Shown: positions 1 through 55,030 of the stretch, piece after piece | How the letters are laid out: each line of letters begins with the position of its first letter | Position numbering within the stretch: the first letter of the stretch is position 1 | Assembly: GCA_030690215.1 (NCBI GenBank) | Contig: JAUYHD010000011.1 | Coordinates: 1-55,030 of the forward strand | Direction of reading: 5' to 3' | DNA length: 55,030 nt | Source of the DNA: a bacterium | GTDB taxonomy: Bacteria; Patescibacteriota; Minisyncoccia; 1-14-0-10-42-19 | Notes under the pieces: model-generated | The model's database searches: none | What the model was told of the DNA's origin: nothing | What the model saw: the letters and a program-made list of their open reading frames with translations, nothing else | Position numbers and translations under genes: made by a program

Positions 1-135
1 GAGGATTTACGATACTATCTTAGATTATGGAATATGTACTACAATGACCTTGAACATTGCGGATTGAATGGGAAAACTCCAAATGAATTTCTCGCGAATT
101 ATCAACTAATCAATCCGCCAAATGTGCCTGCCTAA
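1..135 (+). mobile_element. 3' end of a DDE (rve) transposase, IS481/IS3-like, truncated by window edge
   Basis: Frame 1 reads EDLRYYLRLWNMYYNDLEHCGLNGKTPNEF...*, matching the YN-x-(R)-H-xx-L-x-G-x-TP tail of integrase-core transposases; ends ...AACA at 136-139, like a TGT...ACA IS end. Confidence 0.65.
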
Positions 136-193
136 AACAAAAAAAATATAAAACCCGCTACCTTATGCAGGGAGCGGGTCTATTTTTTTATAT

Positions 194-1453
194 TTATTCA
201 GTAGCGTAAAGAGCTTCGCTAAGCTCTTGGTAAACACCTATCGGAGGCTCAAGTCCGGTCGAGAAGCGCACAGAGTTAGGCGTAATGCCTATCTTTGCTT
301 TATCTTCCGCGCTCAACCCTTTGTGGCTCAATGAATACGCCGATTCAATGCTGGAAACATCTCCGGCGAGAGACGCCTTATTCGGAATAGATGTATTGTT
401 GTTCAGATAAAACAGGAATTTGTTTGTCCGTTCTTCCGACGCCCCTTTGATATAAAAATATATCATCCCGCCGTAATACATCTCCCCATCTATCGGTTTT
501 ACATGGCTCTTGAAGTTTTTCTTGTATTCATACGAATCAAGACCCGGATAAATAACACGCTCAACCAATGGATGACGTTCAAGCATACGCGCTATCACAA
601 GAGCATTCCGGCTATGCTGTCTGATGCGTTCGGGAAAATCCGCCATGGAAAACGTATGCGTCATAAACGCCTCAAACGGCCCAAGCGTGCCTCCATGTAT
701 ACAGGACCACCGAAACATCTCTTTCCAACAATCAGGATGCTCTGCGTAAAAACCCTTTGAGAGCGTAATAAACCCGAGCGACCAGCTTGATGCCCCCGCG
801 ATGTATTTCGTCCCGCTGTTTACGATTATATCAACGCCCCATTCAAACGGATGGACAAAACCGGTGCCAAACGTATTATCACAGGCAACTTTGGGTTTCG
901 CTTGTGTGCTCCGCGCAACCTTTACTATTCCCTTCGCGTCAACAAACGGTAATGTCGGGTTGCCTGGGTTCTCAAAAAATATCAGAACGGTGTTTTTGGT
1001 AATCGCTTTGCGGAGATTCTTTAAAAGGTTGGGGTCTGTTGAATACAAAAACTTAACCTCAACGTTATAAAGCAAGCTTTCATCTAGATAGACACCCGCG
1101 TCATCCGAACCGCCATAAAGCGTACGGATGATTATGACTCTTGCCTTCTTAAGATTTTTCTTCCGCATAAAATAGGATAGAGTCGGCTCAATAGCCTTAA
1201 TGACCGCGCCCATGCCATCAGAACACACACGGCCAACCGCGCCCCCCTCCATTTCTATGAGCTGTTTTTCCAACGCTACATGATCGGGATGGCACCCCAG
1301 ACGTATATATCCATGAAATTTTCCCTCAAATATATCCTTGTTCTGCTTTTCATTGCCTATCCCATCGCTTACATGGAAATACGGCATTGCCCCACAAAAT
1401 GTTTTGAAAAAATCTTCAACAGCGCTAATCGCTTCCCTGACTTTTGCTTTCAT
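194..1453 (-). CDS. Cys/Met metabolism PLP-dependent enzyme (methionine gamma-lyase/cystathionine lyase family)
   Basis: Motifs YIRLG-HP, SDGMGAV, LYGG, FENPGNP, DNTF, SGTKY (PLP Lys), YPGL, SLAG, RFSTGLE. Confidence 0.9.
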   Translation of the reverse strand: MKAKVREAISAVEDFFKTFCGAMPYFHVSDGIGNEKQNKDIFEGKFHGYIRLGCHPDHVALEKQLIEMEGGAVGRVCSDGMGAVIKAIEPTLSYFMRKKNLKKARVIIIRTLYGGSDDAGVYLDESLLYNVEVKFLYSTDPNLLKNLRKAITKNTVLIFFENPGNPTLPFVDAKGIVKVARSTQAKPKVACDNTFGTGFVHPFEWGVDIIVNSGTKYIAGASSWSLGFITLSKGFYAEHPDCWKEMFRWSCIHGGTLGPFEAFMTHTFSMADFPERIRQHSRNALVIARMLERHPLVERVIYPGLDSYEYKKNFKSHVKPIDGEMYYGGMIYFYIKGASEERTNKFLFYLNNNTSIPNKASLAGDVSSIESAYSLSHKGLSAEDKAKIGITPNSVRFSTGLEPPIGVYQELSEALYATE

Positions 1454-1511
1454 TGCAGTAGTATCCTCCGTAATGTATTTTATGTTTTATTTTCAAATAA
1501 AAACCGTGGTT

Positions 1512-1540
1512 ATTGTACCATTTAAGCCGGGAAAAATCAA
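1512..1540 (-). promoter_or_regulatory. sigma70 promoter of the PLP-enzyme gene
   Basis: Minus strand TTGATT-17 bp-TACAAT with TG extension. Confidence 0.65.
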
Positions 1541-1869
1541 CCCCGTAAGACAATATCGCATAATACGTCATGCGTTCGCCGCTCACTACACGCGCACTGA
1601 TTTGTTTTCTTGCTTTCCCAAAAATGTTGTTTTGTAAAATGACATATAAGAATGCATCATGCGATATTGCTCTACGGGGTCAACCCCCGTTTGGCTAAAT
1701 CGAACCGTCTTCCTCGCTGCATCTACCAGCAAGTCTCGATGGCATACTCAACGGAACATTGCTTCTTCAATCATGAATGGCATTCCGTAAGACGTAGATG
1801 CGGCTTTCGATTTTGCCTAACGGGGTCAACCCCATTAGATAGAGCGTTGCAAAGCCCGCTCATCTAACG
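1541..1869. repeat. Tandem array of three CCCCG...CGGGG hairpin elements (A1 1541-1679, B1 1685-1825, D1 1830-1869) separated by TCAA
   Basis: Terminal inverted repeats CCCCGT.../...ACGGGG; homologous copies at 14916-15382, 23351, 30526, 37290, 49672. Confidence 0.9.
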
Positions 1870-1889
1870 CCCCCCCCAGCAACACAAAA

Positions 1890-1917
1890 TAAAAAACGGA
1901 CATTGCTGTCCGTTTTA
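1890..1917 (-). terminator. Intrinsic terminator of the Glu dehydrogenase gene
   Basis: AAAACGGACA-ttgc-TGTCCGTTTT hairpin with T-run. Confidence 0.7.
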
Positions 1918-1931
1918 TACTACTTTTTATC

Positions 1932-3221
1932 TTAAACAGAAATTGCTGTGTGCTTCGTCCGAAACAAAGGAGCAACATTTTCAAGCGCAAGTAAATATGC
2001 GGCAAAACGCATTGAAACTTTATATTTCTTTTGAGCTTCAAATACATTATTTGTTTCGCGCCACATAACTTTGGAAAGCGCAGTCAGCACCTGATCGCTA
2101 GTTAATTCCCCCATAGGTACGCGGTGATCTATCTTGCCCATATTACGCGCCCATTCAAAAAATGAAACCGTTACCCCGCCGGCATTTGCCAAAATATCCG
2201 GTATGACAAAAACTCCTCTGCTCTCTAAAATCAAATCGGCTTCGCATGTTGTAGGTCCATTTGCACCCTCAATAATGCCCTTTGCTTTTATCTGCCAAGC
2301 ATTTTCTTTTGTAATAACATTTTCGAGCGCGGCTGGGATAAAAATATCAATATCTGGCAAGACAAGCAATTCATCATTTGTAATACGTTCACAATCTTTT
2401 ATTTCGCGCGTATCCTTTTTCCCTTGAAATTTTTCAAGTGGTATGCCGGATTTATTATATACCCCGCCATGCACATCACTGGTCGCAACAATGGTGAAAT
2501 CTTCCTCTGCGAGGATGCGCGCCACATGGTAGCCGACATTCCCGAAACCCATCACGCCAATACGCTTAAAATCTTTTTTCTGAAGATTTTTCAGTTTAAG
2601 AAATTTTTTGAATACCTGCACAAGTCCCCAACCGGTAGCCTCCACTCTCCCGGGGATGCCTCCATATCCAATCCCCGTTGGCTTTCCTGTGACAACTGCC
2701 TCAAATGGACCATAATTATGTGTTCGCGCCCTTTGGGCATATTTATTATGAAACCAATTCATAGTAGTCGGATTAGTACCGACATCGGGAGCGGGCACGT
2801 CCAATCTCGGTCCTATGAGATTTCGTTCAAGCATCTCTTCAGTCAATGCTTCAGTAACCCTTTTAAGTTCTTCCTGGGAATGCCTGCTAGGATCAATCGC
2901 AATACCACCCTTAGCGCCTCCGAATTCAAGCCCCATAAGCCAAGATTTGAGCGACATCTCTACGGCATGATCTTTCATCTTTTCTACAGTAACATCAGGG
3001 TGGTAACGCATCCCCCCCTTATAGGGAGAGCCGGGGAAAGGAGATCGGTGCCATGCCCGACATGCTTTAAATGATTGGAGAGACCCATCATCCATAGGCG
3101 CTTCGATGTCGCACTCCCAGACCGATTTAAATCCATGAAATTTTCTCTTCAGCCATGGTTCTAATCCTAAAAAATCACTCGCCTCATCTAGGCGTGCCAT
3201 AGTGCTGCTTTTTTCAGCCAT
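1932..3221 (-). CDS. gdhA: Glu/Leu/Phe/Val dehydrogenase (glutamate dehydrogenase)
   Basis: PYKGGMRYHP, GGAKGG, DVPAPDVGT, VVTGKP, GFGNVG, EGANGP, PDILANAGGV; start taken at MAEKSS after GGAGGA SD. Confidence 0.93.
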   Translation of the reverse strand: MAEKSSTMARLDEASDFLGLEPWLKRKFHGFKSVWECDIEAPMDDGSLQSFKACRAWHRSPFPGSPYKGGMRYHPDVTVEKMKDHAVEMSLKSWLMGLEFGGAKGGIAIDPSRHSQEELKRVTEALTEEMLERNLIGPRLDVPAPDVGTNPTTMNWFHNKYAQRARTHNYGPFEAVVTGKPTGIGYGGIPGRVEATGWGLVQVFKKFLKLKNLQKKDFKRIGVMGFGNVGYHVARILAEEDFTIVATSDVHGGVYNKSGIPLEKFQGKKDTREIKDCERITNDELLVLPDIDIFIPAALENVITKENAWQIKAKGIIEGANGPTTCEADLILESRGVFVIPDILANAGGVTVSFFEWARNMGKIDHRVPMGELTSDQVLTALSKVMWRETNNVFEAQKKYKVSMRFAAYLLALENVAPLFRTKHTAISV

Positions 3222-3309
3222 ATAATTCCTCCGCAATAGTGCGATTATAAATTTATTTTCAAAGAAAAAAGCGGTACAAAACCGCTTTCAGTATACTGCT
3301 GTGGGATTT

Positions 3310-3645
3310 TTACTTCAAGAGCGCGTCTATTTTTGCCGCCATAATAAAATCATTATCGGACAACCCCCCAATAGCGTGCGTCCAAAGCTCTATGCTTACC
3401 TTATTCCAGGAGTGTATAAGGATATCCGGATGGTGCCCTTCTGTCTCGGCAATATCCCCTACCTTATTTACAAAAGCAAGCGCTTCTTTAAAATCCTTAA
3501 ACTTAAAATCACGGGATATCTTCCTATGGTTATCTGCTACCGCCCATCCGGGAACCTGCCTATGAAATTCCTCTATGTTCTCCTTTTTGAGGGGAGGGGT
3601 ACCACCCTCACAGGGAACGCATTTCTTTTGTGTTAAATCGTCCAT
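3310..3645 (-). CDS. phhB: Pterin-4-alpha-carbinolamine dehydratase
   Basis: CVPCEGG, F-F-DF, EGHHPD, WTHAIGGLS-NDFIMAAKID. Confidence 0.93.
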   Translation of the reverse strand: MDDLTQKKCVPCEGGTPPLKKENIEEFHRQVPGWAVADNHRKISRDFKFKDFKEALAFVNKVGDIAETEGHHPDILIHSWNKVSIELWTHAIGGLSDNDFIMAAKIDALLK

Positions 3646-3984
3646 AAAAAAATAGTACCAAGAAGTACAAAAAAACAAAATATTTAATCTGTCAATTGCA
3701 TGCTATAATAAAAATAGACACAAAACATGCAATTCACAAATACCCCAAAAACGCCTTGAAATAAGAACTATTTTAAGGTAAGCGGCAGTAAGAAGCAGCA
3801 GACAAAAACGGCATTACGGAATAAAAAAAGAACTTTGACAACCCCTCTTTCACTCGAAAGAGGGGTTTGTGTCAATAAACTGTGAATAAAGCGTGAGTAA
3901 CACGTTAAAAATACAGGGAAAAATCAGTCTGCTTCCTAACGCCTACCTTAGAAACTATTGAAAAATAAGCTTTTTCATTAGGTC

Positions 3985-4500
3985 ATGCCAGGGGCTTGTT
4001 TACAGGAGGCTCTTGGTATGGCTTGGTGGACGCACATACTATTTGCGAAAAAAGAAACTATTCCTTCTTCAAAAAAGAAAAGGGGCGTCTTCATTACTGG
4101 CTACACAAGACTTAAAAAACATATACAAAAGAATTTTGTTGATATCCTGTATGTGATTTTTTCAATCTTTACTTACCTTTATCTTGTAATTTCGGTAGTA
4201 ACATTTTTCTTCCATGCATTTGTCCCTCATTCTCTGCCCTTCGCCATTGAAGCGCTGTCAGACCCCTATCTCGGAGCGCTCGGTGTGTATATTGTCATCC
4301 ACGGAATTGAAAAAAAACGCCGAAAAACGAAATCAAAAGGCCAATTATTCGTTTCGCTCTGGGCATTATTCTTTGTTGTAGCGTCCGTCTTTCTCTATTT
4401 TGTGCCTGACAGCACAGTTGAGAATTTATACAAAACAATTGTAACAAACGCATTCGCGGCAGTTATACTCCGCGTAGGAATGCTGATTCGTTACTTATAA
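3985..4500 (+). CDS. Hypothetical membrane protein (~4 TM helices); start uncertain
   Basis: Long ORF with four hydrophobic segments, convergent with rplR. Confidence 0.6.
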   Translation: MPGACLQEALGMAWWTHILFAKKETIPSSKKKRGVFITGYTRLKKHIQKNFVDILYVIFSIFTYLYLVISVVTFFFHAFVPHSLPFAIEALSDPYLGALGVYIVIHGIEKKRRKTKSKGQLFVSLWALFFVVASVFLYFVPDSTVENLYKTIVTNAFAAVILRVGMLIRYL

Positions 4501-4511
4501 CAAGAGTACAT

Positions 4512-4886
4512 TTAAAACAAAAGGCCTGCTTCCCGAGCTCCATCGGCAACCGCTTTTGTGCGGCCATGGTATTTATAATGGGAACGGTCAAAAACCGCTC
4601 GGTGGATTCCTTTTTTAACCGCCGCTTCGGCAAGTTTCTTGCCTATATCGCGCGCGGTTTCTGTTTTCTTCGCGGTTTTTTTCTTTGCTGAAGCTTTTTT
4701 TACATTTCCCACGCCCACTATGGTCTTCCCCGAGGCATCGTCAATAAGCTGGGCGTATGTGTGCTTGTGAGAATGGGAAACAGAAAGACGCGGACGAACG
4801 TGCGTGCCATACATACCCGCTCGAACCCGCTTTTTTCTCCGCATCATGCCTTCTTTTTTCTTTTGTGATTCTTTTTGCGTTTTCAT
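4512..4886 (-). CDS. rplR: 50S ribosomal protein L18
   Basis: RPRLSV, YAQLIDD, VFDR..YKYHGR, AREAGL. Confidence 0.97.
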   Translation of the reverse strand: MKTQKESQKKKEGMMRRKKRVRAGMYGTHVRPRLSVSHSHKHTYAQLIDDASGKTIVGVGNVKKASAKKKTAKKTETARDIGKKLAEAAVKKGIHRAVFDRSHYKYHGRTKAVADGAREAGLLF

Positions 4887-4892
4887 ATTCTA

Positions 4893-5441
4893 TTACGCTC
4901 CTGTGGTTGCAGCTTTTTTCCCGGCTTTCCGCCTGACAACCTCTCCTTGATAACGAATCCCCTTTCCTTTGTATGGTTCGGGTTTGCGGTATGAGCGGAT
5001 TCTTGCCGCTGTTTCTCCCACTTTTTCTTTATCAATACCGGAAATAGTAATAACATTCTTCTCAACCTGCAACGTGATGCCATCTTGCGGCTTTACTTCC
5101 ACCGGATGCGAAAACCCTAAGCTCAATACCAAGTCCTGTCCTTGCATATTCGCGCGGTATCCGATACCTTCTATCTCAAGCTTCTTAGAAAATCCTTCGG
5201 TCACTCCCGTTATCATATTTTTTATGTGAGCAACATATGTTCCCCATAACGCCTTTGATTCCAGCGTCTCTTTGCGAAGCGTTACTGTAACTACCGCGTC
5301 TTGTATTGTAACTTCTACCAAACGGTCATATATAGAACGCGTAAGCTCACCTTTTGGTCCTTTGACGCGAACGACGCCATTGTCATATGAAATGGTTACT
5401 CCCGCGGGTATAGCAACTGGTTGTTTTCCTATACGACTCAT
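4893..5441 (-). CDS. rplF: 50S ribosomal protein L6
   Basis: MSRIGKQP, LGFSHP, RKPEPYKGKGIRY. Confidence 0.98.
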   Translation of the reverse strand: MSRIGKQPVAIPAGVTISYDNGVVRVKGPKGELTRSIYDRLVEVTIQDAVVTVTLRKETLESKALWGTYVAHIKNMITGVTEGFSKKLEIEGIGYRANMQGQDLVLSLGFSHPVEVKPQDGITLQVEKNVITISGIDKEKVGETAARIRSYRKPEPYKGKGIRYQGEVVRRKAGKKAATTGA

Positions 5442-5445
5442 AGTA

Positions 5446-5832
5446 TTACCAAACGCGCGCGATTATTTCTCCACCGACTTTCTGTTTTTCCGCATCTTTC
5501 GCAGAAACCAAACCCTTTGGAGTTGAAACAACAACCATGCCGCGTGAGGAACGGAATGATTTTAACTCTTGCCACCCTCCGTATATTCGCTGTGATTGTT
5601 TTGAAACCATGCGGATACCATGAATAACGGACGCGTCTTTTTCATATCGCAACGTCACTTCTATGACACGCTTGTTCTTTTTCCCCCGGCGGACGGTATC
5701 TGTAACATATCCTTTGTCTTGAAGAAGTTTTATAATTTCCATTTTAAATTTGGAATACGGAACAGACACGCTTTCGTGATGAGCGCGGGATGCATTTACT
5801 ATTTGTACAAACATGTTTGCTATTGGGTTCAT
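5446..5832 (-). CDS. rpsH: 30S ribosomal protein S8
   Basis: PIANM, VSTPKG, GGEII..VW; operon position. Confidence 0.97.
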   Translation of the reverse strand: MNPIANMFVQIVNASRAHHESVSVPYSKFKMEIIKLLQDKGYVTDTVRRGKKNKRVIEVTLRYEKDASVIHGIRMVSKQSQRIYGGWQELKSFRSSRGMVVVSTPKGLVSAKDAEKQKVGGEIIARVW

Positions 5833-5874
5833 GCCAATTTTTATTATGAGCGAAAACGAATAACTATAAAATTG

Positions 5875-6027
5875 CGCCTATTCCTCGGCATATGTATACT
5901 TCGTGAAAATGCGGGATCTTCGCCCATTCAACTACTCGCTCGCGCTCGCAGGAATGGGCGGGGGTTTTGCAGTCGCTCGCGCCAAATGCGCATTACGCAT
6001 CTCGCGCGAGCGAGCAAATTCACTTTA
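5875..6027. repeat. ~153-bp GC-rich multi-hairpin repeat, copy 1 (between rpsN and rpsH)
   Basis: Near-identical to 10112-10265. Confidence 0.92.
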
Positions 6028-6210
6028 CCATGATGACTTCTTAACGCCGGGGAGCATGCCTTCGTTTGCAAGCTCACGGAAACAGATACGACATAAATCA
6101 AAATCCCTCATATACCCGTGCTTGCGGCCGCACCGAAAACATCTTCGCACAACGCGTGATTTGTATTTTGGCTTCTTTTTCGCTCTCGCGATTACTGATT
6201 CTTTTGCCAT
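6025..6210 (-). CDS. rpsN: 30S ribosomal protein S14, zinc-binding type
   Basis: RCFRCGR...[16 protein letters not shown]. Confidence 0.98.
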
Positions 6211-6253
6211 GCCAATTTTGTTTATGAATACAATGAATAACTATAAATTTGGC

Positions 6254-6805
6254 TCATTTTTGCGGGTCAATTCTTTTAAAAGGAAATCCTAATTGGGTAA
6301 AGAGCGCCATTGCCTCTTCTTTTGAACGGGCGCTTGTAACAATAGTAATCTCAAACCCAAAAATAAGCTTTGCGTCTTCACCCACCATCTCTGGAAATAC
6401 AATATGTTCTGGGACCCCTATTGTCAAATTGCCCGACCCATCAATCGCAGAGTTTTTTATGCCGCGAAAGTCTCTCGTACGCGGGAGCGCAACAAAAATA
6501 ACACGCTCAAGAAAATCATACATACGCTGCCCACGAAGGGTTGACGCATATCCGATGATCTGCCCCTGGCGCGTTTTAAAAGTAGCAATTGATTTTTTCG
6601 CTGGACGCGGGGCTACTACCTGCCCCACGATAAGCTGTAAATCCCGAACTATCTGTTTTTGTTCTTCTTCGGTTCTCCGCCCCACGCCGACATTCACCAC
6701 AACCTTAACAATCTGGGGTATTGCCATAGGATTATCGTACCCGAATTCCTTTTTAAAAAACGGCATAACTTCCTTTTTATATTGTTTTTGCAATGCTGTT
6801 TCCAT
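6254..6805 (-). CDS. rplE: 50S ribosomal protein L5
   Basis: KVVVNVGVG, TLRGQRMYDF, LPRTRDFRG. Confidence 0.98.
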   Translation of the reverse strand: METALQKQYKKEVMPFFKKEFGYDNPMAIPQIVKVVVNVGVGRRTEEEQKQIVRDLQLIVGQVVAPRPAKKSIATFKTRQGQIIGYASTLRGQRMYDFLERVIFVALPRTRDFRGIKNSAIDGSGNLTIGVPEHIVFPEMVGEDAKLIFGFEITIVTSARSKEEAMALFTQLGFPFKRIDPQK

Positions 6806-6807
6806 AA

Positions 6808-7137
6808 TTATATGTTATTCTTGCATTTTTTACATACACGAACCTTTTTCTTGTCCTCGCCCGTACGAAAACCAACACGCGTCGGCTTACCGCACGATCC
6901 GCACACCACCGAAACATTTGATGCGTGGATCGGCATCGCAAGCAATACTTTTTCTCCTTTTTTCCCTTGCTTGCGCGAACGTCTGTGGCGAGTTTGCATA
7001 TTCACGTTCTCAATAATAACGCGGCCATTTTCCAAAAAAACGCTTACAACTTTACCGGTTTTCCCTTTGTCTTTCCCTGAAAGCACTCGCACCGTATCCC
7101 CCCGCTTTATTCTTGTTTTTGCCTGCATCATTGCCAT
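6808..7137 (-). CDS. rplX: 50S ribosomal protein L24
   Basis: KOW motif IKRGDTVRVLSGKDKGKTG, PIHASNV. Confidence 0.97.
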   Translation of the reverse strand: MAMMQAKTRIKRGDTVRVLSGKDKGKTGKVVSVFLENGRVIIENVNMQTRHRRSRKQGKKGEKVLLAMPIHASNVSVVCGSCGKPTRVGFRTGEDKKKVRVCKKCKNNI

Positions 7138-7141
7138 ATGC

Positions 7142-7507
7142 CTACACCACCTCCTGCGCTAAACCAATAATCTTTGCGTACTTTTCCCGTAATTCACGGG
7201 GGATAGGCCCGAATATGCGCCCCCCGCGCGGCTCTCCCTTTGCGTCAACCACTACAACCGCGTTGTCATCAAACCGGATGTATGAACCATCCTTCCTTCG
7301 GAACGCCTCGCGCTGTCTTACCACCACCGCCCGTACAACTTCTTTTTTCTTCAAAATCTTTCGCGGTTCTGCAACCTTCACCGACCCCACAATAACATCG
7401 CCGATACGCGCGTACCGCTTTCGCGTTCCCCCCAACACCTTAAAACACTGGATGAGCTTTGCTCCGGTGTTATCGGCTACCCCCAACATTGTTCGCGGTT
7501 GAATCAT
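7142..7507 (-). CDS. rplN: 50S ribosomal protein L14
   Basis: MIQPRT, ADNTGAK, RFDDNA, RIFGP. Confidence 0.98.
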
Positions 7508-7512
7508 AAAAA

Positions 7513-7755
7513 TTATATTTTTTCTACCACAAGCCAGCACTTGTCCCGGGATATCGGACGCGATTCCTGGATAATAACGGTATCGCCAACCTGATATTGG
7601 TTTGTTTCGTCGTGTGCTTTATAGCGCTTGCTTCGCTTAATGTATTTTTTAAATACCGGATGCTTCAAATAATTGTGTACTTCTACCACAGCCGTTTTTT
7701 GGCCTTTATGCGAAACTATCTTTCCTTTTAATTTTTTCTTTGTTGGGTTATTCAT
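7513..7755 (-). CDS. rpsQ: 30S ribosomal protein S17
   Basis: [26 protein letters not shown]. Confidence 0.97.
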
Positions 7756-7939
7756 GATTTTCTTTGTTCGTGCGGGTAAAAATACGCGCAATCGTCCGCC
7801 TCATTATTTTCCCGTTCTGATTATTTTTCACTTTTCCTTGCCCGACCTGAAAACGAAACTCGCGGAGCGCATTGCGGGTCTCTTTCAATAATTGCGCGAG
7901 CTCCTCGGTATTTTTATGTTGTATGTCTTTCATCTTCAT
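7748..7939 (-). CDS. rpmC: 50S ribosomal protein L29
   Basis: LREFRFQ, RRTIARIFT; operon position. Confidence 0.95.
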   Translation of the reverse strand: MKMKDIQHKNTEELAQLLKETRNALREFRFQVGQGKVKNNQNGKIMRRTIARIFTRTNKENHE

Positions 7940-8056
7940 ATGTTTATTCCTACAAAAAATACGAATACTTACAAAATTACAAAAACCTATCCCACTCTTT
8001 CGTACGTTCGCGTATGTTTATAATTTCATAGGATTTCATATATTCGTGGGGGTGTG

Positions 8057-8470
8057 TTACTCACGAAACACAACTTTTGTGCGCATAGGGAGTTTGGCAC
8101 CCGCACGCCGTAAGGCTGTCCGGGCATCCTGCTCCGAAATGCCGTCAACTTCAAATAATATCCTTCCTCTGCCCACCTCTGCGACATATTTTGAAGGATC
8201 GCCCTTCCCTTTGCCCATTCCTACTTCCGGCGGCTTTTGGGTGATTGGCTTGTCGGGGAAAATACGAATCCAGAGCTTTCCTCCCTTTTGCACAAAACGG
8301 GTGATTGCCTTCCGCGCAGCCTCAATTTGGCGCGAATCAATTTCTGCCGCGTCTTCCGCCTGAAGTCCGGCGCTCCCAAACGCAATTGCCGTCCCTCGAG
8401 AAGCGACTTTATTCGCATTCCCTCTCATGCGATGCCATTTTCTGTATTTTACTTTCTTTGGAAATAACAT
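8057..8470 (-). CDS. rplP: 50S ribosomal protein L16
   Basis: [27 protein letters not shown]. Confidence 0.98.
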
Positions 8471-8479
8471 ACGTTCGTA

Positions 8480-9151
8480 TTATTGTTTATTTTTTACATC
8501 TTTCACGAATTTTTCTCCGCGATAGATCCATACTTTAATGCCAATATCACCATACGGTAAATGCGCGCGCTCCCGAACAAAATCAATGTCCGCACGAAGC
8601 GTCTGCAACGGCACACGCCCCCTCATAAGCCACTCCACCCGAGACATTTCTGCTCCTCCGAGCCGTCCCGATAACTTTACTTTGACACCCTCAACATCCC
8701 TGTTTGTGATTACCTTATCAAGCGTTTTTTTCATAACACGGCGAAACGGCAACCGTCGTTCCAAATCCTCCGCAATCATTTGCGCCACGATAGCGGCATT
8801 GCTTTCGGGTGATCGAAGCTCTTCGATGGATAATTTAATCTCCTGCGGAATCGGCAGCTTTAATCGCTGCATACGCCGTATAGTCTCTTTGCGCAATGTT
8901 TCAACGCCTTCGCCTTTCTTACCGATAAGCATACCGGGTCGGGATGTGCTGATAATAAAATGCAAAAGAGTCGGTGAACGCTCTATAATAATATCAGAAA
9001 CATATGACCCGCGGAGCCGCTTTACAAGCCATTCTCGCATCAGTATGTCGCTCTTCAAAAACGTATGATATCCTTTTTTATTAAACCAGCGTGACTTCCA
9101 ATCACGAAGAATGCCTAATCGAAATGAATATGGATGAACAGTGTGGCTCAT
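8480..9151 (-). CDS. rpsC: 30S ribosomal protein S3
   Basis: HPYSFRLG, RPGMLIG, GRLGGAEM, PLQTLRADID. Confidence 0.98.
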   Translation of the reverse strand: MSHTVHPYSFRLGILRDWKSRWFNKKGYHTFLKSDILMREWLVKRLRGSYVSDIIIERSPTLLHFIISTSRPGMLIGKKGEGVETLRKETIRRMQRLKLPIPQEIKLSIEELRSPESNAAIVAQMIAEDLERRLPFRRVMKKTLDKVITNRDVEGVKVKLSGRLGGAEMSRVEWLMRGRVPLQTLRADIDFVRERAHLPYGDIGIKVWIYRGEKFVKDVKNKQ

Positions 9152-9615
9152 AGTGATGATATCGGATTAAGTGTAATCTTTTTTTTGTTTATTTCTTTAA
9201 CTTCTTCCGTGACGATTGGTGTTTTGGGCGTTTTATTTTTTTTGGATGCGGACATTTGGACTTGGGGCTTCTTGGCGGTGCGGCGTTCTTCCAACACAAG
9301 AGTAATGTGGCTCGTTTTTTTACGGATAAGCGTCGCGCGCCCCATGGCCCGCGGCGAATAGCGCTTTAATACAGGGCCCTCGTCCACCCGAATTTCCGAT
9401 ACATACAAATGCGCGTCCTCCATATGAAAATTATGCTTTGCGTTTGCCTCTGCCGATTGTAATAATTTTTTCATCGGAAGCGACGCGCGTTTCGGAAGAA
9501 ACGACAAAATCTGAATTGCGTCCGTTACGTCTTTTCTTCTAATGGCATCGGCTACAAGCCGCACCTTTCGGGGCGCTATACGCAGATGTTTTAATTGTGC
9601 TTTTACTGCGGGCAT
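9148..9615 (-). CDS. rplV: 50S ribosomal protein L22 with C-terminal extension
   Basis: RIAPRKVRLVAD, SAEANA, PRAMGRA, TSHIT. Confidence 0.97.
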   Translation of the reverse strand: MPAVKAQLKHLRIAPRKVRLVADAIRRKDVTDAIQILSFLPKRASLPMKKLLQSAEANAKHNFHMEDAHLYVSEIRVDEGPVLKRYSPRAMGRATLIRKKTSHITLVLEERRTAKKPQVQMSASKKNKTPKTPIVTEEVKEINKKKITLNPISSL

Positions 9616-9620
9616 AGTGT

Positions 9621-9935
9621 TTATTGTTTTTTAGCTTGTATATCCGTTTCTTTCGCGCGCATTTCTGTTTCTTTTTGTAATTTTCCTCCGTGCCGTACAA
9701 ATTTGCGCGTGGGCGAAAATTCACCAAGCCGATGGCCAACCATCTCTTCGGTAACTTTCACCGGAATAAAATCTCTTCCGTTATGCACGCCGAACGTAAA
9801 CCCGACCATTTCAGGCGCAATCTGGGAATCGCGCGACCAGGTCTTTACAACCGTATTGTATTCCGGCTTCAATACGCTTATCTTTTTCAGTAGCTTTGGA
9901 TCCACATACGGACCCTTTTTCGCTGATCGTGTCAT
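9621..9935 (-). CDS. rpsS: 30S ribosomal protein S19
   Basis: [27 protein letters not shown]. Confidence 0.98.
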
Positions 9936-9980
9936 GCCAATTTTATTTATGAGCAGAGCGAATAATTATAAAATTGCGCA

Positions 9981-10038
9981 CCCAGCACATAACTTTGTAT
10001 TGAAAAAAATATTTATGAATACAAAGTTATGTGCTGGG
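9981..10038. repeat. Palindromic element CCCAGCACATAACTTTGTATT...AATACAAAGTTATGTGCTGGG
   Basis: 21-bp perfect inverted repeat; degenerate relative at ~40021-40217. Confidence 0.85.
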
Positions 10039-10111
10039 TAAAGTCACCGCGCTGTTCACGAAGCAAGTTTTGATGTACAAAACGTAGCTGAGTGATTACA
10101 GTGCGCGACCC

Positions 10112-10265
10112 CGCCTATTCCTCGGCATATGTATACTTCGTGAACATGCGGGATCTTCGCCCATTCAACTACTCGCTCGCGCTCGCAGGAATGGGCGGGG
10201 GTTTTGCAATCGCTCGCGCCAAATGCGTTTTTACGCATCTCGCGCGAGCGAGCAAATTCACTTTA
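10112..10265. repeat. ~154-bp multi-hairpin repeat, copy 2 (between rplB and rpsS)
   Basis: Near-identical to 5875-6027. Confidence 0.92.
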
Positions 10266-11096
10266 ATGTTTCTTTTTCTTGCGTCCTTGCATAATTAACG
10301 CATTTGAATATTTTGTTTTCTTCCGGGTTTTCACGCCGCGCACCCCTTTGCCCCACCTGTTCTTTGGACGTTTAGTCCCACGAGGCGCTTTTCCTTCGCC
10401 TCCCCCATAGGGATGGTCAACCGGATTCATGGCAGATCCTCGGACAGTCGGTCGGACTCCCATCCAGCGAGTTCGGCCCGCTTTGCCGTACACAACAAGG
10501 TTATGTTCGCTATTTGAGGCTTGCCCTACGCTTGCCCAGCAGGAACTAGGAATTTTGCGCACCGTTCCTGACGGAAGTTTGACCAATGTATACCCAGAGT
10601 CATGCGCCATGACCTCCGCACTATTTCCCGCAGAACGCACAAGCCGCGCACCGCTCTTAGGGTAAGTTTCAATATTATATACCGAAGTACCTACCGGCAT
10701 CAAGTCCAGGGTGAGACGCGCACCGGGCAGTGGTTCTTGGGTTTTGCTTGTACGCATCACGTCTCCTGTTTTCAACCCTTCGGGCACTATATGGTAGCGA
10801 TGCTCACCGTCAGCATATAAAACATGCGCGATAAAAGCTGTGCGGTTCGGGTCATATTCAATGCTTATCACACGGGCAGGAATGTCAATTTTGTTGTAGT
10901 GAAAATCAATTTCGCGCCACAAGCGCTTTGAACCGCCTCCTTTGTGACGGGTTGTGATTTTGCCTGACGCACGCCCTTTCGCGCGCTTCCGTCCTGAAAC
11001 AAGCGCCTTGTAGGGTTCTGACTCGGTTAACACCCCGCGGTATGTCACCGTAGTCATTTGTCTTCGTGATGGGGTTGTTGGTCTATATGATTTCAT
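10263..11096 (-). CDS. rplB: 50S ribosomal protein L2
   Basis: IEYDPNRTA, RSAG, RPTVRGSAMNPVDHP.GGGEG. Confidence 0.98.
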   Translation of the reverse strand: MKSYRPTTPSRRQMTTVTYRGVLTESEPYKALVSGRKRAKGRASGKITTRHKGGGSKRLWREIDFHYNKIDIPARVISIEYDPNRTAFIAHVLYADGEHRYHIVPEGLKTGDVMRTSKTQEPLPGARLTLDLMPVGTSVYNIETYPKSGARLVRSAGNSAEVMAHDSGYTLVKLPSGTVRKIPSSCWASVGQASNSEHNLVVYGKAGRTRWMGVRPTVRGSAMNPVDHPYGGGEGKAPRGTKRPKNRWGKGVRGVKTRKKTKYSNALIMQGRKKKKH

Positions 11097-11211
11097 ATAT
11101 ACGTGATGCTCATCTACGAATCTTATGCTAATCTGCAAATTGCTAATACTATGTTTACGCAATATTCGCAATTCGCATTATTGGCATGACATTCGCTGAT
11201 TGGCATAACAA

Positions 11212-11655
11212 CTATACAAATTCTATTTTTTCACCTTTCTTTAATGTAATCATTGCTTTTCGGTAGCCTGGCTTTGTCCCTACAACACCGCGAAGCACGC
11301 GGCGTTTAGACTGGACATGCGACACATTCACGGAACTCACGCGCACCCGATATAATTCTTCAACCGCTTTGCGAATTTCGTTTTTCGTCGCCTCCCCCGA
11401 CACCCGAAATGTATAGGTGCCATGTTCTGCAAGACGCGCGGACTTCTCGGTTACGGACGGCTGGATCAACACGCGCGCGGCCTGATTGGACGCATACGTC
11501 GTGCTTCCTTTCTTTTCTTTTTTATCTGTTGTTTGTGTGTCAGGTTTTTCTGCGACTTCTTTTTGCGTTTTCTCTTTTGTCCGTTCACGGTATCGCGCGT
11601 CTCGTCCCTCTTCTTTCCTTCCTTTTTTTGTTTTAAAAATATCAAATAGCGCCAT
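11212..11655 (-). CDS. rplW: 50S ribosomal protein L23 with ~55-aa charged N-terminal extension
   Basis: P.VTEKS, YTFRV, ATKNEI, KAMITL. Confidence 0.95.
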   Translation of the reverse strand: MALFDIFKTKKGRKEEGRDARYRERTKEKTQKEVAEKPDTQTTDKKEKKGSTTYASNQAARVLIQPSVTEKSARLAEHGTYTFRVSGEATKNEIRKAVEELYRVRVSSVNVSHVQSKRRVLRGVVGTKPGYRKAMITLKKGEKIEFV

Positions 11656-11660
11656 ATGTG

Positions 11661-12308
11661 TTATGAAATTTTCTTTTCTAATACGGAAATGCTTTCTTTC
11701 GGCAACATGACGTACTGGGAACCCAACAAATCAAGCACATTAAGATTCCGCGCCTCTGTTACCGTAACGCCATTCATGTTGCGGAGCGCGCGGATAGTTG
11801 CCGCATCGTTTGACGGAATAAGCACAAGAACTTTTCCTTTGCCGAGACGCTCAAATCCATTAATTCCCGCGAGTATTTTTATTACCGACGCTGCCGCTTT
11901 TGTCTTTGCCTGCGTACATGAAAATTCATCAAGCACCAAAACAGTATGTTCACGAAACTTTTGAGAAAGTACTGAAAACACTGCTTTTCGCTTCATTTTT
12001 TTATTTATCTTTTTTGTATAATTGCTCTCGGAGCGCGGACCATGCGTTACCCCTCCCCCGATCCAAATGGGCGAACGAATTGAGCCGTGTCGCGCGCGCC
12101 CCGTGCCTTTCTGGCGCCATGGCTTTTTTCCTCCTCCGCGCACTTCACTCCGATCTTTTGTATGGGCGGTTCCTCTGCGCTTATTTGAACGTTCGGATTC
12201 GGCTACCTGCCACACAAGAGCGGGACTCCACGCTACATCAAAAAGCGCGCTCGGCATTTCAAGCGTTCCTGCTTTTTCTCCTTTTTGATTGTAGATAGTC
12301 GTTTTCAT
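11661..12308 (-). CDS. rplD: 50S ribosomal protein L4
   Basis: GGGKKPWRQKGTGRARHGSIRSP. Confidence 0.98.
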   Translation of the reverse strand: MKTTIYNQKGEKAGTLEMPSALFDVAWSPALVWQVAESERSNKRRGTAHTKDRSEVRGGGKKPWRQKGTGRARHGSIRSPIWIGGGVTHGPRSESNYTKKINKKMKRKAVFSVLSQKFREHTVLVLDEFSCTQAKTKAAASVIKILAGINGFERLGKGKVLVLIPSNDAATIRALRNMNGVTVTEARNLNVLDLLGSQYVMLPKESISVLEKKIS

Positions 12309-12315
12309 AGATCGC

Positions 12316-12978
12316 TTATTTTTTCTTTTGCTCCTTTCCTTTAATTTCCACGAGGGACCCGAACGCGCCCGGCAACGCGCCTTTCAACGCGAGTATGTTC
12401 TGTTTTATATCAATTTTCACCACCCGGACATTTTTTAGGGTTACTCGATCACTCCCCATACGACCGCCCATGCGCATACCTTTCGCCACCTTTCCTCCGG
12501 CGCGTCCCGAACTCCCCCCGATAGAGCCGGGCTCGCGTTCGGAATGCTTCTGTCCATGGGTTCGCGGGCCCCCGTGGAACCCATGACGCTTTACAACGCC
12601 CTGAAACCCCTTTCCCTTAGAAACGCCGCTCACTTCTACCTTTTCTCCTTCCTGAAACACGGACACGGTAACATCATCTCCTTCTTTCATAGCGGTGTCG
12701 CTATCCATTTTCATTTCTCTCATCCATCGTATGCCCGAGTTTTGAGTTTTGAGTTTTGAGTTTTGAGTTTTCCCAAGGTGCCCTTGTTGGGGCTTCTTCA
12801 TCTTGCTTTTGCTCTTTTTGCCGAACCCAATCTGCAAAGCATCGTATCCGTCTTTTTCCTTCGTTTTTATCTGGGTCACTACAACCGGACCCGCCTGCAC
12901 TAAAGTCACGGGGGTTACATTTCCCTCGTCATCAAACACCTGCGACATTTCTAGTTTTTTCCCTAAAATAAACTTCAT
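12316..12978 (-). CDS. rplC: 50S ribosomal protein L3
   Basis: PVTLV, DGYDALQIG, SKGKGFQGVVKRH, REPGSIG; contains (GAGTTTT)5 at 12737-12771. Confidence 0.98.
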   Translation of the reverse strand: MKFILGKKLEMSQVFDDEGNVTPVTLVQAGPVVVTQIKTKEKDGYDALQIGFGKKSKSKMKKPQQGHLGKTQNSKLKTQNSGIRWMREMKMDSDTAMKEGDDVTVSVFQEGEKVEVSGVSKGKGFQGVVKRHGFHGGPRTHGQKHSEREPGSIGGSSGRAGGKVAKGMRMGGRMGSDRVTLKNVRVVKIDIKQNILALKGALPGAFGSLVEIKGKEQKKK

Positions 12979-13114
12979 ATGCCAATTATAAAATTAAGGT
13001 TTGATAGTGCTTTTTGCCTCCGGCAAAATCGCACATCAATTTTCTTCATTGAAAAAATCCCGGCATAACGGGATTTTCAAAGCATCGTAACCCGAATAAT
13101 GCACTTTCGCTATG

Positions 13115-13522
13115 TTACATCATTTTTACCTCAATATCAACGCCTGCTGGCAGGTTAAGATTAGTCAGCGCATCAATGATGCGGGGCGTTGGGTTAAGGA
13201 TATCTATCAGCCGTTTATGGACTCTCATTTCAAACTGCTCTCGCGCATTTTTATGCACGAATGTTGAACGATTTACGGTATATTTGCGTATCTCAACCGG
13301 AAGCGGCACGGGACCGGTAAGTTCCGCGCCGTATCGACGTGCAGTCTCAACAATCTGCTTTACCGATGAATCAAGGATCTTGTGGTCGTAGGCACGAACA
13401 CGAATGCGAAGCTTCTGCGGCAATGCTTCCTCAGAAGGCGCTTTTTTCCTGATTACCGTCTTTGCTGGTGCGCTTTTTTTGGGAGCGCTTTTCTTTTTTG
13501 CTTTTGATTGAGTCGCTGTCAT
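13115..13522 (-). CDS. rpsJ: 30S ribosomal protein S10 with Lys-rich N-terminal extension
   Basis: [29 protein letters not shown]. Confidence 0.98.
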
Positions 13523-13630
13523 GTGCCAAAAATTAAGGAACGTAGTTGATTATAATATTTGTATACCCCCTCCGATTTCACAATTGAAAACAGGCGCTAA
13601 TAGGTCGCAGGGGTTGCTGTTATCGCAATC

Positions 13631-14824
13631 CTACTTGGTAATCTTGGTGACAACACCCGCGCCCACGGTCTTTCCACCTTCACGAATAGCGAATCGTTGC
13701 TTCTCCTCCAACGCAACAGGCGCTATCAATTTCCCGGTGAATGTAATGGTGTCGCCCGGCATAACCATTTCGGTTCCTGTGGGCAATGTCACCTCTCCGG
13801 TAACGTCAGTGGTGCGAATGTAAAATTGGGGTTTGTATCCGGTAAAGAACGGGGTGTGCCGTCCTCCCTCTTCCTTGCTTAATACATATACTTCCGCTTC
13901 AAATTCTGTGTGAGGAGTAACCGATCCCGGCTTTGCCAAAACCTGCCCTCGCTCAATATCTTCTTTCTTAAGACCGCGGAGCAAAATACCTGCATTGTCC
14001 CCCGCCATACCTTCGTCCAATGATTTATTGAACATTTCGATTCCGGTGACAGTCGTCTTTGCGGTGTCTTTAATACCGATAAGCTCAATATCGTCTCCTA
14101 CTTTTACCTTTCCTCGCTCAATACGGCCGGTAACAACAGTCCCCCGTCCTTCAATTGAGAAGATGTCTTCGATAGGCATCAAAAATGGTTTTTCTATTTC
14201 CCGCACCGGTTCAGGGATAAATTCATCAAGCTGACGCGCAAGTTCCAAAATCGGCTTTGCCCATTCGCTATCAGCAGAGGTTGCTTCAAGCGCTTTAAGG
14301 CCCGACCCCCGAATAATAGGGGTTGTGTCTCCCGGATATTGGTATTTTGTAAGAAGCTCGCGGATTTCTGCTTCAACAAGGTCAATAAGCTCTTTGTCAT
14401 CAACCGTATCAACTTTGTTCAAGAAAACAATGATTGCAGGCACTCCAACTTGGCGCGCAAGAAGAATGTGCTCGCGCGTCTGAGGCATTGGTCCGTCTGC
14501 CGCAGACACTACAAGAATTGCGCCGTCCATCTGTGCCGCTCCTGTAATCATGTTTTTGATGTAATCAGCGTGACCCGGCGCGTCAATGTGCGCGTAATGA
14601 CGCTTTTCTGTTTCATATTCTGAATGGTGAAGCGCAATGGTAATACCGCGCTGCCGTTCTTCGGGCGCCTTATCAATGTCTGTAACCTTTTCCATCTTTA
14701 CCTTGTTCCCCGCAAGATTCAAGACATTTAAAATCGCTGCGGTCAACGTTGTTTTTCCATGGTCAACGTGACCAATGGTACCGACATTTACGTGCGGTTT
14801 TGTTCGTTCAAATTTTTCTGCCAT
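13631..14824 (-). CDS. tuf: Elongation factor Tu
   Basis: [33 protein letters not shown]. Confidence 0.99.
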
Positions 14825-14886
14825 AGTGTCTTATATAGAATAGACTAATAAAAATAAAAAAACCTTTTTATAAGGATATAGAGACA

Positions 14887-14915
14887 ATAATAACGGAGGG
14901 GTCAAAAGAAGTCAA
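14887..14915 (-). promoter_or_regulatory. sigma70 promoter of tuf
   Basis: Minus strand TTGACT-17 bp-TATTAT. Confidence 0.7.
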
Positions 14916-15382
14916 CCCCGTAAGACAATATCATATAATAAGTCATGCGTTCGCCGCCAAAAGCACAAAAACCATTGTATTTTGTTGTTTTTCCGGGAAT
15001 ATTGTTTCGCATAATGACTTATAAGAATGCATCATATGATATTGCTCTACGGGGTCAACCCCGTTAGAGCGTTGCAAGGCCCGCTCATCTAACGGGGTCA
15101 ACCCCGTTTGGCTAAATCGAAAGCTGTATCTACGTCTGACGGATACTGTATGTGGTTAAAGAAACAACGGTCCGTTGAGCATATTGTCGAAATTTGCTGG
15201 TAGATACAGCAAGCCCCGTTTGACACTATCACATGGTAAGTCATGCGTTCGCCGCTTTTATTATGTGTATAGTAGATTTCTTTTTCATTGTACATATATT
15301 GTCCACACAAGGACTTACAAGAATGCATTATGTGATAGTGTCTTACGGGGCAAGGAAGACGATTCGATTTTGCCTAACGGGG
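14916..15382. repeat. Tandem/nested array of CCCCG...CGGGG elements: A2 14916-15054, D2 15059-15097, B2 15102-15382 containing nested A3 15214-15350
   Basis: Units separated and flanked by TCAA; nested unit flanked by CAAG on both sides. Confidence 0.92.
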
Positions 15383-15481
15383 TCAAGCATCCAGTAAAAC
15401 TTGCTGAAGGCAAGCAAAATAGGCAAAAATAGCCATTCGGGGCGAAAAAAAGCCGCACAAACAATATGCGCGGCCCGGGTA

Positions 15482-15769
15482 TTACTTTTCTATTTTTTCT
15501 ATACAAATGCCCTTTCCGGCAAAGCGTTCATTAAACCTCTCTACCGAAAAACAAGGCATTTCTAGGATATCTATCATAAGGATCTCGCCCCCTGGATATG
15601 AGATGCCGAAAATTTCATCCGGCCCATTACCAGTAATGGTAATGGTATATTCCGTTAGTCCCCTGTACCGCCCCGCTTCTTCTTCCAAGAACAATCGTAT
15701 TGAATGGATGTAGATATTATCCCGTCTCTTCGAATCTAATTTATTTATTCTTTCGCTAAGCACTGACAT
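15482..15769 (-). CDS. Hypothetical protein
   Basis: AAGGAG SD, own TTGACA-17-TATTCT promoter (15802-15830). Confidence 0.7.
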   Translation of the reverse strand: MSVLSERINKLDSKRRDNIYIHSIRLFLEEEAGRYRGLTEYTITITGNGPDEIFGISYPGGEILMIDILEMPCFSVERFNERFAGKGICIEKIEK

Positions 15770-15956
15770 TACACTTCTCCTTTTTTAATTTGCTTTCTGT
15801 CAGAATAGCATTCTTTATGGTTTTTGTCAAGCGCGTTCGTAACCCCAGAGCCAAGCTCTGGGGCTTGGCGCGGGGTTGTCAAGAATTACGAATGGGCATA
15901 AAAAAACGGACCAAGGTTTTGGTCCGTCTAATTCTTATATTTGCTATCCTACCCTT

Positions 15957-16259
15957 CTAACGAAAAATTGAATGTGTTAATAAATGAAACACCGAAATGC
16001 CCATAAACAATTCAACGTATATAGCAATCGAGATTACCCATGATGCAAAAAGAAATGGCAGCAAGATATAAAAAATCACATAATACAATGCTACCGCCCT
16101 GCTTGATGCGAAAAATCCCCCACTACTGTCTTTTGTGAAGCACGCTATTATTCCAGCCGCAGTAATCAGGATTGAAAAAATGGCGAGCGACCTCATCGTG
16201 AGCAAAAATCCAAGAATACCCCCCGCCACAAGCGCGAGCGCAATATACCATTTAGACAT
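15957..16259 (-). CDS. Hypothetical membrane protein
   Basis: Hydrophobic, GGAGG SD, overlaps upstream ORF stop; terminator at ~15903-15927. Confidence 0.65.
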   Translation of the reverse strand: MSKWYIALALVAGGILGFLLTMRSLAIFSILITAAGIIACFTKDSSGGFFASSRAVALYYVIFYILLPFLFASWVISIAIYVELFMGISVFHLLTHSIFR

Positions 16260-16623
16260 ACGCTCGACCTCCCATCGACCGAAATCCCATTTTACGAAGC
16301 TGGATAAGGGTCCTCATCGATGTTTCCTTCGGTCGCCCCACAAAGACCATTTCACCGGAATACAGAACAAAATATAGGTTATTGCCGTAAAGTCCTCGTA
16401 TCTTTATACTGCCATCCACATCAATTACCCGTTTTCTTTCCTTTTTTATACTGGGATCTTTTGCGTACATCTTATTCCATTTTTTTAAAAACGCCTGGAA
16501 AGAAAATCCTCCCATTTTTTCGGCATGATCCCTCATGAATTCTTTTTTTAACTCCTTGTCATCCCCGCATTCTACCTGCGCGAATTTTTCAAACGCATCT
16601 TTTTCATAAATGAATACCGGCAT
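16252..16623 (-). CDS. Hypothetical protein
   Basis: AGGAGG SD, coupled ORF. Confidence 0.65.
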   Translation of the reverse strand: MPVFIYEKDAFEKFAQVECGDDKELKKEFMRDHAEKMGGFSFQAFLKKWNKMYAKDPSIKKERKRVIDVDGSIKIRGLYGNNLYFVLYSGEMVFVGRPKETSMRTLIQLRKMGFRSMGGRAYV

Positions 16624-16837
16624 GCTTTTCCTCCTTTTGTGACTTTGTACTTTTAAATTCTTCGTAAATTGTTTTATAACACTCGCAAGTTTTGCTTAAA
16701 GATTCGGGGCTCCCGCCTAATCGAAACGCGAAATAACATCCGCGCTCTTTATGCATTTTGCATTCATTCGCCTGTTGGGTTTCTGCAAATCTACGCCTTA
16801 TACCATCTTCATCTACAAGGGATTCCTTGCTCATCAC
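16604..16837 (-). CDS. Hypothetical protein (Cys-containing)
   Basis: GGGGGA SD, promoter-like upstream sequence. Confidence 0.55.
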   Translation of the reverse strand: MMSKESLVDEDGIRRRFAETQQANECKMHKERGCYFAFRLGGSPESLSKTCECYKTIYEEFKSTKSQKEEKHAGIHL

Positions 16838-17003
16838 TTCCCCCCTTTATTTTCAAAGAACAAAAATAAAATAGCACATTTTATATTATTTTTCAAACAT
16901 CCAGCAAAATGAAAAACAAACTATTCGCCTATTCGCGCGAATTAGAGATTGGGAAAACAATGCGAATAAATAAAAACCGCAGGGCAAACCGTGCGGTTAT
17001 TTT

Positions 17004-17291
17004 TTACATTAAATGCTGGTCAAAACTGTCCAACACGTCATCTTTCGAATATGCGCCTTCTTCTGCGGACCATAACTCAATAATATCGCCCCACAGTAAG
17101 ACCACATTCGTAGTAAAGACGTAGCCATCTACTCGTATGTTTATCCCCTCTGTCGTCACACCCCCCAAAATCGCTTCGTCCGAAGAAGATCCTCCAGCCA
17201 CAACTACATGCACCCTATCTCCATATTTGAGATTGCTTTGTAAAAAATCCTCTTTGCTCTGAATATTTACAGGTACTTTTGTGGTGCTCAT
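17004..17291 (-). CDS. Hypothetical protein
   Basis: AGGAGG SD, ATGA overlap, terminator at ~16972-17003. Confidence 0.65.
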   Translation of the reverse strand: MSTTKVPVNIQSKEDFLQSNLKYGDRVHVVVAGGSSSDEAILGGVTTEGINIRVDGYVFTTNVVLLWGDIIELWSAEEGAYSKDDVLDSFDQHLM

Positions 17292-17590
17292 TCGCTTGCC
17301 TCCTTTTTGGATGCTTCCTTTTCTTTTTCGCTAAGTTCGCGCAAACGTATGTGGGACGCCATGCCAAACGGCGTAATCCTGTCATAACTAGGCCACTCAA
17401 GCCCGCACATAGAAGCAAACATCTTTGCCTCCTCGCCCGTAACATTGAAATCTGCGGCATCTCGCCCTCTAAGTGTAATGGAAACATTATATTCCGTCCC
17501 CTCTTCAATCAATTCTTCTGCGCCGGCCTTAATTTCTTTTTGCCTTTCTTCCGGCAGTTCTTTTATTCTTTCATCAAGCGTTTTACCCAT
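17288..17590 (-). CDS. Hypothetical protein (start MGKTLD)
   Basis: AAGGAG SD; own promoter-like region. Confidence 0.6.
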   Translation of the reverse strand: MGKTLDERIKELPEERQKEIKAGAEELIEEGTEYNVSITLRGRDAADFNVTGEEAKMFASMCGLEWPSYDRITPFGMASHIRLRELSEKEKEASKKEASE

Positions 17591-17696
17591 TTCTATTCTC
17601 CTTGTTAATTTCCAATCCAAAAACAAAATAGCACGGAAATGTTTATTTTTCAATACCAAAAAATAAAGACCGCGGAATGCGCGATCTTTTTATTTT

Positions 17697-18881
17697 TTAA
17701 CTAAGGAGTCTTTGAAATAAAAATTTACTGATATCAATAGAACTTTTTTCATATAAAGCAAGCTCCGATACGACTTCGCCGATTGCAGCAGAATGCTTAA
17801 AGCCATGCCCGGAACAAGGAGAGGCAACAATAATATTTGGATGATCTGGAAGAAAATCAATTATAAAATTTCTATCGGGAGTGATTGTATACAAACAAGA
17901 TACTGCTTTCAGGCATTTGCTCCTCAAAGCCGGAATGCGATTATAAACGCGCTCGCTATACATAATTTGAATTTCCTCGTCTGATACTCTTTTGTCTACA
18001 CTGTCTGGGTCCACAAACTGCTCGTATTGTTCAGAACCAATCTTAAGCCCTCCGTGTATCCCATCTATCGCGGGAAATCCATACATAGACCCCCTACCGA
18101 ATTCCCAAATAAAAATTGGGAAATTTTTAGGAAGAAATGATTGTGCTGATTTTTTTGATTTTTGTATATCAAACCACAAAAGTATTTGGCGAGATATACG
18201 AAAATAACGAGTAAATTCTTCACCAAGTATTTTTGATACCCATGCTCCCGCAGAGACAACAACCTTTTTCGCAATATAATTTCCCCCCGTCGTCTGCACA
18301 GTTACCATGTCATTGTTTAATTCGGTTTTAATAGCGAGAACTTTTTCGTTAAGAAAAATTTCTGCCCCTATTTCTTTTGCTAATCGTAATTGGACCTCAA
18401 CGCACCGCTCTGGCCGCAAAAATCCCGCCCCATATTCATAATACCCCTCTTCGTCGCCGACAAGATTAAATTGAGGAAAATAATTTCGTATTTCGTCGGT
18501 ATCAAGAAGCATATGCGGGATATTATGTTCTTTTGCCGTAGTAATTGTGTTCTGAAAAAATGTACTAATACCTTTTATACGGCGCAGGGAAGACCGACTG
18601 GACATTATTAATCCTCCGATTCTTTCAAAAAGTTCTGTCCCTGTGGTCCGTTCTAATTCTCGCCAAATTTCATTTGATCGTAAGACCAAAGGAACATACT
18701 CTGCCCCCTCTCCAAGCGCCTGACGAGTTATCCGAGTGTCTCCGTGCGTAGAACCAAAATGATGAGGAGGAGAAAATTGATCTATCCCAAGCACATCACA
18801 GCGTCTCTTCGCAAGTTGATACAAGGCAGCACTTCCCATGGCACCCAGACCCACGACAATAACATCAAATATTTTTTTCAT
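17697..18881 (-). CDS. solA: N-methyl-L-tryptophan/sarcosine/pipecolate oxidase family flavoprotein
   Basis: VVGLGAMGS, GSTHGDTRITR, CLYT-TPD (covalent FAD Cys), CSGHGFK. Confidence 0.9.
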   Translation of the reverse strand: MKKIFDVIVVGLGAMGSAALYQLAKRRCDVLGIDQFSPPHHFGSTHGDTRITRQALGEGAEYVPLVLRSNEIWRELERTTGTELFERIGGLIMSSRSSLRRIKGISTFFQNTITTAKEHNIPHMLLDTDEIRNYFPQFNLVGDEEGYYEYGAGFLRPERCVEVQLRLAKEIGAEIFLNEKVLAIKTELNNDMVTVQTTGGNYIAKKVVVSAGAWVSKILGEEFTRYFRISRQILLWFDIQKSKKSAQSFLPKNFPIFIWEFGRGSMYGFPAIDGIHGGLKIGSEQYEQFVDPDSVDKRVSDEEIQIMYSERVYNRIPALRSKCLKAVSCLYTITPDRNFIIDFLPDHPNIIVASPCSGHGFKHSAAIGEVVSELALYEKSSIDISKFLFQRLLS

Positions 18882-18989
18882 TTTTTGCTCCTTTTCAATT
18901 TTCAATCCAAAAACAAAATAGCGCTTTTGGATGGTATTGTCAATACAGACGTCTTTCGATATAGTGAGGGGCAAGAGGAGAAAAAATAA

Positions 18990-19169
18990 ATGAATAAAAG
19001 CATCCAACGGGAATTGGAACGGCTAGAAGATATCGGCGCAATAATAAAAATTGATGGAAATACAATAACGATATATCGGGGAGTCGTCCCTCAAGACATA
19101 GTGGAAGCATTCAAAAATCGCATCAAATCACATGATACGAAAAACGACATAGAGGTCATAATAAAATAA
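18990..19169 (+). CDS. Small hypothetical protein (59 aa, below ORF-track cutoff)
   Basis: MNKSIQRELERLEDIG...IEVIIK*, GAGGAG SD, followed by hairpin AAACGGCATGCGTGCATGCCGTTTT. Confidence 0.6.
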   Translation: MNKSIQRELERLEDIGAIIKIDGNTITIYRGVVPQDIVEAFKNRIKSHDTKNDIEVIIK

Positions 19170-19191
19170 ACGGCATGCGTGCATGCCGTTT

Positions 19192-19398
19192 TTATATCGG
19201 GAGATTCTCCAAATCTTTTTCTACTTCAAAATCCTCCTCCAACAGCTCTTCGGAGTATAGCTTGTCTCGCCCCGCATCAGCAGGGACGGATTTTTCTTCC
19301 TCGCCCGCCATAGCCCATTGCCCTTCCGAAGCCTCTGGCGAAGGAGGGTTGGCGAAGGCCGGTTCTATTTTTTCATTTTTTTGGTCTCGGGATTGCAT
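19192..19398 (-). CDS. Small acidic protein carrying in-frame palindromic repeat insertions
   Basis: ORF follows 19408-19833; GC-rich hairpins at ~19267-19290 and ~19303-19362. Confidence 0.45.
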   Translation of the reverse strand: MQSRDQKNEKIEPAFANPPSPEASEGQWAMAGEEEKSVPADAGRDKLYSEELLEEDFEVEKDLENLPI

Positions 19399-19407
19399 AT
19401 TAAAAAA

Positions 19408-19833
19408 TTATTTATTTTTAAGAATTTCTTTAATCCTTTCGGATGTTATATCTACAGCCTCATCATACTTTTTCCAATTTTTTCCTAATTCTTTCGCAAG
19501 AAGCTTTTCAATCTTCAACGCAAAGAGATGTTCGCGGCGGTATGGGGACAATTTGAGAGAGGCGCCTCCTTTAAATCTTCTGAAGCGTCCTTTTGTCTTT
19601 TCGCGCTGGAACCATTCATCAAATTTTTTAATTTTTGGCTCCGGGATTCCTCTTCGTTGAGTAAGATACAATTCAATAAGTTCGTGCACCAAAATAAGAA
19701 AATTATAATCAGGATCTTTAAGGTCGGCACTAACAACATCCCAGCCGGTTTTTGTTTTATAGTAATCGCCAACGGTACAATATCTCATGTTACCCGGAGA
19801 TTGCACGATGAGTTTGTAGATTTTTTTTGACAT
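19408..19833 (-). CDS. Hypothetical protein with HExxE motif
   Basis: RY-TVGDY, LVHELIE, SPY-REH; directly downstream of fusA. Confidence 0.75.
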   Translation of the reverse strand: MSKKIYKLIVQSPGNMRYCTVGDYYKTKTGWDVVSADLKDPDYNFLILVHELIELYLTQRRGIPEPKIKKFDEWFQREKTKGRFRRFKGGASLKLSPYRREHLFALKIEKLLAKELGKNWKKYDEAVDITSERIKEILKNK

Positions 19834-19846
19834 ACGTATTATTTTT

Positions 19847-21985
19847 TTACTCCTCTTTCTTCATTCCGCGAGCTTCCTGGATTTGTTTTGCGATATTTGT
19901 AGGCACTTGCTGGTAATGGCTAAATTCCATTGTATAGGTGCCACGCCCTTGCGTCATAGAGCGAAGGTTTGTTACATAACCGAACATTTCTGAAAGCGGA
20001 ACTTTTGCATCCACTACTTTCAAGTTGTACCGGTCGGTCATACTCTCAATGGTCGCGCGTTTTGAAGAAAGATCGCCCGTCACATCTCCCAAAAAATTTT
20101 CAGGTGCCAACACCTCCACCTTCATAATCGGTTCAAGTAATACTGGTTTTGCACGGCGCGCCGCTTCTTGGAACGCCATGGAGCCCGCGATTTTGAAGGC
20201 GACTTCAGATGAGTCAACATCATGGTATGACCCGTCATACAAAGCGACTTTGATATCAACAATAGGAAAGCCCGCAACAACTCCGCGCGAGAGCGATTCT
20301 TTTACTCCTTTTTCAACCGCAGGAATATATTCTTGCGGAATAACCCCTCCCCTAATTTCGTTTACAAATTCAAAACCCTGCGCTGCCTCCAACGGTTCTA
20401 CGCGCAAACGCACATGCCCATATTGTCCCCGGCCTCCCGACTGCTTGATGTATTTTCCTTCCGCTTCTGCCTTTGCCGTGATCGTTTCGCGAAACGCCAC
20501 CTGCGGTTTGCCTGTATTTGCTTCTACTTTAAACTCACGACGCATACGGTCTACCAGCACTTCCAAGTGAAGCTCGCCCATTCCCGAAATAATGACATCA
20601 AGAGTTTCTTGATCGGTTTCCACGCGGAATGTCGGGTCTTCTTCAGACAATCGCTTGAGTGCTAAACCCATTTTTTCCTGGTCTGCTTTTGTTTTTGGCT
20701 CAATCCGGACAGATACCATCGGCTCCGGAAAATCTATTTTTTCAAGCACGATTGGATTATCGGGATCGCAAAGCGTATCCCCTGTTTTTGTATTTTTAAG
20801 CCCCACAATTGCGCCGATATCTCCCGCGTACATATCTTTTACCTCATCGCGCGAATTTGCATGAATCCGAAGAATGCGTCCAATGCGCTCTTTTGTATCT
20901 CCTATCGTGTTATATACATATGAGCCCGCCTCAAGCACACCCGAATACACGCGGAAAAATGTAAGCTGTCCTACATACGGATCACTTTGCAATTTGAACG
21001 CGAGGGCAGAGAATGGCTCGCTGTCGTCTGCTTTGCGTAAAAGTTTTTTCGATTCGTCTCCCGGCTCAAATCCTTCTACCGGAGGCAAATCTATTGGGGA
21101 CGGCAAATAATCAACAACGCCGTCCAACACCAATTGCACTGCTTTGTTTTTGAGCGCGGAACCCGCAAATACGGGAATCAATTTGTATGATAATGTCGCT
21201 CGGCGAAGAGCGGGACGAAGCTCCGGTTCGGTTATTTCTTTTCCTTCAAGGTATTTTTCGGTAAGAACATCATCGGTTTCTGCGATTTTTTCAACCATCT
21301 TTGTGCGCCATTCTTTTGCGTAGGACGCGAGGTTTTCGGGAATATCTTCTAGGCGGATTTTTTCTCCGTGTTCGCCGTCAAAATACACCGCTTTCATCCG
21401 CATCAGATCAATTATTCCTTTGTGGTCTTGTTCGTGCCCGATTGGAATTGTCACCGCCACCGCATTCGGTGTTAACCGTTCATAGATAGATGCCAGAGAT
21501 TTTTCAAATGACGCACCGGTGCGATCAAGCTTGTTTATAAAACAAACGCGGGGCACTTCAAATTTATCTGCCTGCCTCCATACCGTCTCTGATTGCGGCT
21601 CTACTCCCGCTACCCCATCAAACACAACAACCGCGCCATCCAACACGCGAAGCGAACGCTGCACCTCAACCGTAAAATCAATGTGGCCCGGAGTATCAAT
21701 AATATTTATTTTGTATTCGTTTTTTTTACGCTCGTCTACCTGCTCTGCCCCCAATCCTAAATAGGTAGGCACCCAAAATGCCGTGGTCGCAGCAGACGTA
21801 ATCGTAATCCCCCGTTCGCGCTCCTGTTCCATCCAGTCCATAACCGCCTGTCCTTCGTGTACCTCTCCGATTTTGTGCGAAATGCCTGTATAAAAAAGAA
21901 TCCGTTCGCTTACGGTTGTTTTTCCGGCATCAATGTGAGCAATAATACCGATATCTCGTATTCGTTCTATTGGGGTTTGGCGCAT
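19847..21985 (-). CDS. fusA: Elongation factor G
   Basis: [31 protein letters not shown]. Confidence 0.99.
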
Positions 21986-22180
21986 AATAAATGGGAAATG
22001 AAAATATCAAAATAAGCACCTTATACTCGGCGTTGGGGGCAACGTATTTCTATAAATTTCGCGAAGCATATTTCTATGTATTTTCTGAAATGTATTGAAA
22101 TATGTAGAAATATATTGCCATTTTGCATTTTGATTTTTTAAATTTTGATTTTTGCATTTGACCGAGCGTAGCGAGGGAAC

Positions 22181-22651
22181 CTACCACGCAAAGTGCGCGA
22201 ATGCCTTGTTTGATTCAGCCATTCTATGCGTATCTTCTTTTTTCTTGTAGGCCGCACCTTCTTTTTTGGAAGCCGCGATAAGTTCATCAGCAAGAATACG
22301 CGCCATCGGCTTTCCTTTTGCCGAGCGCGCCACAAGCAACAGCCAGCGGATAGCAAGCGTGCGCCGCCGTTCCGGGCGTACTTCGCGCGGGACTTGGTAA
22401 TTCGCGCCACCAACACGGCGCGACCGCACCTCCATAACAGGCGAGAGGTTCTCCAGCGCCTGCTCAAATAGTTCTAAAGGATTTTTTATTTTCTTTTCCT
22501 TTTCCATTATTTCAAACGCGTCATAGATAACTTGGCGCGCGGTAGATTTTTTGCCGTCCCACATCAAAGAATTGATAAATTTCTCTACCAATGTTGAATC
22601 GTATTTCGGGTCTGCTTTTATTTCCGGTTTTTTTCGTAATGGTCTACGCAT
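22181..22651 (-). CDS. rpsG: 30S ribosomal protein S7
   Basis: DGKKS, RRVGGANYQVP, HRMAESNKAFAHF. Confidence 0.98.
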   Translation of the reverse strand: MRRPLRKKPEIKADPKYDSTLVEKFINSLMWDGKKSTARQVIYDAFEIMEKEKKIKNPLELFEQALENLSPVMEVRSRRVGGANYQVPREVRPERRRTLAIRWLLLVARSAKGKPMARILADELIAASKKEGAAYKKKEDTHRMAESNKAFAHFAW

Positions 22652-22763
22652 ACTAATGTGTGATGCCAATCTACCAATGAAATGCTAATCTACAAATTGC
22701 CAATCTGTATAATGAATTCGCAATGGGCATTATCGGCATAAAATTCGCATATTGGCATAATAT

Positions 22764-23183
22764 TTATTTTATTGCTTTTGGGCGTTTCGCGCCGTATTTA
22801 GATCGCCCCTGTCTTCGCGCAGATACACCCGACGCATCAAGGACACCGCGGACAATGTGATAGCGAACACCCGGCAAATCCTTTACCCTGCCCCCACGAA
22901 TAAGAACGATTGAGTGTTCCTGCAAATTGTGCCCTTCTCCCGGAATATACGCGGTTACTTCCATGTTATTTGTGAGACGAACACGCGCAACTTTTCGAAG
23001 CGCGGAGTTCGGTTTTTTTGGCGTAACCGTTTTTACCTGAAGACACACCCCGCGCTTAAACGGCGAAGGAAAGTACGTCGGACTATTTTTCAAGACATTA
23101 AAACCGTGCTGCAACGCAACAGCTTTGGATTTTTTGTGGGATCGCTTACGCCCCTTTTTTACTAATTGATTGATTGTCGGCAT
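22764..23183 (-). CDS. rpsL: 30S ribosomal protein S12
   Basis: [28 protein letters not shown]. Confidence 0.99.
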
Positions 23184-23218
23184 GCTGCATTATAAAAATT
23201 TTTCTCTTGATGCAAGCG

Positions 23219-23391
23219 CCCTGTTAGACAGCGAGCTCTGACGAGCCCTATCTAATGGGGTTAAGATTTGATAATTACAGAGACACTGCTTTTAGCTCGT
23301 CTTCGTAAATCAATTCACTTAAGATACCAGATTGCCAAGAATCGGTCAAACCCCATTAGATAGAGCTCGCAAGCTCGCTCATCTAATGGGG
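23219..23391. repeat. Two short (D-class) hairpin elements in opposite orientation: 23219-23260 and 23351-23391 (latter flanked by CAAA)
   Basis: CCCCATTAGAT...ATCTAATGGGG; homologous to 1830-1869 and 15059-15097. Confidence 0.85.
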
Positions 23392-23411
23392 CAAACAGGA
23401 GATTCTTCTTG

Positions 23412-24668
23412 CTAGTTTTCTCCTGCAAGCACCCGTTTTACTTCATCTACAATCTGGGCGGGGGTACAATTTGTTTTAATGAGATAGAGAACCGCCCCCA
23501 TAGAAAGCCCTTTTTGCACCTCATGTCGCTGGGCAAGATTGGACAAAATAACTACCGGAATGGATTTTAGTTTTTTATCTCTTTTTAATTCTTCAAGCAC
23601 GCTGAAGCCGTCGCGTCCCGGTAAAAGCATATTCAGCAAGATAAGACTGGGGGCTGTTTTGAGCGCCTTTTGTATTCCTTCTTTGCCGTCTTTCGCAGAA
23701 ATAAAAGGAATGCCCTCCGCGCTAAAACGCTCTGCGATTAGTGTTTGCATGTTCATATCATCGTCTATGTATAAAATCGTTCCCGTACTTTTCGTTGTTT
23801 CTTTTTTTTCCTGCATACGCGCATGCCTTCCCTCCGGCACAGTTTGTTGATGTACGGCAGACTCTTCCGCTTTTGATTCGTTCCCGCTTACAAACGGCAA
23901 TCGGATAGTAACACTCGTTCCCTTCCCCTCTTCTGACGCGTAGACAATGCTCCCCTTGTGCATTTTTACAATTTCGCGCGCGGTAAACACTCCGAGCCCC
24001 GTTCCTTCCGCAATATGTTTTTTAGCGCCACCGGAACGGAAAAACTTTTCACCGATATGCGAAAGTTCATTTTTTGAAATACCTATACCCGTATCAGAAA
24101 CGACAATAACGACATCCTCATCCTCCATACGCCCGCTCACCTCTACAGCCCCGCCTTGCGCGTTGTAGATAACGGCGTTTTCTATAACATTCTCAAGCAC
24201 GCGACTCATTGCCTCACTATCAATAACAAGATCGGGCAGGCGCGAATCAATATTTTTTGAAAGCCGTATGCCGCGGTCTTCGGCAAGCGGCATAAGCTTG
24301 CCTACCGTTTCATCAAGAAACGCCGTCATATTCATACGACCAAAATGCAGTACAGTCCGTTTTGACTCAATGCGCGTCACATCCAACAGAGCATGCACAA
24401 AGCGGATCAGCTCTTCACTGCGCTGCGTTAACGCACGGAACATTTTTTTTTGCTCATCGGTAAACGACCCGTAATTTCCTTCCAAAAACTCCGTGAGAGT
24501 CCACTTCATGAGCGTGAGGGGCGTGCGCACATGATGCGACGCGATAGACAAAAATTCTGTTTTTGTTTCGTCTCTTTTTTTGATGCGCGCGCGGTCTACC
24601 AAAAGATACGCGATAACAATAATCAGCGCGCCCGCTATCCCAATAATCAATGGAATGGATATGAGCAT
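23412..24668 (-). CDS. Hybrid sensor histidine kinase with C-terminal (pseudo)receiver domain
   Basis: ASHHVRTPL H-box, NVIENAVIY, DTGIG, GTGLG; REC YIDDD...LILLN. Confidence 0.92.
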   Translation of the reverse strand: MLISIPLIIGIAGALIIVIAYLLVDRARIKKRDETKTEFLSIASHHVRTPLTLMKWTLTEFLEGNYGSFTDEQKKMFRALTQRSEELIRFVHALLDVTRIESKRTVLHFGRMNMTAFLDETVGKLMPLAEDRGIRLSKNIDSRLPDLVIDSEAMSRVLENVIENAVIYNAQGGAVEVSGRMEDEDVVIVVSDTGIGISKNELSHIGEKFFRSGGAKKHIAEGTGLGVFTAREIVKMHKGSIVYASEEGKGTSVTIRLPFVSGNESKAEESAVHQQTVPEGRHARMQEKKETTKSTGTILYIDDDMNMQTLIAERFSAEGIPFISAKDGKEGIQKALKTAPSLILLNMLLPGRDGFSVLEELKRDKKLKSIPVVILSNLAQRHEVQKGLSMGAVLYLIKTNCTPAQIVDEVKRVLAGEN

Positions 24669-24677
24669 AGCTTCTTT

Positions 24678-25304
24678 TTAAAAAAGACTAGCGGTGGGCA
24701 TTCCCGTTATAAGAGAAAATAAAAACGAAACAATCGGGAAGATAAGACGCCAAAAAAAGAAAATAAAGAGCAACACAAGAAAAAATCCGTAGCGTTCAAG
24801 AAATTGCTGCACGTGCATCCAGCGATATGGCAAGACCGCAAATAATATTTTTGAACCGTCTAAGGGCGGAATGGGAACAAGATTAAAAATCGCAAGAATG
24901 ACATTGATGAATACGATATAAAAGAGCACCTGCACAAACACCTCCGGCAACGAAAGCATATCTGCCATGCGGATTATAATTCCAAAAAAAACCGCCATAA
25001 TGATATTGGCTAAAGGACCCGCAGCCCCCACTATCGCTGGACCCCATTTCTGGTTTGAAAGATTATACGGATTGAACGGAACCGGCTTTGCCCATGCGAT
25101 AATAAACCCCCCAAAAAATGCGAGCACAAATGGAACGAGAATAGAACCGATAGGATCAATATGAGGAATCGGATTGAGAGTCAGGCGGCCCTGATATTTT
25201 GCTGTAGGATCGCCCAAAAGCAACGCGGCATATCCATGAGAAAATTCGTGGACGACCGCAGACATAATGACGATCGCTATGATAAAAACAATATCAATAG
25301 ACAT
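24678..25304 (-). CDS. Site-2 protease (M50) family
   Basis: HEFSH, GRLTLNP, AGPLAN, FNLVPIPPLDG. Confidence 0.95.
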   Translation of the reverse strand: MSIDIVFIIAIVIMSAVVHEFSHGYAALLLGDPTAKYQGRLTLNPIPHIDPIGSILVPFVLAFFGGFIIAWAKPVPFNPYNLSNQKWGPAIVGAAGPLANIIMAVFFGIIIRMADMLSLPEVFVQVLFYIVFINVILAIFNLVPIPPLDGSKILFAVLPYRWMHVQQFLERYGFFLVLLFIFFFWRLIFPIVSFLFSLITGMPTASLF

Positions 25305-25354
25305 ATTATTATAACCATGGTAACATAGAACATACTTAATTTCGATACATTCGT

Positions 25355-25561
25355 ATGACAACATGTCCTATATGCGGGAAGGGTTCGCGCATGGGCGGAA
25401 AACGAAATCTCCTCCGCGGAAAATATAATCCAACGAAACACGTGCGTAAATATCCGAATCTCCAGTGGGCACGACTCCCGAACGGAAAACGGATAAAAAT
25501 CTGCACTACCTGTCTTAAGGGCAACCGCCATCTTAAACAAAAAGCAGTTCCGACAAAATAG
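25355..25561 (+). CDS. rpmB: 50S ribosomal protein L28
   Basis: CPICGK, R-YPNLQ, ICTTCLK. Confidence 0.93.
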   Translation: MTTCPICGKGSRMGGKRNLLRGKYNPTKHVRKYPNLQWARLPNGKRIKICTTCLKGNRHLKQKAVPTK

Positions 25562-25613
25562 GAACTGCTTTTTGTGTGCGCTGAACTGCTCACACAATGT
25601 GTAAGCAGTTCAC

Positions 25614-26864
25614 TTACACGAGAAAAATAGCTGCGAGACCCAAGAATACAAGAAAGCCGAGCACATCGGTCGCTGTTGTAATAAAAATAGTCGCGGATGA
25701 TGCGGGGTCTTTGCCTAATCGCTTCATGACAAGCGGAACAAGTGTTCCGAAGAATGCAGCAACCAAAAGATTAATGATCATAGCGCTTGCTAAAATAAGC
25801 GCAATTTTTATATCTTTATTTACAAAAAAGACAACTACGGCAACAAGTACTCCATTAATAACGCCGTTTATAAATCCGCTTATAAGCTCGCTTCGCAATG
25901 TCCGCCAGACGTGAGAAATGTCAATTTGACGAAGCGAAATGCCCCGCACCAATACTGCAAGCGTTTGCGTTGCCGCGTTCCCGCCCATACCCGCAACAAT
26001 CGGCATATAGACTGCAAGCAAAATATATTTGGACACTGTGGCATCAAAAATCCCGACAGTGAACGCCGCAAGAAACGCTGTTGCCAGGTTTACGATGAGC
26101 CACTTATACCGATATCGGATTTTCCGCCGAGCAGAATCAAATACACCCTCCTCATCCGAGACACCCGCAAAATCATACAAAGATTTTGATTCCTGTTCAT
26201 GCATAAGACGCAACACGTCATCGGAATAGATAATGCCCAGCGCATTATTGTCTTCGCCAAAAACAACTATTTTATTGTGCGGGTGCGTGCGGAATTTTTT
26301 AAATACTTCATCATGGCTTGCCGAGTAGTGGATAGTTTCAATCTTTCGCACGTGCTTCTGTACCTTCTCCCCCGGCCGCGAAAATCCCAGCTCATGCCCG
26401 GGCAAATACCCAAGCATCTTCCCTTCACGAAATACCACAATTGCCGGAAGCCGACCGGTCCGTTTTTCATGGACCTTGAACCGCTTTGCAACATTTGCGA
26501 CAGTGTCATTTGCGTCAACGTTAATGTAATCAAGATTCATAAGACCGCCTGCCGTTTCTGGGTCAAACTGCAAGAGCACCGCCAAACTATTCTTCATTTC
26601 TTCAGCCATTTCATGCAAAAGCGCTTCCTGTTTACGCTTCGGGAATATCTGAAGGATATCTGTCGCTTCATCCGGATCCAATTGTTCAAGAACTGCGATA
26701 ACTTCTTCCTTTTCAAGCCGGCTGAGAAGGTCGTACTGGACATGCCGTCCTAACCGCAAAAGAACTTCGGATTGAAGCTTTGGTTTGAGCATACGGAACG
26801 TGTCAGCGCGATGCTCGTGTTCGTATGCTATCTTTTGTACAAATTTTTGTACGGTCTGCGGCAT
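25614..26864 (-). CDS. mgtE: Magnesium transporter MgtE
   Basis: ETAGGLM, CBS pair, MGGNAATQ, DPA..ITTATDV. Confidence 0.93.
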   Translation of the reverse strand: MPQTVQKFVQKIAYEHEHRADTFRMLKPKLQSEVLLRLGRHVQYDLLSRLEKEEVIAVLEQLDPDEATDILQIFPKRKQEALLHEMAEEMKNSLAVLLQFDPETAGGLMNLDYINVDANDTVANVAKRFKVHEKRTGRLPAIVVFREGKMLGYLPGHELGFSRPGEKVQKHVRKIETIHYSASHDEVFKKFRTHPHNKIVVFGEDNNALGIIYSDDVLRLMHEQESKSLYDFAGVSDEEGVFDSARRKIRYRYKWLIVNLATAFLAAFTVGIFDATVSKYILLAVYMPIVAGMGGNAATQTLAVLVRGISLRQIDISHVWRTLRSELISGFINGVINGVLVAVVVFFVNKDIKIALILASAMIINLLVAAFFGTLVPLVMKRLGKDPASSATIFITTATDVLGFLVFLGLAAIFLV

Positions 26865-26928
26865 GCTAAAAAACGCGATATAAATATATCTTTATTCTAC
26901 ACGAAAGCGTATTGTCCGCATAAAAATC

Positions 26929-27134
26929 GGGAAAACCCGGTCTACCCCAGTAGAAGAGCAGAGCTCTCTACGGGGCAGGCATGCACCTTTACCCCGCACT
27001 AAAATTTTTGGTCGGGGTGGGGAGAATCGAACTCCCACTACAAGACCCCCAGCCTTGCGTACTACCACTATACTACACCCCGAAAATTTTTAGTGCGGGG
27101 CCATGCATGCGTACTACCGGTATACTACACCCCG
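26929..27134 (-). pseudogene. Interrupted second tRNA-Pro copy enclosing the intact tRNA
   Basis: 5' half at 27101-27134, GGTGCATG at 26980-26987, TAGACCGGGTT at 26934-26944. Confidence 0.7.
27009..27082 (-). tRNA. tRNA-Pro(GGG), CCA encoded
   Basis: CGGGGTG acceptor, anticodon arm CAAGG-CTGGGGG-TCTTG, GTTCGATTC T-loop, ACCA end. Confidence 0.9.
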
Positions 27135-27377
27135 ACCAAAGTTTTTAAAAAGCCAGAGATTGCTCTTAATCTATAAAATAAAGAAGCAATCTCGTAAAAT
27201 ATAAAGACCTTTATATTTTACCCCCATGCGTGCATAATGCCGTTATACCACATCCCGAAAACATCTTTACCGTATCATAAAAAAAACAGCTCTTCTAGAG
27301 AGCTGTTCGTGCTTTTTATTATCTGCCCGCAGCCGCCCATGGCGAGCCTCGCTTCTGGCGGGAATGCGGTATGCAGA

Positions 27378-28904
27378 TCATTTTTTATTTTTAAAAAAAT
27401 CTATTCCTTGCGACAGCGGAAGTTCGCCTGACCAATTAATGGTGCACTGGCTATGCCTGCAATATTTTTTCCACGCATCGCCACCCGCTTCTCGCCCCCA
27501 ACCGGTATGCTTGTTCCCGCCGAATGCCCCGCCGATTTCAGCGCCGCTTGTCCCGCAATTTACATTACGAATACCGCAATCGCTTCCTTCAGCGCTCAAA
27601 AAATGGAATGCGCTCAACAGATTGTTGGTAAACAAAGAAGACGATAATCCCTGATCTACCTTATTGTTTAATGCAATACCTTCTTCTAAGTCGTGGATTG
27701 GCTGAATATACAAAATCGGGCCGAAGGTTTCTTTTTCCATAATAGAAAGATGCTTTTTTGTATATATAACCGTAGGCTCAAGAAAAAATCCTTTTCTGTC
27801 TAACGGCTTGCCCTCATACACCACTTCTCCGCCCTGCTCCTTTGCTTTTTGAACACTTCTCAAAACATTCGCTCTTGCTTTCTCGCTTATCAATGGACCC
27901 ATTTGGGTTTGCGGATGAAGAGGATCTCCTATAGTCAAAGATTTACACCAATCAACGACCCTATCAGTAACAATGCCGGCAATATCCTCTTCGGGATACG
28001 CCCGGCTGGTAGAGGTGCACCGTTGCTTTGCAGTACCGGTAAATCCGAAGGCTAATCCTTTTATCGCAAGATCAATATTCGCATCGGCAAGTATGATCAG
28101 AGCATTATTCCCGCCAAGCTCAAGGATACACTCTCCCCCGCGTGCCGTTACAAGAGACCCAACACGCAAGCCTACGGCAGTAGATCCGGTGAAACTTACC
28201 AAGGGAATACGCGAATCTTTCACAAGACGATCGCCAATTATCATATCCTCGCCTATAAGAAGGTTGAACACCCCCTCAATGCTATATTTTTTCATCACAC
28301 GATTACAAATATGCTGAACTGCAATCGCAGATAATGGTGCTTGCAAAGACGGCTTCCATATAACAGGGTCACCGCATACGGTGGCATTCAAGGTATTCCA
28401 TCCCCACACCGCTTGAGGAAAATTAAACGCAGTAATTTCTTCTGCAAGACCAAGAGGATCATATGATTCAAACGTAAAATGGCCCGGACGTTCGCTTGGT
28501 GTTACGCGCCCGCCCATCATTCGGGCATGCCCAATTGCGACGTCAGAAAAATCAATTATTTCCTGAACTTCTCCCTTGCCTTCCTCGTAAATCTTACCGA
28601 CCTCCATGGTAATCAATCTTCCCAGATCATCTTTGTGCCTACGAAACTCGTTGCATAAATCACGAACGATATCTCCGCGTTTTGGCGCCGGCATTCTGCG
28701 CAATATCACGGCTGCTCTTTCCGCCGCTTCTATGACTTGTTCGTAGTCCTGACTGCCCGCCATTCTTACTTCGGCAATCACTTCTTCCGTTGCGGGATTG
28801 ATTGATTGGAGTATATTTCCTTCCGGTTTTTCTATCCATTCACCGAAACACGCGCCGGAATTTACTTTCTTGATGCCCAATCTTTCCAAAAAATCATACT
28901 TCAT
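27378..28904 (-). CDS. Aldehyde dehydrogenase, ALDH7 (aminoadipate-semialdehyde/P6C dehydrogenase) family
   Basis: ITAFNFP, SFTGST, LELGGNNA, QRCT, GAEIGGAFGG-K-TG-GRE-G-DAWK. Confidence 0.9.
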   Translation of the reverse strand: MKYDFLERLGIKKVNSGACFGEWIEKPEGNILQSINPATEEVIAEVRMAGSQDYEQVIEAAERAAVILRRMPAPKRGDIVRDLCNEFRRHKDDLGRLITMEVGKIYEEGKGEVQEIIDFSDVAIGHARMMGGRVTPSERPGHFTFESYDPLGLAEEITAFNFPQAVWGWNTLNATVCGDPVIWKPSLQAPLSAIAVQHICNRVMKKYSIEGVFNLLIGEDMIIGDRLVKDSRIPLVSFTGSTAVGLRVGSLVTARGGECILELGGNNALIILADANIDLAIKGLAFGFTGTAKQRCTSTSRAYPEEDIAGIVTDRVVDWCKSLTIGDPLHPQTQMGPLISEKARANVLRSVQKAKEQGGEVVYEGKPLDRKGFFLEPTVIYTKKHLSIMEKETFGPILYIQPIHDLEEGIALNNKVDQGLSSSLFTNNLLSAFHFLSAEGSDCGIRNVNCGTSGAEIGGAFGGNKHTGWGREAGGDAWKKYCRHSQCTINWSGELPLSQGIDFFKNKK

Positions 28905-29021
28905 CTGTACGCCTCCTATACTCTTTCGCACATTTTCAATGATAAAAACCGCCTTCATCCTAGCATACGAAAATAAATATTTCCATAAAAAAAACCGCAG
29001 ACACAAGTGCCTGCGGGCTGA

Positions 29022-30422
29022 TTACTTTTTCTTTGTTATTTCATGGGCTTCTTTCAATGCTTCCTGAAGCCGTAACGCAAATATCTCTATTTCTGCCTTC
29101 GTTATCGTCAACGGAGGCATAAAACGAATAGTCGGATTTATATTCGGATTACCCGCGGAAAGCGTAATAATCCCATTCCTCTGTAAGCATCCGAGCACCA
29201 CGTTACGAAATTCAGGATCAGGAATATATTTGTCCTGGTGTACATTAACCTTCCGGAACTCTATGCCAAAATGAAAACCAAGACCCTTGAGAATGAGTTC
29301 GTGCAATGTGAATGCGACATTCGGCTCAGAAACATTATAAAAATATTCAATAGCACCCTCTAACGCCGCTTGGAAAAAACCGCTATTCTCTGCCGCTTTT
29401 TCAACCAACTTCTCTTTTTCAAGAATCATGATAGTAATAATAGCGCTAAATACCGCATGCGGATTCCATTGAAATGTGCTTGAATCCCAGCCGACAGCCA
29501 ATGCTTCTTCCCATCCTTTTAGTTTGGGGTTCTTTGCGTTAAAAAATGCAGCGCTTATCGGGTCACCGCCACCCATAGATTTAGAAATTGTTACAATATC
29601 CGGCACAAAACCATAATTCTGGAAACTCCACCACTTGCCTGTTCTGCCGAATCCCTCTTGGATGTCGTCGCATAAGAGCAATATGTCGTATTCACTCCGC
29701 AGATACTCGAGAAATTCTATTGTATACCTATTTGCAAACTCAACACCGCCCTCGCCCTTTCCTGATTCAAACATAATAAAACCATGATCCTCTACATTAA
29801 ATTCCTTGAGTTCTTCGTAACACCGATCAAGCTCTTCCTTGCTTCTAACAAACGGGAAGTGCGTATCAACGGTTCGCTGGATATCAAAACCTGCGCGCTG
29901 GATTGGTTTTCCATACGTAGCGCCCAGTGCCGCTCCCTGCCGTCCATGGAAAGCGCCCCTAAACGCAAACCCCTGTTTACGACCAGGGCGCAATTTTTGT
30001 ATGAATTTTATTGCGGCATTGTTTGCGGTAACGCCCGTTACCTGTTGAATAAATCGGGTGTCTTTCCCAAAGGTGTGTTTTTTTAAGAGCTCGGCTAATG
30101 CAGGCTGTGATATTTCTATTTTTTTACCGCCCACGGTAACAAAAAAGTGGAAATGAAAATCGGACGCAATAAGATACCACGGAATGTGTTCACGTTCTAC
30201 GGTTTCCCAAAACGCTTTTTGCGCTTCCACAAAAAATGGGTGATTGTGGCCTATATTCATCACGCCTGCCTGAGAACAAAAATCCAAATAGCTTTTACCG
30301 GATATATCAAATAATTCGCACCCGCGAGCTCCCTTTAAAATCAATGCATCATCATATGCAATAGTGCTTGGGGTGAAAGAATCCCAATATCTTTTTAGAA
30401 ATTTCTCTGTTATTTCATCCAT
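29022..30422 (-). CDS. Class III PLP aminotransferase (lysine-6/ornithine/GABA aminotransferase-like)
   Basis: YLDF, GHNHP, AFHGR, DDIQEGFGRTG, PDIVTISK, SSTF, IRFMPPL. Confidence 0.9.
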   Translation of the reverse strand: MDEITEKFLKRYWDSFTPSTIAYDDALILKGARGCELFDISGKSYLDFCSQAGVMNIGHNHPFFVEAQKAFWETVEREHIPWYLIASDFHFHFFVTVGGKKIEISQPALAELLKKHTFGKDTRFIQQVTGVTANNAAIKFIQKLRPGRKQGFAFRGAFHGRQGAALGATYGKPIQRAGFDIQRTVDTHFPFVRSKEELDRCYEELKEFNVEDHGFIMFESGKGEGGVEFANRYTIEFLEYLRSEYDILLLCDDIQEGFGRTGKWWSFQNYGFVPDIVTISKSMGGGDPISAAFFNAKNPKLKGWEEALAVGWDSSTFQWNPHAVFSAIITIMILEKEKLVEKAAENSGFFQAALEGAIEYFYNVSEPNVAFTLHELILKGLGFHFGIEFRKVNVHQDKYIPDPEFRNVVLGCLQRNGIITLSAGNPNINPTIRFMPPLTITKAEIEIFALRLQEALKEAHEITKKK

Positions 30423-30525
30423 GATTACACCTCTTTTTTTAATGTACGAACACTCAAGTGTAGCATAAAAAATGGCAAAAAAAATCGCGTATATTATTAC
30501 GCGATTTTTTAAAAAAGAAATCAAA

Positions 30526-30664
30526 CCCCGTTAGACAATATCGCATAATACGTCATGCGTTCGTCGCCTATCACACATATATTGATTTGTTTTCTTGCTT
30601 TTTCGAAAATGTTGTTTTGCACAATGACGTATAAGAATGCATTATGCGATATTGCTATACGGGG
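30526..30664. repeat. A-class hairpin element A4, flanked by CAAA
   Basis: Homologous to 1541-1679. Confidence 0.92.
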
Positions 30665-30673
30665 CAAATTGGA

Positions 30674-30757
30674 TGAGTTACGCGTTAAGAGTTAAGGGGT
30701 CACGAGTTAAGGGTTAAGGGTTCAGGGTTATGAGTTATTGGTTACGAAATTAAGTTA
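30674..30757. repeat. Degenerate heptamer tandem repeat (G[AG]GTTA[ACT])
   Basis: gagttac gcgttaa gagttaa ggggtca cgagtta agggtta... Confidence 0.75.
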
Positions 30758-30904
30758 TTTTCATATGGGTATATTATTTACAACACGCATATGTATGATT
30801 ACTCCTTAATCATTCTCTTGAATTCCTCCACCAAATCTAGCGTTTTTATATATGAAGATCAGCAGGTTTCGTTACACGGCTCAATCCCCTAATAGAACCA
30901 CAGA

Positions 30905-31183
30905 CTAGTCTGTGGTTCTATTAGGGTTAGGGGTGAGTTTTTTGCGAACGAAAATAAAAAACTGTTCTGCGTTATGCAAAATGGTTTTTGTTTTTTTATG
31001 TATTGTCGTTAGAAAAAATTCTTTCCCCCACTCTCGTATTTTTCCCAAAGATTCGAGGTTCATTGGGACATCTTCGGACTCAACACCAGATTTGACCGCC
31101 ACCGCCAATGCGGCAACATCTGCGACTAAAAGCGGAAAAAAAATTATACCAAAAAATACCATTACGACTGCCAGTATCGGCAT
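30905..31183 (-). CDS. Small hypothetical protein with N-terminal hydrophobic segment
   Basis: ORF only. Confidence 0.45.
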   Translation of the reverse strand: MPILAVVMVFFGIIFFPLLVADVAALAVAVKSGVESEDVPMNLESLGKIREWGKEFFLTTIHKKTKTILHNAEQFFIFVRKKLTPNPNRTTD

Positions 31184-31417
31184 TCATTACGCAGGCCCCT
31201 ATCGGATGCGCAGAAAACTGCGTCTCTATATAAAAACAATAAGGCGGTACCAAAACCACAACACTTCAATACTTTAAAGTATTGAAGTGTTGTGATTCCG
31301 TATAAAAAATCCGTATAAAAAATAGTACTGCGGTCTCAAAAAAATAAAAAGCCTTACGCAATGTCAACATATTGCGTAAGGCCTATTTTAAAAGAGAAAA
31401 AGAAAAAAGTTTAAAGG

Positions 31418-32134
31418 TTAAGAAACTACTAGACGAACGCCATAGCGCGGACTCAAGCTATCAACACTATACCAGAACACAAACACCTCCTCGTAGTCCG
31501 AATCCCAAAGCACGCGCGGAACGCTGCCATCTACGCTGCGAGAGGCCGAACACTTAGTTGCCCCTTTGGCATCTAAGTGTTTACCTGTTTGGTCAAAATA
31601 CCACTGTCCAAAAACCATTCTCTCAAGAAGCGTCATTCCGATGTCCATATTGGGATCGGCAACCGTAACTGGTTTACCAAGGAATTCTTTATCTGGTTCA
31701 ATACTATCAAGCACCCATATTGCATACGACTCCCCTGCAGTTCTTGTGTTTGTTGGAACTGACGCATCTAGATCGCTCGTATACCTCCACTTACTAAAAC
31801 TCCACGCATCATACATCTTATTAGGCGTCAGCCCTTTTGCAATAAAAAGAAGGACCCACAACCCTTCGGATGGTTTAAGTGGAATGGCTACTTTACTAAA
31901 ATCAACATCCCAGTTAAGATGTTTTTTATAAAACTTTGAAAATTGCTGACGTTCTTCAAAATATTCGTCAGCAATCGCAAATGATACAAGTAAATGCTCT
32001 TTGTACTCTTTTTTATGAGAAAGCCAGTACGCGATTTGCTCTGGCGATACCTGCACCAAACATTGAACTGTATAGCCGGCAAGAGCGCCCATTTCTTCAA
32101 TGCTTACTTCTATGGATTTTGTGCTACTTTTCAT
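31418..32134 (-). CDS. Hypothetical protein with DGR-target-like (CLec-type) C-terminal variable region
   Basis: C-terminus SRSVDGSVPRVLWDSDYEEVFVFWYSVDSLSPRYGVRLVVS*; TLLER motif; AGGAGG SD and TTGACA promoter. Confidence 0.7.
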   Translation of the reverse strand: MKSSTKSIEVSIEEMGALAGYTVQCLVQVSPEQIAYWLSHKKEYKEHLLVSFAIADEYFEERQQFSKFYKKHLNWDVDFSKVAIPLKPSEGLWVLLFIAKGLTPNKMYDAWSFSKWRYTSDLDASVPTNTRTAGESYAIWVLDSIEPDKEFLGKPVTVADPNMDIGMTLLERMVFGQWYFDQTGKHLDAKGATKCSASRSVDGSVPRVLWDSDYEEVFVFWYSVDSLSPRYGVRLVVS

Positions 32135-32253
32135 AGCATGTCCTCCTATTTTTAGATTTGTGAAAGTACAAAAACACTTATCACATAAGAAACATACTGG
32201 CATACCCAACAAAAAATGTCAAGCAAAATCTGCCTGCTGGCAAGGCAGGTCTA

Positions 32254-33222
32254 TCAAATCATTTTCTTGAATTCCTCCACCATTGGCACGGCTTCGGATT
32301 CAACGCCGTACATATCCGCAATATGAAACGCTGTAACATCCGCAACAAGTAACGAAGAAAAAATTTTATTCCATATCGTAGCGCCCTGCGACTCTACTGT
32401 TTCTACCGCAAACCCACGTGCCTCATACAGTTTTTTACATACATCCATGCGTTTTTGTATTTTTGGGTGATCGGCAACATCTTTCAAAAAAATAAAATGA
32501 AATTTTTCACTCAAAGATTTTGTTTTTTCCGCTATATCAAACCCCGTCATCTCATTATGATTTAATTCAGGAAATATATTATAAAAAGCAGGAATTTTTC
32601 CGGTTTCGTTCAGTTTAATTTTCCAATTATACGCAATTGCTTCATTGTGACGCGACGCATAGATTACAGGAATCTTGCCCTCCAATTTTTTGGCAAGCGC
32701 TGTTCCTTTTTTCTCCGCTTCTTTTACATCAAGAGTCTCCTGAAGTTTCGCGGTTTCTACGAGCGCATCTTCCATTGAAAGCATTTTCATAAGTGCTCGG
32801 AGATGCAACCCCACCGCAAGCCGTGGCTGAATAGTGCTGTTCGGCAATTGAATATACGCGACTCCTTTTTCTTTCGCGCGCGCTAAAAGCTTTCCTCCCG
32901 ACGCAATAACCGCAAGAAGCGCTCCCCTTTTTTCGGCCGTATTGAATGCATCAATTGTTTCTTCGGTATTGCCGGAATGCGAATTGCACACCACCAAACT
33001 TTCACGCAAAAAATCGCTTGAAACAAACGGAAGCCCATAATCGCTATGCACCATAATATCCATATCGCGATATGCCATTGTTAACAAATCGGATGCGAGA
33101 TGAGATCCTCCCATTCCTACAGAAATAACGTGCTTATCGTACCCCAGCGCTTCCGCGTTTTCTATAACCGGTTCGTACCCGAATTGCTTCGGAAATTCTT
33201 TAATTGCCTTATTCGTTGCCAT
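32254..33222 (-). CDS. Bifunctional phosphoglucose/phosphomannose isomerase (SIS domains)
   Basis: GMGGS, SHSGNTEET, QPR, WKIKLNETGK, PELNHNE. Confidence 0.93.
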   Translation of the reverse strand: MATNKAIKEFPKQFGYEPVIENAEALGYDKHVISVGMGGSHLASDLLTMAYRDMDIMVHSDYGLPFVSSDFLRESLVVCNSHSGNTEETIDAFNTAEKRGALLAVIASGGKLLARAKEKGVAYIQLPNSTIQPRLAVGLHLRALMKMLSMEDALVETAKLQETLDVKEAEKKGTALAKKLEGKIPVIYASRHNEAIAYNWKIKLNETGKIPAFYNIFPELNHNEMTGFDIAEKTKSLSEKFHFIFLKDVADHPKIQKRMDVCKKLYEARGFAVETVESQGATIWNKIFSSLLVADVTAFHIADMYGVESEAVPMVEEFKKMI

Positions 33223-33308
33223 GTGATTATTGTATCACTTCAAAAAAATAAAAAAATAGTGTATTATAGATGTGGCTTACATTCAAAAAATGACACAGAG
33301 GTGGCACC

Positions 33309-34280
33309 ATGAAAACATATGCATACAGGCCAAAACAAGTTTTTTTAGTAGATCCAGTATATTTTAGGCTGCGCAGCGAAAACGCACATGATAACATGGA
33401 GATACAACCCGACCACAAACTGCAATGCACCCAAACAGCAGTTGCATGTAATATGTATACGAACTTGCGGCTAAACGCGTTTTTAATACCCCCTCACCCG
33501 TATCTTGAAAGTCTCATATACCCCACTAATGATTTTATGGGGCATCCCGACCCACAGAGAAAAGAAATTATACTTTCCAACATGCTTCTTGATACGAGAT
33601 TCCACGAACCGGAAGAAATAGCAAAATGGTTCCCGCTCCCGGGCTACACAATTCACAAGATACCCAGAATAATCCGCACATCATCCGGTGAAACAATAGA
33701 AATGACCTTTGAAGGGTTCGGAGATATGCTCCCCGGAAGAGACTGGTGGTTTGCAGGCATCGGACAGCGCACAACAAAAGAAGCAGTACAATATGTGGCA
33801 CGGCATTTTGGGCTAGAAGAAGGAAAAATTGCCTATCTTCGCCTGGTAAACCCCTATTTCTATCATCTGGATACCTGCCTCCTTTCGCTCCGATACACAA
33901 ATCACCTGATATATTACCCCGGAGCTTTTGACGAACACACTCTACAATTTTTACGAACACTCGTATGCGAACGATATGAGGTAAGCGAACATCTCGCAAA
34001 AGACTATCTCATCTGCAACAGCGCTCCGCTGGGTAATATAGTTGTACTGAACGCTCCGTTCGAAGGAATCTCAGAAAAATCCATGATCAGAACTGCTCAA
34101 GGCATACTTCTCTCAAAAGAAGACCGGCGCTTTCGGGAAATAGAAGAGCGTTCATCCGAGTACGCTGATTTCATCCGATATCTCTGGAGTTTGGGATATA
34201 ACACAATACCCGCATACACATCCGAAGTCCGCAAAGACGGAGCAGGAATATTCTGTCTTTCAAATTTCGTGCATCTATAA
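33309..34280 (+). CDS. Amidinotransferase/pentein (arginine deiminase/DDAH-related) family
   Basis: FEGFGD, FYHLDTC, K-GAGIFC catalytic Cys. Confidence 0.85.
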   Translation: MKTYAYRPKQVFLVDPVYFRLRSENAHDNMEIQPDHKLQCTQTAVACNMYTNLRLNAFLIPPHPYLESLIYPTNDFMGHPDPQRKEIILSNMLLDTRFHEPEEIAKWFPLPGYTIHKIPRIIRTSSGETIEMTFEGFGDMLPGRDWWFAGIGQRTTKEAVQYVARHFGLEEGKIAYLRLVNPYFYHLDTCLLSLRYTNHLIYYPGAFDEHTLQFLRTLVCERYEVSEHLAKDYLICNSAPLGNIVVLNAPFEGISEKSMIRTAQGILLSKEDRRFREIEERSSEYADFIRYLWSLGYNTIPAYTSEVRKDGAGIFCLSNFVHL

Positions 34281-34329
34281 AAAGAAGTAAAAAAAAACCC
34301 CATATGGGGTTTTTTACATCTTTTCTCCA

Positions 34330-34623
34330 TTACTGCCATTTAATAGACGAGCGCAAATATTGGATGGCATCAATCAATTTATCATCATTATCAGCCCCAT
34401 CAAACATTTCCCAGCAGGACGCATAGTATTCTTCCACGTTGTTTCTCAAAAAAGAATAAGTTTTTTCATAATTTCTTCTCATTTCCTGGACAGAAGCAAT
34501 AATAATTTGCCGGTGTTGATTTAACTGTTCTCTTGTTAGGGGCTTGTCATCGCTACCGGTAATTTTATCCAGATAGTCGCGTAATGTAAACTTATCTCCT
34601 ACACTGTTGGGCTTGTCTACCAT
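34330..34623 (-). CDS. Hypothetical protein
   Basis: GAGGTG SD; shared bidirectional terminator at ~34290-34316. Confidence 0.55.
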   Translation of the reverse strand: MVDKPNSVGDKFTLRDYLDKITGSDDKPLTREQLNQHRQIIIASVQEMRRNYEKTYSFLRNNVEEYYASCWEMFDGADNDDKLIDAIQYLRSSIKWQ

Positions 34624-34756
34624 ATCAATCACCTCTTTATTATAAATTTACTCCATCTACCTCACAGCGTAGCAAGGAGAAAAATAGAAATCAACAACTT
34701 GCCCGCCCAGTAGAAACTATCGAGACCCCTTAATAATGGCATTATTAAGATTTTAC

Positions 34757-34785
34757 TTGACAAAGCTCTTATAATTTGCTATAAT
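34757..34785 (+). promoter_or_regulatory. Consensus sigma70 promoter
   Basis: TTGACA-17 bp-TATAAT with TG extension. Confidence 0.85.
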
Positions 34786-34836
34786 CGCCAATGAAAATTA
34801 AGCAAATTCTTTTAAATCAAAAAGGAGAAATGAAAA

Positions 34837-35301
34837 ATGGTTCATGTCCTAAGGACAATTCTAAGGCCGTTCAGACATTTAAGCGACATGATTAACAAAC
34901 TTCCATTATCAGGAAAGTTTTTTGTACGCCGCATTTTATTTTGGGCTTATACATCTACGCCGGATAGAAAGATGCGCAATACACTTCTTGCCCTACTTGT
35001 TCTCGTGGCGCTTATTTTTTTCCACAGCTCACAAATGGTTATGGGCTGGGATCTCTACAGTAAGACGTCTTTGGTTTTTGCCCAAATCGTCGGAATAACT
35101 TATGGGATTCTTAACGCTCTTGTTATTTACTCGCATTGTATTTTGTCAATAAGACTAGTGGGTATGGCTCGTAGGTCTTATCAACATTGCAGTTACAGAC
35201 GGCGCCAGACATCATTGCGTTCAACCACATATATGTTATTTTGTTTTGTGGTTACTCTTGGCGGACAAATTGTTTTTTTAACAACCTACTTTCGAATATA
35301 A
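34837..35301 (+). CDS. Hypothetical membrane protein
   Basis: AAGGAG SD, consensus promoter, three hydrophobic segments. Confidence 0.7.
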   Translation: MVHVLRTILRPFRHLSDMINKLPLSGKFFVRRILFWAYTSTPDRKMRNTLLALLVLVALIFFHSSQMVMGWDLYSKTSLVFAQIVGITYGILNALVIYSHCILSIRLVGMARRSYQHCSYRRRQTSLRSTTYMLFCFVVTLGGQIVFLTTYFRI

Positions 35302-35836
35302 ACTATCGAACATTCATGAAAAAGTTTTTATCAAGGTCCCTTGCATAATAATGCTTGGGACTTTTTATTTTATCTTATTAATTTTAACTTATTAATACTT
35401 TGTGAAAAATACCGAGGAATAAAAAACCCATCCGGCAAGAATCAAGTCCCGATATACCGATGATTTCGTAACCACCCTAGAGCGTCCATACCACCCGCAC
35501 GGGCTAGCCTACGCCTTCTTTCCCGACGGTTTGGTCGGGGCTCCGACTTCAATATTTTGAATTTATAACAGTGCGTCGGAGCTTAAGAGGGAGCAGTCCC
35601 GATCCAGCTTTCCATTGTAGATAATTACGTGAATAGCGGGATCGAGGATCCTCGATATTGCGTCCGCCCTGGAGGGCTCGTCCGCCGTCTCCGCCGGCTG
35701 GCGGAGACGGCGGATTGCGATTTGCAATCGCGCGAAGCGCGAGCAAATCGGGAAAACCTACGACCTTCTCCTTTCCGCCATAGGCGGATCAGCCTCTGGC
35801 TGAAAGGGGGGGATTTAACTTGAATTCAGTATTTCG

Positions 35837-35909
35837 TCCGCCCAGCAGGATTCGAACCTACGACCTTCTCCTTAAGAGGGAGCAGCTCTACCAACTGAGC
35901 TATGGGCGG
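35837..35909 (-). tRNA. tRNA-Lys(CTT), CCA not encoded
   Basis: CCGCCCA/TGGGCGG acceptor, AGCTCAGTTGGTAGAGC, CT-CTT-AA loop, GGTTCGAATCC. Confidence 0.88.
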
Positions 35910-35925
35910 ACGAAATATTGGATCA

Positions 35926-36171
35926 TCAATTATTTAACATTTCATCAAGATATTTTCTGCCGATGCCTGATTTCAAAAAATTTTCGCGTTTTCTCGCCTC
36001 TGTTTTATTATCACATCCTTCTTGATAAATTAATTCAAAGGGCCCATTTCTTTTGGTGAATTTACTCGCACCATAATTATGTTGCTTCAACCGCTCTTTA
36101 GGTAATAATTCTGTACTCCCAGTATAGCGCTTACCATTCCTTAAGCTTTTTAATACATAAACAAATGACAT
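35926..36171 (-). CDS. Stand-alone GIY-YIG nuclease
   Basis: FVYVLKS...RYTGST, ERLKQHN, EA-KRE-FLKSG-GR. Confidence 0.93.
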   Translation of the reverse strand: MSFVYVLKSLRNGKRYTGSTELLPKERLKQHNYGASKFTKRNGPFELIYQEGCDNKTEARKRENFLKSGIGRKYLDEMLNN

Positions 36172-36320
36172 ATGTAAAGAAAATATCTTCTCCTTTCCGC
36201 CATAGGCGGATCAGCCTCTGGCTGAAAGAGGGAGCTACTCTACCAACTGAGCTAAGGGCGGACGCAATATCGGGACTCTACTAATTCCGACGCTTAATTC
36301 GGGACTACTAGCGGAAAATA

Positions 36321-36668
36321 TCAATTCTGACTATTTATTAGCCCTAAAAGCATTTTGGATATTTCTTCGTATTTTTCATAAAAATATCTGAATCGCTTTT
36401 CATCTATTAACCTATCATCATAAATTAATTCCAACAATGACACGCATTCGTACACGGAACCGCGAGCTATAATATAAAATCTTTTTTTATCTGGCTTAGA
36501 AAACTTCCCGCTGCCCTCGGCAATATTAATAACGCTACTGATTGACGCTCGTTTTAGCTGATCTCTAATATAAGAATCTATTCTTTTTTCATACCTCAAA
36601 AATAGAATTATCTCTCTATTCAGAACTTTTGCCTTACTATATACGGTCAATTTTTCAAAATCAAACAT
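36321..36668 (-). CDS. Four-helix-bundle protein (23S rRNA IVP/Avd-like family)
   Basis: FEKL-VY, DQLKRASIS...NIAEG, F-IARGS-YEC. Confidence 0.92.
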   Translation of the reverse strand: MFDFEKLTVYSKAKVLNREIILFLRYEKRIDSYIRDQLKRASISSVINIAEGSGKFSKPDKKRFYIIARGSVYECVSLLELIYDDRLIDEKRFRYFYEKYEEISKMLLGLINSQN

Positions 36669-36802
36669 AAGATTGTAGTTTGTGTGAGTGTGAGTAGTTC
36701 GTAATTAGAAAAAATTTTCGCTTTCATTTAAGCGTTTTATGGTAACCCCAAATACTAATTACAAATTACTCATTACTCAAAATTTGAGCGTTAGCGAAAA
36801 TT

Positions 36803-37288
36803 TTACGTATGCCTATCGGCAAGCACGAACGCACCAAACGAGTACGGCTTTACCGCGGCTTCAAATCCGTATCCTTTCACCATGCCCACAACAGCATCTA
36901 TTAAATCACGCGTCGGGCCATTCTCGCCTACATCCAAATGAACCGTCAAATTATTGTTCCAAAAAAATTCTTCTCCAAGTTTATCCTTAAGGGCGCTTCG
37001 CAATTCCTGGGTAAATACAATTGACCGCATCGTCTCCTTAAAAATTCTGTCCTGAAGCGTCCCGCATTTTTCGGGCAAAGAACGCGACCAAAAATATCTC
37101 CCTCCATTCCCTATGCGGTGCACCCCCACCGCCGTCACAAAACATACTTCTTTTTCGGCGCGAGAGTCGCTCCCTACCACAATGTGATAGCGTACATCAG
37201 GTTTTTGGCGGATATACGAAACAAGCTCTTCTATGAGCCCATCAAAAGTAAAGCTTCCTACACTATTATGAAAATGTTGGTGAGTCAT
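36803..37288 (-). CDS. RNase H-like YkuK family protein
   Basis: VGSDS, HRIGNGGRYFW, VHLDVG-NG-T, KP-SFGA..ADRH. Confidence 0.88.
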   Translation of the reverse strand: MTHQHFHNSVGSFTFDGLIEELVSYIRQKPDVRYHIVVGSDSRAEKEVCFVTAVGVHRIGNGGRYFWSRSLPEKCGTLQDRIFKETMRSIVFTQELRSALKDKLGEEFFWNNNLTVHLDVGENGPTRDLIDAVVGMVKGYGFEAAVKPYSFGAFVLADRHT

Positions 37289-37289
37289 A

Positions 37290-37434
37290 CCCCGTTAGGC
37301 TAAATCGAAAAACGTCTTTCTTACAAAACCGCAGAAGATATTTCGATGTTTACCTTTGTTTGTACTTTTAATATTCATACTTTGTATTACCCCGCAAGAC
37401 GTAAAGGTTTTGCTTTCGATTTTGCCATACGGGG
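37290..37434. repeat. C-class hairpin element C1, 1 bp upstream of the YkuK start codon
   Basis: Flanks CATA/CATG; homologous to 49672-49816. Confidence 0.9.
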
Positions 37435-37446
37435 CATGTATTTCTA

Positions 37447-38259
37447 TTATAAAAGACTGCTCTGGACATCAGAGTGAAGCTGATATTCCTTGTCGGTACG
37501 ACGCGCGCGAAGAATTCTATCAAGCTTAAATATGCGATTCCCCTTGCGAAGGTGGCAATATCCCTCAATAGTTGCCGTATTCAATGTATATACGTCAACT
37601 AATCGGGTATTGAGCGAACCGCCTCCATGTTCAGGATTTTTTGTCACATAATCAATTTCAACGCTCCTTCTGGAATCAAACGCGTCTTTCAATACCTGGA
37701 ATACATTCCCCTGGAACTCTTCACCCCATCGCACAGGAATAGACACCTCGCCCAACGCGTCACGCGGAACGAACTTTATATGTCCCTGCTTTTTCCCATA
37801 TTCATATAATTCCTTTGTAACTTTTACATCTTGCACGCAATAATCTTTAACTTCCTGTATCCGTCCTTCGCGAAACCACTGGAGTGCTTGTAACCCGTCA
37901 GCGCTCTTTGAGATGCTCAATGTTGTCCGCGCCAGATTATCAAGCGACACGCGAAACCCTACTCCGCGTACTACATCATCCATCATATCAAGCATGGGAA
38001 CTTCTTGCAGATTAATAGATGTGTACGGCTGAAGCACGGGAATATCAAATCCTGTGATATTAAACCCAACCAACAAATCAGTACTGCGTATCATGTCTTC
38101 AAATTTCTGTAATTCGTGCTCCTCAAATACATGATACTTGTCATCATCCGATGTGTGAGCGGCAAGAACAGAAATACCGAGTTTATCCACAAAATCGCGA
38201 CCGCCGACTTCGGCAAATTCTTTTTTTGTTTCAATATCAAAAACGATAATATTTTTCAT
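37447..38259 (-). CDS. RNase_H_2 (YprB-like DEDD exonuclease) domain fused to C-terminal WYL domain
   Basis: VFDIET, GFN-GFD, YC-QDV; then VEIDY...GYCHLRK-NRIFKLDRI. Confidence 0.85.
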   Translation of the reverse strand: MKNIIVFDIETKKEFAEVGGRDFVDKLGISVLAAHTSDDDKYHVFEEHELQKFEDMIRSTDLLVGFNITGFDIPVLQPYTSINLQEVPMLDMMDDVVRGVGFRVSLDNLARTTLSISKSADGLQALQWFREGRIQEVKDYCVQDVKVTKELYEYGKKQGHIKFVPRDALGEVSIPVRWGEEFQGNVFQVLKDAFDSRRSVEIDYVTKNPEHGGGSLNTRLVDVYTLNTATIEGYCHLRKGNRIFKLDRILRARRTDKEYQLHSDVQSSLL

Positions 38260-38369
38260 TGGAAATGATTATAGCACAAAAAAAAATAATCACAACACCC
38301 ACATGTAAAGCGGTTATTCAAAAAGAAGGCCGTACGGCCTTCTCCCCGGCACGCGTCCCGGCAATGGCA

Positions 38370-38771
38370 TTAAAATGGAGCATCAATCGCAAATATACCC
38401 GCCCCCATTATGACTAACGAAAGCGCGATAATAAGCAGGGCAAGTTCAAATTCCCATCCGTTTACAAATCCCTTTTTGCGCGCAACTAATACAATCGCAA
38501 AAAACATATTAACCGCAAGCAAGAGTGCTACGGGCTGAACAAAAAGTCCGATAATAAGAAGAGCGCCCCCGAAAAATTCAAGAATACCTATCCAAAGAGT
38601 CCACGCTGTCGCGGGGCGAAGACCCAGACTTGCAAAAAATGCCTTAGTTTCCGAGAATTTCTTAAATAATTTTGGATATCCGTGAAGAATAAAAATAACA
38701 CCCAAAAAAACCCGCAGAATAAAGGGAACCGTAAACCAAAAATCAAATAATTGAGGAAATACGCTTGGCAT
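38370..38771 (-). CDS. DoxX family membrane protein
   Basis: LRVFLG-IF-LHG-PKL, EFFGG, GWEF, GAG-F-ID. Confidence 0.9.
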   Translation of the reverse strand: MPSVFPQLFDFWFTVPFILRVFLGVIFILHGYPKLFKKFSETKAFFASLGLRPATAWTLWIGILEFFGGALLIIGLFVQPVALLLAVNMFFAIVLVARKKGFVNGWEFELALLIIALSLVIMGAGIFAIDAPF

Positions 38772-38942
38772 ACTATTCTATTCCTACGAAATTACGAACC
38801 TCTACGAAAGTACGAAATAGAAATTAAATTTTTTCGTACTTTCGCGCTTTTTCGTATGTTCATAGGCTTTATCTTTTTCGTATTTTCGTACAGTTTCGTA
38901 TGTTCGTAGGAAATCTTGCCATACGAAGCATGTACATCTATA

Positions 38943-39614
38943 TTATACATGTTTTTGGAGCCATGCAATAATATCATCTTCCAGTTTTTGATATACGGAA
39001 AATAGATGAATGCCGTGCCCCCCCGTCTCAAAAATTTTTATATGTTTATTCTCTGAAGCAACTGCATCAAAAATTTCTTTGCCCATAACCGTAGCCGAGA
39101 TACCATTCCTTCGTATGTCATCTTTTGCCGCAATAATGTAAACATTTTGGTGCCCGGATACAGCACGCGCCGACGGAAGCGTTTGGATGCCATGATAATC
39201 AATACCCGCCGAAAGCATTACCGCTCCGTTTATTTCTTTCTCTTCCGCGAGAATCTGCAAAGCAACATTTGCCCCGATTGATGCCCCTACAACAAAAAGT
39301 GGAATATGGCTCTCATTTTTTTGAAATAAAAATCCCGCACGAGCATCTTCAATGCTTTTTTTTGTTTCATCTTCCGAAAATGACCGATATCCATCGGGAC
39401 CGCCATCCGATTCACCATGTCCCCGAAAATCAATCGCAAGAACCCCAAATCCCTTGCTCTGCAGTTTTTTTGCAAAGCCATCCCATGATTCTTTCGTTTC
39501 GGGCAGCATATGCAAAAGCAAAACGGCGGGACTTCCCTTTTCCCATTTATAATGAGTGCCGATAATAGCTACACCGTCTTTCGTTTTTAATTCTATGCGT
39601 TCTTGCATCTGCAT
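38943..39614 (-). CDS. Alpha/beta hydrolase
   Basis: LLLH, DFRGHGES, GASIG, GHG. Confidence 0.9.
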   Translation of the reverse strand: MQMQERIELKTKDGVAIIGTHYKWEKGSPAVLLLHMLPETKESWDGFAKKLQSKGFGVLAIDFRGHGESDGGPDGYRSFSEDETKKSIEDARAGFLFQKNESHIPLFVVGASIGANVALQILAEEKEINGAVMLSAGIDYHGIQTLPSARAVSGHQNVYIIAAKDDIRRNGISATVMGKEIFDAVASENKHIKIFETGGHGIHLFSVYQKLEDDIIAWLQKHV

Positions 39615-39663
39615 ATATAATATGATACTATACCACTAACTATGTTTTAAAAGGAGAATATGA

Positions 39664-39960
39664 ATGGCGGAAAAGGCAGAAGAAAAAGATATACGCGCAT
39701 TTGATATGGCAAACGGACTTACCTACATAGGAGAATTTGAAAATCCTGGCAACGGAATTATGCCGAGCCTTAAAAATACCATAATAACAGAGACGCTTGT
39801 AACCACAAATTCAGAAAAAACCCTTGAAAACAAATATAGGGAGCTGTATGAATTATTTGGATTGGGACAAAAAAACTCGCTTGCTTCAAAAATGGTCCTG
39901 ATCACATTAAGTCAAGTAGTCGCAACCCATTTTTTACCAGGTGAACTAACGAAGAAATAA
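39664..39960 (+). CDS. Hypothetical protein
   Basis: AAGGAG SD, terminator AAAACCCGCAAGGGTTTTTT. Confidence 0.65.
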   Translation: MAEKAEEKDIRAFDMANGLTYIGEFENPGNGIMPSLKNTIITETLVTTNSEKTLENKYRELYELFGLGQKNSLASKMVLITLSQVVATHFLPGELTKK

Positions 39961-40276
39961 AACCCGCAAGGGTTTTTTTATTATCTGCCCGCGCTATTGC
40001 GCGATTTGTAGGCAACACACCCAGCACATACCTTGTAAGACATACTGACTCATTGGTTTGATGCCTATAAAATATACACAAGATTCAGCATGAGTATAAT
40101 TTCATTTCTCTAATTCCCTCCGAAGGAGGACAGGCGCGCTTGTCTGCCTTCGGCAGAAATAGGCGAATAGTTTATAAAATAGAAAATATGCCCAATGTAA
40201 TTACGTTATGTGCTTAGTGGAATAACCGTAAGGACCCCAATCAACGTGGATACTGTAGTGCAAGTAGTGCGGTTAT

Positions 40277-41569
40277 TCATTTTTTGGGACGATAATATTT
40301 TTTTCCTTTCAGCTCTTTCGGTAAATGCTCTTGGATCACTTTTGCGTCCTTTCCGCCAAAGGCGGATCCTCCTTTGGAGGGAAAATCATGGGCATATTTG
40401 TACCCTTTGCCATACCCCAATTCCTTCATCAAGTTAGTAGAAGCATTGCGCAAATGCAACGGTACAGGAAGGGCTCCTTTCTCTTTCGCATCTTTCCATG
40501 CTTCCATAAGACCCGCGTACGAAGCATTATCTTTTTTAGCAGACGCCAAATACGTAACGCCTTGCGCGAGATTGATTGCCGCTTCCGGCATCCCTACAAA
40601 TGAAACTGCCTGCATAACGGCAACCGCAACAGCAATTGCGGTCGGCTGGGCATTCCCTATATCTTCTGACGCAAATATAACCATACGCCGCGCGATAAAA
40701 CGGGGGTCTTCTCCTCCTTCAAGCATCCGCGTCATCCAATATAAAGCGGCATCCGGATCGGAATCGCGCATTGATTTTATAAAAGCGGAAATAAGAGCAT
40801 AATGCTCTTCTCCCTTCTTATCATATCGGATTGTTTTTTTCTGAAGCGCTTCTTCAATCATTGCGCCGGAAAGGGCTACGGAATCCTTTTTTTCTTGGGA
40901 CAACGCATGCTGTATCGCAAATTCAAGCGCGTTTAATGCTATACGCGCGTCTCCATCCGAAAAATGGACAAGCTTTTGCATTCCTTCTTCTGCAAGCAGA
41001 ATCTTTTTTCCCCCAAAGCCGCGTTTTTTGTCAGACAATGCGTTTTTGATTATTTTTTCCACATCTTTTTGAGCGAGGGATTCAAGGACCAATACAAGCG
41101 AGCGTGACAAAAGGGGGCTTACAAGCGCAAACGAAGGATTTTCGGTTGTGGCACCGACAAGAACGACTGTTCCCTTCTCTACATAGGGCAGAAATACATC
41201 CTGTTGCGTTTTATTAAAGCGATGAATTTCATCAACAAACAATATGGTGCGTTTTTGGTGATGCTTCAAACGGTTTTCCGCTTCCTGAATTACTTTACGC
41301 AATTCGGGAATGCCGGATACCGCGGCAGAGAACGGCTGAAAAAACGATTTTGATTTTTCCGCGATAATATGCGCGAGGGTAGTTTTTCCGGATCCGGGCG
41401 GCCCCCATAAAATAACAGACTGCACAGTATCATGTTCAATTGCTTCCCGAAGGGGCTTGCCCTTCCCCACTATTTTTTCATGCCCGAAAAAACCCGAAAA
41501 ATCCCGCGGACGCATGCGTTCGGCAAGGGGCATGATCTGTAACACTGTGTCATCAAACAAGTCTTTCAT
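40277..41569 (-). CDS. rarA: Replication-associated recombination protein A (MgsA/RarA)
   Basis: PLAERMRP, GPPGSGKTT, DEIHRFNK, ATTENP, ASEDIG, VPLHLRNA. Confidence 0.96.
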   Translation of the reverse strand: MKDLFDDTVLQIMPLAERMRPRDFSGFFGHEKIVGKGKPLREAIEHDTVQSVILWGPPGSGKTTLAHIIAEKSKSFFQPFSAAVSGIPELRKVIQEAENRLKHHQKRTILFVDEIHRFNKTQQDVFLPYVEKGTVVLVGATTENPSFALVSPLLSRSLVLVLESLAQKDVEKIIKNALSDKKRGFGGKKILLAEEGMQKLVHFSDGDARIALNALEFAIQHALSQEKKDSVALSGAMIEEALQKKTIRYDKKGEEHYALISAFIKSMRDSDPDAALYWMTRMLEGGEDPRFIARRMVIFASEDIGNAQPTAIAVAVAVMQAVSFVGMPEAAINLAQGVTYLASAKKDNASYAGLMEAWKDAKEKGALPVPLHLRNASTNLMKELGYGKGYKYAHDFPSKGGSAFGGKDAKVIQEHLPKELKGKKYYRPKK

Positions 41570-41634
41570 AATAAAAAACACACCCACTCTATCAAAGAAG
41601 CGCCGTTAAGAAGACACGGACACACATCCTGTGT

Positions 41635-42201
41635 CTATTGTTCTTTCAAAAGATAATGATGAAGCACTTTATACTCGGCACCCCCAAATCCCAAAATTGA
41701 CTGCATAATAACTACGGAAGAAGCAGTCCCAAAAAAATGAACACCCTCATCTAATTCCTGCACAGAAAACGACGCAAACGCTTCGGGCTGGAAGCGCGCG
41801 AGCGTCACATGAAGCTCAAAGGGCCGCCGTTCCGGATGAAAATTAACATTTGCGTTTTTTAGTATTCTCTCCATTTGTTCTCCCAATTCTTGCATCACGG
41901 GAGGCATTGGCCCCTCAATCCAAATGAGCCGAGGCGCGTGTGCTGTCGGCCCAAATTGTACGCGTGTAAGCTCTATTTCAAACGAAATAGTATTGCTGAT
42001 AGTCGGCAAAAGAAGTCCTTTTAAAAAATCTATGTGGTGTTCTTCTACAGACCACGGGGGAATAAGCGTGATATGAAGATCATGCGGCTCAGTCCAACGG
42101 ACAGGAATATTTGTTCGCTTTTTAAATTCTTTTTCCCACCCGACTACCTTGCTTTGAAGCACGTCATCTAGCGGAAACGCAAAAAAAATTCTCTTGCTCA
42201 T
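41635..42201 (-). CDS. thpR: RNA 2',3'-cyclic phosphodiesterase (2H family)
   Basis: LHITL and HVTLAR 2H motifs. Confidence 0.88.
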   Translation of the reverse strand: MSKRIFFAFPLDDVLQSKVVGWEKEFKKRTNIPVRWTEPHDLHITLIPPWSVEEHHIDFLKGLLLPTISNTISFEIELTRVQFGPTAHAPRLIWIEGPMPPVMQELGEQMERILKNANVNFHPERRPFELHVTLARFQPEAFASFSVQELDEGVHFFGTASSVVIMQSILGFGGAEYKVLHHYLLKEQ

Positions 42202-42277
42202 TATATATAGAATATCACATCCGGACCCAATTAAAAATTCCCTGCTTATTTTGAATAAGCAGGGAATATATTTATTT

Positions 42278-43789
42278 TTATTTTAAATAATATAGATGAA
42301 TAATTGAAGTAGCTCTGCGATTGAGCAACTCCCCTATGCGTGAAAAAGTAAACCCAAATGTATCCCGCAATTCTTCCACTATGCACTTACGAACATAAAG
42401 CACCTCACTGCTTCTGTCAGCGCTCAAAAGTTTTTCTTTAGAAACGGCATATTTCTTTACAATAGAATCTAAAAGCGCATTGTCATTTGCATGAAGGATA
42501 CCCGGAAAAAAATTCCGTTCCATAAGTTTCTTGCGAAGTTCCTTTGGAGGACCCCAGGAATTAAAAAAAGAGTCGATCTTTTTTGTGGGCGCACTTGCTT
42601 TCAAAAAAGCTAGCATGATTGCAACTTGTCTTGCATAATAAAAATCATTTTTAGTTGCATATTCTTCTTTGCGTCTACGCCTTGTGATATCCTTGGATGC
42701 AACACTAAACGCTTCTGCGGTTTTCTCAACAATATAATTAAGAGACGCACCACCAGGCAATGAATCATACAATTCTTTAAAAATAACGCACGTGCGATCC
42801 CATTGCATCACGCCCTCAGATGCAGAAAAATCCTGGAGACCATCTACAAAACACTTTGCCCTCTCCCAAAGTTCATGTGTGCGCAATTTTTCTTTTATTT
42901 TCTCAAGATCTTTTTGAGCTTTTGCAAGAGAACAACTCAATCTCACGCTTATTTCTTGGAAGGTATGCTCTTTTGTATTACCCAAGCCATAATATAGGGT
43001 AAGAATTTTACGCTCCCCATTAGTAAGAAGCGCGTCACGAAGAACTTTATGTACAAACGCTTGCAAGTCACTCTCACTCGCAACGTCTTCCTGCGACACC
43101 CTTTCGTCAACGACATAATCAACTAAAACGCCTTCGTCGTCTTCAGAAATAGCACGGCTTGCATCAAGAGAAATCTTTTCGCGCCAAAATTCTTCTGTGA
43201 AAAGCACCCAACGAACTATATTAAAAGGTTTGTCCATTTCCTTCGCGATTGCTTCAACTGTAACATCCCCTTCTTCACTTTTAATCTTATAAACAACTTT
43301 TCTTAACTTGCTTATAGCTGCCATCATACGAGTAGATATTTCTAAACTACCGCTTATAGCATCATACATTTCTTTTCTAACCCACCATCCAGCATACATC
43401 ACAAAACGACCGTCTAGATTATAATCATAGCTTGTAACAGCTTTTGTAAGACCGATCATTCCTTCTTGTATCAAATCAGGCTCATCAAGCACTGGGTTTT
43501 CAAATAAATTATAAGAAAAAGCAAAACTACGCGCGTATTTATGAACAAGTCCTTTATACTTAAGGATAATCTTATTCCTTAAACGTATTCGTTCTTTTGG
43601 GTCTGACGCTTTTCTATATTTCTCAAAAAGCAACAAATCATCGGGGCGATAACAGAACAAATCTTTAAGTTCTTTGCATGAAAGTTTTTTAGATGTTTTA
43701 GAGGGCACTGATCTATTTCCGGTTACCCAATCAATCTCTTCTCGAACAGTAAAACTACTTTCGGCAGAAAGCGTATTAATATTATTCAT
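42278..43789 (-). CDS. Sigma-70 family factor fused to two DnaA C-terminal-like HTH domains
   Basis: DLIQEG-IGL-KAV-YD...F-YA-WW, ISLD, LYYGL...TFQEI; then ARQVAIML and FSRIGELLNR-TSIIH. Confidence 0.75.
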   Translation of the reverse strand: MNNINTLSAESSFTVREEIDWVTGNRSVPSKTSKKLSCKELKDLFCYRPDDLLLFEKYRKASDPKERIRLRNKIILKYKGLVHKYARSFAFSYNLFENPVLDEPDLIQEGMIGLTKAVTSYDYNLDGRFVMYAGWWVRKEMYDAISGSLEISTRMMAAISKLRKVVYKIKSEEGDVTVEAIAKEMDKPFNIVRWVLFTEEFWREKISLDASRAISEDDEGVLVDYVVDERVSQEDVASESDLQAFVHKVLRDALLTNGERKILTLYYGLGNTKEHTFQEISVRLSCSLAKAQKDLEKIKEKLRTHELWERAKCFVDGLQDFSASEGVMQWDRTCVIFKELYDSLPGGASLNYIVEKTAEAFSVASKDITRRRRKEEYATKNDFYYARQVAIMLAFLKASAPTKKIDSFFNSWGPPKELRKKLMERNFFPGILHANDNALLDSIVKKYAVSKEKLLSADRSSEVLYVRKCIVEELRDTFGFTFSRIGELLNRRATSIIHLYYLK

Positions 43790-43900
43790 AGAATCCTCCT
43801 TATCAAAAAACTAACAAATCTAAAAAAAATGTAACATATCTTTTTCTAAAAATCAAGCCCCCATCTTGACATTTTATGAAAATGCATTATTATATCCTTG

Positions 43901-44728
43901 GATATGTTTTTCTGAATGATCGCCCAGCTCCAGTTTTGTAACAGAAATTTGTAGAGGAAATGCACCATCTTTTGTAAACGGTTCCAATGATACAGATGTT
44001 AGTTACAAAACTGGGGCTGGGAGGAAAGTCCGAACACTCCCCCTCACATGAAAAAGCATACTTATTTTTAAAATTCAATCGATACTTCAGACAATAAGAC
44101 CCATGATGGTATCAAAAAAGACTCAAAAACATATAAGCACAAGCTTATAATGCTTTTTCATGTGAGGGGAACAAGGTAGCGTCCCATATCCCGCTCATAG
44201 CGGGATCAAGGATCCCGGCATCTTATAATTCATAAATAGAGGTCGGGAGGTAACACCCGTCGTGCGCAAGCATAGTGGTGCGAGCAGAAACGTCCCGATT
44301 CGAAAGAATCGCGGAGGACCCACATCCCAAGCTAGATGGTCCACCTTCACCATAGGGACAACAAAGTGAAGATGAAACGGCTAAATCCATACCCGAGTGC
44401 AAGGCCGTACTTTCGATGCTTCGCATCGAACGCAGAACTACGCAGAATAAACGCAGAACAACGCGGAAATTTTCCGCGAGGGTCTGCGTCACGTCTGCGC
44501 AAGTCCGCGCTCGACGCGGAGCGTCGAGAGAGTGCCGCAAGATCCCGATAGCAATGTCGGGACCAGATAAATGATCATTGCCAATTTTGTTTGCTGCAAG
44601 CAAACACAAAATTGAGCTCCCGAGCAAGGTCGAGGGACTCTTCGACTACGCTCAGAGTACTCGATTTTGTAATTTCGCTTCGCTCAAACAAAATCGGTAC
44701 AGAATTCGGCTTATAGGAATAATATATC
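43901..44728 (+). ncRNA. rnpB: RNase P RNA, expanded to ~830 nt
   Basis: GAGGAAAGTCC (44021), GGTAACAC, GATGAAACGG, GCAAG, AGATAAATGATC, ACAGAATTCGGCTTA (~44699); upstream TTGACA promoter, downstream terminator 44737-44762. Confidence 0.88.
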
Positions 44729-44774
44729 CAAAACACAAAAATCCCGGCTTTCCGGGATTTTTGTTCACACATAA

Positions 44775-47093
44775 TCAATTAGAATCGCCCTCGGACGTTA
44801 TTTTTTCGGGAAACGTACGAGCTGTTTCAGAATCAATGTCTATCTCGCATACTCCGCCGACACACGCAAGCTCTTTTGCGCCAGCCGTGTTATCTTCTTT
44901 TTCGTACGCAACAATCTGAGAAAAATCAACCTGCGGCATACGCGCGGTTAATTCATTATATTTTTCTTCCGAAATTGCCTCATACGGCGCAAGCTGGTAG
45001 GCGTGATCTGACTTTGGAAGAAACGAAAGCCCTCCCAAAATACTCCACCGCTGATACAGCCAATTTGCAGTCTCAATCCATTCATCGCGCATAACCGAAA
45101 CCGTAACCGAAGGGTTGTGCTCGGTGAAATTCTTTTTTACCATTTCCCAATGTTTTAATTGCTCAATTGCGTTCAAATTGACAATTGCCTGCTCCGGCGC
45201 TTTTACCGGAAACTCCAGCACAAATGTCGTCGCAGAACTTGCGTCCTGCCCCACTTCGGAATGATATGGAAATTTTTGATCTTTCAGCATATGAAACAAC
45301 GGATCAGTCGCCGAAATCCGAACGCGGCGAATATAATATTTTGCGTGCCTCGTATGCATGCCGGAAGCCGCATCAACAAGCTGGGATACCGTGCCCGACG
45401 GTTTTACGCATGTAACACATGTGGATGCATTGATTCCAAACCGACGCGCATATTCTTCGTTCGTACGCACCGCGACTTCTTTCATGCGCAGAAGCGTTTC
45501 GGGATTGCGCACTGCAGACGAATCCCATTGACCGGTAATTGAGACGCCAAGCAGCCGCTCTTCCTCGCAATTTTCTTTCCACTCTTTTGAAATAAACGGA
45601 AAATTCGTGAGCGATGACTGATATGTGCCCAACATTGAAGCAAGGCGGGTTTTCCGAACAAGCATTTCTTCTGTGTCTTCTGCTCGCGCGACAACTTCTG
45701 AAAGATTGCAGAACTGCTTTGAACGAAGCACTATTTCACCGCATGGATTCGTCCCGCATGTCCCGTGATGATGTTTAAATACTTTCCATCGGCGCGCGGG
45801 AAGCTGGTTTTTGAGGCTTCCTCGGTTAAAAATACCCCGCTCGCCTGTCCCTGATTGCGCAAGCGCGAGCCATTCCTGCATAAATTCGGTTGCCGTCGGC
45901 CGTTCGTTGTATACTGCGGAATTGTTTGCCATAGAACGCTGGGGTTCGGTGAGATAAAATTGCCCGGTTTTTGCATGGCGCATTTCTTTATCATCCAAAT
46001 CCGAAAGCGAAATTAAAGCGCTTCGCCGTACTCCCCCCATCACGACTACTTCCCCTGTTTTGCAAATAATATCGTGAATATCCAAATTTGAAAGACGGCG
46101 TCCTTGGCGCGAAAATATCTTTGAACGAGAAAAATCCAAAAGCGCTCGAAGCGGCTCCGGCCCCGAACTTCGCCCCCCCATAGTGGCAAGACGAGCCCCT
46201 GCGGGACGCAATGTTGAATAATCAAATGCGATGTCTTTACCCGAGTACCATGTTTTAAGTCCGAGCGTTAATGCTTCTGCCCATCCCTCTTTACTGTCGC
46301 CGACAATATGTGTCGGGAGCGTTGTTCCTATCTGACGTTTTACAATTGGAAGCTGTTGAACTGTCTGTGATTCAACGGAGTAACCGACACCCGTCCCGCA
46401 CATCAATAAATACATTATTTCTGCAAAATCTTCGAGCTTTGAAGGCGCAATGAAAGAACAATTGTAGGCGGCAACATTACTTTTCCGTGCCGCATGCCCA
46501 GCACTCCACAAAAGACGCATAGAGGGCATTACCTCTTGGCGCAACACAGCTTCGCGCAATTCGTTATATTCTTCGGATGTGAGCTTATCGCCAATATTCT
46601 CACGCATAAAATTGATATAGCGATCAACCGTCTCTATCCATGTTTCCCTTCTTCCCTCATCTTCAACCCAGCGAGAATATGTTCGGTAATAAATAAATTC
46701 TGAAAGAGGATTTCTAAAATATTTTTTGCTTTCTTGGGCAAACGCCTGGACATGATCCGGAATGACTTTCTTTTTTTCTCGGATATGCGCGCGCTCGCTT
46801 CGATATAAAATATACGCTTTTGCCGTTTTTGGAAAATCAAGAAGAATAAGACTTTCTTCAACCACGTCTTGAATCGCCTCAATAGAAGGTACCCCCCCGC
46901 GAGGATATTTCTCTGTTAATCGCTTGATTACGCGATCGGCAATAAGCAATGGATCGCGCCGCGTATCACCTTCGCCGCTTGCCTGCATGGCGCGGGATAC
47001 TGCGTTTACAATTCTGTTTTTATCAAAAGAAACTACTCGGCCATCGCGCTTTCGCACGGATTGGACCAAAAAAGACGATGCGTGTGACACCAT
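44775..47093 (-). CDS. nrdJ: Class II (B12-dependent) ribonucleotide reductase with N-terminal ATP cone
   Basis: VRKRDGR-V-FD, RTYSR, YNCSF, GGVRRSA, TNPCGEI, CNLSE, KPSGT, C-terminal C-GG-C. Confidence 0.92.
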   Translation of the reverse strand: MVSHASSFLVQSVRKRDGRVVSFDKNRIVNAVSRAMQASGEGDTRRDPLLIADRVIKRLTEKYPRGGVPSIEAIQDVVEESLILLDFPKTAKAYILYRSERAHIREKKKVIPDHVQAFAQESKKYFRNPLSEFIYYRTYSRWVEDEGRRETWIETVDRYINFMRENIGDKLTSEEYNELREAVLRQEVMPSMRLLWSAGHAARKSNVAAYNCSFIAPSKLEDFAEIMYLLMCGTGVGYSVESQTVQQLPIVKRQIGTTLPTHIVGDSKEGWAEALTLGLKTWYSGKDIAFDYSTLRPAGARLATMGGRSSGPEPLRALLDFSRSKIFSRQGRRLSNLDIHDIICKTGEVVVMGGVRRSALISLSDLDDKEMRHAKTGQFYLTEPQRSMANNSAVYNERPTATEFMQEWLALAQSGTGERGIFNRGSLKNQLPARRWKVFKHHHGTCGTNPCGEIVLRSKQFCNLSEVVARAEDTEEMLVRKTRLASMLGTYQSSLTNFPFISKEWKENCEEERLLGVSITGQWDSSAVRNPETLLRMKEVAVRTNEEYARRFGINASTCVTCVKPSGTVSQLVDAASGMHTRHAKYYIRRVRISATDPLFHMLKDQKFPYHSEVGQDASSATTFVLEFPVKAPEQAIVNLNAIEQLKHWEMVKKNFTEHNPSVTVSVMRDEWIETANWLYQRWSILGGLSFLPKSDHAYQLAPYEAISEEKYNELTARMPQVDFSQIVAYEKEDNTAGAKELACVGGVCEIDIDSETARTFPEKITSEGDSN

Positions 47094-47169
47094 AACATGT
47101 GAGATGGTTTATGAATGATAAAGAAATAAATTATTGGAAACGCAATGAAACGGTACGAGTCCGCGCGCA

Positions 47170-48309
47170 TTAATCTTTTCGAGAACGCCTGAGAAACGCG
47201 GGAATCGTATTCCAATCTTCCTTCTCTTCTATTGTATCATTTTTTCCGTTATCCTCTGCAAGTAAGTTTTCCACTACTGCCTTTGTCGCAACCTTCTTTT
47301 GGGCGAAAGCATGAGACCCCTTCCCCTCGGCAAAAAGGCTTTTTGAAATGCTTCCTTCGGGGAAGCCCGAAGCAATCACGGTAATTTTAATCTCGTTTTT
47401 CTTCAATCGTTCATCATGGATCGCGCCAAAAATGACGCGGGCATCCTTATCAATGGCATCTGTAATAATGCGCGCGGCTTCCTGGATCTCCCACATGGTC
47501 ATATCAGGCCCTCCGGCGATAGAGAAAAGAACGCCCCGAGCGCCATCAATTGACATATCCAACAATGGAGAATTAATCGCCTTATGGGCCGCTTCCTCTG
47601 CGCGCTTATCTCCCGTTGCAGTCCCGATGCCCATAAGCGCGGATCCGGCATTCTGCAAAATAGCGCGAACATCAGCAAAATCAACATTAATGATGCCGGG
47701 GAGCATAATCAAATCGGAAATTCCTTCTACCGCTTGACGCAACACCTCATCACACATCGCAAACGCCGAAAGAAATGTCGTTTCTTTTTCAATAGCAGTC
47801 AACAATCGGTCATTTGGAATAATAATCATTGCGTCTACCGAAGATCGTAATCGGTCAATGCCTGCTTCTGAAATTCGGGAACGCTCCGCGCCCTCAAAAC
47901 CAAATGGCCGCGTTACAACCCCAACGGTAAGAGCGCCTTGCGCGCGAGCGGCTTCAGCAACGACGGGACTCGCGCCAGTCCCCGTGCCTCCCCCCATACC
48001 ACAGGTAACAAAAACCATATCAGCGCCTTTAAGCGATTCTTGAATCTCATCACGCGTTTCTTCGGCGGCTTGCCGTCCGACTTCCGGATCCATTCCCGCC
48101 CCAAGTCCCTTTGTAAGATTTTTTCCTATATGAATTTTTTTGGATGCTTGAGAATTATGAAGATCTTGCGTATCGGTATTTACAACGACAAAATCAACAC
48201 CCTTTACCTTGGAGTGTATCATGTGATCAACCGCATTTGACCCCGACCCACCGGTGCCAACTACTTTAATGCGGGCAAATGCTTCAATGTCTGGTTTTAT
48301 GTTTGCCAT
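47170..48309 (-). CDS. ftsZ: Cell division protein FtsZ
   Basis: [23 protein letters not shown]. Confidence 0.99.
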
Positions 48310-48497
48310 ACTACAAGAGAGAAACCAATATAACGCATCCTCATAATAAATAAAAAAAATACCCGTTTCAAGGATATTATTACAAGAACATAGAGCAATG
48401 AAAAAATCCAGCCCCCCTCACATATCTCTCGCGATGAGGGATAGATGGCATGAAAAAAAATTCATCCACGGCTATTGCTCTCAGTAAAACGAGCCTC

Positions 48498-49670
48498 CTA
48501 GGGCAGAAAAGCTTTAAACCAGCGCCACAAAAGCGAACCCCCTTTTTCAGAAATGCCTGCAAAAATACCGCGCTTGTTTCTTTCCTCTGATTCATACGCC
48601 AGCAAACAAAGCCCTGTCACTGCCGCAAAGCGCGGGTCAAACTCTTCTGCAAGACCCGATTCTTCTATCGTACGCGCGACTTCAACGGGTAATCGAAGCG
48701 CGCTCCGTCCCATTGTTTCAATATTGAACAAATGCGCCCCTCCGCCCGCAAGCACAACACCTCCCGGCAAAAGACCATCCCTATTAATTTTCTTTAAATG
48801 AGCGCCGACAGATTCAAATATGTCCCCCACGCGCGCGGCAATAATTTCTTCAATCTGTTTTTTATTTGAACCGCGAAACTGCCTATATTCTTGCTTTTGG
48901 CGTTCTGCCTCATCAAGCCCGATACGAAGACCGATTGCGATATCGTGGGTAATCGCTTGCGCGCCGATAGGAAATGCTTTGACCGATACCGGCAAGCCCT
49001 CTTCAAAGATCGCCGAACTTACGGTCCCCGCACCAATATCAAGCGTCATCACGCCAACTTCTTTTTTGTGGTTAGAAAGAATGGCGCGCGAAACAGCCAA
49101 AGGAGAAGCAACAACATCATCTACCGCTACTCCCACGCGCTCGGCGCACGCCGCAATGTGTTCTACGTGCTGGGACAGAGCCGTGATAAATATTGTTTCT
49201 GCTTCAAGGCGAGAGCCGGTAATGCCTACGGGGTTTCGGGTTACCAAATCTTTATCAACCCGAAATAAAAGCGGAAACCGATGAAGAATTTCCTTGTTAT
49301 GATGAGGAACAATGCTTGCGTAGCTCGCGTCTAACACCCGGCTCACATCGCGCTCGCTGATATCTCCTCCATTTGCGTATGGCAACACAATAGACCCGCG
49401 CGCTATCACCGAATCCAAGCTTGTCCCCCCATACGAAAAAAAGGCAGATGAAACCTTCACTCCTGCCATTTTTGTCGCTTGAAAAAGAGATTTTTTAAGC
49501 TGTAATGCTACCGCATCAACGTCTATAATGTCTCCTCGCCTAACGCCTTCGGATCGTACATCGCCAACACCCCGAATCTGCATGCGTCCTGTTGCGTCAT
49601 CCCACTCTGTAATCATCGTTTGGATGCTTGAAACTCCGATATCAATTCCTGTAGCAATGTGACGAGTCAT
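48498..49670 (-). CDS. ftsA: Cell division protein FtsA
   Basis: GIDIG, DIGAGT, ITHDIA, AE-K, GGVVLAGGG, amphipathic C-tail; adjacent to ftsZ. Confidence 0.93.
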   Translation of the reverse strand: MTRHIATGIDIGVSSIQTMITEWDDATGRMQIRGVGDVRSEGVRRGDIIDVDAVALQLKKSLFQATKMAGVKVSSAFFSYGGTSLDSVIARGSIVLPYANGGDISERDVSRVLDASYASIVPHHNKEILHRFPLLFRVDKDLVTRNPVGITGSRLEAETIFITALSQHVEHIAACAERVGVAVDDVVASPLAVSRAILSNHKKEVGVMTLDIGAGTVSSAIFEEGLPVSVKAFPIGAQAITHDIAIGLRIGLDEAERQKQEYRQFRGSNKKQIEEIIAARVGDIFESVGAHLKKINRDGLLPGGVVLAGGGAHLFNIETMGRSALRLPVEVARTIEESGLAEEFDPRFAAVTGLCLLAYESEERNKRGIFAGISEKGGSLLWRWFKAFLP

Positions 49671-49671
49671 A

Positions 49672-49816
49672 CCCCGTTAGGCTACATCGAAAAACGTCTT
49701 CCTTGCAAAACCGCAGAATATATTTCGATGTTCACCCTTTATTGTACTTTTACTAATAATACTTTATGTTACCCCGTAAGACGTAAAGGTTTTGCTTTCG
49801 ATGTTGCCATACGGGG
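49672..49816. repeat. C-class hairpin element C2, 1 bp upstream of the ftsA start codon, flanked by CATA
   Basis: Homologous to 37290-37434. Confidence 0.92.
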
Positions 49817-50010
49817 CATACATTCAGTATACCGTGCGCCAGAAGAATTTTGCAAAGTGCGCTGTTCTTAAAACGAGCGCCTTTAACATAATAGCGCAAG
49901 TTCAAAGTTCAAAACTCCCGCCAACAGCGACTCGCTTCGCCAAAGCTTGAGCGAGGCGAGGGCTCGCCCTGGGCGGCAAAAGTCAAAACTATATACACAA
50001 TTAATAATTA

Positions 50011-50478
50011 CTACCTTTGCGTTTTACGCTTTGGTTTTAAACTTTTAATTTTGCGCTTTGAGCTGATGTTTTTGTAAAAACGATCAAAAAATTTTTCTTC
50101 CTCCCGTCTCATTCGCTTTTCTTCTTTGACGCTCTGATGGTCGTATCCCTTCAAATGCAGAAGCCCATGGATATAGAGATATAAAAGACGCGCGTGGAAT
50201 GATTGCTTATACCGCTTTGCTTCTTTTTGTATCTGATCCTTGCCCAAAAGAATCTCTCCCGAATTTTTATCAAGCAGAAAAGAAAGGACGTTCAACGCAT
50301 GACGCGGCCCAAAACGATATTTTTTCCCCCTGCGTAATACGCGCCGAACACGGCGCATCTCATATTCCGAAACCAACGCGATACTCACATGGAAACGCTC
50401 CCCTATGATATGTTTTTTGACGGCTCTCCACGGCAACAAACGGTGTCTTTTTGCCGCGACGTTGAGTTCAATCGCCAT
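50011..50478 (-). CDS. ybeY: rRNA maturation endoribonuclease YbeY
   Basis: NVLSF, GEI, HGLLHLKGYDH. Confidence 0.92.
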   Translation of the reverse strand: MAIELNVAAKRHRLLPWRAVKKHIIGERFHVSIALVSEYEMRRVRRVLRRGKKYRFGPRHALNVLSFLLDKNSGEILLGKDQIQKEAKRYKQSFHARLLYLYIHGLLHLKGYDHQSVKEEKRMRREEEKFFDRFYKNISSKRKIKSLKPKRKTQR

Positions 50479-50944
50479 CGTTTTTTTCTTGGGAGGCAAG
50501 ATGGCTTCGCACCATCTCCGAGACCCGATCTCCGGACGCTTTTCCTTTCAGCACCGGCATAATTGCTTTCATAACATTGCTAAAATCAGCCATGCTTTTT
50601 GCATTCGCTTCGCGTATCCCCTCTTCTATCCGGGACTGCAATTCTTCATCGGACATTTCCGGAGGAAGATAAGAGGAAAGAATAGAAAGTTCTTTTGATT
50701 CTTTTTCTGCAAGGTCTGCCCGCCCTCCCTTTTGGAAACTTTCAATGGAATCCTTGCGTTTTTTCGCCTCGCCCTGCAATACCTCTATCACTTCCTCGTC
50801 AGAAAGCCCTACGTCTTTTTTTCGCAATTCAATTTCTTTATTTGTAATCGCGGAAGAAAGCATGCGTAACGCAGAAAGACGCGCCTCGTTTTTTTCTCGC
50901 AAGGCACTTTTTACGTCATCATGAATAGATTGTTTCAAACTCAT
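50468..50944 (-). CDS. GatB/YqeY domain protein
   Basis: KKRKDSIE-F-KGGR-DLA-KE, YLP. Confidence 0.92.
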   Translation of the reverse strand: MSLKQSIHDDVKSALREKNEARLSALRMLSSAITNKEIELRKKDVGLSDEEVIEVLQGEAKKRKDSIESFQKGGRADLAEKESKELSILSSYLPPEMSDEELQSRIEEGIREANAKSMADFSNVMKAIMPVLKGKASGDRVSEMVRSHLASQEKNDGD

Positions 50945-50988
50945 AGATATACAGGCACAATGGCGCTATATCGAGACGCTTGATACCG

Positions 50989-51243
50989 TTATCGTGTCCG
51001 TGTCTTCTTTTTTAACTTCCCTATCTTACGAAGATATGTGGACTCTTTGAGGCGCGCCATGCGGCGAAGCGCGGACTGTTTTCTCTTTTTGTGCGACAAT
51101 GGACGCGAACGAAATTGGTTTGAACGAGTTTTACGCACGATGCCCGCCTGTTGCGCTTTTTTTGAAAAACGGCGAACAAGCGCCCCGGGTGTTTCATTTT
51201 GGCGCCTCTTTACTTCTATAATTGTCGCGTTTTTTGTGCTCAT
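50989..51243 (-). CDS. rpsU: 30S ribosomal protein S21
   Basis: EVKRRQNE...LVRRFSKK...GIV; upstream of yqeY. Confidence 0.8.
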   Translation of the reverse strand: MSTKNATIIEVKRRQNETPGALVRRFSKKAQQAGIVRKTRSNQFRSRPLSHKKRKQSALRRMARLKESTYLRKIGKLKKKTRTR

Positions 51244-51607
51244 GCCAAAAATTAAGGATTACCGCTTTTCACTAATAATTACTTTATATTATAGCCGAGC
51301 GGGATGACTATAATTTTTGAGCACCCCCTCCTTTTAGACGCTATCAGCACTTCGACTGATTCGCTTGCGGAGACGCCCCCATGAACTTTTGAACTTTTTT
51401 AATTGCCGTTCCCTATCCCGCGCGTCCTTCTCGTTTTGATATGCTTCATACTATACGATGCCTCTTATATCTTTTTCTCTTGTATGCGTTTTTGCTCGCG
51501 CGCGCAAATCTTTGGTATATCCCGTATATAAATCCCCATTGGGCAGTTTTGCAAGATATACATAATACATAGCGCTCAAAAGGAGGGGGTGGAGGTTCTG
51601 CCGCCAC

Positions 51608-51949
51608 TCAGACTTCGTCTTCGCGGGCAGACTCGCTCCATCCGCCCATAAGGTGAAGATGCATATGGTCTATCAGCTGTCCTCCCTTTCGTCCTACATT
51701 AAACAATAATTTATATCCGTCAACATGCTTGTCCCGCGCGATATCCCGCGCTTTCAAAAGCATCTTTCCGAGCAACAAAGCATCCGCATCTTCTACTGTG
51801 TCTATTGAGACAATGTGCTTTTTCGGGACAATAAGAAGATGAACGGGCGCTTTCGGATGGATATCCTTAAATACCATCACTGTGTCATCTTCGTCAACAA
51901 TATCCGCTTCTTTTTCTTTATGAACAATGGAACAAAACAAACAAGTCAT
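51608..51949 (-). CDS. hinT: HIT family nucleotide-binding protein
   Basis: CLFCSI, DIHPKAPVH, GQLIDHMHLH. Confidence 0.93.
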   Translation of the reverse strand: MTCLFCSIVHKEKEADIVDEDDTVMVFKDIHPKAPVHLLIVPKKHIVSIDTVEDADALLLGKMLLKARDIARDKHVDGYKLLFNVGRKGGQLIDHMHLHLMGGWSESAREDEV

Positions 51950-52114
51950 TGTATGCCTTCGATACAAATATACTAATTATACTAATAATGCTAATTTACA
52001 CAAACTTCTTTTTAGCAACCGTGTCAATGCGCACAATTCTCATAGGTTTAAGGTAACGATTCCTAAAATTAAACAATAGCCCCAATTTTACATCTGCCGC
52101 CTGCAAGTATCGCG

Positions 52115-53569
52115 CTACTTCTTCTTTTTTTTCTTTAAATAGTCAAGAAGCTTTGATTGCGGAACGATTTCTTGCATGCCGGTTTCCATATCACGAACGA
52201 TAACTGTGTTATCAATCGTTTCCTTTTGACCGAGGATGATGGAATACGAAACGCCTAATTTGGCAGCAAATCCGAGCTGATTTTTTATATTGTCCTTAGA
52301 AAGAGACGACGCTACCGAAAGACGATTTTTGCGGAATTGCTCAAGCAACAATAAACTTTGCTGTTTTGCTTGCGGCCCAAGCTGTATCAAAAATACTTTC
52401 GGATTTTCTTTTTTTATACCTTTCCCTTTTTGCGAAAGCAATCCTTCTACAACCCGATCAAGACCGATCGCTCCCCCTACCGCCCCTTTCCATGCTTCCT
52501 CTTCCTCTGATTGCGGTTCTTGTATGCCTAAATCATACGCGAGCGAATCATATCTGCCACCGGACGCAAGCGCTAAAGGACGCCCCTCTTCTTTATGGGC
52601 CGGCTTTTCTTCTTTCTTGGGGGGAGGCGCGTCAGCTTCTTTGCTTTCTCCTCCTTCTATATCCGCGCTTTCCGAATCCGCGCTTTCCGAAACCTCTACG
52701 GGAACTTCTTCTTTTTTTTCTTCTGCGGTTTCCGTAAAAATTTCAAAAACAGTGCGGGAATAATAATCAAGCCCGCGAACAAGTTTGTGATCCAAAAAAT
52801 ACGGGATACTTGCTTTATCCAAAAATTCCAGCACCTCGCGGAAATGCTCCTTGCACGCATCACATGCATATTCAATACATTGCGGGGCGTCAGTTGCAAT
52901 CTCCTGGCACTTTTCTTCAACACAATCAAGAATGCGAAGCGGATTTGTTTTGAGCCGACGCCTGCACTCTGTACATAAATAATTCTGCTTTTTACGAAAA
53001 TGCGCCACCAAATCTTTTCGGTAGTCCTCCCTGCATGCCTTATCGCCAAGCGTATTTACGTGTACCATCATTTTTTTAAAACCAAGTTCTTCAAAAACCA
53101 GCATGAATAATCTGATAATCAAAGCGTCGGCAACAGCGCCTTCGGCCCCCAAAATCTCCAAACCGAATTGCCCGAATTCCCGATAGCGCCCTTTTTGCGG
53201 ACGCTCATGGCGAAAAAATGAACCGCTATAATACAGCATGACGGGTTGCGGCCAGGTACGCATACCATGCTGGATATACGCGCGCATGATGGGGGCCGTA
53301 CCTTCAGGGCGCAGCGTTAATGAGTCTTTCCCGCGCGTGCGAAATGTATACATCTGCTTCTCTACAATATCAGTCGCCTCCCCTACGCTTGTCGTAAATA
53401 ATTCGGTATGTTCAATATGCGGCATACGGATGGGACGAAAACCATAATATTCCGCGATTTCGCGCGCTTTCTCTTCAACCGCCTGCCACACCACAGCATC
53501 AAACGGCAAAACATCCCGAGTTCCTTTGGGATTTTGCAATAATTCTTTTTTGTTTTTTGATTTAGGCAT
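52115..53569 (-). CDS. hisS: Histidyl-tRNA synthetase with acidic insertions
   Basis: PKGTRD, LRPEGTA, FRHERPQKGRYREF, LVRGLDYY, GGRYD. Confidence 0.97.
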   Translation of the reverse strand: MPKSKNKKELLQNPKGTRDVLPFDAVVWQAVEEKAREIAEYYGFRPIRMPHIEHTELFTTSVGEATDIVEKQMYTFRTRGKDSLTLRPEGTAPIMRAYIQHGMRTWPQPVMLYYSGSFFRHERPQKGRYREFGQFGLEILGAEGAVADALIIRLFMLVFEELGFKKMMVHVNTLGDKACREDYRKDLVAHFRKKQNYLCTECRRRLKTNPLRILDCVEEKCQEIATDAPQCIEYACDACKEHFREVLEFLDKASIPYFLDHKLVRGLDYYSRTVFEIFTETAEEKKEEVPVEVSESADSESADIEGGESKEADAPPPKKEEKPAHKEEGRPLALASGGRYDSLAYDLGIQEPQSEEEEAWKGAVGGAIGLDRVVEGLLSQKGKGIKKENPKVFLIQLGPQAKQQSLLLLEQFRKNRLSVASSLSKDNIKNQLGFAAKLGVSYSIILGQKETIDNTVIVRDMETGMQEIVPQSKLLDYLKKKKKK

Positions 53570-53625
53570 GATAATAACTTAAAACTCAAAACTAAAAGCT
53601 CAAAGCCACATCTTAAAACTAAAAA

Positions 53626-54024
53626 CTAATTTTTCTTTTTAAGGGTTAATACGCTGGAGCCCAACATGCGGGATATTTCTTCAACCTCATTAAGCAACGT
53701 TCTTATTTTTTCTTTATCTGCGTCAGTCGCATCCCTCAATAACCCCAACCAATATTTTGTTTCGTTCGCTGATTTCAATGCGATGATATAAAATTTTATA
53801 AAATCTTTTTTAGAGCTGGACGATTTAGCTTCAACAATATTAGCGCCGATTGAGGTTGCGGAACGCAGTAATTGATCGGCGATGATCCAGTAGGTACGTT
53901 TTTGGGGTAATATTTCTAAAAATTTAATTACATCTATGGAGAAATAATAACAACGATACCGTAATTCGGTTTTACGCTTTGCGTTTTGGTTTTGAGTTTT
54001 TAGATTTGAGCTTTGCGTTAACAT
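53626..54024 (-). CDS. Four-helix-bundle protein (23S rRNA IVP/Avd-like), flanked by heptamer repeats
   Basis: QLLRSATSIGANIVEA, SKKDF, IALKSANETKYWL. Confidence 0.92.
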   Translation of the reverse strand: MLTQSSNLKTQNQNAKRKTELRYRCYYFSIDVIKFLEILPQKRTYWIIADQLLRSATSIGANIVEAKSSSSKKDFIKFYIIALKSANETKYWLGLLRDATDADKEKIRTLLNEVEEISRMLGSSVLTLKKKN

Positions 54025-54056
54025 ATTATATGACAGTCTACCGAAAGACAAAATTC

Positions 54057-54644
54057 CTATATACCAGGAAGAACACCTATGTCTCCCAATGGCCATAACC
54101 GCAAAAGTGCCCGCCCAATAATGAGGTTTTCCGGAAGCGTGCCCCATACGCGGGAATCAGAACTAAAATCGCGATTATCACCCAATACAAAATATTCGTT
54201 TTCTTCCAGCATCCATGTCCCATCCTGCTGATTTGCGTCTACGAAATCCGTTAACGGATCGGGAAATACGTCGCTTCCATTCGTAACTGATACCTTGCCG
54301 TCTCGGATGCGAACGGTATCGCCGGGAACGCCTATAATCCGCTTAATAAAGAATGTTTTCGGATCCCGCGGATACCGAAATATGATTACTTCTCCGCGCT
54401 CTGCCTCGCGCAGAAACCGATACGTAAATTCGTCAATAATTAAATAGTCGCTATTTTCAAACGTCGGCTGCATGGATTCGCCCCGCACAATAAATGGCTG
54501 CGCTACATACATCCGAATCGGCACAACAATAACAAAAACAATAGCAACAAACTTTAAAAAGGACAAGACGGAATAGAAAAACGACCTGCGGTTTTTGCTT
54601 GAATCGTTTTCTTGATATTCGTTCGTATTCTGTGGAGTATTCAT
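54057..54644 (-). CDS. lepB: Signal peptidase I
   Basis: GESMQPT, IKRIIG-PGD, GDNR-FSSDSR. Confidence 0.96.
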   Translation of the reverse strand: MNTPQNTNEYQENDSSKNRRSFFYSVLSFLKFVAIVFVIVVPIRMYVAQPFIVRGESMQPTFENSDYLIIDEFTYRFLREAERGEVIIFRYPRDPKTFFIKRIIGVPGDTVRIRDGKVSVTNGSDVFPDPLTDFVDANQQDGTWMLEENEYFVLGDNRDFSSDSRVWGTLPENLIIGRALLRLWPLGDIGVLPGI

Positions 54645-54654
54645 ATACTATAGC

Positions 54655-54845
54655 TAAAAACTCAAATCTAAAAACTCAAAACCAAAACGCAAAGCGTAAA
54701 ACCGAATTGAAACATCGTTGTATAAGTTTTGGGTTTTAGCACTGCGGTTTTCCCTCCGAAGGAAAATTCGCCTTCGGAGGAAACTTTTGAGTTTTGAGTT
54801 TTGAGTTTTGACTTTTGAGTTTTGAGTTTTGAGTTTTGAGTTTGT
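54655..54845 (+). pseudogene. Internally deleted, inverted copy of the four-helix-bundle unit with (TTTTGAG)n tail
   Basis: 54661-54708 is the exact reverse complement of 53963-54010; reads NSNLKTQNQNAKRKTELKHRC then decays. Confidence 0.7.
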
Positions 54846-55030
54846 ATGTAACCACCATACCACGAAAAAAGTCCCCGAGCAACAAAAAGCGGTAATGTGC
54901 AAGCACATATGGCGGTTTTCCCTACAATGGGGAAATGGCTATACATATGGCAAAAACAATTAAAGAGGAGCGACTACGATGGGTTCTGCCCATAGTCCAC
55001 AAGGAGATAAAGCTGGTCGATGTTGCGAAG

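Follow-up and report, generated by a model that had tools for sequence, protein, structure and literature searches.

How did a family of short hairpins come to be scattered between the genes of a bacterium, and which enzyme could have moved them? The question is raised by a 55,030-bp stretch of DNA (the window; contig C30) from a 1.02-Mb genome, 96% complete in 38 contigs, whose host is a tiny bacterium from groundwater. An earlier note on this sequence had listed 12 elements with ends of the form CCCC...GGGG, and all 12 are present where it placed them. Our analysis suggests that these are probably non-autonomous derivatives of minimal elements driven by a GIY-YIG nuclease.

Hairpin elements of the window and of the genome

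The first group consists of A1 (1541-1679, forward strand), a 139-bp hairpin; B1 (1685-1825, forward; 141 bp), in tandem with A1; and D1 (1830-1870, forward), a short hairpin of 41 bp whose right end is degenerate. The left TCAA of A1 lies within AATCAA (1535-1540), whose reverse complement, TTGATT, is a promoter -35 hexamer; the -10 is at 1512-1517 (reverse complement TACAAT), and the promoter faces an ORF at 194-1453 on the reverse strand. An array at 14916-15382 likewise sits in a -35 hexamer, AGTCAA (14910-14915, reverse complement TTGACT), with the -10 at 14887-14892 (reverse complement TATTAT). It starts with A2 (14916-15054, forward; 139 bp), followed by the 39-bp hairpin D2 (15059-15097, forward) and by B2 (15102-15382, forward). 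The latter had been taken for a plain 140-bp copy; it is in fact a B element (140 bp plus duplication) split by a nested 137-bp element, A3 (15214-15350, forward). Farther on lie D3 (23219-23260, unassigned strand), a degenerate 42-bp hairpin of the form CCCTG...ATGGGG; D4 (23351-23391, forward; 41 bp); and A4 (30526-30664, forward; 139 bp). The D3 segment is missing from G002, a genome of the same genus, which also lacks a 1.7-kb segment with A4 at its left edge. C1 (37290-37434) and C2 (49672-49816), both of 145 bp and on the reverse strand, adjoin start codons: the CATA to the left of C1 (37286-37289) includes that of an ORF at 36803-37288 (reverse), and the one to the left of C2 (49668-49671) includes that of an ORF at 48498-49670 (reverse). 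The -10 box of C1 (37446-37451, reverse complement TATAAT) lies across the element from the ORF, and that of C2 (reverse complement TATACT) is at 49826-49831.

The earlier note had most of these elements flanked on both sides by the same 4-mer. This stands for A1 (1537-1540 and 1680-1683), A2, D2, and B2, with TCAA; for A3, with CAAG; for A4 and D4, with CAAA; and for C2, with CATA. The flanks of D1 and D3 are unmatched, those of C1 differ (CATA on the left, CATG on the right), and B1, which has the TCAA at 1680-1683 in common with A1 and a second one at 1826-1829, carries an extra C at 1684 on its left. A separate 130-bp hairpin at 44040-44169 (unassigned strand; CCCCTCACATG...CATGTGAGGGG), with 14/14 terminal bases paired and unmatched flanks, is situated within an apparent RNase P RNA gene.

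Across the genome we catalogued 71 elements and, among the catalogued copies, 68 that are non-coding, with lengths of 39-150 bp; the longest sense ORFs of the short elements span 28-47 codons. A scan for CCCC[GA]...[CT]GGGG pairs 30-400 bp apart, with at least 11/14 terminal bases matched, returned 103 terminal-inverted-repeat pairs, 49 of them between identical 4-mers. The same scan of five shuffled genomes found 2-9 pairs, of which 0-1 were identically flanked, confirming that flank identity far exceeds chance genome-wide, and the opposite-polarity scan gave 11 pairs with none. A strict short pattern matched three times in the window against 0.20 expected. After curation, the two flanking 4-mers are identical in 44/75 copies; matched copies are few in class D (4/17), and some copies bear minority 4-mers (CAAG, CAAA, TAAA, TGTG, TACG, and TGAA). 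Like MITEs, then, the elements are small, non-coding, and multi-copy, and their ends are complementary at 11/14 bases or more in every catalogued copy. All six elements that were folded form whole-length hairpins (z-scores of -3.6 to -6.4). Long ORFs cover 6% of element bases versus 81% of the genome, so that the elements are almost wholly intergenic, and composite elements recur at several loci. At the gathering score, Rfam finds only two tRNAs in the window and no family for the elements; no description of such elements was found in the literature searched, which agrees with the earlier note, where the ends were not recognised as those of a named family.

Empty sites and target specificity

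The elements are mobile and duplicate 4 bp of their target. At five places, the orthologous sites in genomes of the same genus are empty and show the 4-mer once, as the earlier note had anticipated. The site of the array is empty in both G002 and G001, with a single GTCAA; in G002, those of C1 and C2 each hold a single CATA, and that of D4 holds a single CAAA (GGTCAAATAGGAGG). A longer, 299-bp element with a GIY-YIG gene (C18:55560-55858) has an orthologous empty site of its own. Since an intact B copy at C26:18858-18997 carries one CAAG where A3 interrupts B2, it represents a paralogous empty site for A3. Identical flanking 4-mers together with single-4-mer empty sites are the target duplication expected of a MITE, and they support the earlier proposal of non-autonomous elements, presumably moved in trans, that generate one. 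None of the elements occurs in G002.

The flanking 4-mer depends on the class and orientation of the element, and the orientation is fixed (8/8 for A, 6/6 for B, and 9/9 for C and G, the latter being the 299-bp elements). Classes A, B, and E, plus D in either orientation, are of a TTGA type, entering the -35 hexamer of a promoter after TTGA; class C and the G elements are of a TATG type, entering at the start codon (T|ATG) of a gene that follows a -10 box by 5-8 nt. In this genome, TTGAnn followed after 16-18 nt by TAnnnT is found at 19/26 junctions versus 5.6% of all TTGA sites, and the same -35/-10 pattern is found at 18/22 TTGA junctions in relatives, an association with promoters that could be inflated by selection for harmless sites. 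At 9/11 junctions, the ATG within the right-hand TATG begins an ORF of 100 aa or more, compared with 19.6% of all TATG sites, and a -10-like hexamer precedes it by 5-8 nt at 7/11, compared with 7.9% in the control; for TATG junctions in relatives, the figures are 24/37 for an ORF start and 14/38 for the hexamer. This geometry is that of a leaderless transcript. For both types, the base after the target 4-mer is often C, as it is at the element junction. The dependence of the 4-mer on class and orientation, the fact that it is a start codon (TATG) or the first part of a -35 hexamer (TTGA), and the spread of the elements across the class had escaped the earlier note.

GIY-YIG genes between the same ends

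The earlier note had proposed a search for longer copies with the same ends and an ORF for a transposase or recombinase. Such copies exist, and the enzyme that they encode is a GIY-YIG nuclease, outside the classes envisaged. Three full and two partial copies of the G element, the latter at contig ends, have C-type ends and CATA flanks; short and coding elements thus have their ends in common. The interior of the G element is one ORF for a stand-alone Slx1/UPF0213-like nuclease of about 95 aa, and the left and right repeats cover its 5' and 3' ends, respectively. The ORF matches Pfam PF01541 with an E value of 2.7e-17 (63 bits against a cut-off of 22.6), and the residues Y11, Y22, G24, R32, H36, and E68 do not vary among 10 sequences; this profile match and the catalytic Tyr, Tyr, Arg, and Glu residues place it in the GIY-YIG superfamily. 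The AF2 model of the protein (pLDDT 85.5) has the UPF0213 protein BH0048 (1zg2, the best match) and Slx1 as its nearest solved structures; it comes without a DNA-binding domain and is closer to Slx1/UPF0213 than to I-TevI. The ORF is conserved and under selection, with dN/dS of 0.20-0.27 among the three full copies, in which repeat pairing was kept by one compensatory change at the cost of two residue changes. An ATG lies upstream in the reading frame of the nuclease, and the G element may therefore borrow the promoter and start codon of its host gene.

Other GIY-YIG sequences accompany the G elements. The window holds a 264-bp pseudogene element (51325-51588, reverse strand) with inverted ends CCCCTCCTTTT...AAAAGGAGGGG and one in-frame stop, which is missing from G002 and G001. 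It also holds an intact 81-aa gene (35926-36171, reverse; PF01541, E value of 1.8e-15), a relative of the partner gene that stands free of bounding CCCC...GGGG repeats, with a partial tRNA-Lys copy on one side and the intact tRNA-Lys (35836-35909) on the other; the 875-bp segment with this gene is entirely absent from G002. A further GIY-YIG ORF lies in the 16S rRNA gene (C6:52402-52700). The TTGA-type GIY-YIG element of this genome, C15:62389-62685, has an in-frame stop, and for the abundant classes A, B, D, and E an intact GIY-YIG partner of the TTGA type is lacking here.

Among 301 genomes of the class that we compared, both target types are found in about a tenth. Short TATG-flanked elements occur in 39/301 genomes and in all five genomes with a TATG-flanked GIY-YIG element, a co-occurrence count that overstates independence because members of the same class are related by descent. 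Four genomes from different families (G005, G187, G142, and G000) have short elements whose first 20-26 nt are identical to those of the resident GIY-YIG element. CCC...GGG repeats bracket 12/29 GIY-YIG loci in relatives versus 0/3788 control windows; by this ungapped criterion, the other 17 loci have no bracket. The G protein has nine distinct foreign relatives (identity of 56-72%), all with ATG directly on both sides: (T/C)ATG upstream and TATG (eight) or ATG (one) downstream. Three genomes (G016, G207, and G196) have eight short elements each and no exact match to the GIY-size pattern.

Candidate mechanisms and known systems

We think it reasonably probable that the window elements derive from elements of about 300 bp whose single gene encodes the GIY-YIG nuclease. 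The nuclease would cut both the target and the hairpin at its base, either with a 4-nt stagger or guided by structure, host repair or ligation would finish the insertion, and the short elements would rely on the nuclease in trans. Cleavage at element sites is a prediction from sequence. GIY-YIG enzymes cut DNA without joining it, and a joining step by the host must therefore be assumed; we know of no GIY-YIG enzyme that acts as a transposase. The duplicated 4-mer restores the -35 or start-codon motif beside the host gene, so that insertion would be tolerated.

Alternatively, an unlinked enzyme may mobilise the elements, with the GIY-YIG ORF as cargo or as a selfish gene that has settled in them. 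The genome encodes candidates (three rve, two Y1_Tnp, two large serine recombinases, and one Xer-like recombinase), the orientation-specific tetranucleotide flanks may recall IS200/IS605, the junction CGGGG-4 nt-CCCCG between adjacent elements resembles a recombinase core site, and the TTGA-type classes are here without an intact coding partner. Yet no DDE, HUH, serine, or tyrosine enzyme of the genome shares these ends: rve elements (IS3/IS481-like) end in TG... repeats rather than CCCC, and the two Y1 genes each have a distinct flanking hairpin of their own (4 and 11 copies) and fall below the RAYT cut-off (35-39 bits versus 80). Xer-type housekeeping synteny is found in G002, which has none of the elements. 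Moreover, the ends vary greatly among lineages and always match the resident GIY-YIG element, which a conserved host enzyme would hardly tolerate. We regard an unlinked enzyme as possible but unlikely.

Conservative site-specific recombination, in which an excised circle (junction GGGG-TTGA-CCCC or GGGG-TATG-CCCC) recombines with a chromosomal copy of its 4-nt core, would make the 4-mer a crossover core instead of a repair duplication. Core and orientation are fixed per class, as an asymmetric overlap region would give, exactly one 4-mer separates the units of tandem arrays, and the frequent C after the target resembles the junction. We nonetheless consider this improbable: the other matched 4-mers (CAAG, TACG, TGTG, and TAAA) fit duplication of whatever was cut, no element encodes a recombinase, and a 4-nt overlap is unusual, as tyrosine recombinases have overlaps of 6-8 and serine recombinases of 2. 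That the hairpins are immobile regulatory or terminator structures, with identical flanks from local duplication, deserves almost no credence. Their intergenic placement next to promoters would suit such a role; the clean empty orthologous sites already contradict it, and nested insertions, dozens of copies with unrelated flanks, and the absence of the elements from G002 also speak against it.

Returning to the GIY-YIG-driven elements, coding relatives with nothing but a GIY-YIG gene hint at a new kind of transposon. The new features are these coding partners, the class- and orientation-specific 4-mers that are the start of a promoter -35 or a start codon, and the distribution across the class. 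In rRNA genes of CPR bacteria, GIY-YIG ORFs lie in non-intron insertions placed outside spread by homing (PMC11270868), the same kind of small ORF in the same lineage; unlike here, the available part of that paper reports no inverted repeat, hairpin, palindrome, duplications, non-coding derivatives, or promoter targets for them. Stand-alone prokaryotic Slx1-like proteins are the minimal form of the domain, and one was recently inserted into an HsdR gene (PMC1564403). The G protein has the same minimal fold as UPF0213 proteins (PDB 1zg2), a family for which the accessible text of PMC1564403 gives no mobility role, inverted repeats, or duplication. No group I or II intron is matched in the window by Rfam at the gathering score.

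GIY-YIG homing endonuclease genes, whether free-standing or carried by introns (I-TevI and Seg proteins), are copied into the cognate allele by homologous repair. Like the G gene, they are selfish genes with a GIY-YIG nuclease as sole product, whose spread is presumably begun by a target cut; to our knowledge, homing leaves no inverted repeats, 4-bp duplication, or non-coding derivatives, and the insertions here occupy many unrelated loci, each with a 4-bp repeat. Resemblance to IS200/IS605, PATEs, and REP/RAYT lies in the hairpins, the orientation-specific tetranucleotide flanks, the small non-autonomous derivatives, and the very small coding element. IS200/IS605 elements move by HUH Y1 transposases, their two ends are unlike each other, and they generate no duplication; here the Y1 genes keep other hairpins and the empty sites reveal a duplication, and the RAYT-like genes, with their low scores, are flanked by other palindromes. 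Tn3 elements have 38-bp repeats starting with GGGG and a 5-bp duplication, as opposed to CCCC and 4 bp here. Among DDE insertion sequences, IS5, IS701, and IS1380 make 4-bp duplications; PF01609, the one model searched for this group, has no match in the genome, nor do PF01548, PF07282, and PF00872.

The window elements resemble MITEs and belong to a superfamily of hairpin elements bounded by terminal inverted repeats. Bacterial MITEs such as the Correia elements of Neisseria, which are traced to DDE insertion sequences, are likewise 40-150 bp long, non-coding, and multi-copy, with terminal inverted repeats, a short target duplication, intergenic locations near promoters, and whole-element hairpins. 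Unlike MITEs with a known transposase in their autonomous partner, the sole coding elements with the same ends here carry a GIY-YIG nuclease, and the 4-bp duplication, which is a start codon or the beginning of a -35 hexamer, is specific to class and orientation.

Hairpin elements and their insertion sites

All 12 CCCC...GGGG hairpins that an earlier note had listed in the window were found there: four of class A (137 to 139 bp; at 1541, 14916, 15214, and 30526), four of classes B and C (141 to 145 bp; at 1685, 15102, 37290, and 49672), and four of class D (39 to 42 bp; at 1830, 15059, 23219, and 23351). The positions stood as listed, and only the content of 15102-15382 needed correction: it is not a plain copy, being a class B element (B2) that carries an inserted class A element (A3, 15214-15350). 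Six elements were folded as single-stranded DNA, and each formed one long hairpin (-12.5 to -32 kcal/mol, z -3.6 to -6.4), with 0 of 200 shuffles folding as well as the element.

We scanned the surrounding genome (1,019,534 bases in 38 contigs, 43% G+C, 96% complete; the runs containing the window are groundwater metagenomes) for CCCC[GA]...[CT]GGGG pairs, spaced 30 to 400 bp, in which 11 or more of the 14 terminal bases were complementary. Identical 4-mers stood on both sides of 49 of the 103 pairs. Five shuffled genomes gave 2 to 9 pairs each, with identical flanks in 0 or 1, and a control scan of opposite polarity gave 11 pairs, none of them with identical flanks. A genome-wide catalogue built by clustering and BLAST holds 71 elements: 20 A, 11 B, 14 C, 17 D, and 6 E (128 to 150 bp), all noncoding, and 3 G (299 bp), which are coding. 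Together they cover 8.8 kb (0.86% of the genome). Stop-to-stop open reading frames (ORFs) of at least 150 aa contain only 6% of element bases, versus 81% for the genome, and several contig ends fall within elements.

Empty sites were found both within the genome and in its relatives. An intact B copy (C26:18858-18997), 98% identical to B2, has a single CAAG where B2 reads CAAG-A3-CAAG. The same-genus genome G002, which is 98% complete, has a contig (C4) that is collinear with the window from about 3250 onward, and none of these elements was found in G002. At the array of A2, D2, and B2 with its inserted A3, the window reads GAAGTCAA-[A2, D2, B2::A3]-TCAAGCATCC, and the empty site reads ATAAGTCAAGCGCC in G002 and AGAGTCAACACC in G001, a second genome of the genus. 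The window has GTCATA-[C1]-CATGTATTTCTATTATAAAAG at C1 (37290), for which the empty site in G002 is GTCATATACTTCTATTATAAAAG; the empty sites of C2 (49672) and D4 (23351) in the same genome are GCCATATACTTTAGTATAACG and GGTCAAATAGGAGG, respectively. The G element on contig C18 likewise occupies GAGG-CATA-[element]-CATA-TATCTATTATACTA, and its orthologous empty site in G002 is CCTC-CATA-TCTCTTATTATACTA. The 4-mer is present exactly once at each orthologous empty site. Six runs were found, with no RNA run listed among them. Logan contigs of four (X1 to X4) covering 35500-52000 break at elements, and none bridges an empty site; they have no bearing on polymorphism or expression. Overall, the family is real, and the results support the inference of the earlier note that these are non-autonomous elements moved in trans by an enzyme reading the shared ends.

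Target motifs and orientation

The orientation of the elements was set by their unequal ends. Oriented in this way, A copies have TCAA in 8 of 8 cases and B copies in 6 of 6, and C and G copies have CATA in 9 of 9; the D hairpins are nearly symmetric and occur in both orientations. Read as reverse complements, these 4-mers define a TTGA type (classes A, B, D, and E) and a TATG type (classes C and G). In the TTGA type, the right-hand TTGA opens a hexamer TTGACA, TTGACT, or TTGATT, and a TAnnnT hexamer lies 16 to 18 nt farther on at 19 of 26 non-array junctions, versus 5.6% of the 12,742 TTGA sites; in other genomes, the same test gave 18 of 22 junctions. The promoter is still present in G002 without the element, as TTGACT-N17-TACTAT, read from the empty site of the array. 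In the TATG type, 9 of 11 junctions have an ORF of at least 100 aa starting at the right-hand ATG, compared with 19.6% of all TATG sites, and a TAnnnT hexamer stands 5 to 8 nt ahead of the left-hand copy at 7 of 11, versus 7.9%; the corresponding counts in relatives are 24 of 37 and 14 of 38. In the window, C1 and C2 lie exactly between the -10 box and the start codon of ORFs 36803-37288 and 48498-49670, respectively. From these counts, we conclude that the elements insert in -35 hexamers and at start codons, the latter in genes whose geometry is leaderless. Defined promoter motifs serve as their targets, and on the side of the gene the signal is restored by the duplication.

Several further features of the ends were recorded. 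TTGA, TATG, and TGTG can self-pair through G-T wobble, only on the ORF-sense strand, and CAAG, CAAA, TAAA, and TACG cannot. The gene-proximal end of C elements (e.g., window 49672-49720, minus strand) reads, by eye, TTGCAA-N18-TAGCCT-N8-ATG, a candidate outward promoter that could replace the displaced -10 box. In A elements (e.g., window 14912-14950, minus strand of the right end), the junction TTGA+CC is accompanied by TATGAT or CATAAT 16 nt inward, a promoter-like pair reading into the element. Inspection by eye gave no guide-like rule linking the 4-mer to subterminal bases that was consistent across classes.

The sites themselves display insertion, a 4-bp repeat, target motifs, orientation specificity, reuse of the flanking 4-mer in tandem, and ends in common. 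Irrespective of the enzyme, the elements enter -35 hexamers and start codons precisely, with the signal rebuilt by the 4-bp duplication. As a safe-site strategy, this is unusual in a genome with ORFs over about 80% of its length. For uncultured bacteria, the insertion sites also provide a ready-made map of promoters and of genes that are likely leaderless.

The GIY-YIG protein of the G elements

The three complete G elements (C18:55560-55858, C8:50490-50788, and C5:6-304) have C-type ends and CATA flanks, as do two further partial copies at contig ends. On the minus strand, the interior is a single ORF, CCCCGT-ATG...TAA-CGGGG, whose 95-aa product matches the Pfam GIY-YIG domain (E = 2.7e-17) and retains the residues (Tyr, Tyr, Arg, His, and Glu) that do not vary among ten aligned relatives. 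Among solved structures, BH0048, a UPF0213 protein (E = 8e-4), and Slx1 are closest to the predicted fold (mean pLDDT 85.5), far ahead of I-TevI and the N-terminal domain of UvrC. The copies differ pairwise by 8 to 16 bases, with dN/dS of 0.20 to 0.27, and in the C5 copy, an A-to-C change in the left repeat is paired by a T-to-G change in the right repeat at the price of two amino acid changes. Therefore, selection appears to keep both the protein and the pairing of its element's ends. In G elements from four genomes, the flanking ATG on the upstream side is followed by an open frame that continues into the nuclease (MPRMAKSN..., MPSKTKSN..., MPGSTNSN...); thus, the G element may borrow the promoter and start codon of its host.

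The genome has about 17 GIY-YIG matches, and several diverged copies are bounded by CCCC...GGGG repeats of their own. These include a pseudogene between such repeats in the window (51325-51588) and, outside it, an intact ORF in a 299-bp element (C6:52402-52700) with the ends CCCCTCCTTG...CAAGGAGGGG. The latter sits in a putative 16S rRNA gene, recognized by eye, between the conserved 340 and 515 regions.

Small GIY-YIG genes of this kind occur in 34 of 41 related genomes, mostly several in each. A CCC...GGG inverted repeat brackets the gene at 12 of 29 loci, compared with 0 of 3788 control windows in the same loci. A search with the G protein alone, a small sample, returned five loci in genome contigs and four in metagenomes, and the architecture of the G element is present at all of them. 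Nine distinct foreign relatives (L012, L049 to L053, L055/56, and L057), 56 to 72% identical to the G protein, are all flanked directly by ATG on either side, as read in the orientation of the ORF. Their upstream flank is TATG or CATG, and the downstream flank is TATG in eight; ATG alone matches in one (L050/L054). The repeat sequences vary among these nine.

Among 301 genomes of the class, the pattern YATGCCCNG-N120-150-CNGGGTATG was found in 39 (36 of 221 genera) and YATGCCCNG-N265-295-CNGGGTATG in 8, with 1 match to the reversed control pattern in each case. A GIY-YIG ORF or pseudogene lies inside the longer match in five of those eight genomes, all of which also have short elements: the genome of the window, G000 (10 matches), G005 (16), G020 (2), G187 (15), and G142 (9). 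In G005, G187, G142, and G000, the short elements and the resident GIY-YIG element begin with the same 20 to 26 bases, and these vary from genome to genome. Ends common to short and GIY-YIG elements in each lineage are the usual sign of an autonomous/non-autonomous pair. The elements are spread through a whole class of Patescibacteria.

Other repeats and RNA genes of the window were noted separately. By appearance, 44015-44720 resembles RNase P RNA, with GGAGGAAAGTCCGAACAC close to its start and ACAGAATTCGGCTTATAG close to its end; it scores 26 bits with Rfam RF00010 against a 100-bit cutoff. This putative gene seems split by insertions, including a 130-bp CCCC...GGGG hairpin (44040-44169), and contigs of other runs skip 285 to 338 bases there. 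At 35765-36273, an 81-aa GIY-YIG gene lies between a partial tRNA-Lys 5' half and an intact tRNA-Lys(CTT). The partial copy has a 31-nt hairpin in its anticodon loop, and its 46-nt hairpin segment is found again at 35765-35810. A similar arrangement is found at C20:7851-8329, and G002 has the tRNA-Lys without the 875-bp segment. Three direct copies of a 35-nt tRNA-Pro piece (27049-27258), 71 to 100% alike, stand beside the tRNA-Pro gene at 27009-27082. The heptamer GAGTTTT forms tandem arrays at 12723-12785 and 54775-54851. A segment of about 150 bp is duplicated at 5875-6027 and 10112-10265 with 98 to 100% identity, overlapping a 92-bp CCCCGCCTATTCC...GGAATGGGCGGGG hairpin at 10109-10200; two more copies of this hairpin, at C8:59851 and C34:1826, have unmatched flanks.

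Candidate enzymes and known transposons

The candidate partner of the elements is a GIY-YIG nuclease, a kind of enzyme not known to drive transposition. We tentatively propose, with slightly more doubt than confidence, that a new class of prokaryotic transposable element, about 0.3 kb long, encodes a single protein, a stand-alone GIY-YIG nuclease like Slx1, and has inverted repeats that overlap its own coding ends. Such an element would insert exactly in one of two kinds of target, the -35 hexamer or the start codon of leaderless genes, with a 4-nt stagger. The duplication would mend the host signal and, in the TATG type, supply the element with the host's promoter and start codon. The element would have given rise to swarms of 140-bp and 40-bp noncoding derivatives across a whole class of Patescibacteria, and it could account for GIY-YIG-bearing insertions in genes for rRNA, RNase P RNA, and tRNA. 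Mechanistically, a structure-sensitive nuclease like Slx1 would make cuts staggered by 4 nt in the target 4-mer and might also cut the element's hairpin or cruciform at its base, after which host polymerase and ligase would complete insertion.

Mobilization by an unlinked enzyme is a possible alternative, and the genome does encode other recombination enzymes. Models for DDE_Tnp_1, IS110, TnpB, and mutator transposases had no match in it. Three rve genes lie in IS3- or IS481-like units whose ends are unlike those of the CCCC...GGGG elements. Two RAYT-like Y1 (HUH) genes (C11:6301-6966 and C15:74769-75509), scoring under the RAYT cutoff, are each flanked by their own palindrome (AAACACCGAGTGTTT, with 11 genome copies, and TGCAAGACCCGGTCTTGCA, with 4) and form with these a separate REP-like system. 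The genome further encodes two large serine recombinases and a single Xer-like one. Conservative recombination through a GGGG-4 nt-CCCC junction is a possible route as well. Genome-wide, no rve, Y1, serine, or Xer-like gene lies within the elements. We rejected integron attC sites: some ends fit GTTRRRY/RYYYAAC by eye but in reversed order, other classes do not fit, and the sole tyrosine recombinase is the Xer-like one.

GIY-YIG insertions have been described in related contexts. Tsurumaki et al. (2024; PMC11270868) reported CPR rRNA genes with non-intron insertions bearing GIY-YIG ORFs and treated these as falling outside homing; in the accessible part of its main text, there is no mention of an inverted repeat, hairpin, or palindrome by those words. 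Stand-alone prokaryotic Slx1-like proteins were presented as the minimal GIY-YIG form by Dunin-Horkawicz et al. (2006; PMC1564403), in the accessible part of which they are given no role. Our search, with subscription journals, ISfinder, and supplements outside its scope, found no published description of GIY-YIG elements with terminal inverted repeats and target site duplication or with MITEs, and literature on UPF0213/YhbQ/COG2827 and on TTGACA with MITEs held no description of such elements. If the proposal of a nuclease-driven element is true, it would provide the stand-alone GIY-YIG (UPF0213) proteins, which are widespread, with a role and would help explain odd insertions in genes of the ultra-small Patescibacteria. 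The elements would then be among the smallest autonomous mobile elements known, and their nuclease would add a class of transposon mechanism beside those of the DDE, DEDD, HUH, serine, tyrosine, and Cas1 enzymes.

Follow-up and report, generated by a model that had tools for sequence, protein, structure and literature searches.

The window analysed here, a stretch of 55,030 nucleotides from a bacterium of the Patescibacteriota, contains four copies of an element of about 140 bp (A1 to A4), the arms of which are kept complementary by compensatory base changes. This raises the question whether the elements are selected for a fold and, if so, whether this fold operates in RNA or in DNA. The original prediction had proposed a functional single-stranded DNA or RNA scaffold with a variable payload, possibly a guide or a ribozyme-like RNA.

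Covariation and helix architecture of the A elements

Analysis of the 1.02-Mb genome with nhmmer revealed 23 A loci, 22 of full length and one split by about 290 bp. The elements are non-coding and 137-141 bp long, and the 22 full-length copies were used to generate an alignment. The sequence strings that had been quoted for A1 to A4 were all present, and the four copies indeed have the same orientation (Table 1). In the alignment, 91.6% of the cells pair, compared with 35-48% or less when the partners were slid. The covariation score was 0.150 versus 0.115 in shuffles, and none of 500 shuffles reached the observed value; the A copies are kin, and therefore this control overstates the significance. 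Independent support for the structure comes from the elements of other lineages described below.

Pairing is kept via double changes in the outer stem (O) and in the inner helix (X), as had been predicted, e.g., at the column pairs 13-134 (AT in 18 copies, CG in 4), 18-129 (GC 11, AT 10), 19-128 (CG 16, TA 4), and 26-109 (AT 12, CG 8). Two details were different: columns 7-10 and 137-140 form a non-complementary 4x4 loop within the "outer stem", and A1 has one C-A mismatch in the inner helix. The third helix (Y, columns 32-37 with 115-122) crosses the inner one and is invariant except at pair 34-118 (G:T 14, A:T 4, G:C 4, A:C 0). Covariation beyond the outer stem was thus found, and it involves three helices including the crossing one. 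Outside pair 34-118, the outer and inner stems contain about as many G:T as A:C mismatches (36 versus 38), and both strands were predicted to fold about equally well (z -3.6 to -6.2). In the A family and in the C family, outer ends occur inverted with respect to the interior. A local CGCAT...ATGCG hairpin in the left arm was also considered, but it showed no covariation in A2-type copies. The centre varies at near-constant length, as expected from the original prediction: it comprises 51-54 nt with a mean pairwise identity of 45%, compared with 81-85% for the arms.

Table 1. Elements of the family in the window, parts of A1, and gene-carrying cassettes elsewhere in the genome. The coordinates of the A1 parts were converted by hand from alignment columns, starting from A1.
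Feature	Position	Strand	Remarks
A1 left flank TCAA	1537-1540	+	4 nt, left copy of duplicated target
A1 miniature, 139 bp	1541-1679	+	22-copy alignment
A1 arm O	1541-1563	+	
A1 X	1564-1571	+	
A1 Y	1572-1577	+	
A1 variable centre	1578-1638	+	
A1 X'	1639-1646	+	
A1 Y'	1650-1655	+	
A1 arm O'	1657-1679	+	
C-type miniature, 141 bp	1685-1825	+	abuts A1 via spacer TCAA
B-type mini hairpin element	1830-1869	+	third in array; degenerate right terminus; read by eye
A2 miniature	14916-15054	+	flanks TCAA/TCAA; leads 467-bp array upstream of tuf
B-type hairpin element, 39 bp	15059-15097	+	flanks TCAA/TCAA
C2, C-type miniature	15102-15382	-	split by A3; interior orientation opposite to C1
A3 miniature	15214-15350	+	nested in C2; flanks CAAG/CAAG
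A4 miniature	30526-30664	+	flanks CAAA/CAAA; empty site in same-genus genome G002
D-type miniature	37290-37434	+	ends as in gene-carrying cassette
D-type miniature	49672-49816	+	compensatory ACATCGA/TCGATGT variant
GIY-YIG cassettes, 299 bp	C5:6-304; C8:50490-50788; C18:55560-55858		ends, loops and TATG flank common with D miniatures

Crossing helices in the C/D families and in other organisms

The helix order O-X-Y...X'-Y'-O' is common to the A and the C/D families. In C/D, 14 pairs have double changes, and the covariation score was 0.253 versus 0.102 in shuffles (0 of 500 reached the observed value). Seven of nine pairs of helix Y and five of nine pairs of helix X are changed on both sides, and on the aligned strand helix Y contains 12 G:T versus 2 A:C. 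The compensatory pair AAATCGA/TCGATTT versus ACATCGA/TCGATGT is real, but it belongs to the two D-type miniatures and thus lies beyond the region 1541-30664 to which it had been assigned. One recombinant (C6:445-586) has a left Y from one subfamily and a right Y' from another.

Of 10 elements taken from other genomes and metagenomes, 8 have crossing X and Y helices of unrelated sequence; shuffles reached this in 1-3% of the cases (11% for one AT-rich element). In these external elements, the helices are located about 21-44 nt from the left end and, on the right side, at about 101-125, with a total length of 138-146. The crossing-helix architecture is therefore general to A, to C/D, and to elements of other organisms. 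Selection for structure, including the helix that crosses the inner one, had been proposed for the A copies; the proposal is supported, and the generality beyond the A copies is new. As the linkers comprise only 0-4 nt, X and Y should not be able to form together.

Complementarity might also be upheld neutrally, by template switching or quasi-palindrome correction, gene conversion, and recombination between copies, with no selection on the fold. The flipped outer ends and the recombinant with Y and Y' of two subfamilies would fit this explanation, as would the covariation of position 14-140, which is seen even in the three cassettes, although these are nearly identical. Nevertheless, we regard it as unlikely, as the non-nested order, the helix positions and the total length recur in the external elements with unrelated X/Y, the centre has been free to drift, and the 4x4 loop stays non-complementary directly beside perfectly covarying pairs.

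The elements are mobile DNA

The family is represented in this genome by A, B, C, and D miniatures and by the three 299-bp cassettes, and its features are CCCCGT...ACGGGG ends, the 4x4 loop, stem O, and a duplicated 4-bp target, e.g., TCAA or TATG. The miniatures of all types number about 45, and these dozens of copies make up about 1% of a reduced 1-Mb Patescibacteria genome. The flanking four nucleotides are identical in 36 of 49 elements, whereas the next four nucleotides outward, which served as a control, are identical in none of the 49. Elements were found nested in one another and in arrays. Upstream of tuf, A2, a B-type element and C2 with the nested A3 occupy one TCAA, and two genomes of the same genus (G001 and G002) have a single TCAA where the window has this array of 467 bp. 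The A4 site is empty in G002, and where A3 was inserted into C2, C and D copies without an interruption show CTTG only once. For the A1 array, no match to its flanking genes was present in G001 or G002. The region 13600-16000 was detected in only two groundwater DNA runs, both of one study, and in no listed RNA run; comparison of the contigs of both runs with positions 1-20000 yielded repeat-induced joints only and no usable presence/absence allele. Two junctions have peculiarities: the C-type miniature next to A1 has one extra C at the terminus facing A1, and the CAT flank of the D-type miniature at 37290-37434 is the reverse complement of the ATG of an ORF on the minus strand (36803-37288).

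The miniatures are shorter than 300 bp, non-coding, and multi-copy, with terminal inverted repeats and target-site duplications, as is characteristic of bacterial MITEs. Because of the duplicated 4-nt flanks, the empty sites in relatives, the nesting and arrays, and the ends shared with nuclease cassettes, we conclude that they are mobile DNA and not a stand-alone RNA gene.

A structured RNA (guide, ribozyme-like, or regulatory) would be transcribed from the A + strand, with the stems as scaffold and the centre as variable payload. Covariation in three helices including a crossing one, the near-constant length, and the tolerance of helix Y for G:T on one strand only are all compatible with such an RNA, and so is a bias in orientation: relative to co-directional flanking ORFs, 13 A copies are antisense and 4 sense, while 6 are ambiguous. 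It is nevertheless improbable, since the elements are insertions, both strands fold equally well, G:T and A:C are about equally frequent in O and X, and the short linkers would preclude a true pseudoknot. At gathering score, Rfam detected two tRNAs only in the whole window, and a permissive scan of 14850-15450 yielded two miRNA-precursor models with 24 and 20 bits (cut-offs 70 and 89). No consistent promoter was seen. The search of the centres for targets in the genome gave 15 matches of 15-19 nt outside the A copies, all of them T-rich and attributable to chance (E 0.002-0.04), and a single 40-nt match to phages (E 3e-3) was also taken as chance. These results and the ends shared with GIY-YIG cassettes do not support a variable payload carried by a guide or ribozyme-like RNA; of the predicted scaffold, the single-stranded DNA version is still plausible.

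GIY-YIG cassettes and the search for the mobilising enzyme

The three 299-bp family members have the same ends and carry, as their sole gene, that for a 98-aa GIY-YIG nuclease (P0001; PF01541 over residues 11-80, 63 bits). This gene begins with a start codon in the left loop or flank and ends with a stop codon in the right loop. The nearest relatives with solved structures are the UPF0213 proteins 1zg2 and 1ywl and not a named Ssn, and matches to NCBIfam were all below threshold. The cassettes are devoid of helices X and Y, and mobilisation of its own gene by the nuclease would therefore not depend on these helices.

What the A type has in common with the cassettes is limited to CCCCGT, the spacing of the loops, and a portion of O. 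A cassette with A-type ends was not found in this genome, which has 17 GIY-YIG matches, nor was one with A-like ends found in the genomes of L077 and L078; in the genome with the A-like element L078, 5 GIY-YIG matches were present, none with matching ends. Because no A-type cassette was found, the putative link between A and the nuclease rests on common termini, spacing, flank length, and co-location. Larger elements of 0.7-3.5 kb with these ends were also inspected as a source, and by eye their ORFs included none that resembled a transposase. In the accessible literature, we found no published description of a family of cassettes plus miniatures, and no report of a transposon-like element with a GIY-YIG gene alone, inverted ends, and 4-bp duplications.

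The miniatures might instead be ordinary MITEs of a DDE-type IS that is absent from the assembly. Their arms would then be terminal inverted repeats recognised as double-stranded DNA, and complementarity would be a by-product of an identical binding site being required at both ends. Terminal inverted repeats with a 4-bp target duplication are the classical signature of such elements, and the assembly is 96% complete, with contigs broken by repeats. We give this explanation little probability, because a GIY-YIG domain is all that is encoded between such ends in the members with a gene, the genome has no match to DDE_Tnp_1 (PF01609), and the termini of the rve IS located at contig ends are of the TGT... 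type and unrelated to CCCCGT. In addition, the X and Y sequences turn over fully and yet stay complementary, in swapped order at the two ends, whereas binding sites would be expected to keep their sequence.

It is very improbable that the elements are REPIN-like and are moved by the two Y1 (RAYT/IS200-like) transposases of the genome (two PF01797 matches; best NCBIfam match REP-associated tyrosine transposase, with 39 and 35 bits at a cut-off of 80), because the two Y1 genes have palindromes of their own on their flanks, which differ from the CCCCGT ends, and Y1 insertion as in IS200/IS605 is not known to generate 4-nt flank duplications or terminal inverted repeats. A single B-type element is located some 56 nt downstream of one Y1 gene.

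A fold possibly recognised by the nuclease

The selected form of the elements is most likely folded single-stranded or cruciform DNA that would serve mobilisation. DNA is favoured over RNA because both strands fold, G:T and A:C are about equally frequent outside pair 34-118, and the outer ends flip relative to the interior. Against this stand the G:T excess in helix Y (12 versus 2 in C/D, 14 versus 0 at the A pair) and the orientation bias of the A copies, both of which would fit a strand-specific RNA as well.

Based on the observed mobility, common ends, covariation, and conserved helix order, we slightly favour the view that the A elements are gene-less miniatures of a tiny mobile family, the fold of which would be recognised by the GIY-YIG nuclease, with the cut beside it. 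Insertion would regenerate the target tetranucleotide on both sides, and therefore new elements could stack head to tail at one site or nest. As single-stranded or cruciform DNA, the miniature would fold into a long hairpin, the base of which is sequence-specific (CCCCGT/ACGGGG) and is followed by either of two sub-terminal helices that exclude each other. If X formed, Y' would bulge on the 3' arm, and if Y formed, X would bulge on the 5' arm. The nuclease may recognise this fold and cut beside the hairpin, by analogy with Ssn-type enzymes acting on single-stranded DNA, and the centre would be a length-constrained spacer rather than a payload.

More tentatively, the miniatures could be a DNA conformational switch, in which the choice between X and Y sets the bulged arm and thereby decides if, or at which place, cleavage by a minimal GIY-YIG nuclease occurs. 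If true, this would be a structure-programmed transposition via single strands or cruciforms, distinct from that of DDE, HUH, serine, and tyrosine transposons, and the additional structure of the gene-less form would have arisen in competition for the enzyme.

Comparison with known systems

Bacterial MITEs such as Correia/NEMIS, ERIC/IRU, and RUP are about 100-150 bp long, intergenic, and present in many copies, with terminal inverted repeats, short target duplications, and long imperfect palindromes. They are reportedly tied to DDE transposases (IS630-like and others) with TA targets. The elements described here are similar in size, inverted ends, target duplication, intergenic location, copy number, and long imperfect palindromes; in contrast, their only cognate gene encodes a GIY-YIG nuclease, and their sub-terminal helices are interleaved and covary.

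IS200/IS605 elements move via folded single-stranded DNA with an HUH Y1 transposase, use tetranucleotide targets, and have a hairpin of their own at each end, but are not known to have terminal inverted repeats or a duplication. Insertion beside their own terminal tetranucleotide would also explain head-to-tail arrays here. However, the elements of this family have terminal inverted repeats and a duplication, and the gene is of the GIY-YIG type. The 4-nt loops were considered as "guides" for the 4-nt flank, as in IS608; beyond subfamily-specific targets, they followed no consistent rule.

The known roles of GIY-YIG enzymes are in homing, repair, and restriction, to which hairpin-directed cleavage of single-stranded DNA was added in 2025. 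The Ssn study describes GIY-YIG single-stranded nucleases with NTS/SRM hairpin repeats, which act on single-stranded DNA only, need a hairpin plus sequence, and cut in the variable flank (Chenal et al. 2025, PMC11893778). There, the authors point to an IS-like arrangement, and transposition is only hypothesised. Several features are similar: a single-domain GIY-YIG protein of about 94-98 aa (98 aa here), a gene bracketed by copies of a hairpin repeat that is also scattered over the genome, and CGTC(A/T) 5' of helix Y in A, C, and D, compared with CGTCA 5' of the NTS palindrome. In contrast to the local palindrome of about 20 nt described for Ssn, the hairpin here is formed from two element ends that are 140-300 nt apart, and transposition is evident from the duplicated flanks, the nesting, and the empty sites. 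The genome shows no enrichment of the published SRM motif (2 matches versus 1-6 in 10 block shuffles).

REPINs are doublets of REP sequences that form hairpins and are associated with RAYT transposases (Bertels and Rainey 2011, PMC3116915). In that paper, compensatory changes and conserved length are reported, and a supplementary legend considers two alternative folds. REPINs resemble the elements of this study in being short non-coding mobile DNA in tens of copies, with a long single-stranded DNA hairpin, conserved ends, a spacer kept in length and not in sequence, and tandem clusters. They differ, as described there, in that their gene is a single-copy Y1 transposase and not a GIY-YIG nuclease inside the same ends, while the elements here have duplicated 4-nt flanks and two interleaved exclusive helices and reside in a reduced 1-Mb Patescibacteria genome.

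The conserved pair of exclusive helices offers a mutable handle on how a minimal enzyme might recognise and move DNA, and the family is a possible source of new hairpin-plus-sequence specificities for single-stranded DNA tools. For annotators, the elements illustrate that covariation alone can mimic a structured RNA gene.

Base pairing in the A elements

A profile built from the four window copies of the gene-less miniature element A (A1–A4, see Table) detected 23 A loci in the genome (1.02 Mb in 38 contigs, 96% complete; relatives have 0.5–1.2 Mb), in which the window is the entire contig C30. Of these loci, 22 were full-length and one was interrupted. In the latter (contig C14, 6212–6645), about 290 bp of GC-rich hairpin sequence have been inserted into the A copy. 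This insert holds a further CCCCGT...ACGGGG element, and a similar insert breaks the N-terminus of a GIY-YIG gene at C18:75401–76000. As originally predicted, the four window copies share one orientation and the center is variable at near-constant length (51–54 nt), with a mean identity of 45% compared to 81–85% in the arms. All strings quoted in that prediction are present in the sequence.

Table. Locations of the A elements, GIY-YIG cassettes, and Y1 genes
Feature	Location	Strand	Remark
A1	window 1541–1679	+	
A2	window 14916–15054	+	
A3	window 15214–15350	+	
A4	window 30526–30664	+	
299-bp cassette	C5:6–304		TATG flank on both sides
299-bp cassette	C8:50490–50788		TATG flank on both sides
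299-bp cassette	C18:55560–55858		TATG flank on both sides
Y1 gene	C15:74766–75452		228 aa
Y1 gene	C11:6298–6969		223 aa

Three helices were scored in the 22-copy alignment, the outer (columns 1–23/124–146), the inner (24–31/104–111), and the crossing helix (32–37/115–122). In total, 91.6% of the cells were paired, compared to 27–48% when the partners were slid by 1–3 columns. At ten pairs, both partners had changed. None of 500 shuffles reached the covariation score of 0.150 (0.115 in shuffles). The proposed covariation of the outer stem and the inner helix was borne out by double changes, e.g., at pairs 18–129 (GC 11, AT 10) and 26–109 (AT 12, CG 8); further examples are 13–134 (AT 18, CG 4) and 19–128 (CG 16, TA 4). 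Columns 7–10 and 137–140 form a non-complementary 4×4 loop. The third helix indeed crosses the inner one. Its pair 34–118 occurs as G:T (14), A:T (4), and G:C (4), and never as A:C; all its other pairs are invariant.

Two crossing helices are conserved beyond the A family

The 26 C and D miniatures were aligned as a single family and scored for helices O, X (23–31/113–121), and Y (34–42/124–132), the last corresponding to the crossing helix of A. The fraction of paired cells was 89.8%, compared to 33–41% after sliding. Double changes were found at 14 pairs, 80 cells had changed on both sides (30.7 in shuffles), and the covariation score of 0.253 (0.102 in shuffles) was not reached in any of 500 shuffles. 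Both sides had changed in seven of the nine Y pairs and in five of the nine X pairs; a single Y position can show as many as four pair types. The comparison with ACATCGA/TCGATGT, originally quoted for C1/C2, is real and concerns the copies 37290–37434 and 49672–49816, the second of which has the ACATCGA/TCGATGT variant. The strand order is O-X-Y...X′-Y′-O′, identical to A, and therefore X and Y cross.

End-pattern scans yielded ten external elements with such ends, one each in two named MAGs and eight from metagenomes; the nearest named records are Candidatus Niyogibacteria and Tagabacteria MAGs. In eight of the ten, two perfect stems of 6–10 bp occupy matching positions and cross in the same order, with stem sequences unrelated to those of the window's genome. 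Shuffling the interiors reproduced such an arrangement in 1–3% of cases, or in 11% for one AT-rich element. The remaining two were an element with X only and a C-type copy with mismatches.

The X-Y and X′-Y′ linkers are 0–4 nt long, and X and Y overlap in A and C. Two helices of 7–10 bp are not known to coexist in a pseudoknot with linkers of 0–4 nt, and therefore we read X and Y as mutually exclusive folds of the miniature. Fold 1 would consist of O and X, with Y′ bulging out of the 3′ arm, and fold 2 of O and Y, with X bulging out of the 5′ arm. When run with DNA parameters, ViennaRNA predicted O+X for A4 and O+Y for a D copy. Stems of the X/Y type were not found in the three gene-carrying cassettes, and X and Y are thus a property of the miniatures. 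The present analysis demonstrates that the crossing helix is one half of a conserved, probably mutually exclusive helix pair specific to the gene-less form.

The elements are mobile DNA

All families in the genome ending in CCCCGT...ACGGGG were catalogued, giving 51 units, 49 of them away from contig ends. The 4-nt flanks were identical in 36 of the 49 elements (TCAA/TTGA 14, CATA/TATG 10, CAAG/CTTG 5, others 7), compared to none of the 49 for the adjacent outer 4 nt. Among the 13 others, five were off by one base and two had a common 5-nt spacer. Upstream of tuf, the window contains the array TCAA-A2-TCAA-B-TCAA-C2 (with nested A3)-TCAA, whereas two same-genus genomes, G001 and G002, have one TCAA only, which in G002 lies within a −35-like TTGACT, as read by eye. 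At the A4 site, G002 has ...GAAATCAAC..., compared to CAAA-A4-CAAA in the window. A3 is inserted at a CTTG of which uninterrupted C and D copies have just one. These empty sites, an addition of the present analysis, prove insertion: the elements are mobile DNA.

Several other repeats were observed in the window. Short tandem arrays of GTTTTGA-like heptamers occur at 12726–12782 and 54785–54842, and one of GTTAAGG-like units (30680–30740) directly follows A4. A 116-bp GC-rich repeat in the ribosomal-protein gene region (5875–5990 and 10112–10227, 98% identical) is unrelated to the CCCCGT family.

DNA or RNA

The original prediction included an RNA scaffold, and a structure acting in a single functional strand would fit several observations. 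In helix Y of C/D, G:T mismatches outnumber A:C (12 versus 2), and one A pair shows 14 versus 0, albeit from few independent events. Relative to co-directional flanking ORFs, from crude ORF calls, the aligned strand is antisense, sense, and ambiguous in 13, 4, and 6 A copies, respectively, and in 12, 5, and 9 C/D copies. On that strand CGTC(A/T) lies just 5′ of helix Y, and in the Neisseria NTS, CGTCA lies 5′ of the palindrome (PMC11893778). However, the top and bottom strands fold about alike (−23 to −29 kcal/mol, z −3.6 to −6.2), and the A family mismatches are 50 G:T versus 38 A:C, or 36 versus 38 without pair 34–118. The outer ends together with the flank orientation are flipped relative to the interior in A (AAGA/AGAG six times, AGAG/AAGA three times) and in two copies of C. 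No recurrent promoter was seen at the elements, and Rfam gave no match. The original observation was confirmed and selection for structure was supported. The structure is most likely carried by a mobile element's DNA in folded form and not by an RNA gene. REPINs similarly combine a conserved hairpin with compensatory changes and a spacer of constrained length (PMC3116915).

Candidate enzymes

The three cassettes share their termini, loops, and inner stem with the D miniatures. Each cassette is filled by one 98-aa ORF, whose ATG lies within either the flank or the left loop and whose TAA lies in the right loop. The ORF matches GIY-YIG (PF01541, 63 bits), and its closest relatives with a solved structure are UPF0213 proteins. 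We infer that this nuclease is the partner of the miniatures. Downstream of two cassettes, a host reading frame begins at the second TATG (read by eye), and ORF 36803–37288(−) has as its start codon the CAT flank of the D element at 37290. The closest enzyme precedent is the Ssn nucleases, whose authors remarked on an IS-like layout (PMC11893778). The published SRM motif was not enriched in the window's genome, and full-text literature searches retrieved no paper on an element that has GIY-YIG as its only gene and combines inverted ends with target duplications and miniatures.

Of 17 GIY-YIG matches in the genome, 16 are in short frames, and several have their own flanking inverted repeats, which start with CCC. 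At 51382–51570, a frame with an in-frame TAG and its own 14-bp inverted repeat starting CACCCCCTCC probably represents a cassette from a different subfamily that is in decay. At 35765–36273, a GIY-YIG gene with a 94-aa frame (35968–36168, minus strand) has an intact tRNA-Lys on one side and a duplicated tRNA-Lys-like segment on the other; this arrangement has repeated GC hairpins and a near-copy on contig C20. An apparent 16S rRNA gene harbors a GIY-YIG cassette with inverted ends (C6:52437–52646), followed by conserved GTGCCAGCAGCCGCGGTAA. Some rRNA inserts in CPR bacteria encode GIY-YIG yet are not introns, according to a survey (PMC11270868).

Other mobilizers were rejected. The two Y1 (IS200/RAYT-like) genes are flanked on both sides by other perfect palindromes of their own, the ends of the rve insertion sequence are unrelated to CCCCGT...ACGGGG, and no DDE_Tnp_1 gene was found in the genome. 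The rve element interrupts contigs of the assembly, and both window ends (1–139 and 54893–55030) enter such IS481-like copies, with the 3′ end of the rve gene at the window start and its N-terminus (MAKTIKEERLRW...) at the window end. At least 15 further contig ends finish in these same 137–139 nt.

Follow-up and report, generated by a model that had tools for sequence, protein, structure and literature searches.

Gene-less inverted-repeat elements stacked on promoter -35 boxes in a patescibacterial genome, and their probable link to GIY-YIG nuclease cassettes

Upstream of the elongation factor Tu gene (tuf) of a patescibacterium, short elements of different classes stand one behind the other with the same four bases between them, and one of them holds another inside it. 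What are these elements and why do they pile up at a single place? The window, i.e. the whole stretch of 55,030 nucleotides that was analysed, is contig C30 of G000, a metagenome-assembled genome of 1.02 Mb in 38 contigs with 43.5% G+C and 96% completeness. The two sequencing runs containing the DNA of this genome come from a single study and are labelled groundwater metagenome. Direct reading of the letters at 14912-15386 gave exactly the order put forward in the first-pass annotation, TCAA-A2-TCAA-D2-TCAA-B2-TCAA (Table 1). The nesting described there is also present: A3 lies in B2 between two copies of CAAG, and removal of A3 with one CAAG leaves a 140-bp B element. Without A3, B2 shares 99% identity with the uninterrupted copy G000:C26:18858-18997 and 96% with C36:5026-5165. 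The terminal inverted repeats (TIRs) of the units match at 15/18 end positions in A2, 16/18 in B2 and 10/12 in D2. An Rfam search of the window returned two tRNAs and nothing else. We consider it likely that the region is a stack of gene-less MITEs on -35 targets, belonging to one family with GIY-YIG cassettes whose nuclease would act in trans.

The window holds a second array of the same three classes at 1537-1869. The order given for it, TCAA-A1-TCAA-B1-TCAA-D1, stands, but the units are less regular than had been claimed: B1 carries an extra C, D1 starts with CCCCA, and both the CGGGG of D1 and the closing TCAA are missing. To the right of D1 the sequence reads ...TCTAACG and then CCCCCCCC (run C8), with no CGGGG. 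Compared with B2, B1 has its interior inverted, but both elements have their ends in the same polarity with respect to TCAA. Both arrays are placed between the terminator of the upstream gene and the promoter of the next gene, and the promoter scanner calls both promoters. At tuf, where the scan scored 10/12 matches, the -35 box begins with the promoter-side copy of the duplicated 4-mer, and the gene starts about 60 nt beyond TTGACT-17-TATTAT on the minus strand. At the second site the -35 box at 1540..1535 contains the duplicated 4-mer, and TTGATT-17-TACAAT is followed on the minus strand by GGAGGA and then by the start of the Cys/Met PLP-enzyme gene. The second site had no DNA match in the four same-family genomes searched.

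Table 1. Coordinates of the arrays, their neighbours and related loci (window positions unless a contig is given).
Feature	Position	Strand	Remarks
Cys/Met PLP-enzyme gene	194-1453	-	
Promoter of Cys/Met PLP-enzyme gene	1512..1540	-	-35 TTGATT (1540..1535), 17 nt, -10 TACAAT, TG ahead of -10
TCAA copies, second array	1537-40, 1680-83, 1826-29	+	
A1, 139 bp	1541..1679	+	96% identical to C27:10494-10632
B1	1684..1825	+	one extra C (1684) at left end
D1, decayed D element	1830..1868	+	CCCCA start, right end lost
Terminator-like hairpin of upstream glutamate-dehydrogenase-family gene	1893..1916	-	
tuf (elongation factor Tu)	13631..14824	-	served by the 14887..14915 promoter; Pfam GTP_EFTU 1e-62 and domains D2, D3
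tuf promoter	14887..14915	-	-35 TTGACT (14915..14910), 17-nt spacer, -10 TATTAT (14892..14887)
TCAA flank copy 1	14912..14915	+	TTGA on minus strand; single copy at empty site in G002, G001
A2, 139-bp gene-less element	14916..15054	+	ends CCCCGTAAGAC...GCTCTACGGGG
TCAA junction A2/D2	15055..15058	+	direct reading
D2, 39-bp minimal element	15059..15097	+	two ends and short loop
TCAA junction D2/B2	15098..15101	+	direct reading
B2, 281 bp	15102..15382	+	140-bp B element interrupted by A3
CAAG, left copy of A3 duplication	15210..15213	+	
A3, 137-bp A-type element, CAAG subfamily	15214..15350	+	nested in B2
CAAG, right copy of A3 duplication	15351..15354	+	
TCAA, last flank copy	15383..15386	+	direct reading
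Terminator-like hairpin of upstream 95-aa ORF	15450..15476	-	tuf-site array lies between this hairpin and tuf promoter
CAAA-spaced array	C6:20986-21390		three or four different classes
TAAAG-spaced array	C6:63913		
TGTG-spaced array	C15:13302		
CATA-spaced arrays	C6:1-590 and C18:56885		
Intact 299-bp cassette copy	G000:C8:50490-50788		

These units are part of a family found throughout the genome. A scan for CCCCG...CGGGG pairs with matching ends, 30-400 bp apart, found 87 in the genome, while three shuffled genomes yielded 2, 1 and 1. Away from contig ends, 44 of 85 such pairs have the same 4-mer on both sides, as compared with 1 and 0 when flanks are shifted by 4 and 8 bases. When the pairs are restricted to CCCCGT...ACGGGG, identical flanking 4-mers are found in 42/65, versus 1/65 in the 4-base-shifted control. 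The TIRs are 11-25 bp long, start with CCCCGT and end with ACGGGG, and the target duplication is 4 bp. The 42 duplicated 4-mers are mostly TCAA/TTGA (19) and CATA/TATG (11), followed by CAAG/CTTG (5), CAAA, TAAA and CACA (2 each) and CGTA (1). There are departures from this rule. A few copies have 5-bp repeats (TAAAG, TTTGA, TCAAA), two of the 5-bp duplications being TTTGA; the duplication at 30526 is shifted (TTTG); and the D-type hairpins mostly have none, with exact duplications in only 2/7. A 'code' linking end positions 6-11 to the 4-mer was rejected because TCAA elements have several different end sequences. The idea that the junction hairpin itself is the mobile unit, as in REP elements, was rejected because single elements show clean duplications and empty sites.

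How did the stacks arise? The proposal that insertion is iterative and regenerates the 4-mer each time is supported by the single TCAA in relatives, the abundance of arrays in the genome, the constant spacer, the different order of classes and the location of the nearest relatives of array members. In two genomes of the same genus, G002 and G001, the tuf site has one TCAA and no element (...aataagTCAAgcgcc... and ...agagTCAAcaccc..., respectively), and the homology between the window and G002, of 83% identity over tuf, ends exactly at base 14915. Where the window has the elements 37290-37434 and 49672-49816, within synteny over 30001-50000, G002 likewise shows just one CATA at each place. Presence and absence at orthologous sites thus include three clean empty sites in G002; its counterpart of 30526 reads CAAC and the right side has diverged. 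Genome-wide, ACGGGG-N4-CCCCGT occurs 16 times and the pattern read backwards 0 times, and the shorter CGGGG-N4-CCCCG occurs 21 times (10 TCAA/TTGA, 7 CATA, 4 others), against 1 for the opposite arrangement. There are 13 abutting element pairs, and 24/87 elements have a paired neighbour 4-5 bases away. A given array uses one spacer, be it TCAA, CATA, CAAA, TGTG or TAAAG, between units of every class.

The two window arrays are not copies of each other, A1 and A2 being 81% identical and B1 and B2 79%, and closer relatives of their members lie on other contigs (96% for A1, 94% for A2, at C15:81007-81145, and 99% for B2). These values bear on the idea that arrays grow by local duplication or by unequal recombination between repeated ends. 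Near-identical neighbours do exist, namely the tandem B copies of C3/C9, the units at C18:56885 and 57035, which differ at one base, and a tandem pair in genome G051. Yet, the window arrays mix three unrelated interiors, their members are closer to elements on other contigs (94-99%) than A1 is to A2, and the site is empty in relatives, so that we regard this origin as very improbable. Nesting tells a similar story. A3 is 99% identical to C9:6246-6382, a nested copy that occupies the corresponding internal position in a B element only 69% identical to B2. A strict scan found CAAG-subfamily A elements at this internal spot in four B elements, and a fifth lies in a decayed B on C18. Since near-identical A3 copies occupy the same spot of divergent B elements, such nesting has happened repeatedly and site-specifically and does not go back to one inherited composite. 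The common CCCCGT/ACGGGG ends, duplication length and target suggest that the different classes may use the same machinery, as the first-pass annotation had proposed.

Stacks of repeats naturally raise the suspicion of an assembly artefact, with repeats collapsed or chained. Logan contigs of both runs end within the outer elements (at 14940 and 15359, and at 1559 and 1804), none of the listed Logan pieces bridges an array, and the inner order is known from this assembly alone. On the other hand, both outer junctions, from flank to A2 and from B2 to flank, are present in Logan contigs, and the clean CAAG and TCAA duplications are unlike chimeras. Certain Logan-contig joints (e.g. 15210 to 15353, with G between) are cross-mapping of other genomic copies and not empty alleles. 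The same type of junction also occurs in other DNA. ACGGGG-N4-CCCCGT was found in none of the four same-family genomes searched. Of 56 other genomes of the class, 5 have one or two copies each, and in one of these 5 the backwards control had a match as well; tandem and mixed TCAA pairs are present in other genomes of the class too. We scanned a metagenome collection with a 16-nt TCAA junction and fetched 80 loci. Among the 84 junction matches listed, 35 had a TIR partner; the other 49, having none, are probably chance hairpins and were set aside. Also among the matches listed, 25/29 left-hand elements had TCAA on the far side too. The exact 36-nt left flank of the tuf array had 0 matches among metagenome contigs, in a collection that may omit records near this genome. 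An artefact is therefore scarcely credible as an explanation of the arrays.

In the first-pass annotation, insertion re-uses the junction between elements. Our results lead to a different view of the primary target: it is TTGAC(A/T), the promoter -35 hexamer, and the junction is re-used as a rebuilt copy of this motif. On the complementary strand TCAA becomes TTGA, with which the sigma-70 -35 hexamer begins, and beyond TTGA the outer flank is mostly C, then A or T. In this genome, TAnnnT follows TTGAnn by 16-18 nt in 15/19 outer flanks of TTGA-type loci. This compares with 261/3104 among all TTGAYW sites (8.4%) and 140/720 among those outside long ORFs (19.4%; binomial p = 3.7e-8). The metagenomes offer an independent check: among the matches listed that have a TIR partner, a -10 box stands at the right spacing in 17/21 distinct outer flanks, and TTGACA is the hexamer in 13. 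An element-free TTGACT-17-TACTAT is found at tuf in G002, and since this promoter is present without elements it is the host's own rather than part of the element.

The link to the -35 box explains the tandem pile-up, because each insertion rebuilds the box that it entered. Every element begins with C. After insertion the promoter-side TTGA again meets the C(A/T) of the host, which restores the host -35 box, while the far TTGA and the CCCCG of the element make TTGACC, so that one target becomes two. As TTGA and the first C of the element rebuild the target motif, the junction can be re-used by any class with these ends. Further elements of any such class can thus land there or inside one another, resulting in mixed arrays. 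By a rough count, about 12/31 TTGA-type elements lie on element-made sites, versus roughly 4% of non-coding TTGAYW sites, but the excess beside existing elements could reflect selection for harmless sites rather than preference. In A-type units the junction also creates TTGACC-16-TATGAT facing the gene. On the minus strand at 15055..15058, TTGA and the CC of A2 form such a promoter-like sequence, which reads into A2 towards tuf.

The ends are oriented with respect to the target. When the 4-mer is read as TCAA, the same end is on the left in 8/8 A and 7/7 B copies with perfect duplications, and in 9/9 A and 10/10 B copies when imperfect ones are included. The interior is flipped in 2/9 A and 3/10 B elements, B1 being among the latter. 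Since A and B interiors flip while the orientation of the ends holds, the 4-mer moves as one with the outer ends and the interior is able to invert between them, probably when the inverted repeats recombine with each other.

Which enzyme could move elements that carry no gene? Three copies of a 299-bp cassette with CATA flanks, on C5, C8 and C18, carry an ORF whose start lies in one inverted repeat and whose stop lies in the other; the ATG within the flanking TATG shares its reading frame. The 98-aa product has a single GIY-YIG domain (PF01541, residues 11-80, E 1.5e-16) and no other domain, and the nearest solved chains are the UPF0213 proteins 1zg2 and 1ywl. The cassette ends match B-type ends at 18/20 positions, and those of B2 are close to them. 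Hence, gene-less elements have gene-bearing relatives of about 300 bp that encode only a predicted GIY-YIG nuclease of about 95-98 aa. The genome has 17 PF01541 matches, three with internal stops and one, in a 440-aa open frame, that we take to be UvrC. Intact copies of the nuclease gene are of CATA type; none with A- or B (TCAA)-type ends was found in this genome. One TCAA-flanked cassette (C15:62389-62685) has TTGACC-17-TAAAGT followed by a nuclease ORF with an in-frame TAG. This single example hints that the -35 lineage borrows a promoter signal as the TATG lineage borrows a start codon. We searched other genomes with a 6-sequence protein alignment, a 12-sequence one being too diverse, and found ten loci with the same ORF-in-TIR layout, most of them placed on the TATG of a gene start. 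Further GIY-YIG cassettes, from 5 genomes, have heterogeneous ends and flanks, and no intact TTGA-type autonomous copy was found among them.

Alternatively, the elements might be moved in trans by a conventional transposase, DDE or other, whose gene was lost or escaped assembly, the GIY-YIG gene being a passenger or a separate homing gene with the ends in common. TIRs with a 4-5-bp duplication are the classic DDE signature. A transposase could be unassembled given the 96% completeness of the genome, which is split in 38 contigs with insertion sequence copies on tiny ones. But an ORF spanning from TIR to TIR in 299 bp leaves no room for a second gene, and this cassette layout recurs at the ten loci of other genomes. 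Moreover, the three rve insertion sequences of the genome show no CCCCG ends, DDE_Tnp_1 and IS110-type models have no match in it, and DDE_Tnp_1_4 (PF13701) has one sub-threshold match of 13.7 bits. The piggyBac-type model PF13843 matches neither this genome nor any control genome and so carries no weight either way. The genome also has two large serine recombinases and two Y1 transposase genes, the latter flanked by different, unrelated hairpins. We find a conventional transposase decidedly unlikely.

We favour a role of the nuclease itself. GIY-YIG enzymes are, as far as is known, hydrolytic and leave 3' overhangs. In the mechanism that we propose, the GIY-YIG nuclease of the family, supplied in trans, would make staggered cuts at 4-mer^C (^ marking the cut), at element ends and at targets, and these cuts would result in 4-nt 3' overhangs. 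Host ligase and polymerase would finish the joining. Excised units would carry non-palindromic overhangs and would rejoin in one orientation only, at the same 4-mer. Such overhangs would lead to fixed orientation, subfamily-specific 4-mers, a constant array spacer and possibly precise excision. The shifted TTTG duplication at 30526 and the 5-bp cases are not easily explained by strict sticky-end joining and would need gap filling. We know of no GIY-YIG enzyme that transposes anything. The elements nevertheless point to an undescribed type of transposon whose only gene is a miniature nuclease. It is possible, and we suggest it tentatively, that they form an unrecognised transposon class in which the sole protein is a GIY-YIG nuclease of about 95 aa, the ends and 4-nt overhang imitate expression signals and arrays are a by-product of a self-renewing target. 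The imitated signals would be TTGAC (the -35 box) in one lineage and TATG (start codons) in the other, and insertion would borrow the host signal for the element while restoring it for the host gene.

The main rival to these double-strand cuts is a single-strand route, similar to 'peel and paste', in which an Ssn-like GIY-YIG nuclease specific for ssDNA cuts at the foot of a hairpin. The moving unit would be CCCCG...CGGGG with one 4-mer, inserted beside an identical 4-mer, and the apparent duplication would consist of the target and the element-borne 4-mer, like the cleavage tetranucleotides of IS200/IS605. This route is compatible with the fixed orientation and with 4-mers specific to subfamilies. 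As ssDNA the elements fold far better than shuffles, A2 into a long hairpin (z -7.2) and D2 with z -5.8, the 4-mers being unpaired tails. Yet, the joining step would lack a known catalyst, since to our knowledge GIY-YIG enzymes form no covalent intermediate. The 3-5-bp duplications around the same TTGAC motif also resemble variable staggered cuts.

A close precedent for such a route is the Ssn/NTS/SRM (dRS3) system, which like the cassettes has a GIY-YIG gene between its own repeats. In the available part of Chenal et al. 2025 (PMC11893778), a gene for a single-domain GIY-YIG ssDNA nuclease of about 94 aa is flanked on both sides by its own hairpin repeat, and hundreds of gene-less copies of the repeat cluster around genes. 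The enzyme, SsnA, is described there as cutting only ssDNA near the hairpin repeats that flank its gene, and the authors remark that the NTS-ssnA-NTS layout resembles an insertion sequence. Target duplications, empty sites, stacking and promoter targeting, all of which we observe, are not reported in that part of the paper, which presents the NTS as one hairpin of about 30 nt, whereas our elements have two ends around a 100-bp interior. Furthermore, no Ssn entry is among the nearest solved relatives of the cassette nuclease, which are UPF0213 proteins, and ATTCCC-N8-GGGAAT and the NTS core, i.e. the dRS3/NTS motif, have 0 matches in the genome. Overall, we judge the single-strand route to be unlikely.

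Our full-text literature searches found no description of TIR-bounded GIY-YIG transposons in bacteria. The elements nevertheless share traits with several systems. Bacterial MITEs such as Correia/NEMIS, RUP, ERIC and Nezha are, as we know them, also short elements without genes, present in many copies and bounded by TIRs and a target duplication; they are intergenic and next to genes, and nested and tandem copies occur. Here, however, the partner with matching ends encodes a GIY-YIG nuclease and not a known transposase, the target is an expression signal (-35 TTGAC or a TATG start codon) that the duplication restores, and the orientation is fixed relative to that target. From what we know of piggyBac and IS1380, they too duplicate a specific 4-bp target and have ends beginning with runs of C. 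In these systems the four bases travel as overhangs (TTAA in piggyBac) and excision is precise, and they are the source of the model proposed above. They differ from the elements described here, whose target is non-palindromic and whose orientation is fixed. REP/BIME with RAYT (Y1) and Neisseria NIMEs (cited in PMC11893778) also form mosaic intergenic arrays of short units with a conserved palindromic junction. In contrast to REP/BIME with RAYT, the hairpins on either side of the Y1 genes are here of another kind, and the units have duplications and empty sites. Unlike IS200/IS605, they have TIRs and a duplicated 4-mer, and no Y1 gene. Finally, integron cassette arrays are also ordered stacks of independent units at a reusable site, and the first-pass annotation had called the growth of these arrays cassette-like. 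In the integron sense this does not hold: the units have TIRs and duplications, with no attC-type site and no adjacent integrase, and the only tyrosine recombinase, a Phage_integrase match at C5:14558-15082, is on another contig.

If the nuclease moves these elements, it would add an enzyme class to the known drivers of transposition, i.e. DDE, HUH, serine and tyrosine recombinases, and at about 300 bp the cassette would be the smallest autonomous element known to us. As a reagent, a nuclease with specificity for TTGA^C-like sites could be of use as well. For the study of Patescibacteria there are more immediate consequences. The stacks break assemblies, and they can mislead the annotation of promoters, start codons and small ORFs in this group. 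Upstream of core-gene promoters, that of tuf for instance, there are variable stacks, which may alter expression. Insertion on -35 hexamers or start codons, with the signal rebuilt, would be a way for mobile DNA to survive in the tiny and gene-dense genomes of CPR bacteria.

Two B-type elements inserted on CATA, which reads TATG on the other strand, lie where the start codon of a minus-strand ORF falls within this target, and at both sites the same-genus genome G002 carries a single CATA. Two further B elements, with CATA between them, are found on contig C18, and this pair may be a dimer mobilised as a single unit. Its outer flanks (TTTC and TTCC) do not match CATA and have only TTC in common.

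The C runs at the left ends of elements differ in length, as seen next to B1 and the truncated D1, members of the array starting at TCAA 1537, and on contig C9. The CCCC end may thus be prone to slippage; for D1, a rearrangement is the alternative.

A GIY-YIG ORF is flanked by tRNA-Lys and by a partial repeat of this tRNA (~36230-36260). The region 35836-36260 looks like an insertion of a nuclease cassette into or behind the tRNA-Lys gene. In a cassette with different ends, the GIY-YIG reading frame is interrupted by an in-frame TAG. Elsewhere, tRNA-Pro(GGG) lies between the arms of an inverted repeat (17/18 match; CCCCGCACTAAAATTTTT...) and is followed by a partial copy of its own end (region 26992-27140).

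In one other repeat family the flanking 4-mers do not match. Each of the two Y1 (RAYT-like) transposase genes is flanked by palindromes of its own (TAAACACCGAGTGTTTA; TGTGCAAGACCCGGTCTTGCACA). These form a distinct repeat system, the second one of this genome.

Features in the window and on other contigs of its genome (G000:Cn, contig n)
Feature	Position	Remark
Extra C (one)	1684	precedes B1
C8	1869-1876	run of eight C; follows truncated D1
C7	G000:C9:6200-6213	run of seven C; precedes B element
B-type element, 145 bp	37290-37434	CATA; 161-aa ORF
B-type element, 145 bp	49672-49816	CATA; 390-aa ORF
B pair	G000:C18:54920-55211	
tRNA-Lys	35836-35909	
GIY-YIG ORF	35968-36168	minus; 94-aa frame
Cassette, ~270 bp	51322-51591	ends CACCCCCTCCTTTTAG...
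tRNA-Pro(GGG)	27009-27082	
Repeat family, ~92-100 bp	10109-10200; 5875-5963; G000:C34:1826-1917; G000:C8:59851-59950	ends CCCCGCCTATTCC...GGAATGGGCGGGG
Y1 gene	G000:C11:6300-7010	
Y1 gene	G000:C15:74900-75500

Follow-up and report, generated by a model that had tools for sequence, protein, structure and literature searches.

The window analysed here is a stretch of 55,030 nt of DNA from an ultra-small bacterium (contig JAUYHD010000011.1). It carries two copies of a repeat, denoted below as the C-type element, each standing immediately before the start codon of a minus-strand gene. This raises the question of how such an element comes to lie exactly at a start codon, and how a gene can be expressed with a long hairpin directly ahead of its AUG. 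The initial annotation considered that the element allows initiation, supplies a promoter, or is removed from the RNA. We propose a fourth option, in which an ORF of the element would be translated from a borrowed 5' AUG and the ribosome then handed over to the host AUG. As a whole, the observations are best and quite probably explained by a mobile GIY-YIG cassette and its miniatures, with integration at start codons and use of the host's promoter and AUG. The element adjoins an ATG, the corresponding sites of a congener are empty, orientation is fixed, -10 boxes are enriched, and a parent with the same ends is present. In what follows, G000 is the genome of the window, G002 a genome of the same genus, and G001 a further genome compared.

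Elements between promoter and start codon

The features of the two loci are as follows.

36803..37288, minus strand: host gene 1, RNaseH-like protein of the ykuK type, 161 aa (Pfam RNaseH_like PF04308, E 1.2e-42); ATG at 37286-37288
37290..37434, minus strand: C-type miniature element, copy 1, 145 nt, termini CCCCGT...ACGGGG, between promoter and ATG of the RNaseH-like (ykuK-type) gene; site empty in G002
37387..37437, minus strand: upstream ORF of copy 1, 16 codons and TAA, over the 5' arm of the hairpin; stop at nt 49 counted from the distal ATG
37435..37437, minus strand: distal start-codon copy of copy 1, now first codon of the 16-codon upstream ORF
37446..37451, minus strand: -10 box TATAAT of the ykuK-type gene, 8 nt upstream of the distal ATG
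48498..49670, minus strand: host gene 2, the division gene ftsA, 390 aa (Pfam FtsA PF14450 and SHS2_FTSA, E 1.3e-19 and 4.1e-13); ATG at 49668-49670
49672..49816, minus strand: C-type miniature element, copy 2, 145 nt, between ftsA promoter and ftsA ATG; site empty in G002
49769..49819, minus strand: upstream ORF of copy 2, 16 codons and TAA, over the 5' arm of the hairpin
49817..49819, minus strand: distal ftsA start-codon copy, at the predicted transcription start
49826..49855, minus strand: ftsA promoter TTGCAA, 18 nt, TATACT; the TATACT box (49826-49831) ends 6 nt ahead of the distal ATG

This ftsA is the genome's only strong FtsA match. The two copies form a 161-nt direct repeat with 89% identity. 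Both have, read directly, the flank GAGTCATA (37282-37289 and 49664-49671), whose CAT (37286-37288 and 49668-49670) opens the minus-strand ORFs 36803-37288 and 48498-49670, respectively. The ATG had been described as duplicated at the far end, and a second CAT indeed follows the right terminus of each copy (37435-37437 and 49817-49819). Measured between and including CCCCGT and ACGGGG, the core has 145 nt; with the duplicated bases the insert amounts to 149 nt, not a multiple of 3 and hence out of frame, as first noted. The termini match at 17/20 positions as inverted repeats. In both copies the hairpin ends 1 nt from the host ATG, in agreement with the first reading; RNA folds of the two regions have energies of -48.1 and -58.4 kcal/mol (z -3.5 and -3.2), and 0/200 shuffles fold as well.

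The -10 boxes reported beyond the distal ATG are also present, TATACT at 6 nt for ftsA and TATAAT at 8 nt for the ykuK-type gene. Judged from sequence, both genes have the features of leaderless genes, namely a -10 box about 6-8 nt before the ATG and no Shine-Dalgarno. The distal ATG at 37435-37437 is probably the original start codon of the ykuK-type gene. Its TATAAT box shares bases with the stop codon of the RNase_H_2/WYL gene lying upstream (37447-38259), and since the ATG lies only 9 nt past that stop, the ykuK-type gene could be a coupled operon gene instead of a leaderless one.

Empty sites in related genomes

The initial annotation placed the insertions exactly at start codons of leaderless-type genes and suggested looking for the empty allele in relatives. 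We found it in G002 for both genes. The ftsA site there reads TTGTCA, 18 nt, TATACT, 7 nt, ATG, against a spacing of 6 nt after TATACT in G000, with a -35-like box at 18 nt in each genome; the ykuK-type site reads TATAAT, 8 nt, ATG in both. Five further loci occupied in G000 are empty in G002, which makes 7/7 loci checked, and a DNA search for C-type copies returned none in G002 and one in G001. The observation of the initial annotation is confirmed, and its overall reading is partly supported.

The empty G002 counterpart of C16:17054 carries a C ahead of the ATG; in G000 the distal copy retains this C and the gene-side copy has T. It follows that either 3 nt were duplicated or the element bears its own TATG. 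On a probable ribosomal protein S6 gene, a copy sits on the same start codon in G000 and G001 and is absent from G002. Its presence in both genomes suggests that the element has been tolerated long-term before such a gene.

The parent cassette

A 299-bp cassette elsewhere in G000 has the same termini as the miniatures. Two cassettes are cut off by contig ends; the intact ones are listed below.

C18:55560-55858: intact 299-bp cassette with GIY-YIG ORF, same termini
C8:50490-50788: intact 299-bp cassette with GIY-YIG ORF, same termini
C5:6-304: intact 299-bp cassette with GIY-YIG ORF, same termini

The single ORF of the cassette encodes a 98-aa single-domain GIY-YIG nuclease (Pfam PF01541, E 2.5e-17, residues 11-80). 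Pfam revealed no extra DNA-binding domain in it, NCBIfam gave nothing above its cut-offs for the ORF, and among solved structures the UPF0213 proteins 1zg2 and 1ywl come nearest. The ORF fills the entire cassette, both repeats included. It starts with the promoter-side duplicated ATG, and its TAA falls within the inverted repeat on the gene side, leaving 6 nt to the host ATG; the order is TAA, CGGGGT, host ATG, all in frame. This suggests that the parent borrows promoter and AUG from the host and couples ribosomes to the host gene. The inverted repeats, which flank and overlap the nuclease ORF, recur in the miniatures. When the 299-bp cassette is folded as single-stranded DNA, its two ends are not paired together in the minimum-energy structure. 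GIY-YIG enzymes are hydrolytic nucleases and are not known to join strands. The same genome also has small GIY-YIG genes beside tRNA genes and within a 16S rRNA gene.

Like MITEs, the window elements are short, non-coding and multi-copy, have terminal inverted repeats and a coding parent with the same ends, and show duplicated target bases (ATG, 3-4 nt, on both sides) together with empty sites in relatives. Unlike in MITEs, the parent is without a recognised transposase (DDE or similar). We conclude that the window repeats are non-autonomous, MITE-like, gene-less miniatures of the 299-bp cassette.

Expression of the host genes

We propose that the family integrates in one orientation at the transcription-start ATG of promoter-adjacent, leaderless-type genes and leaves an ATG on each side. 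The parent would then need neither promoter nor ribosome-binding site of its own; the host promoter would transcribe it, nuclease translation would begin at the borrowed 5'-terminal AUG, and after termination the ribosome would restart on the host AUG. Loci of other lineages are consistent with such a layout: in 16/29 loci the nuclease ORF terminates 2-33 nt ahead of the ATG of a host ORF of at least 50 aa, inverted repeats (at least 10/14 matches) adjoin both ATGs in 11/29, and the parent-type arrangement of nuclease and host ATG is seen in 5/5 loci of one set. A -10 box at 5/6 or better is found in only 3/11 of the clearest loci of other lineages.

Among the miniatures, three independent ones of 146 nt keep a 47-codon ORF that ends at the parent's TAA (four units, C6:23470, C15:13480 and the C18 tandem pair 56885/57035, the pair counted once), with peptides differing at about 30% of positions. 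In most miniatures, both window copies included, the element frame stops short of this TAA, so coupling cannot explain those copies. In the window copies a loss of 1 nt ends the frame at codon 17. As a best guess for these copies, the old promoters would still drive ftsA and the ykuK-type gene, and the 16-codon ORF would be translated by ribosomes that start on the 5' AUG and so prevent the 5' arm from pairing. Initiation independent of a Shine-Dalgarno could then take place on the freed host AUG. Of all steps we trust this one least, and we consider it somewhat less likely than not. When transcripts are modelled from the distal A onward, the first two bases of the host AUG, A and U, have probabilities of 0.04 and 0.15 of being unpaired; if nt 1-51 are kept single-stranded, these values climb to 0.99-1.0 in ftsA and to 0.86-0.90 in the ykuK-type gene. 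Changes in the two arms are paired between subfamilies, GCAAAACC/GGTTTTGC versus TGTTTTAT/ATAAAACA at one place and ACGTCTT/AAGACGT versus CATCGTAC/GTACGATG at a second.

The gene-side end of the element might instead supply a promoter, as the initial annotation had allowed, in which case the ftsA mRNA would start leaderless from inside the element and never contain the hairpin. On the gene strand the window copies do read TTGTAA or TTGCAA, 18 nt, TAGCCT, 8 nt, ATG, with a spacing equal to that of the ykuK-type host promoter, and a promoter or entry site in this end would more easily explain the tandem arrays of elements and a nuclease cassette placed behind a miniature at C8:50490-51143. However, TAGCCT matches TATAAT at 3/6 positions, and a consensus promoter scan of the gene strand found no promoter-like site within either window element. 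Moreover, neither the 142-nt subfamily nor the 299-bp parent has the TTGYAA box, the copy at C37:23513 has TTTCCT where others have TAGCCT, and the TAnnnT hexamer, read by eye, is inconsistent there in other lineages. We therefore regard an internal promoter as unlikely.

Choice of insertion site

In order to see where the family inserts, we catalogued 24 C-type loci in G000, of which 20 could be assessed; gene starts were taken from crude ORF calls and not from gene prediction. About 20 relatives of the 145-nt copies are present in the genome, including tandem arrays in which neighbouring units have one CAT in common. An ATG adjoins the element in 16/20 loci and opens an ORF of at least 100 aa at 13 of the 20, with at least 13 unrelated host genes targeted. 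At three loci the host ORFs are short (25, 37 and 61 aa), and some targets may thus not be real genes. The four remaining loci comprise two with TGTG flanks, one at the 3' end of a gene and one situated 12 nt upstream of an ATG. With respect to its host gene, the element has one and the same orientation in 15/15 loci (two-sided p 6e-5). A strong -10 box (at least 5/6 matches) stands 4-8 nt before the distal ATG in 9/16 loci and is missing in 7/16; the background is 5.1% for all ATGs and 15.8% for crude gene starts (P 2e-8 and 2.4e-4).

The gene-side flank reads TATG in 15/16 loci and TAATG in one, and the promoter-side base before the distal ATG varies (T 10, C 4, G 1, A 1). An invariant gene-side TATG with a variable promoter-side base fits a 3-nt duplication and an element-borne TATG alike. 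The 8-bp target resembling TATGACTC, proposed from the flank shared by the window copies, did not hold: in the compiled flanks of the other copies only (T)ATG recurs, followed by CCC, CAG, GAA, CAA, AAG, ACA, GCT and others, and the rest of the shared flank is chance. The target common to the copies is only the ATG, mostly after T or C, and the promoter context.

The same pattern could arise by survivorship if an untargeted MITE entered any (T)ATG, or any site, and only the insertions that leave genes intact survived. The 4/20 loci elsewhere than at an ATG point in this direction, and with a genome about 80% coding by crude ORFs and 441/891 crude gene starts reading TATG, start codons are a common harmless TATG. 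As a null we let the element enter any TATG and survive only outside coding sequence. This predicts 18% at gene starts, and the probability of at least 12 of 20 is 3.5e-5, compared to 13/20 observed. The start-codon pattern exceeds chance. The fixed orientation and the strong -10 boxes, enriched 3.5-fold even relative to gene starts, also argue against untargeted entry, as do the gene-less copies, which choose the same sites and need no expression. We consider survivorship alone decidedly improbable.

Other readings of the hairpin and the nuclease

A further reading is that the hairpin is cut out or trimmed in the RNA, for example by a double-strand-specific RNase, leaving a 5' end near the host AUG. 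The transcript would carry a long stable stem with a base that includes the bases beside the host AUG, and Correia elements of Neisseria are reported RNase III substrates. Against this, nothing positions a cut at the AUG, and 145 nt is far under the size of a group I or II intron. Removal from the RNA is without support because an Rfam scan of 35000-51000 (E up to 1) matched neither element to any family, be it ribozyme or intron; a self-splicing intron or ribozyme was rejected on the same result. We judge trimming very unlikely.

Classical homing, in which the nuclease cuts the element-free allele and homologous repair copies the element in, would be in line with GIY-YIG nucleases being typical homing endonucleases and with the small GIY-YIG genes at tRNA and 16S rRNA genes mentioned above. 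It is hard to reconcile with a 98-aa protein having no extra DNA-binding domain by Pfam, and the unrelated hosts share only the ATG and promoter context, leaving repair without flanking homology to use; we see little room for it. Least credible of all are home-grown regulatory leaders (attenuator or thermosensor-like hairpins) that are not mobile DNA, since, despite a structure kept through changes on both arms and a start codon masked by it, the same sequence precedes unrelated genes with duplicated flanks, tandem arrays, nested insertions and ends common to a nuclease cassette, and the 7/7 empty orthologous sites contradict it and leave only a secondary, co-opted role.

Comparison with known systems

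The mobile, start-codon-directed cassette that we favour has relatives in several respects. The Correia/NEMIS MITEs of Neisseria, about 100-150 bp long, occur in many copies and have inverted repeats at their termini and short duplicated flanks; they lie between promoters and genes, form long RNA hairpins and have ends common to a coding parent. The C-type element resembles them in size, repeats, flanks, copy number, position, hairpin and coding parent. It differs in that its parent encodes a GIY-YIG nuclease only and no DDE transposase, in that its target is a start codon in fixed orientation and not a TA dinucleotide, and in keeping an ORF whose first codon is the host's own ATG.

IS200/IS605 and REP/RAYT elements move by single-strand 'peel and paste' with an HUH/Y1 transposase and subterminal hairpins. 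Abundant gene-less derivatives are common to both, as would be oriented insertion beside a short fixed sequence and a reliance on DNA hairpins, and an element with its own right-hand TATG entering 3' of a target ATG would follow their logic and fit the invariant gene-side T. Unlike these elements, the cassette has no HUH/Y1 transposase ORF and bears terminal inverted repeats in place of subterminal hairpins, and its nuclease is of a different family that is not known to have joining chemistry.

Free-standing GIY-YIG homing endonuclease genes, such as phage seg, have a separate DNA-binding domain, one cognate site and homologous repair. As with seg, a selfish GIY-YIG gene here lies between genes without breaking them. 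Unlike seg, it is 98 aa long and has many unrelated sites, inverted repeats and miniature derivatives; a free-standing homing endonuclease with one cognate target was rejected given at least 13 unrelated host genes. We found no published description of GIY-YIG start-codon cassettes that rebuild the ATG.

By enzyme, a comparison is with the Ssn nucleases, 94-aa single-domain GIY-YIG enzymes flanked by NTS/SRM hairpin repeats (PMC11893778). Ssn enzymes cleave single-stranded DNA, at a position a few nt upstream of the hairpin. Their cleavage is governed mostly by the 3 nt that precede the palindrome and tolerates long extensions in place of the hairpin loop, and Chenal et al. (2025, Nat Commun) liken the layout to an insertion sequence; start codons are mentioned 0 times in that paper (PMC11893778). 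In both systems inverted repeats stand on either side of the gene for a single-domain GIY-YIG protein of about 95-100 aa and recur in many gene-less copies; those of the cassette also overlap the ORF and would pair with each other, not form two separate hairpins. By analogy, our nuclease might recognise the stem of the two element ends in single-stranded DNA, and a cut beside the flanking triplet (ATG) would set the target; the 3-nt dependence and loop tolerance of Ssn (PMC11893778) would fit an ATG-specific cut beside such an end-to-end stem. The Ssn NTS consensus has 0 matches in the window at up to 3 mismatches. Unlike the self-contained 28-nt Ssn hairpins described there (PMC11893778), the repeats here are the two element ends, which would pair together, the ORF fills the whole element, and the sites are start codons with an ATG on both sides.

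Compared to termination-reinitiation (translational coupling) and leaderless or 70S initiation in bacteria (reviewed in PMC9031893), a mobile element would here exploit both signals, and the insertion lies between the host's 5' AUG and its coding sequence.

C-type elements at start codons

The two C-type elements in the window (hairpin miniatures with the termini CCCCGT/ACGGGG) form a 161-nt direct repeat of 89% identity. A single T separates each core from the ATG of a long downstream ORF on the minus strand, which we call the host gene.

Window copies of the C-type element and their host genes
37290-37434: C-type copy 1, core from CCCCGT to ACGGGG
36803-37288, minus strand: RNaseH-like (ykuK-type) host gene, 161 aa (PF04308, E 1.2e-42)
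49672-49816: C-type copy 2, core from CCCCGT to ACGGGG
48498-49670, minus strand: FtsA host gene, 390 aa (PF14450 and SHS2 insert)

This ftsA is the only gene of the source genome with strong FtsA matches. Each core is also immediately preceded by an ATG (the distal, promoter-side one). The -10 box upstream of this ATG is TATAAT, 8 nt away, in the ykuK-type copy and TATACT, 6 nt away, in the ftsA copy, where TTGCAA lies a further 18 nt up. Since the core and the duplicated bases together amount to 149 nt, the insert is out of frame. On direct reading, all sequence facts stated for both copies in the initial annotation were correct; its start-codon finding is real and its interpretation was largely right.

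The same annotation had suggested checking relatives for empty leaderless alleles, and both are present in the same-genus genome G002, with a -10 box 7-8 nt before the ATG. FtsA is 86% and the ykuK-type protein 85% identical between the two genomes, and neither gene carries the element in G002. The empty ftsA allele reads TTGTCA, 18 nt, TATACT, 7 nt, ATG, and the empty ykuK-type allele TATAAT, 8 nt, ATG. These alleles indicate that the -10 box at leaderless spacing predates insertion in both genes and that an ATG was left on each side. Five further loci of the source genome were checked and all are empty in G002; at four of these empty sites a -10-like hexamer precedes the ATG by 5-7 nt, and at the fifth, a gene resembling that of ribosomal protein S6, TATACT precedes it by just 3 nt. 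A DNA search for C copies returned none in G002 and one in G001, another compared genome. The copy in G001 occupies the start codon of the S6-like gene. At that codon the source genome also has a C copy, into which a further insertion is now nested, and G002 has none. The element has thus long been tolerated before such a gene.

Census and target choice

BLAST and terminus searches of the source genome gave 24 C-type loci. The gene-side count left out contig-end or truncated loci (C5:6-304, C6:5-586, C18:56763-57180 and C18:72462-72693), and the promoter-side count left out loci without a distal end or distal ATG (C16:1-137, C17:1-137, C26, C31, C18:16331, C15:13302, C18:54920 and C27:1262). 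The gene-side flank was xATG in 16 of the 20 assessable loci (TATG in 15, TAATG in one), and ORFs of at least 100 aa start from 13 of these ATGs and ORFs of 25, 37 and 61 aa from the remaining three. Of the four loci that do not abut an ATG, two are flanked by TGTG, one is a two-unit block lying at a gene's 3' end, and one is a copy situated 12 nt before an ATG. All 15 of 15 C-type copies at ATGs point the same way with respect to their host gene (p 6e-5). A -10 box with at least 5/6 matches was found 4-8 nt before the promoter-side ATG in 9/16 loci, against a background of 5.1% for all ATGs (P 2e-8) and 15.8% for crude gene starts (P 2.4e-4), background and census being computed over the same spacing window, 3-10.

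A pure-survivorship null lets the element enter any TATG and keeps it only outside coding sequence. That null predicts 18% gene starts, with a probability of 3.5e-5 for at least 12 of 20; 13 of 20 were seen. An 8-bp target consensus was rejected, as the bases after the ATG vary among copies. The initial annotation had read the 8-bp flank shared by the window copies as a hint of sequence-specific targeting, and this part of it did not hold: the GAGT common to the two copies is coincidental, since the bases 3' of the ATG differ elsewhere.

The gene-side base before the ATG is T in every TATG-flanked copy and the promoter-side base is variable. At C16:17054, C precedes the ATG in the empty G002 site, and in the source genome the promoter-side copy has C and the gene-side copy T. 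As far as flanks can tell, this would fit either a 3-nt duplication with an element that ends in T or an element-borne TATG entering 3' of the host ATG. The latter, insertion 3' of a host target with part of the flank carried by the element, is the logic of IS200/IS605. Element identity and landing site are well supported. TATG is also the usual start context of the source genome, T preceding the ATG in 441 of 891 crude gene starts (A 207, C 165, G 78).

Parent cassette

Three intact 299-bp cassettes with C-type termini were found in the source genome, which we take as the parent form, and two more of this type are cut by contig ends.

Intact parent cassettes
C18:55560-55858
C8:50490-50788
C5:6-304

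Each cassette is one ORF throughout, which begins at the promoter-side ATG. Its 98-aa product has a GIY-YIG domain (PF01541, E 2.5e-17), and the nearest solved structures are small UPF0213 proteins. The stop is a TAA within the gene-side inverted repeat, and the host ATG follows 6 nt on in the same frame. An ORF running from end to end leaves the cassette no space for a promoter, ribosome-binding site or terminator. We infer that the cassette would be transcribed from the host promoter and translated from the 5'-terminal AUG of the host, and that the ribosome would be handed back to the host gene via termination and re-start. If this reading holds, the parent would show the minimal needs of a mobile element, namely an ORF that starts from the host's ATG and a stop before the rebuilt one.

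A single-protein scan of public genomes gave 5 loci, all with the parent layout, including metagenome-assembled genomes labelled Saccharibacteria and Jorgensenbacteria. A profile search found small GIY-YIG homologues in 244 of 301 genomes of the class, the profile also matching other kinds of cassette. Among the best 29 loci outside the source genome, which were looked at in detail, two without an ATG were set aside; in 16 of the 29 the nuclease stop is followed after 2-33 nt by a host ATG whose ORF has at least 50 aa, 11 have inverted repeats (at least 10/14 matches) abutting both ATGs, and one is flanked by GTG on either side. Strong -10 boxes occur less regularly at these loci than in the source genome, with at least 5/6 matches in 3 of the 11 that have such repeats.

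Fold of the miniatures and expression of the host gene

In three independent 146-nt miniatures (four units, the tandem pair on C18 being taken once) a 47-codon ORF is kept from the promoter-side start to the TAA of the parent, with peptides that differ at about 30% of positions. From the reading frames of this small sample, the open frame and not a particular peptide appears to be retained. In the window copies (145 nt) the element frame ends at codon 17, and in the 142-nt subfamily it never gets to the TAA; therefore coupling is not a general answer for the miniatures.

Both arms change together between subfamilies, which argues that the hairpin is under selection, as DNA or RNA. The paired blocks GCAAAACC/GGTTTTGC and ACGTCTT/AAGACGT swap their order between the arms, and in the 142-nt subfamily the two pairs vary jointly. 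Because the swapped blocks cannot both pair in one simple hairpin, they imply alternative or pseudoknot-like folds of the C-type element. An internal ACGGGG is able to pair with the left end as well.

In the predicted transcript from the distal A, the stem spans nucleotide 1 to the base before the host AUG, and the unpaired probability of the host AUG is 0.04 for A and 0.15 for U. When the first 51 nt, which correspond to a 16-codon ORF from the distal ATG, were held single-stranded, the host A/U became unpaired with probability 0.99-1.0 for ftsA and 0.86-0.90 for the ykuK-type gene. A Shine-Dalgarno-like word is found at only ~9-14% of crude gene starts of the source genome; starting translation at an unstructured AUG that lacks such a word therefore seems normal there. 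On the basis of these fold probabilities and of this apparently normal initiation, we prefer for ftsA a model in which translation of the short leaderless ORF would unmask the host AUG.

A weak promoter inside the element is a rival explanation, with TTGYAA, 18 nt, TAGCCT, 8 nt, ATG as the candidate; this candidate is not conserved across subfamilies, and a consensus promoter scan of the gene strand gave no hit within the two elements. Processing of the element transcript is another rival; a search of Rfam matched no family, intron or ribozyme to either element. If the overall reading of the element holds, expression of an essential division gene and of a probable ribosomal protein gene would run through a parasitic hairpin between promoter and first codon. 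It would also make these bacteria, mostly without Shine-Dalgarno words, a natural setting in which to test leaderless initiation, re-initiation and start-codon masking.

Sister elements

Sister elements of ~140 nt with CCCCGT/ACGGGG termini have TTGA on both sides and a fixed orientation.

Sister elements
1541-1679 (window)
14916-15054 (window)
14 further loci in the source genome

On the gene side, TTGA forms the first four bases of a -35-like hexamer (TTGACT, TTGACA), and a -10 box follows 16-18 nt on in 9/16, against 4.1% of all TTGA sites. The sister elements seem to insert within -35 boxes and to restore them, a counterpart to the ATG rule. The idea that the TCAA/TTGA/TAAA-flanked sister classes sit on stop codons was rejected: only 1/55 elements has in its flank the stop codon of an ORF with 50 aa or more, and the flanks turned out to be -35-like TTGAC.

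Mobility and comparison to Ssn nucleases

Chenal et al. (PMC11893778) describe 94-aa single-domain GIY-YIG proteins (Ssn), flanked by hairpin repeats, as site-specific single-strand DNA nucleases. In that paper, cleavage depends for the most part on three nucleotides upstream of a palindrome, long extensions can take the place of the hairpin loop, and the repeat-gene-repeat layout is said to resemble an insertion sequence. By analogy, the two ends of our element could form a stem of the Ssn type; the loop would then be the entire element, and the triplet upstream of the stem would be ATG. In the minimum free energy (MFE) single-strand DNA fold of the 299-bp cassette, an end-to-end stem was not found; the left end is joined to an internal ACGGGG and not to the right end. 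Several points speak against placing the element among the Ssn systems. Those have two separate hairpins, whereas here the repeats of the element pair with each other, and the consensus of their hairpin repeat (NTS) has 0 matches in the window. Start codons are unmentioned in the Ssn paper, whereas the C-type elements sit on them.

A literature search at the level of titles and abstracts found no GIY-YIG element with inverted repeats, and no such MITE, described from start codons or leaderless genes, and the mobile-element family appears undescribed. Going further, we put forward, at slightly below even odds, that these are a new class of prokaryotic transposable element. Its sole protein would be a ~100-aa GIY-YIG single-strand nuclease, and its integration would read an expression signal (the ATG at the transcription start here, the TTGA of the -35 box in the sister families), leaving a copy of the signal on each side. 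Element and host gene would share promoter, 5' AUG and ribosomes. Such an expression parasite of leaderless translation, ~300 bp long, would be smaller than any autonomous mobile element so far known from bacteria. If so, Ssn-type GIY-YIG nucleases gain a candidate natural role as a transposon engine, and ATG-specific and TTGA-specific site choice might serve as a single-strand DNA tool. Annotators of CPR genomes would then treat ATG-abutting repeats as insertions and short "hypothetical" ORFs starting with MPR as element frames.

Other repeats and GIY-YIG genes

An A-type element is found nested in the gene-side arm of C/B-type miniatures, always at the same CTTG and with CTTG on both sides. 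This nesting is either one event copied as a composite or repeated hits at the same site.

Nested A-type elements
C6:185-324 (source genome)
C8:50827-50966 (source genome)
C9:6246-6382 (source genome)
C18:24218-24357 (source genome)
15214-15350 (window)

A small GIY-YIG ORF at 35926-36171 of the window (minus strand; E 6.6e-22 to the GIY-YIG profile) adjoins a tRNA (35837-35909) and its partial duplicates, with repeats at 35765-35921 and 36187-36273. The arrangement at C20:7957-8205 of the source genome is similar, and these tRNA-side cassettes are a family distinct from the start-codon one. At C6:52437-52721, a small GIY-YIG ORF is directly followed by sequence like the conserved 515-530 region of 16S rRNA, and is probably a nuclease gene inserted in an rRNA gene. 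The window also holds a truncated GIY-YIG ORF fragment (51451-51570, minus strand, E 9e-5). The region 44327-44633 (plus strand) may be a divergent RNase P RNA, with a weak full-model match to bacterial class A (26 bits against a gathering score of 100, E 6e-5). The window further contains runs of heptamers resembling GTTTTGA and a pair of 65-nt inverted repeats separated by 642 nt, at 12726-12782, 54785-54842, 50021-50064 and 53950-54721.
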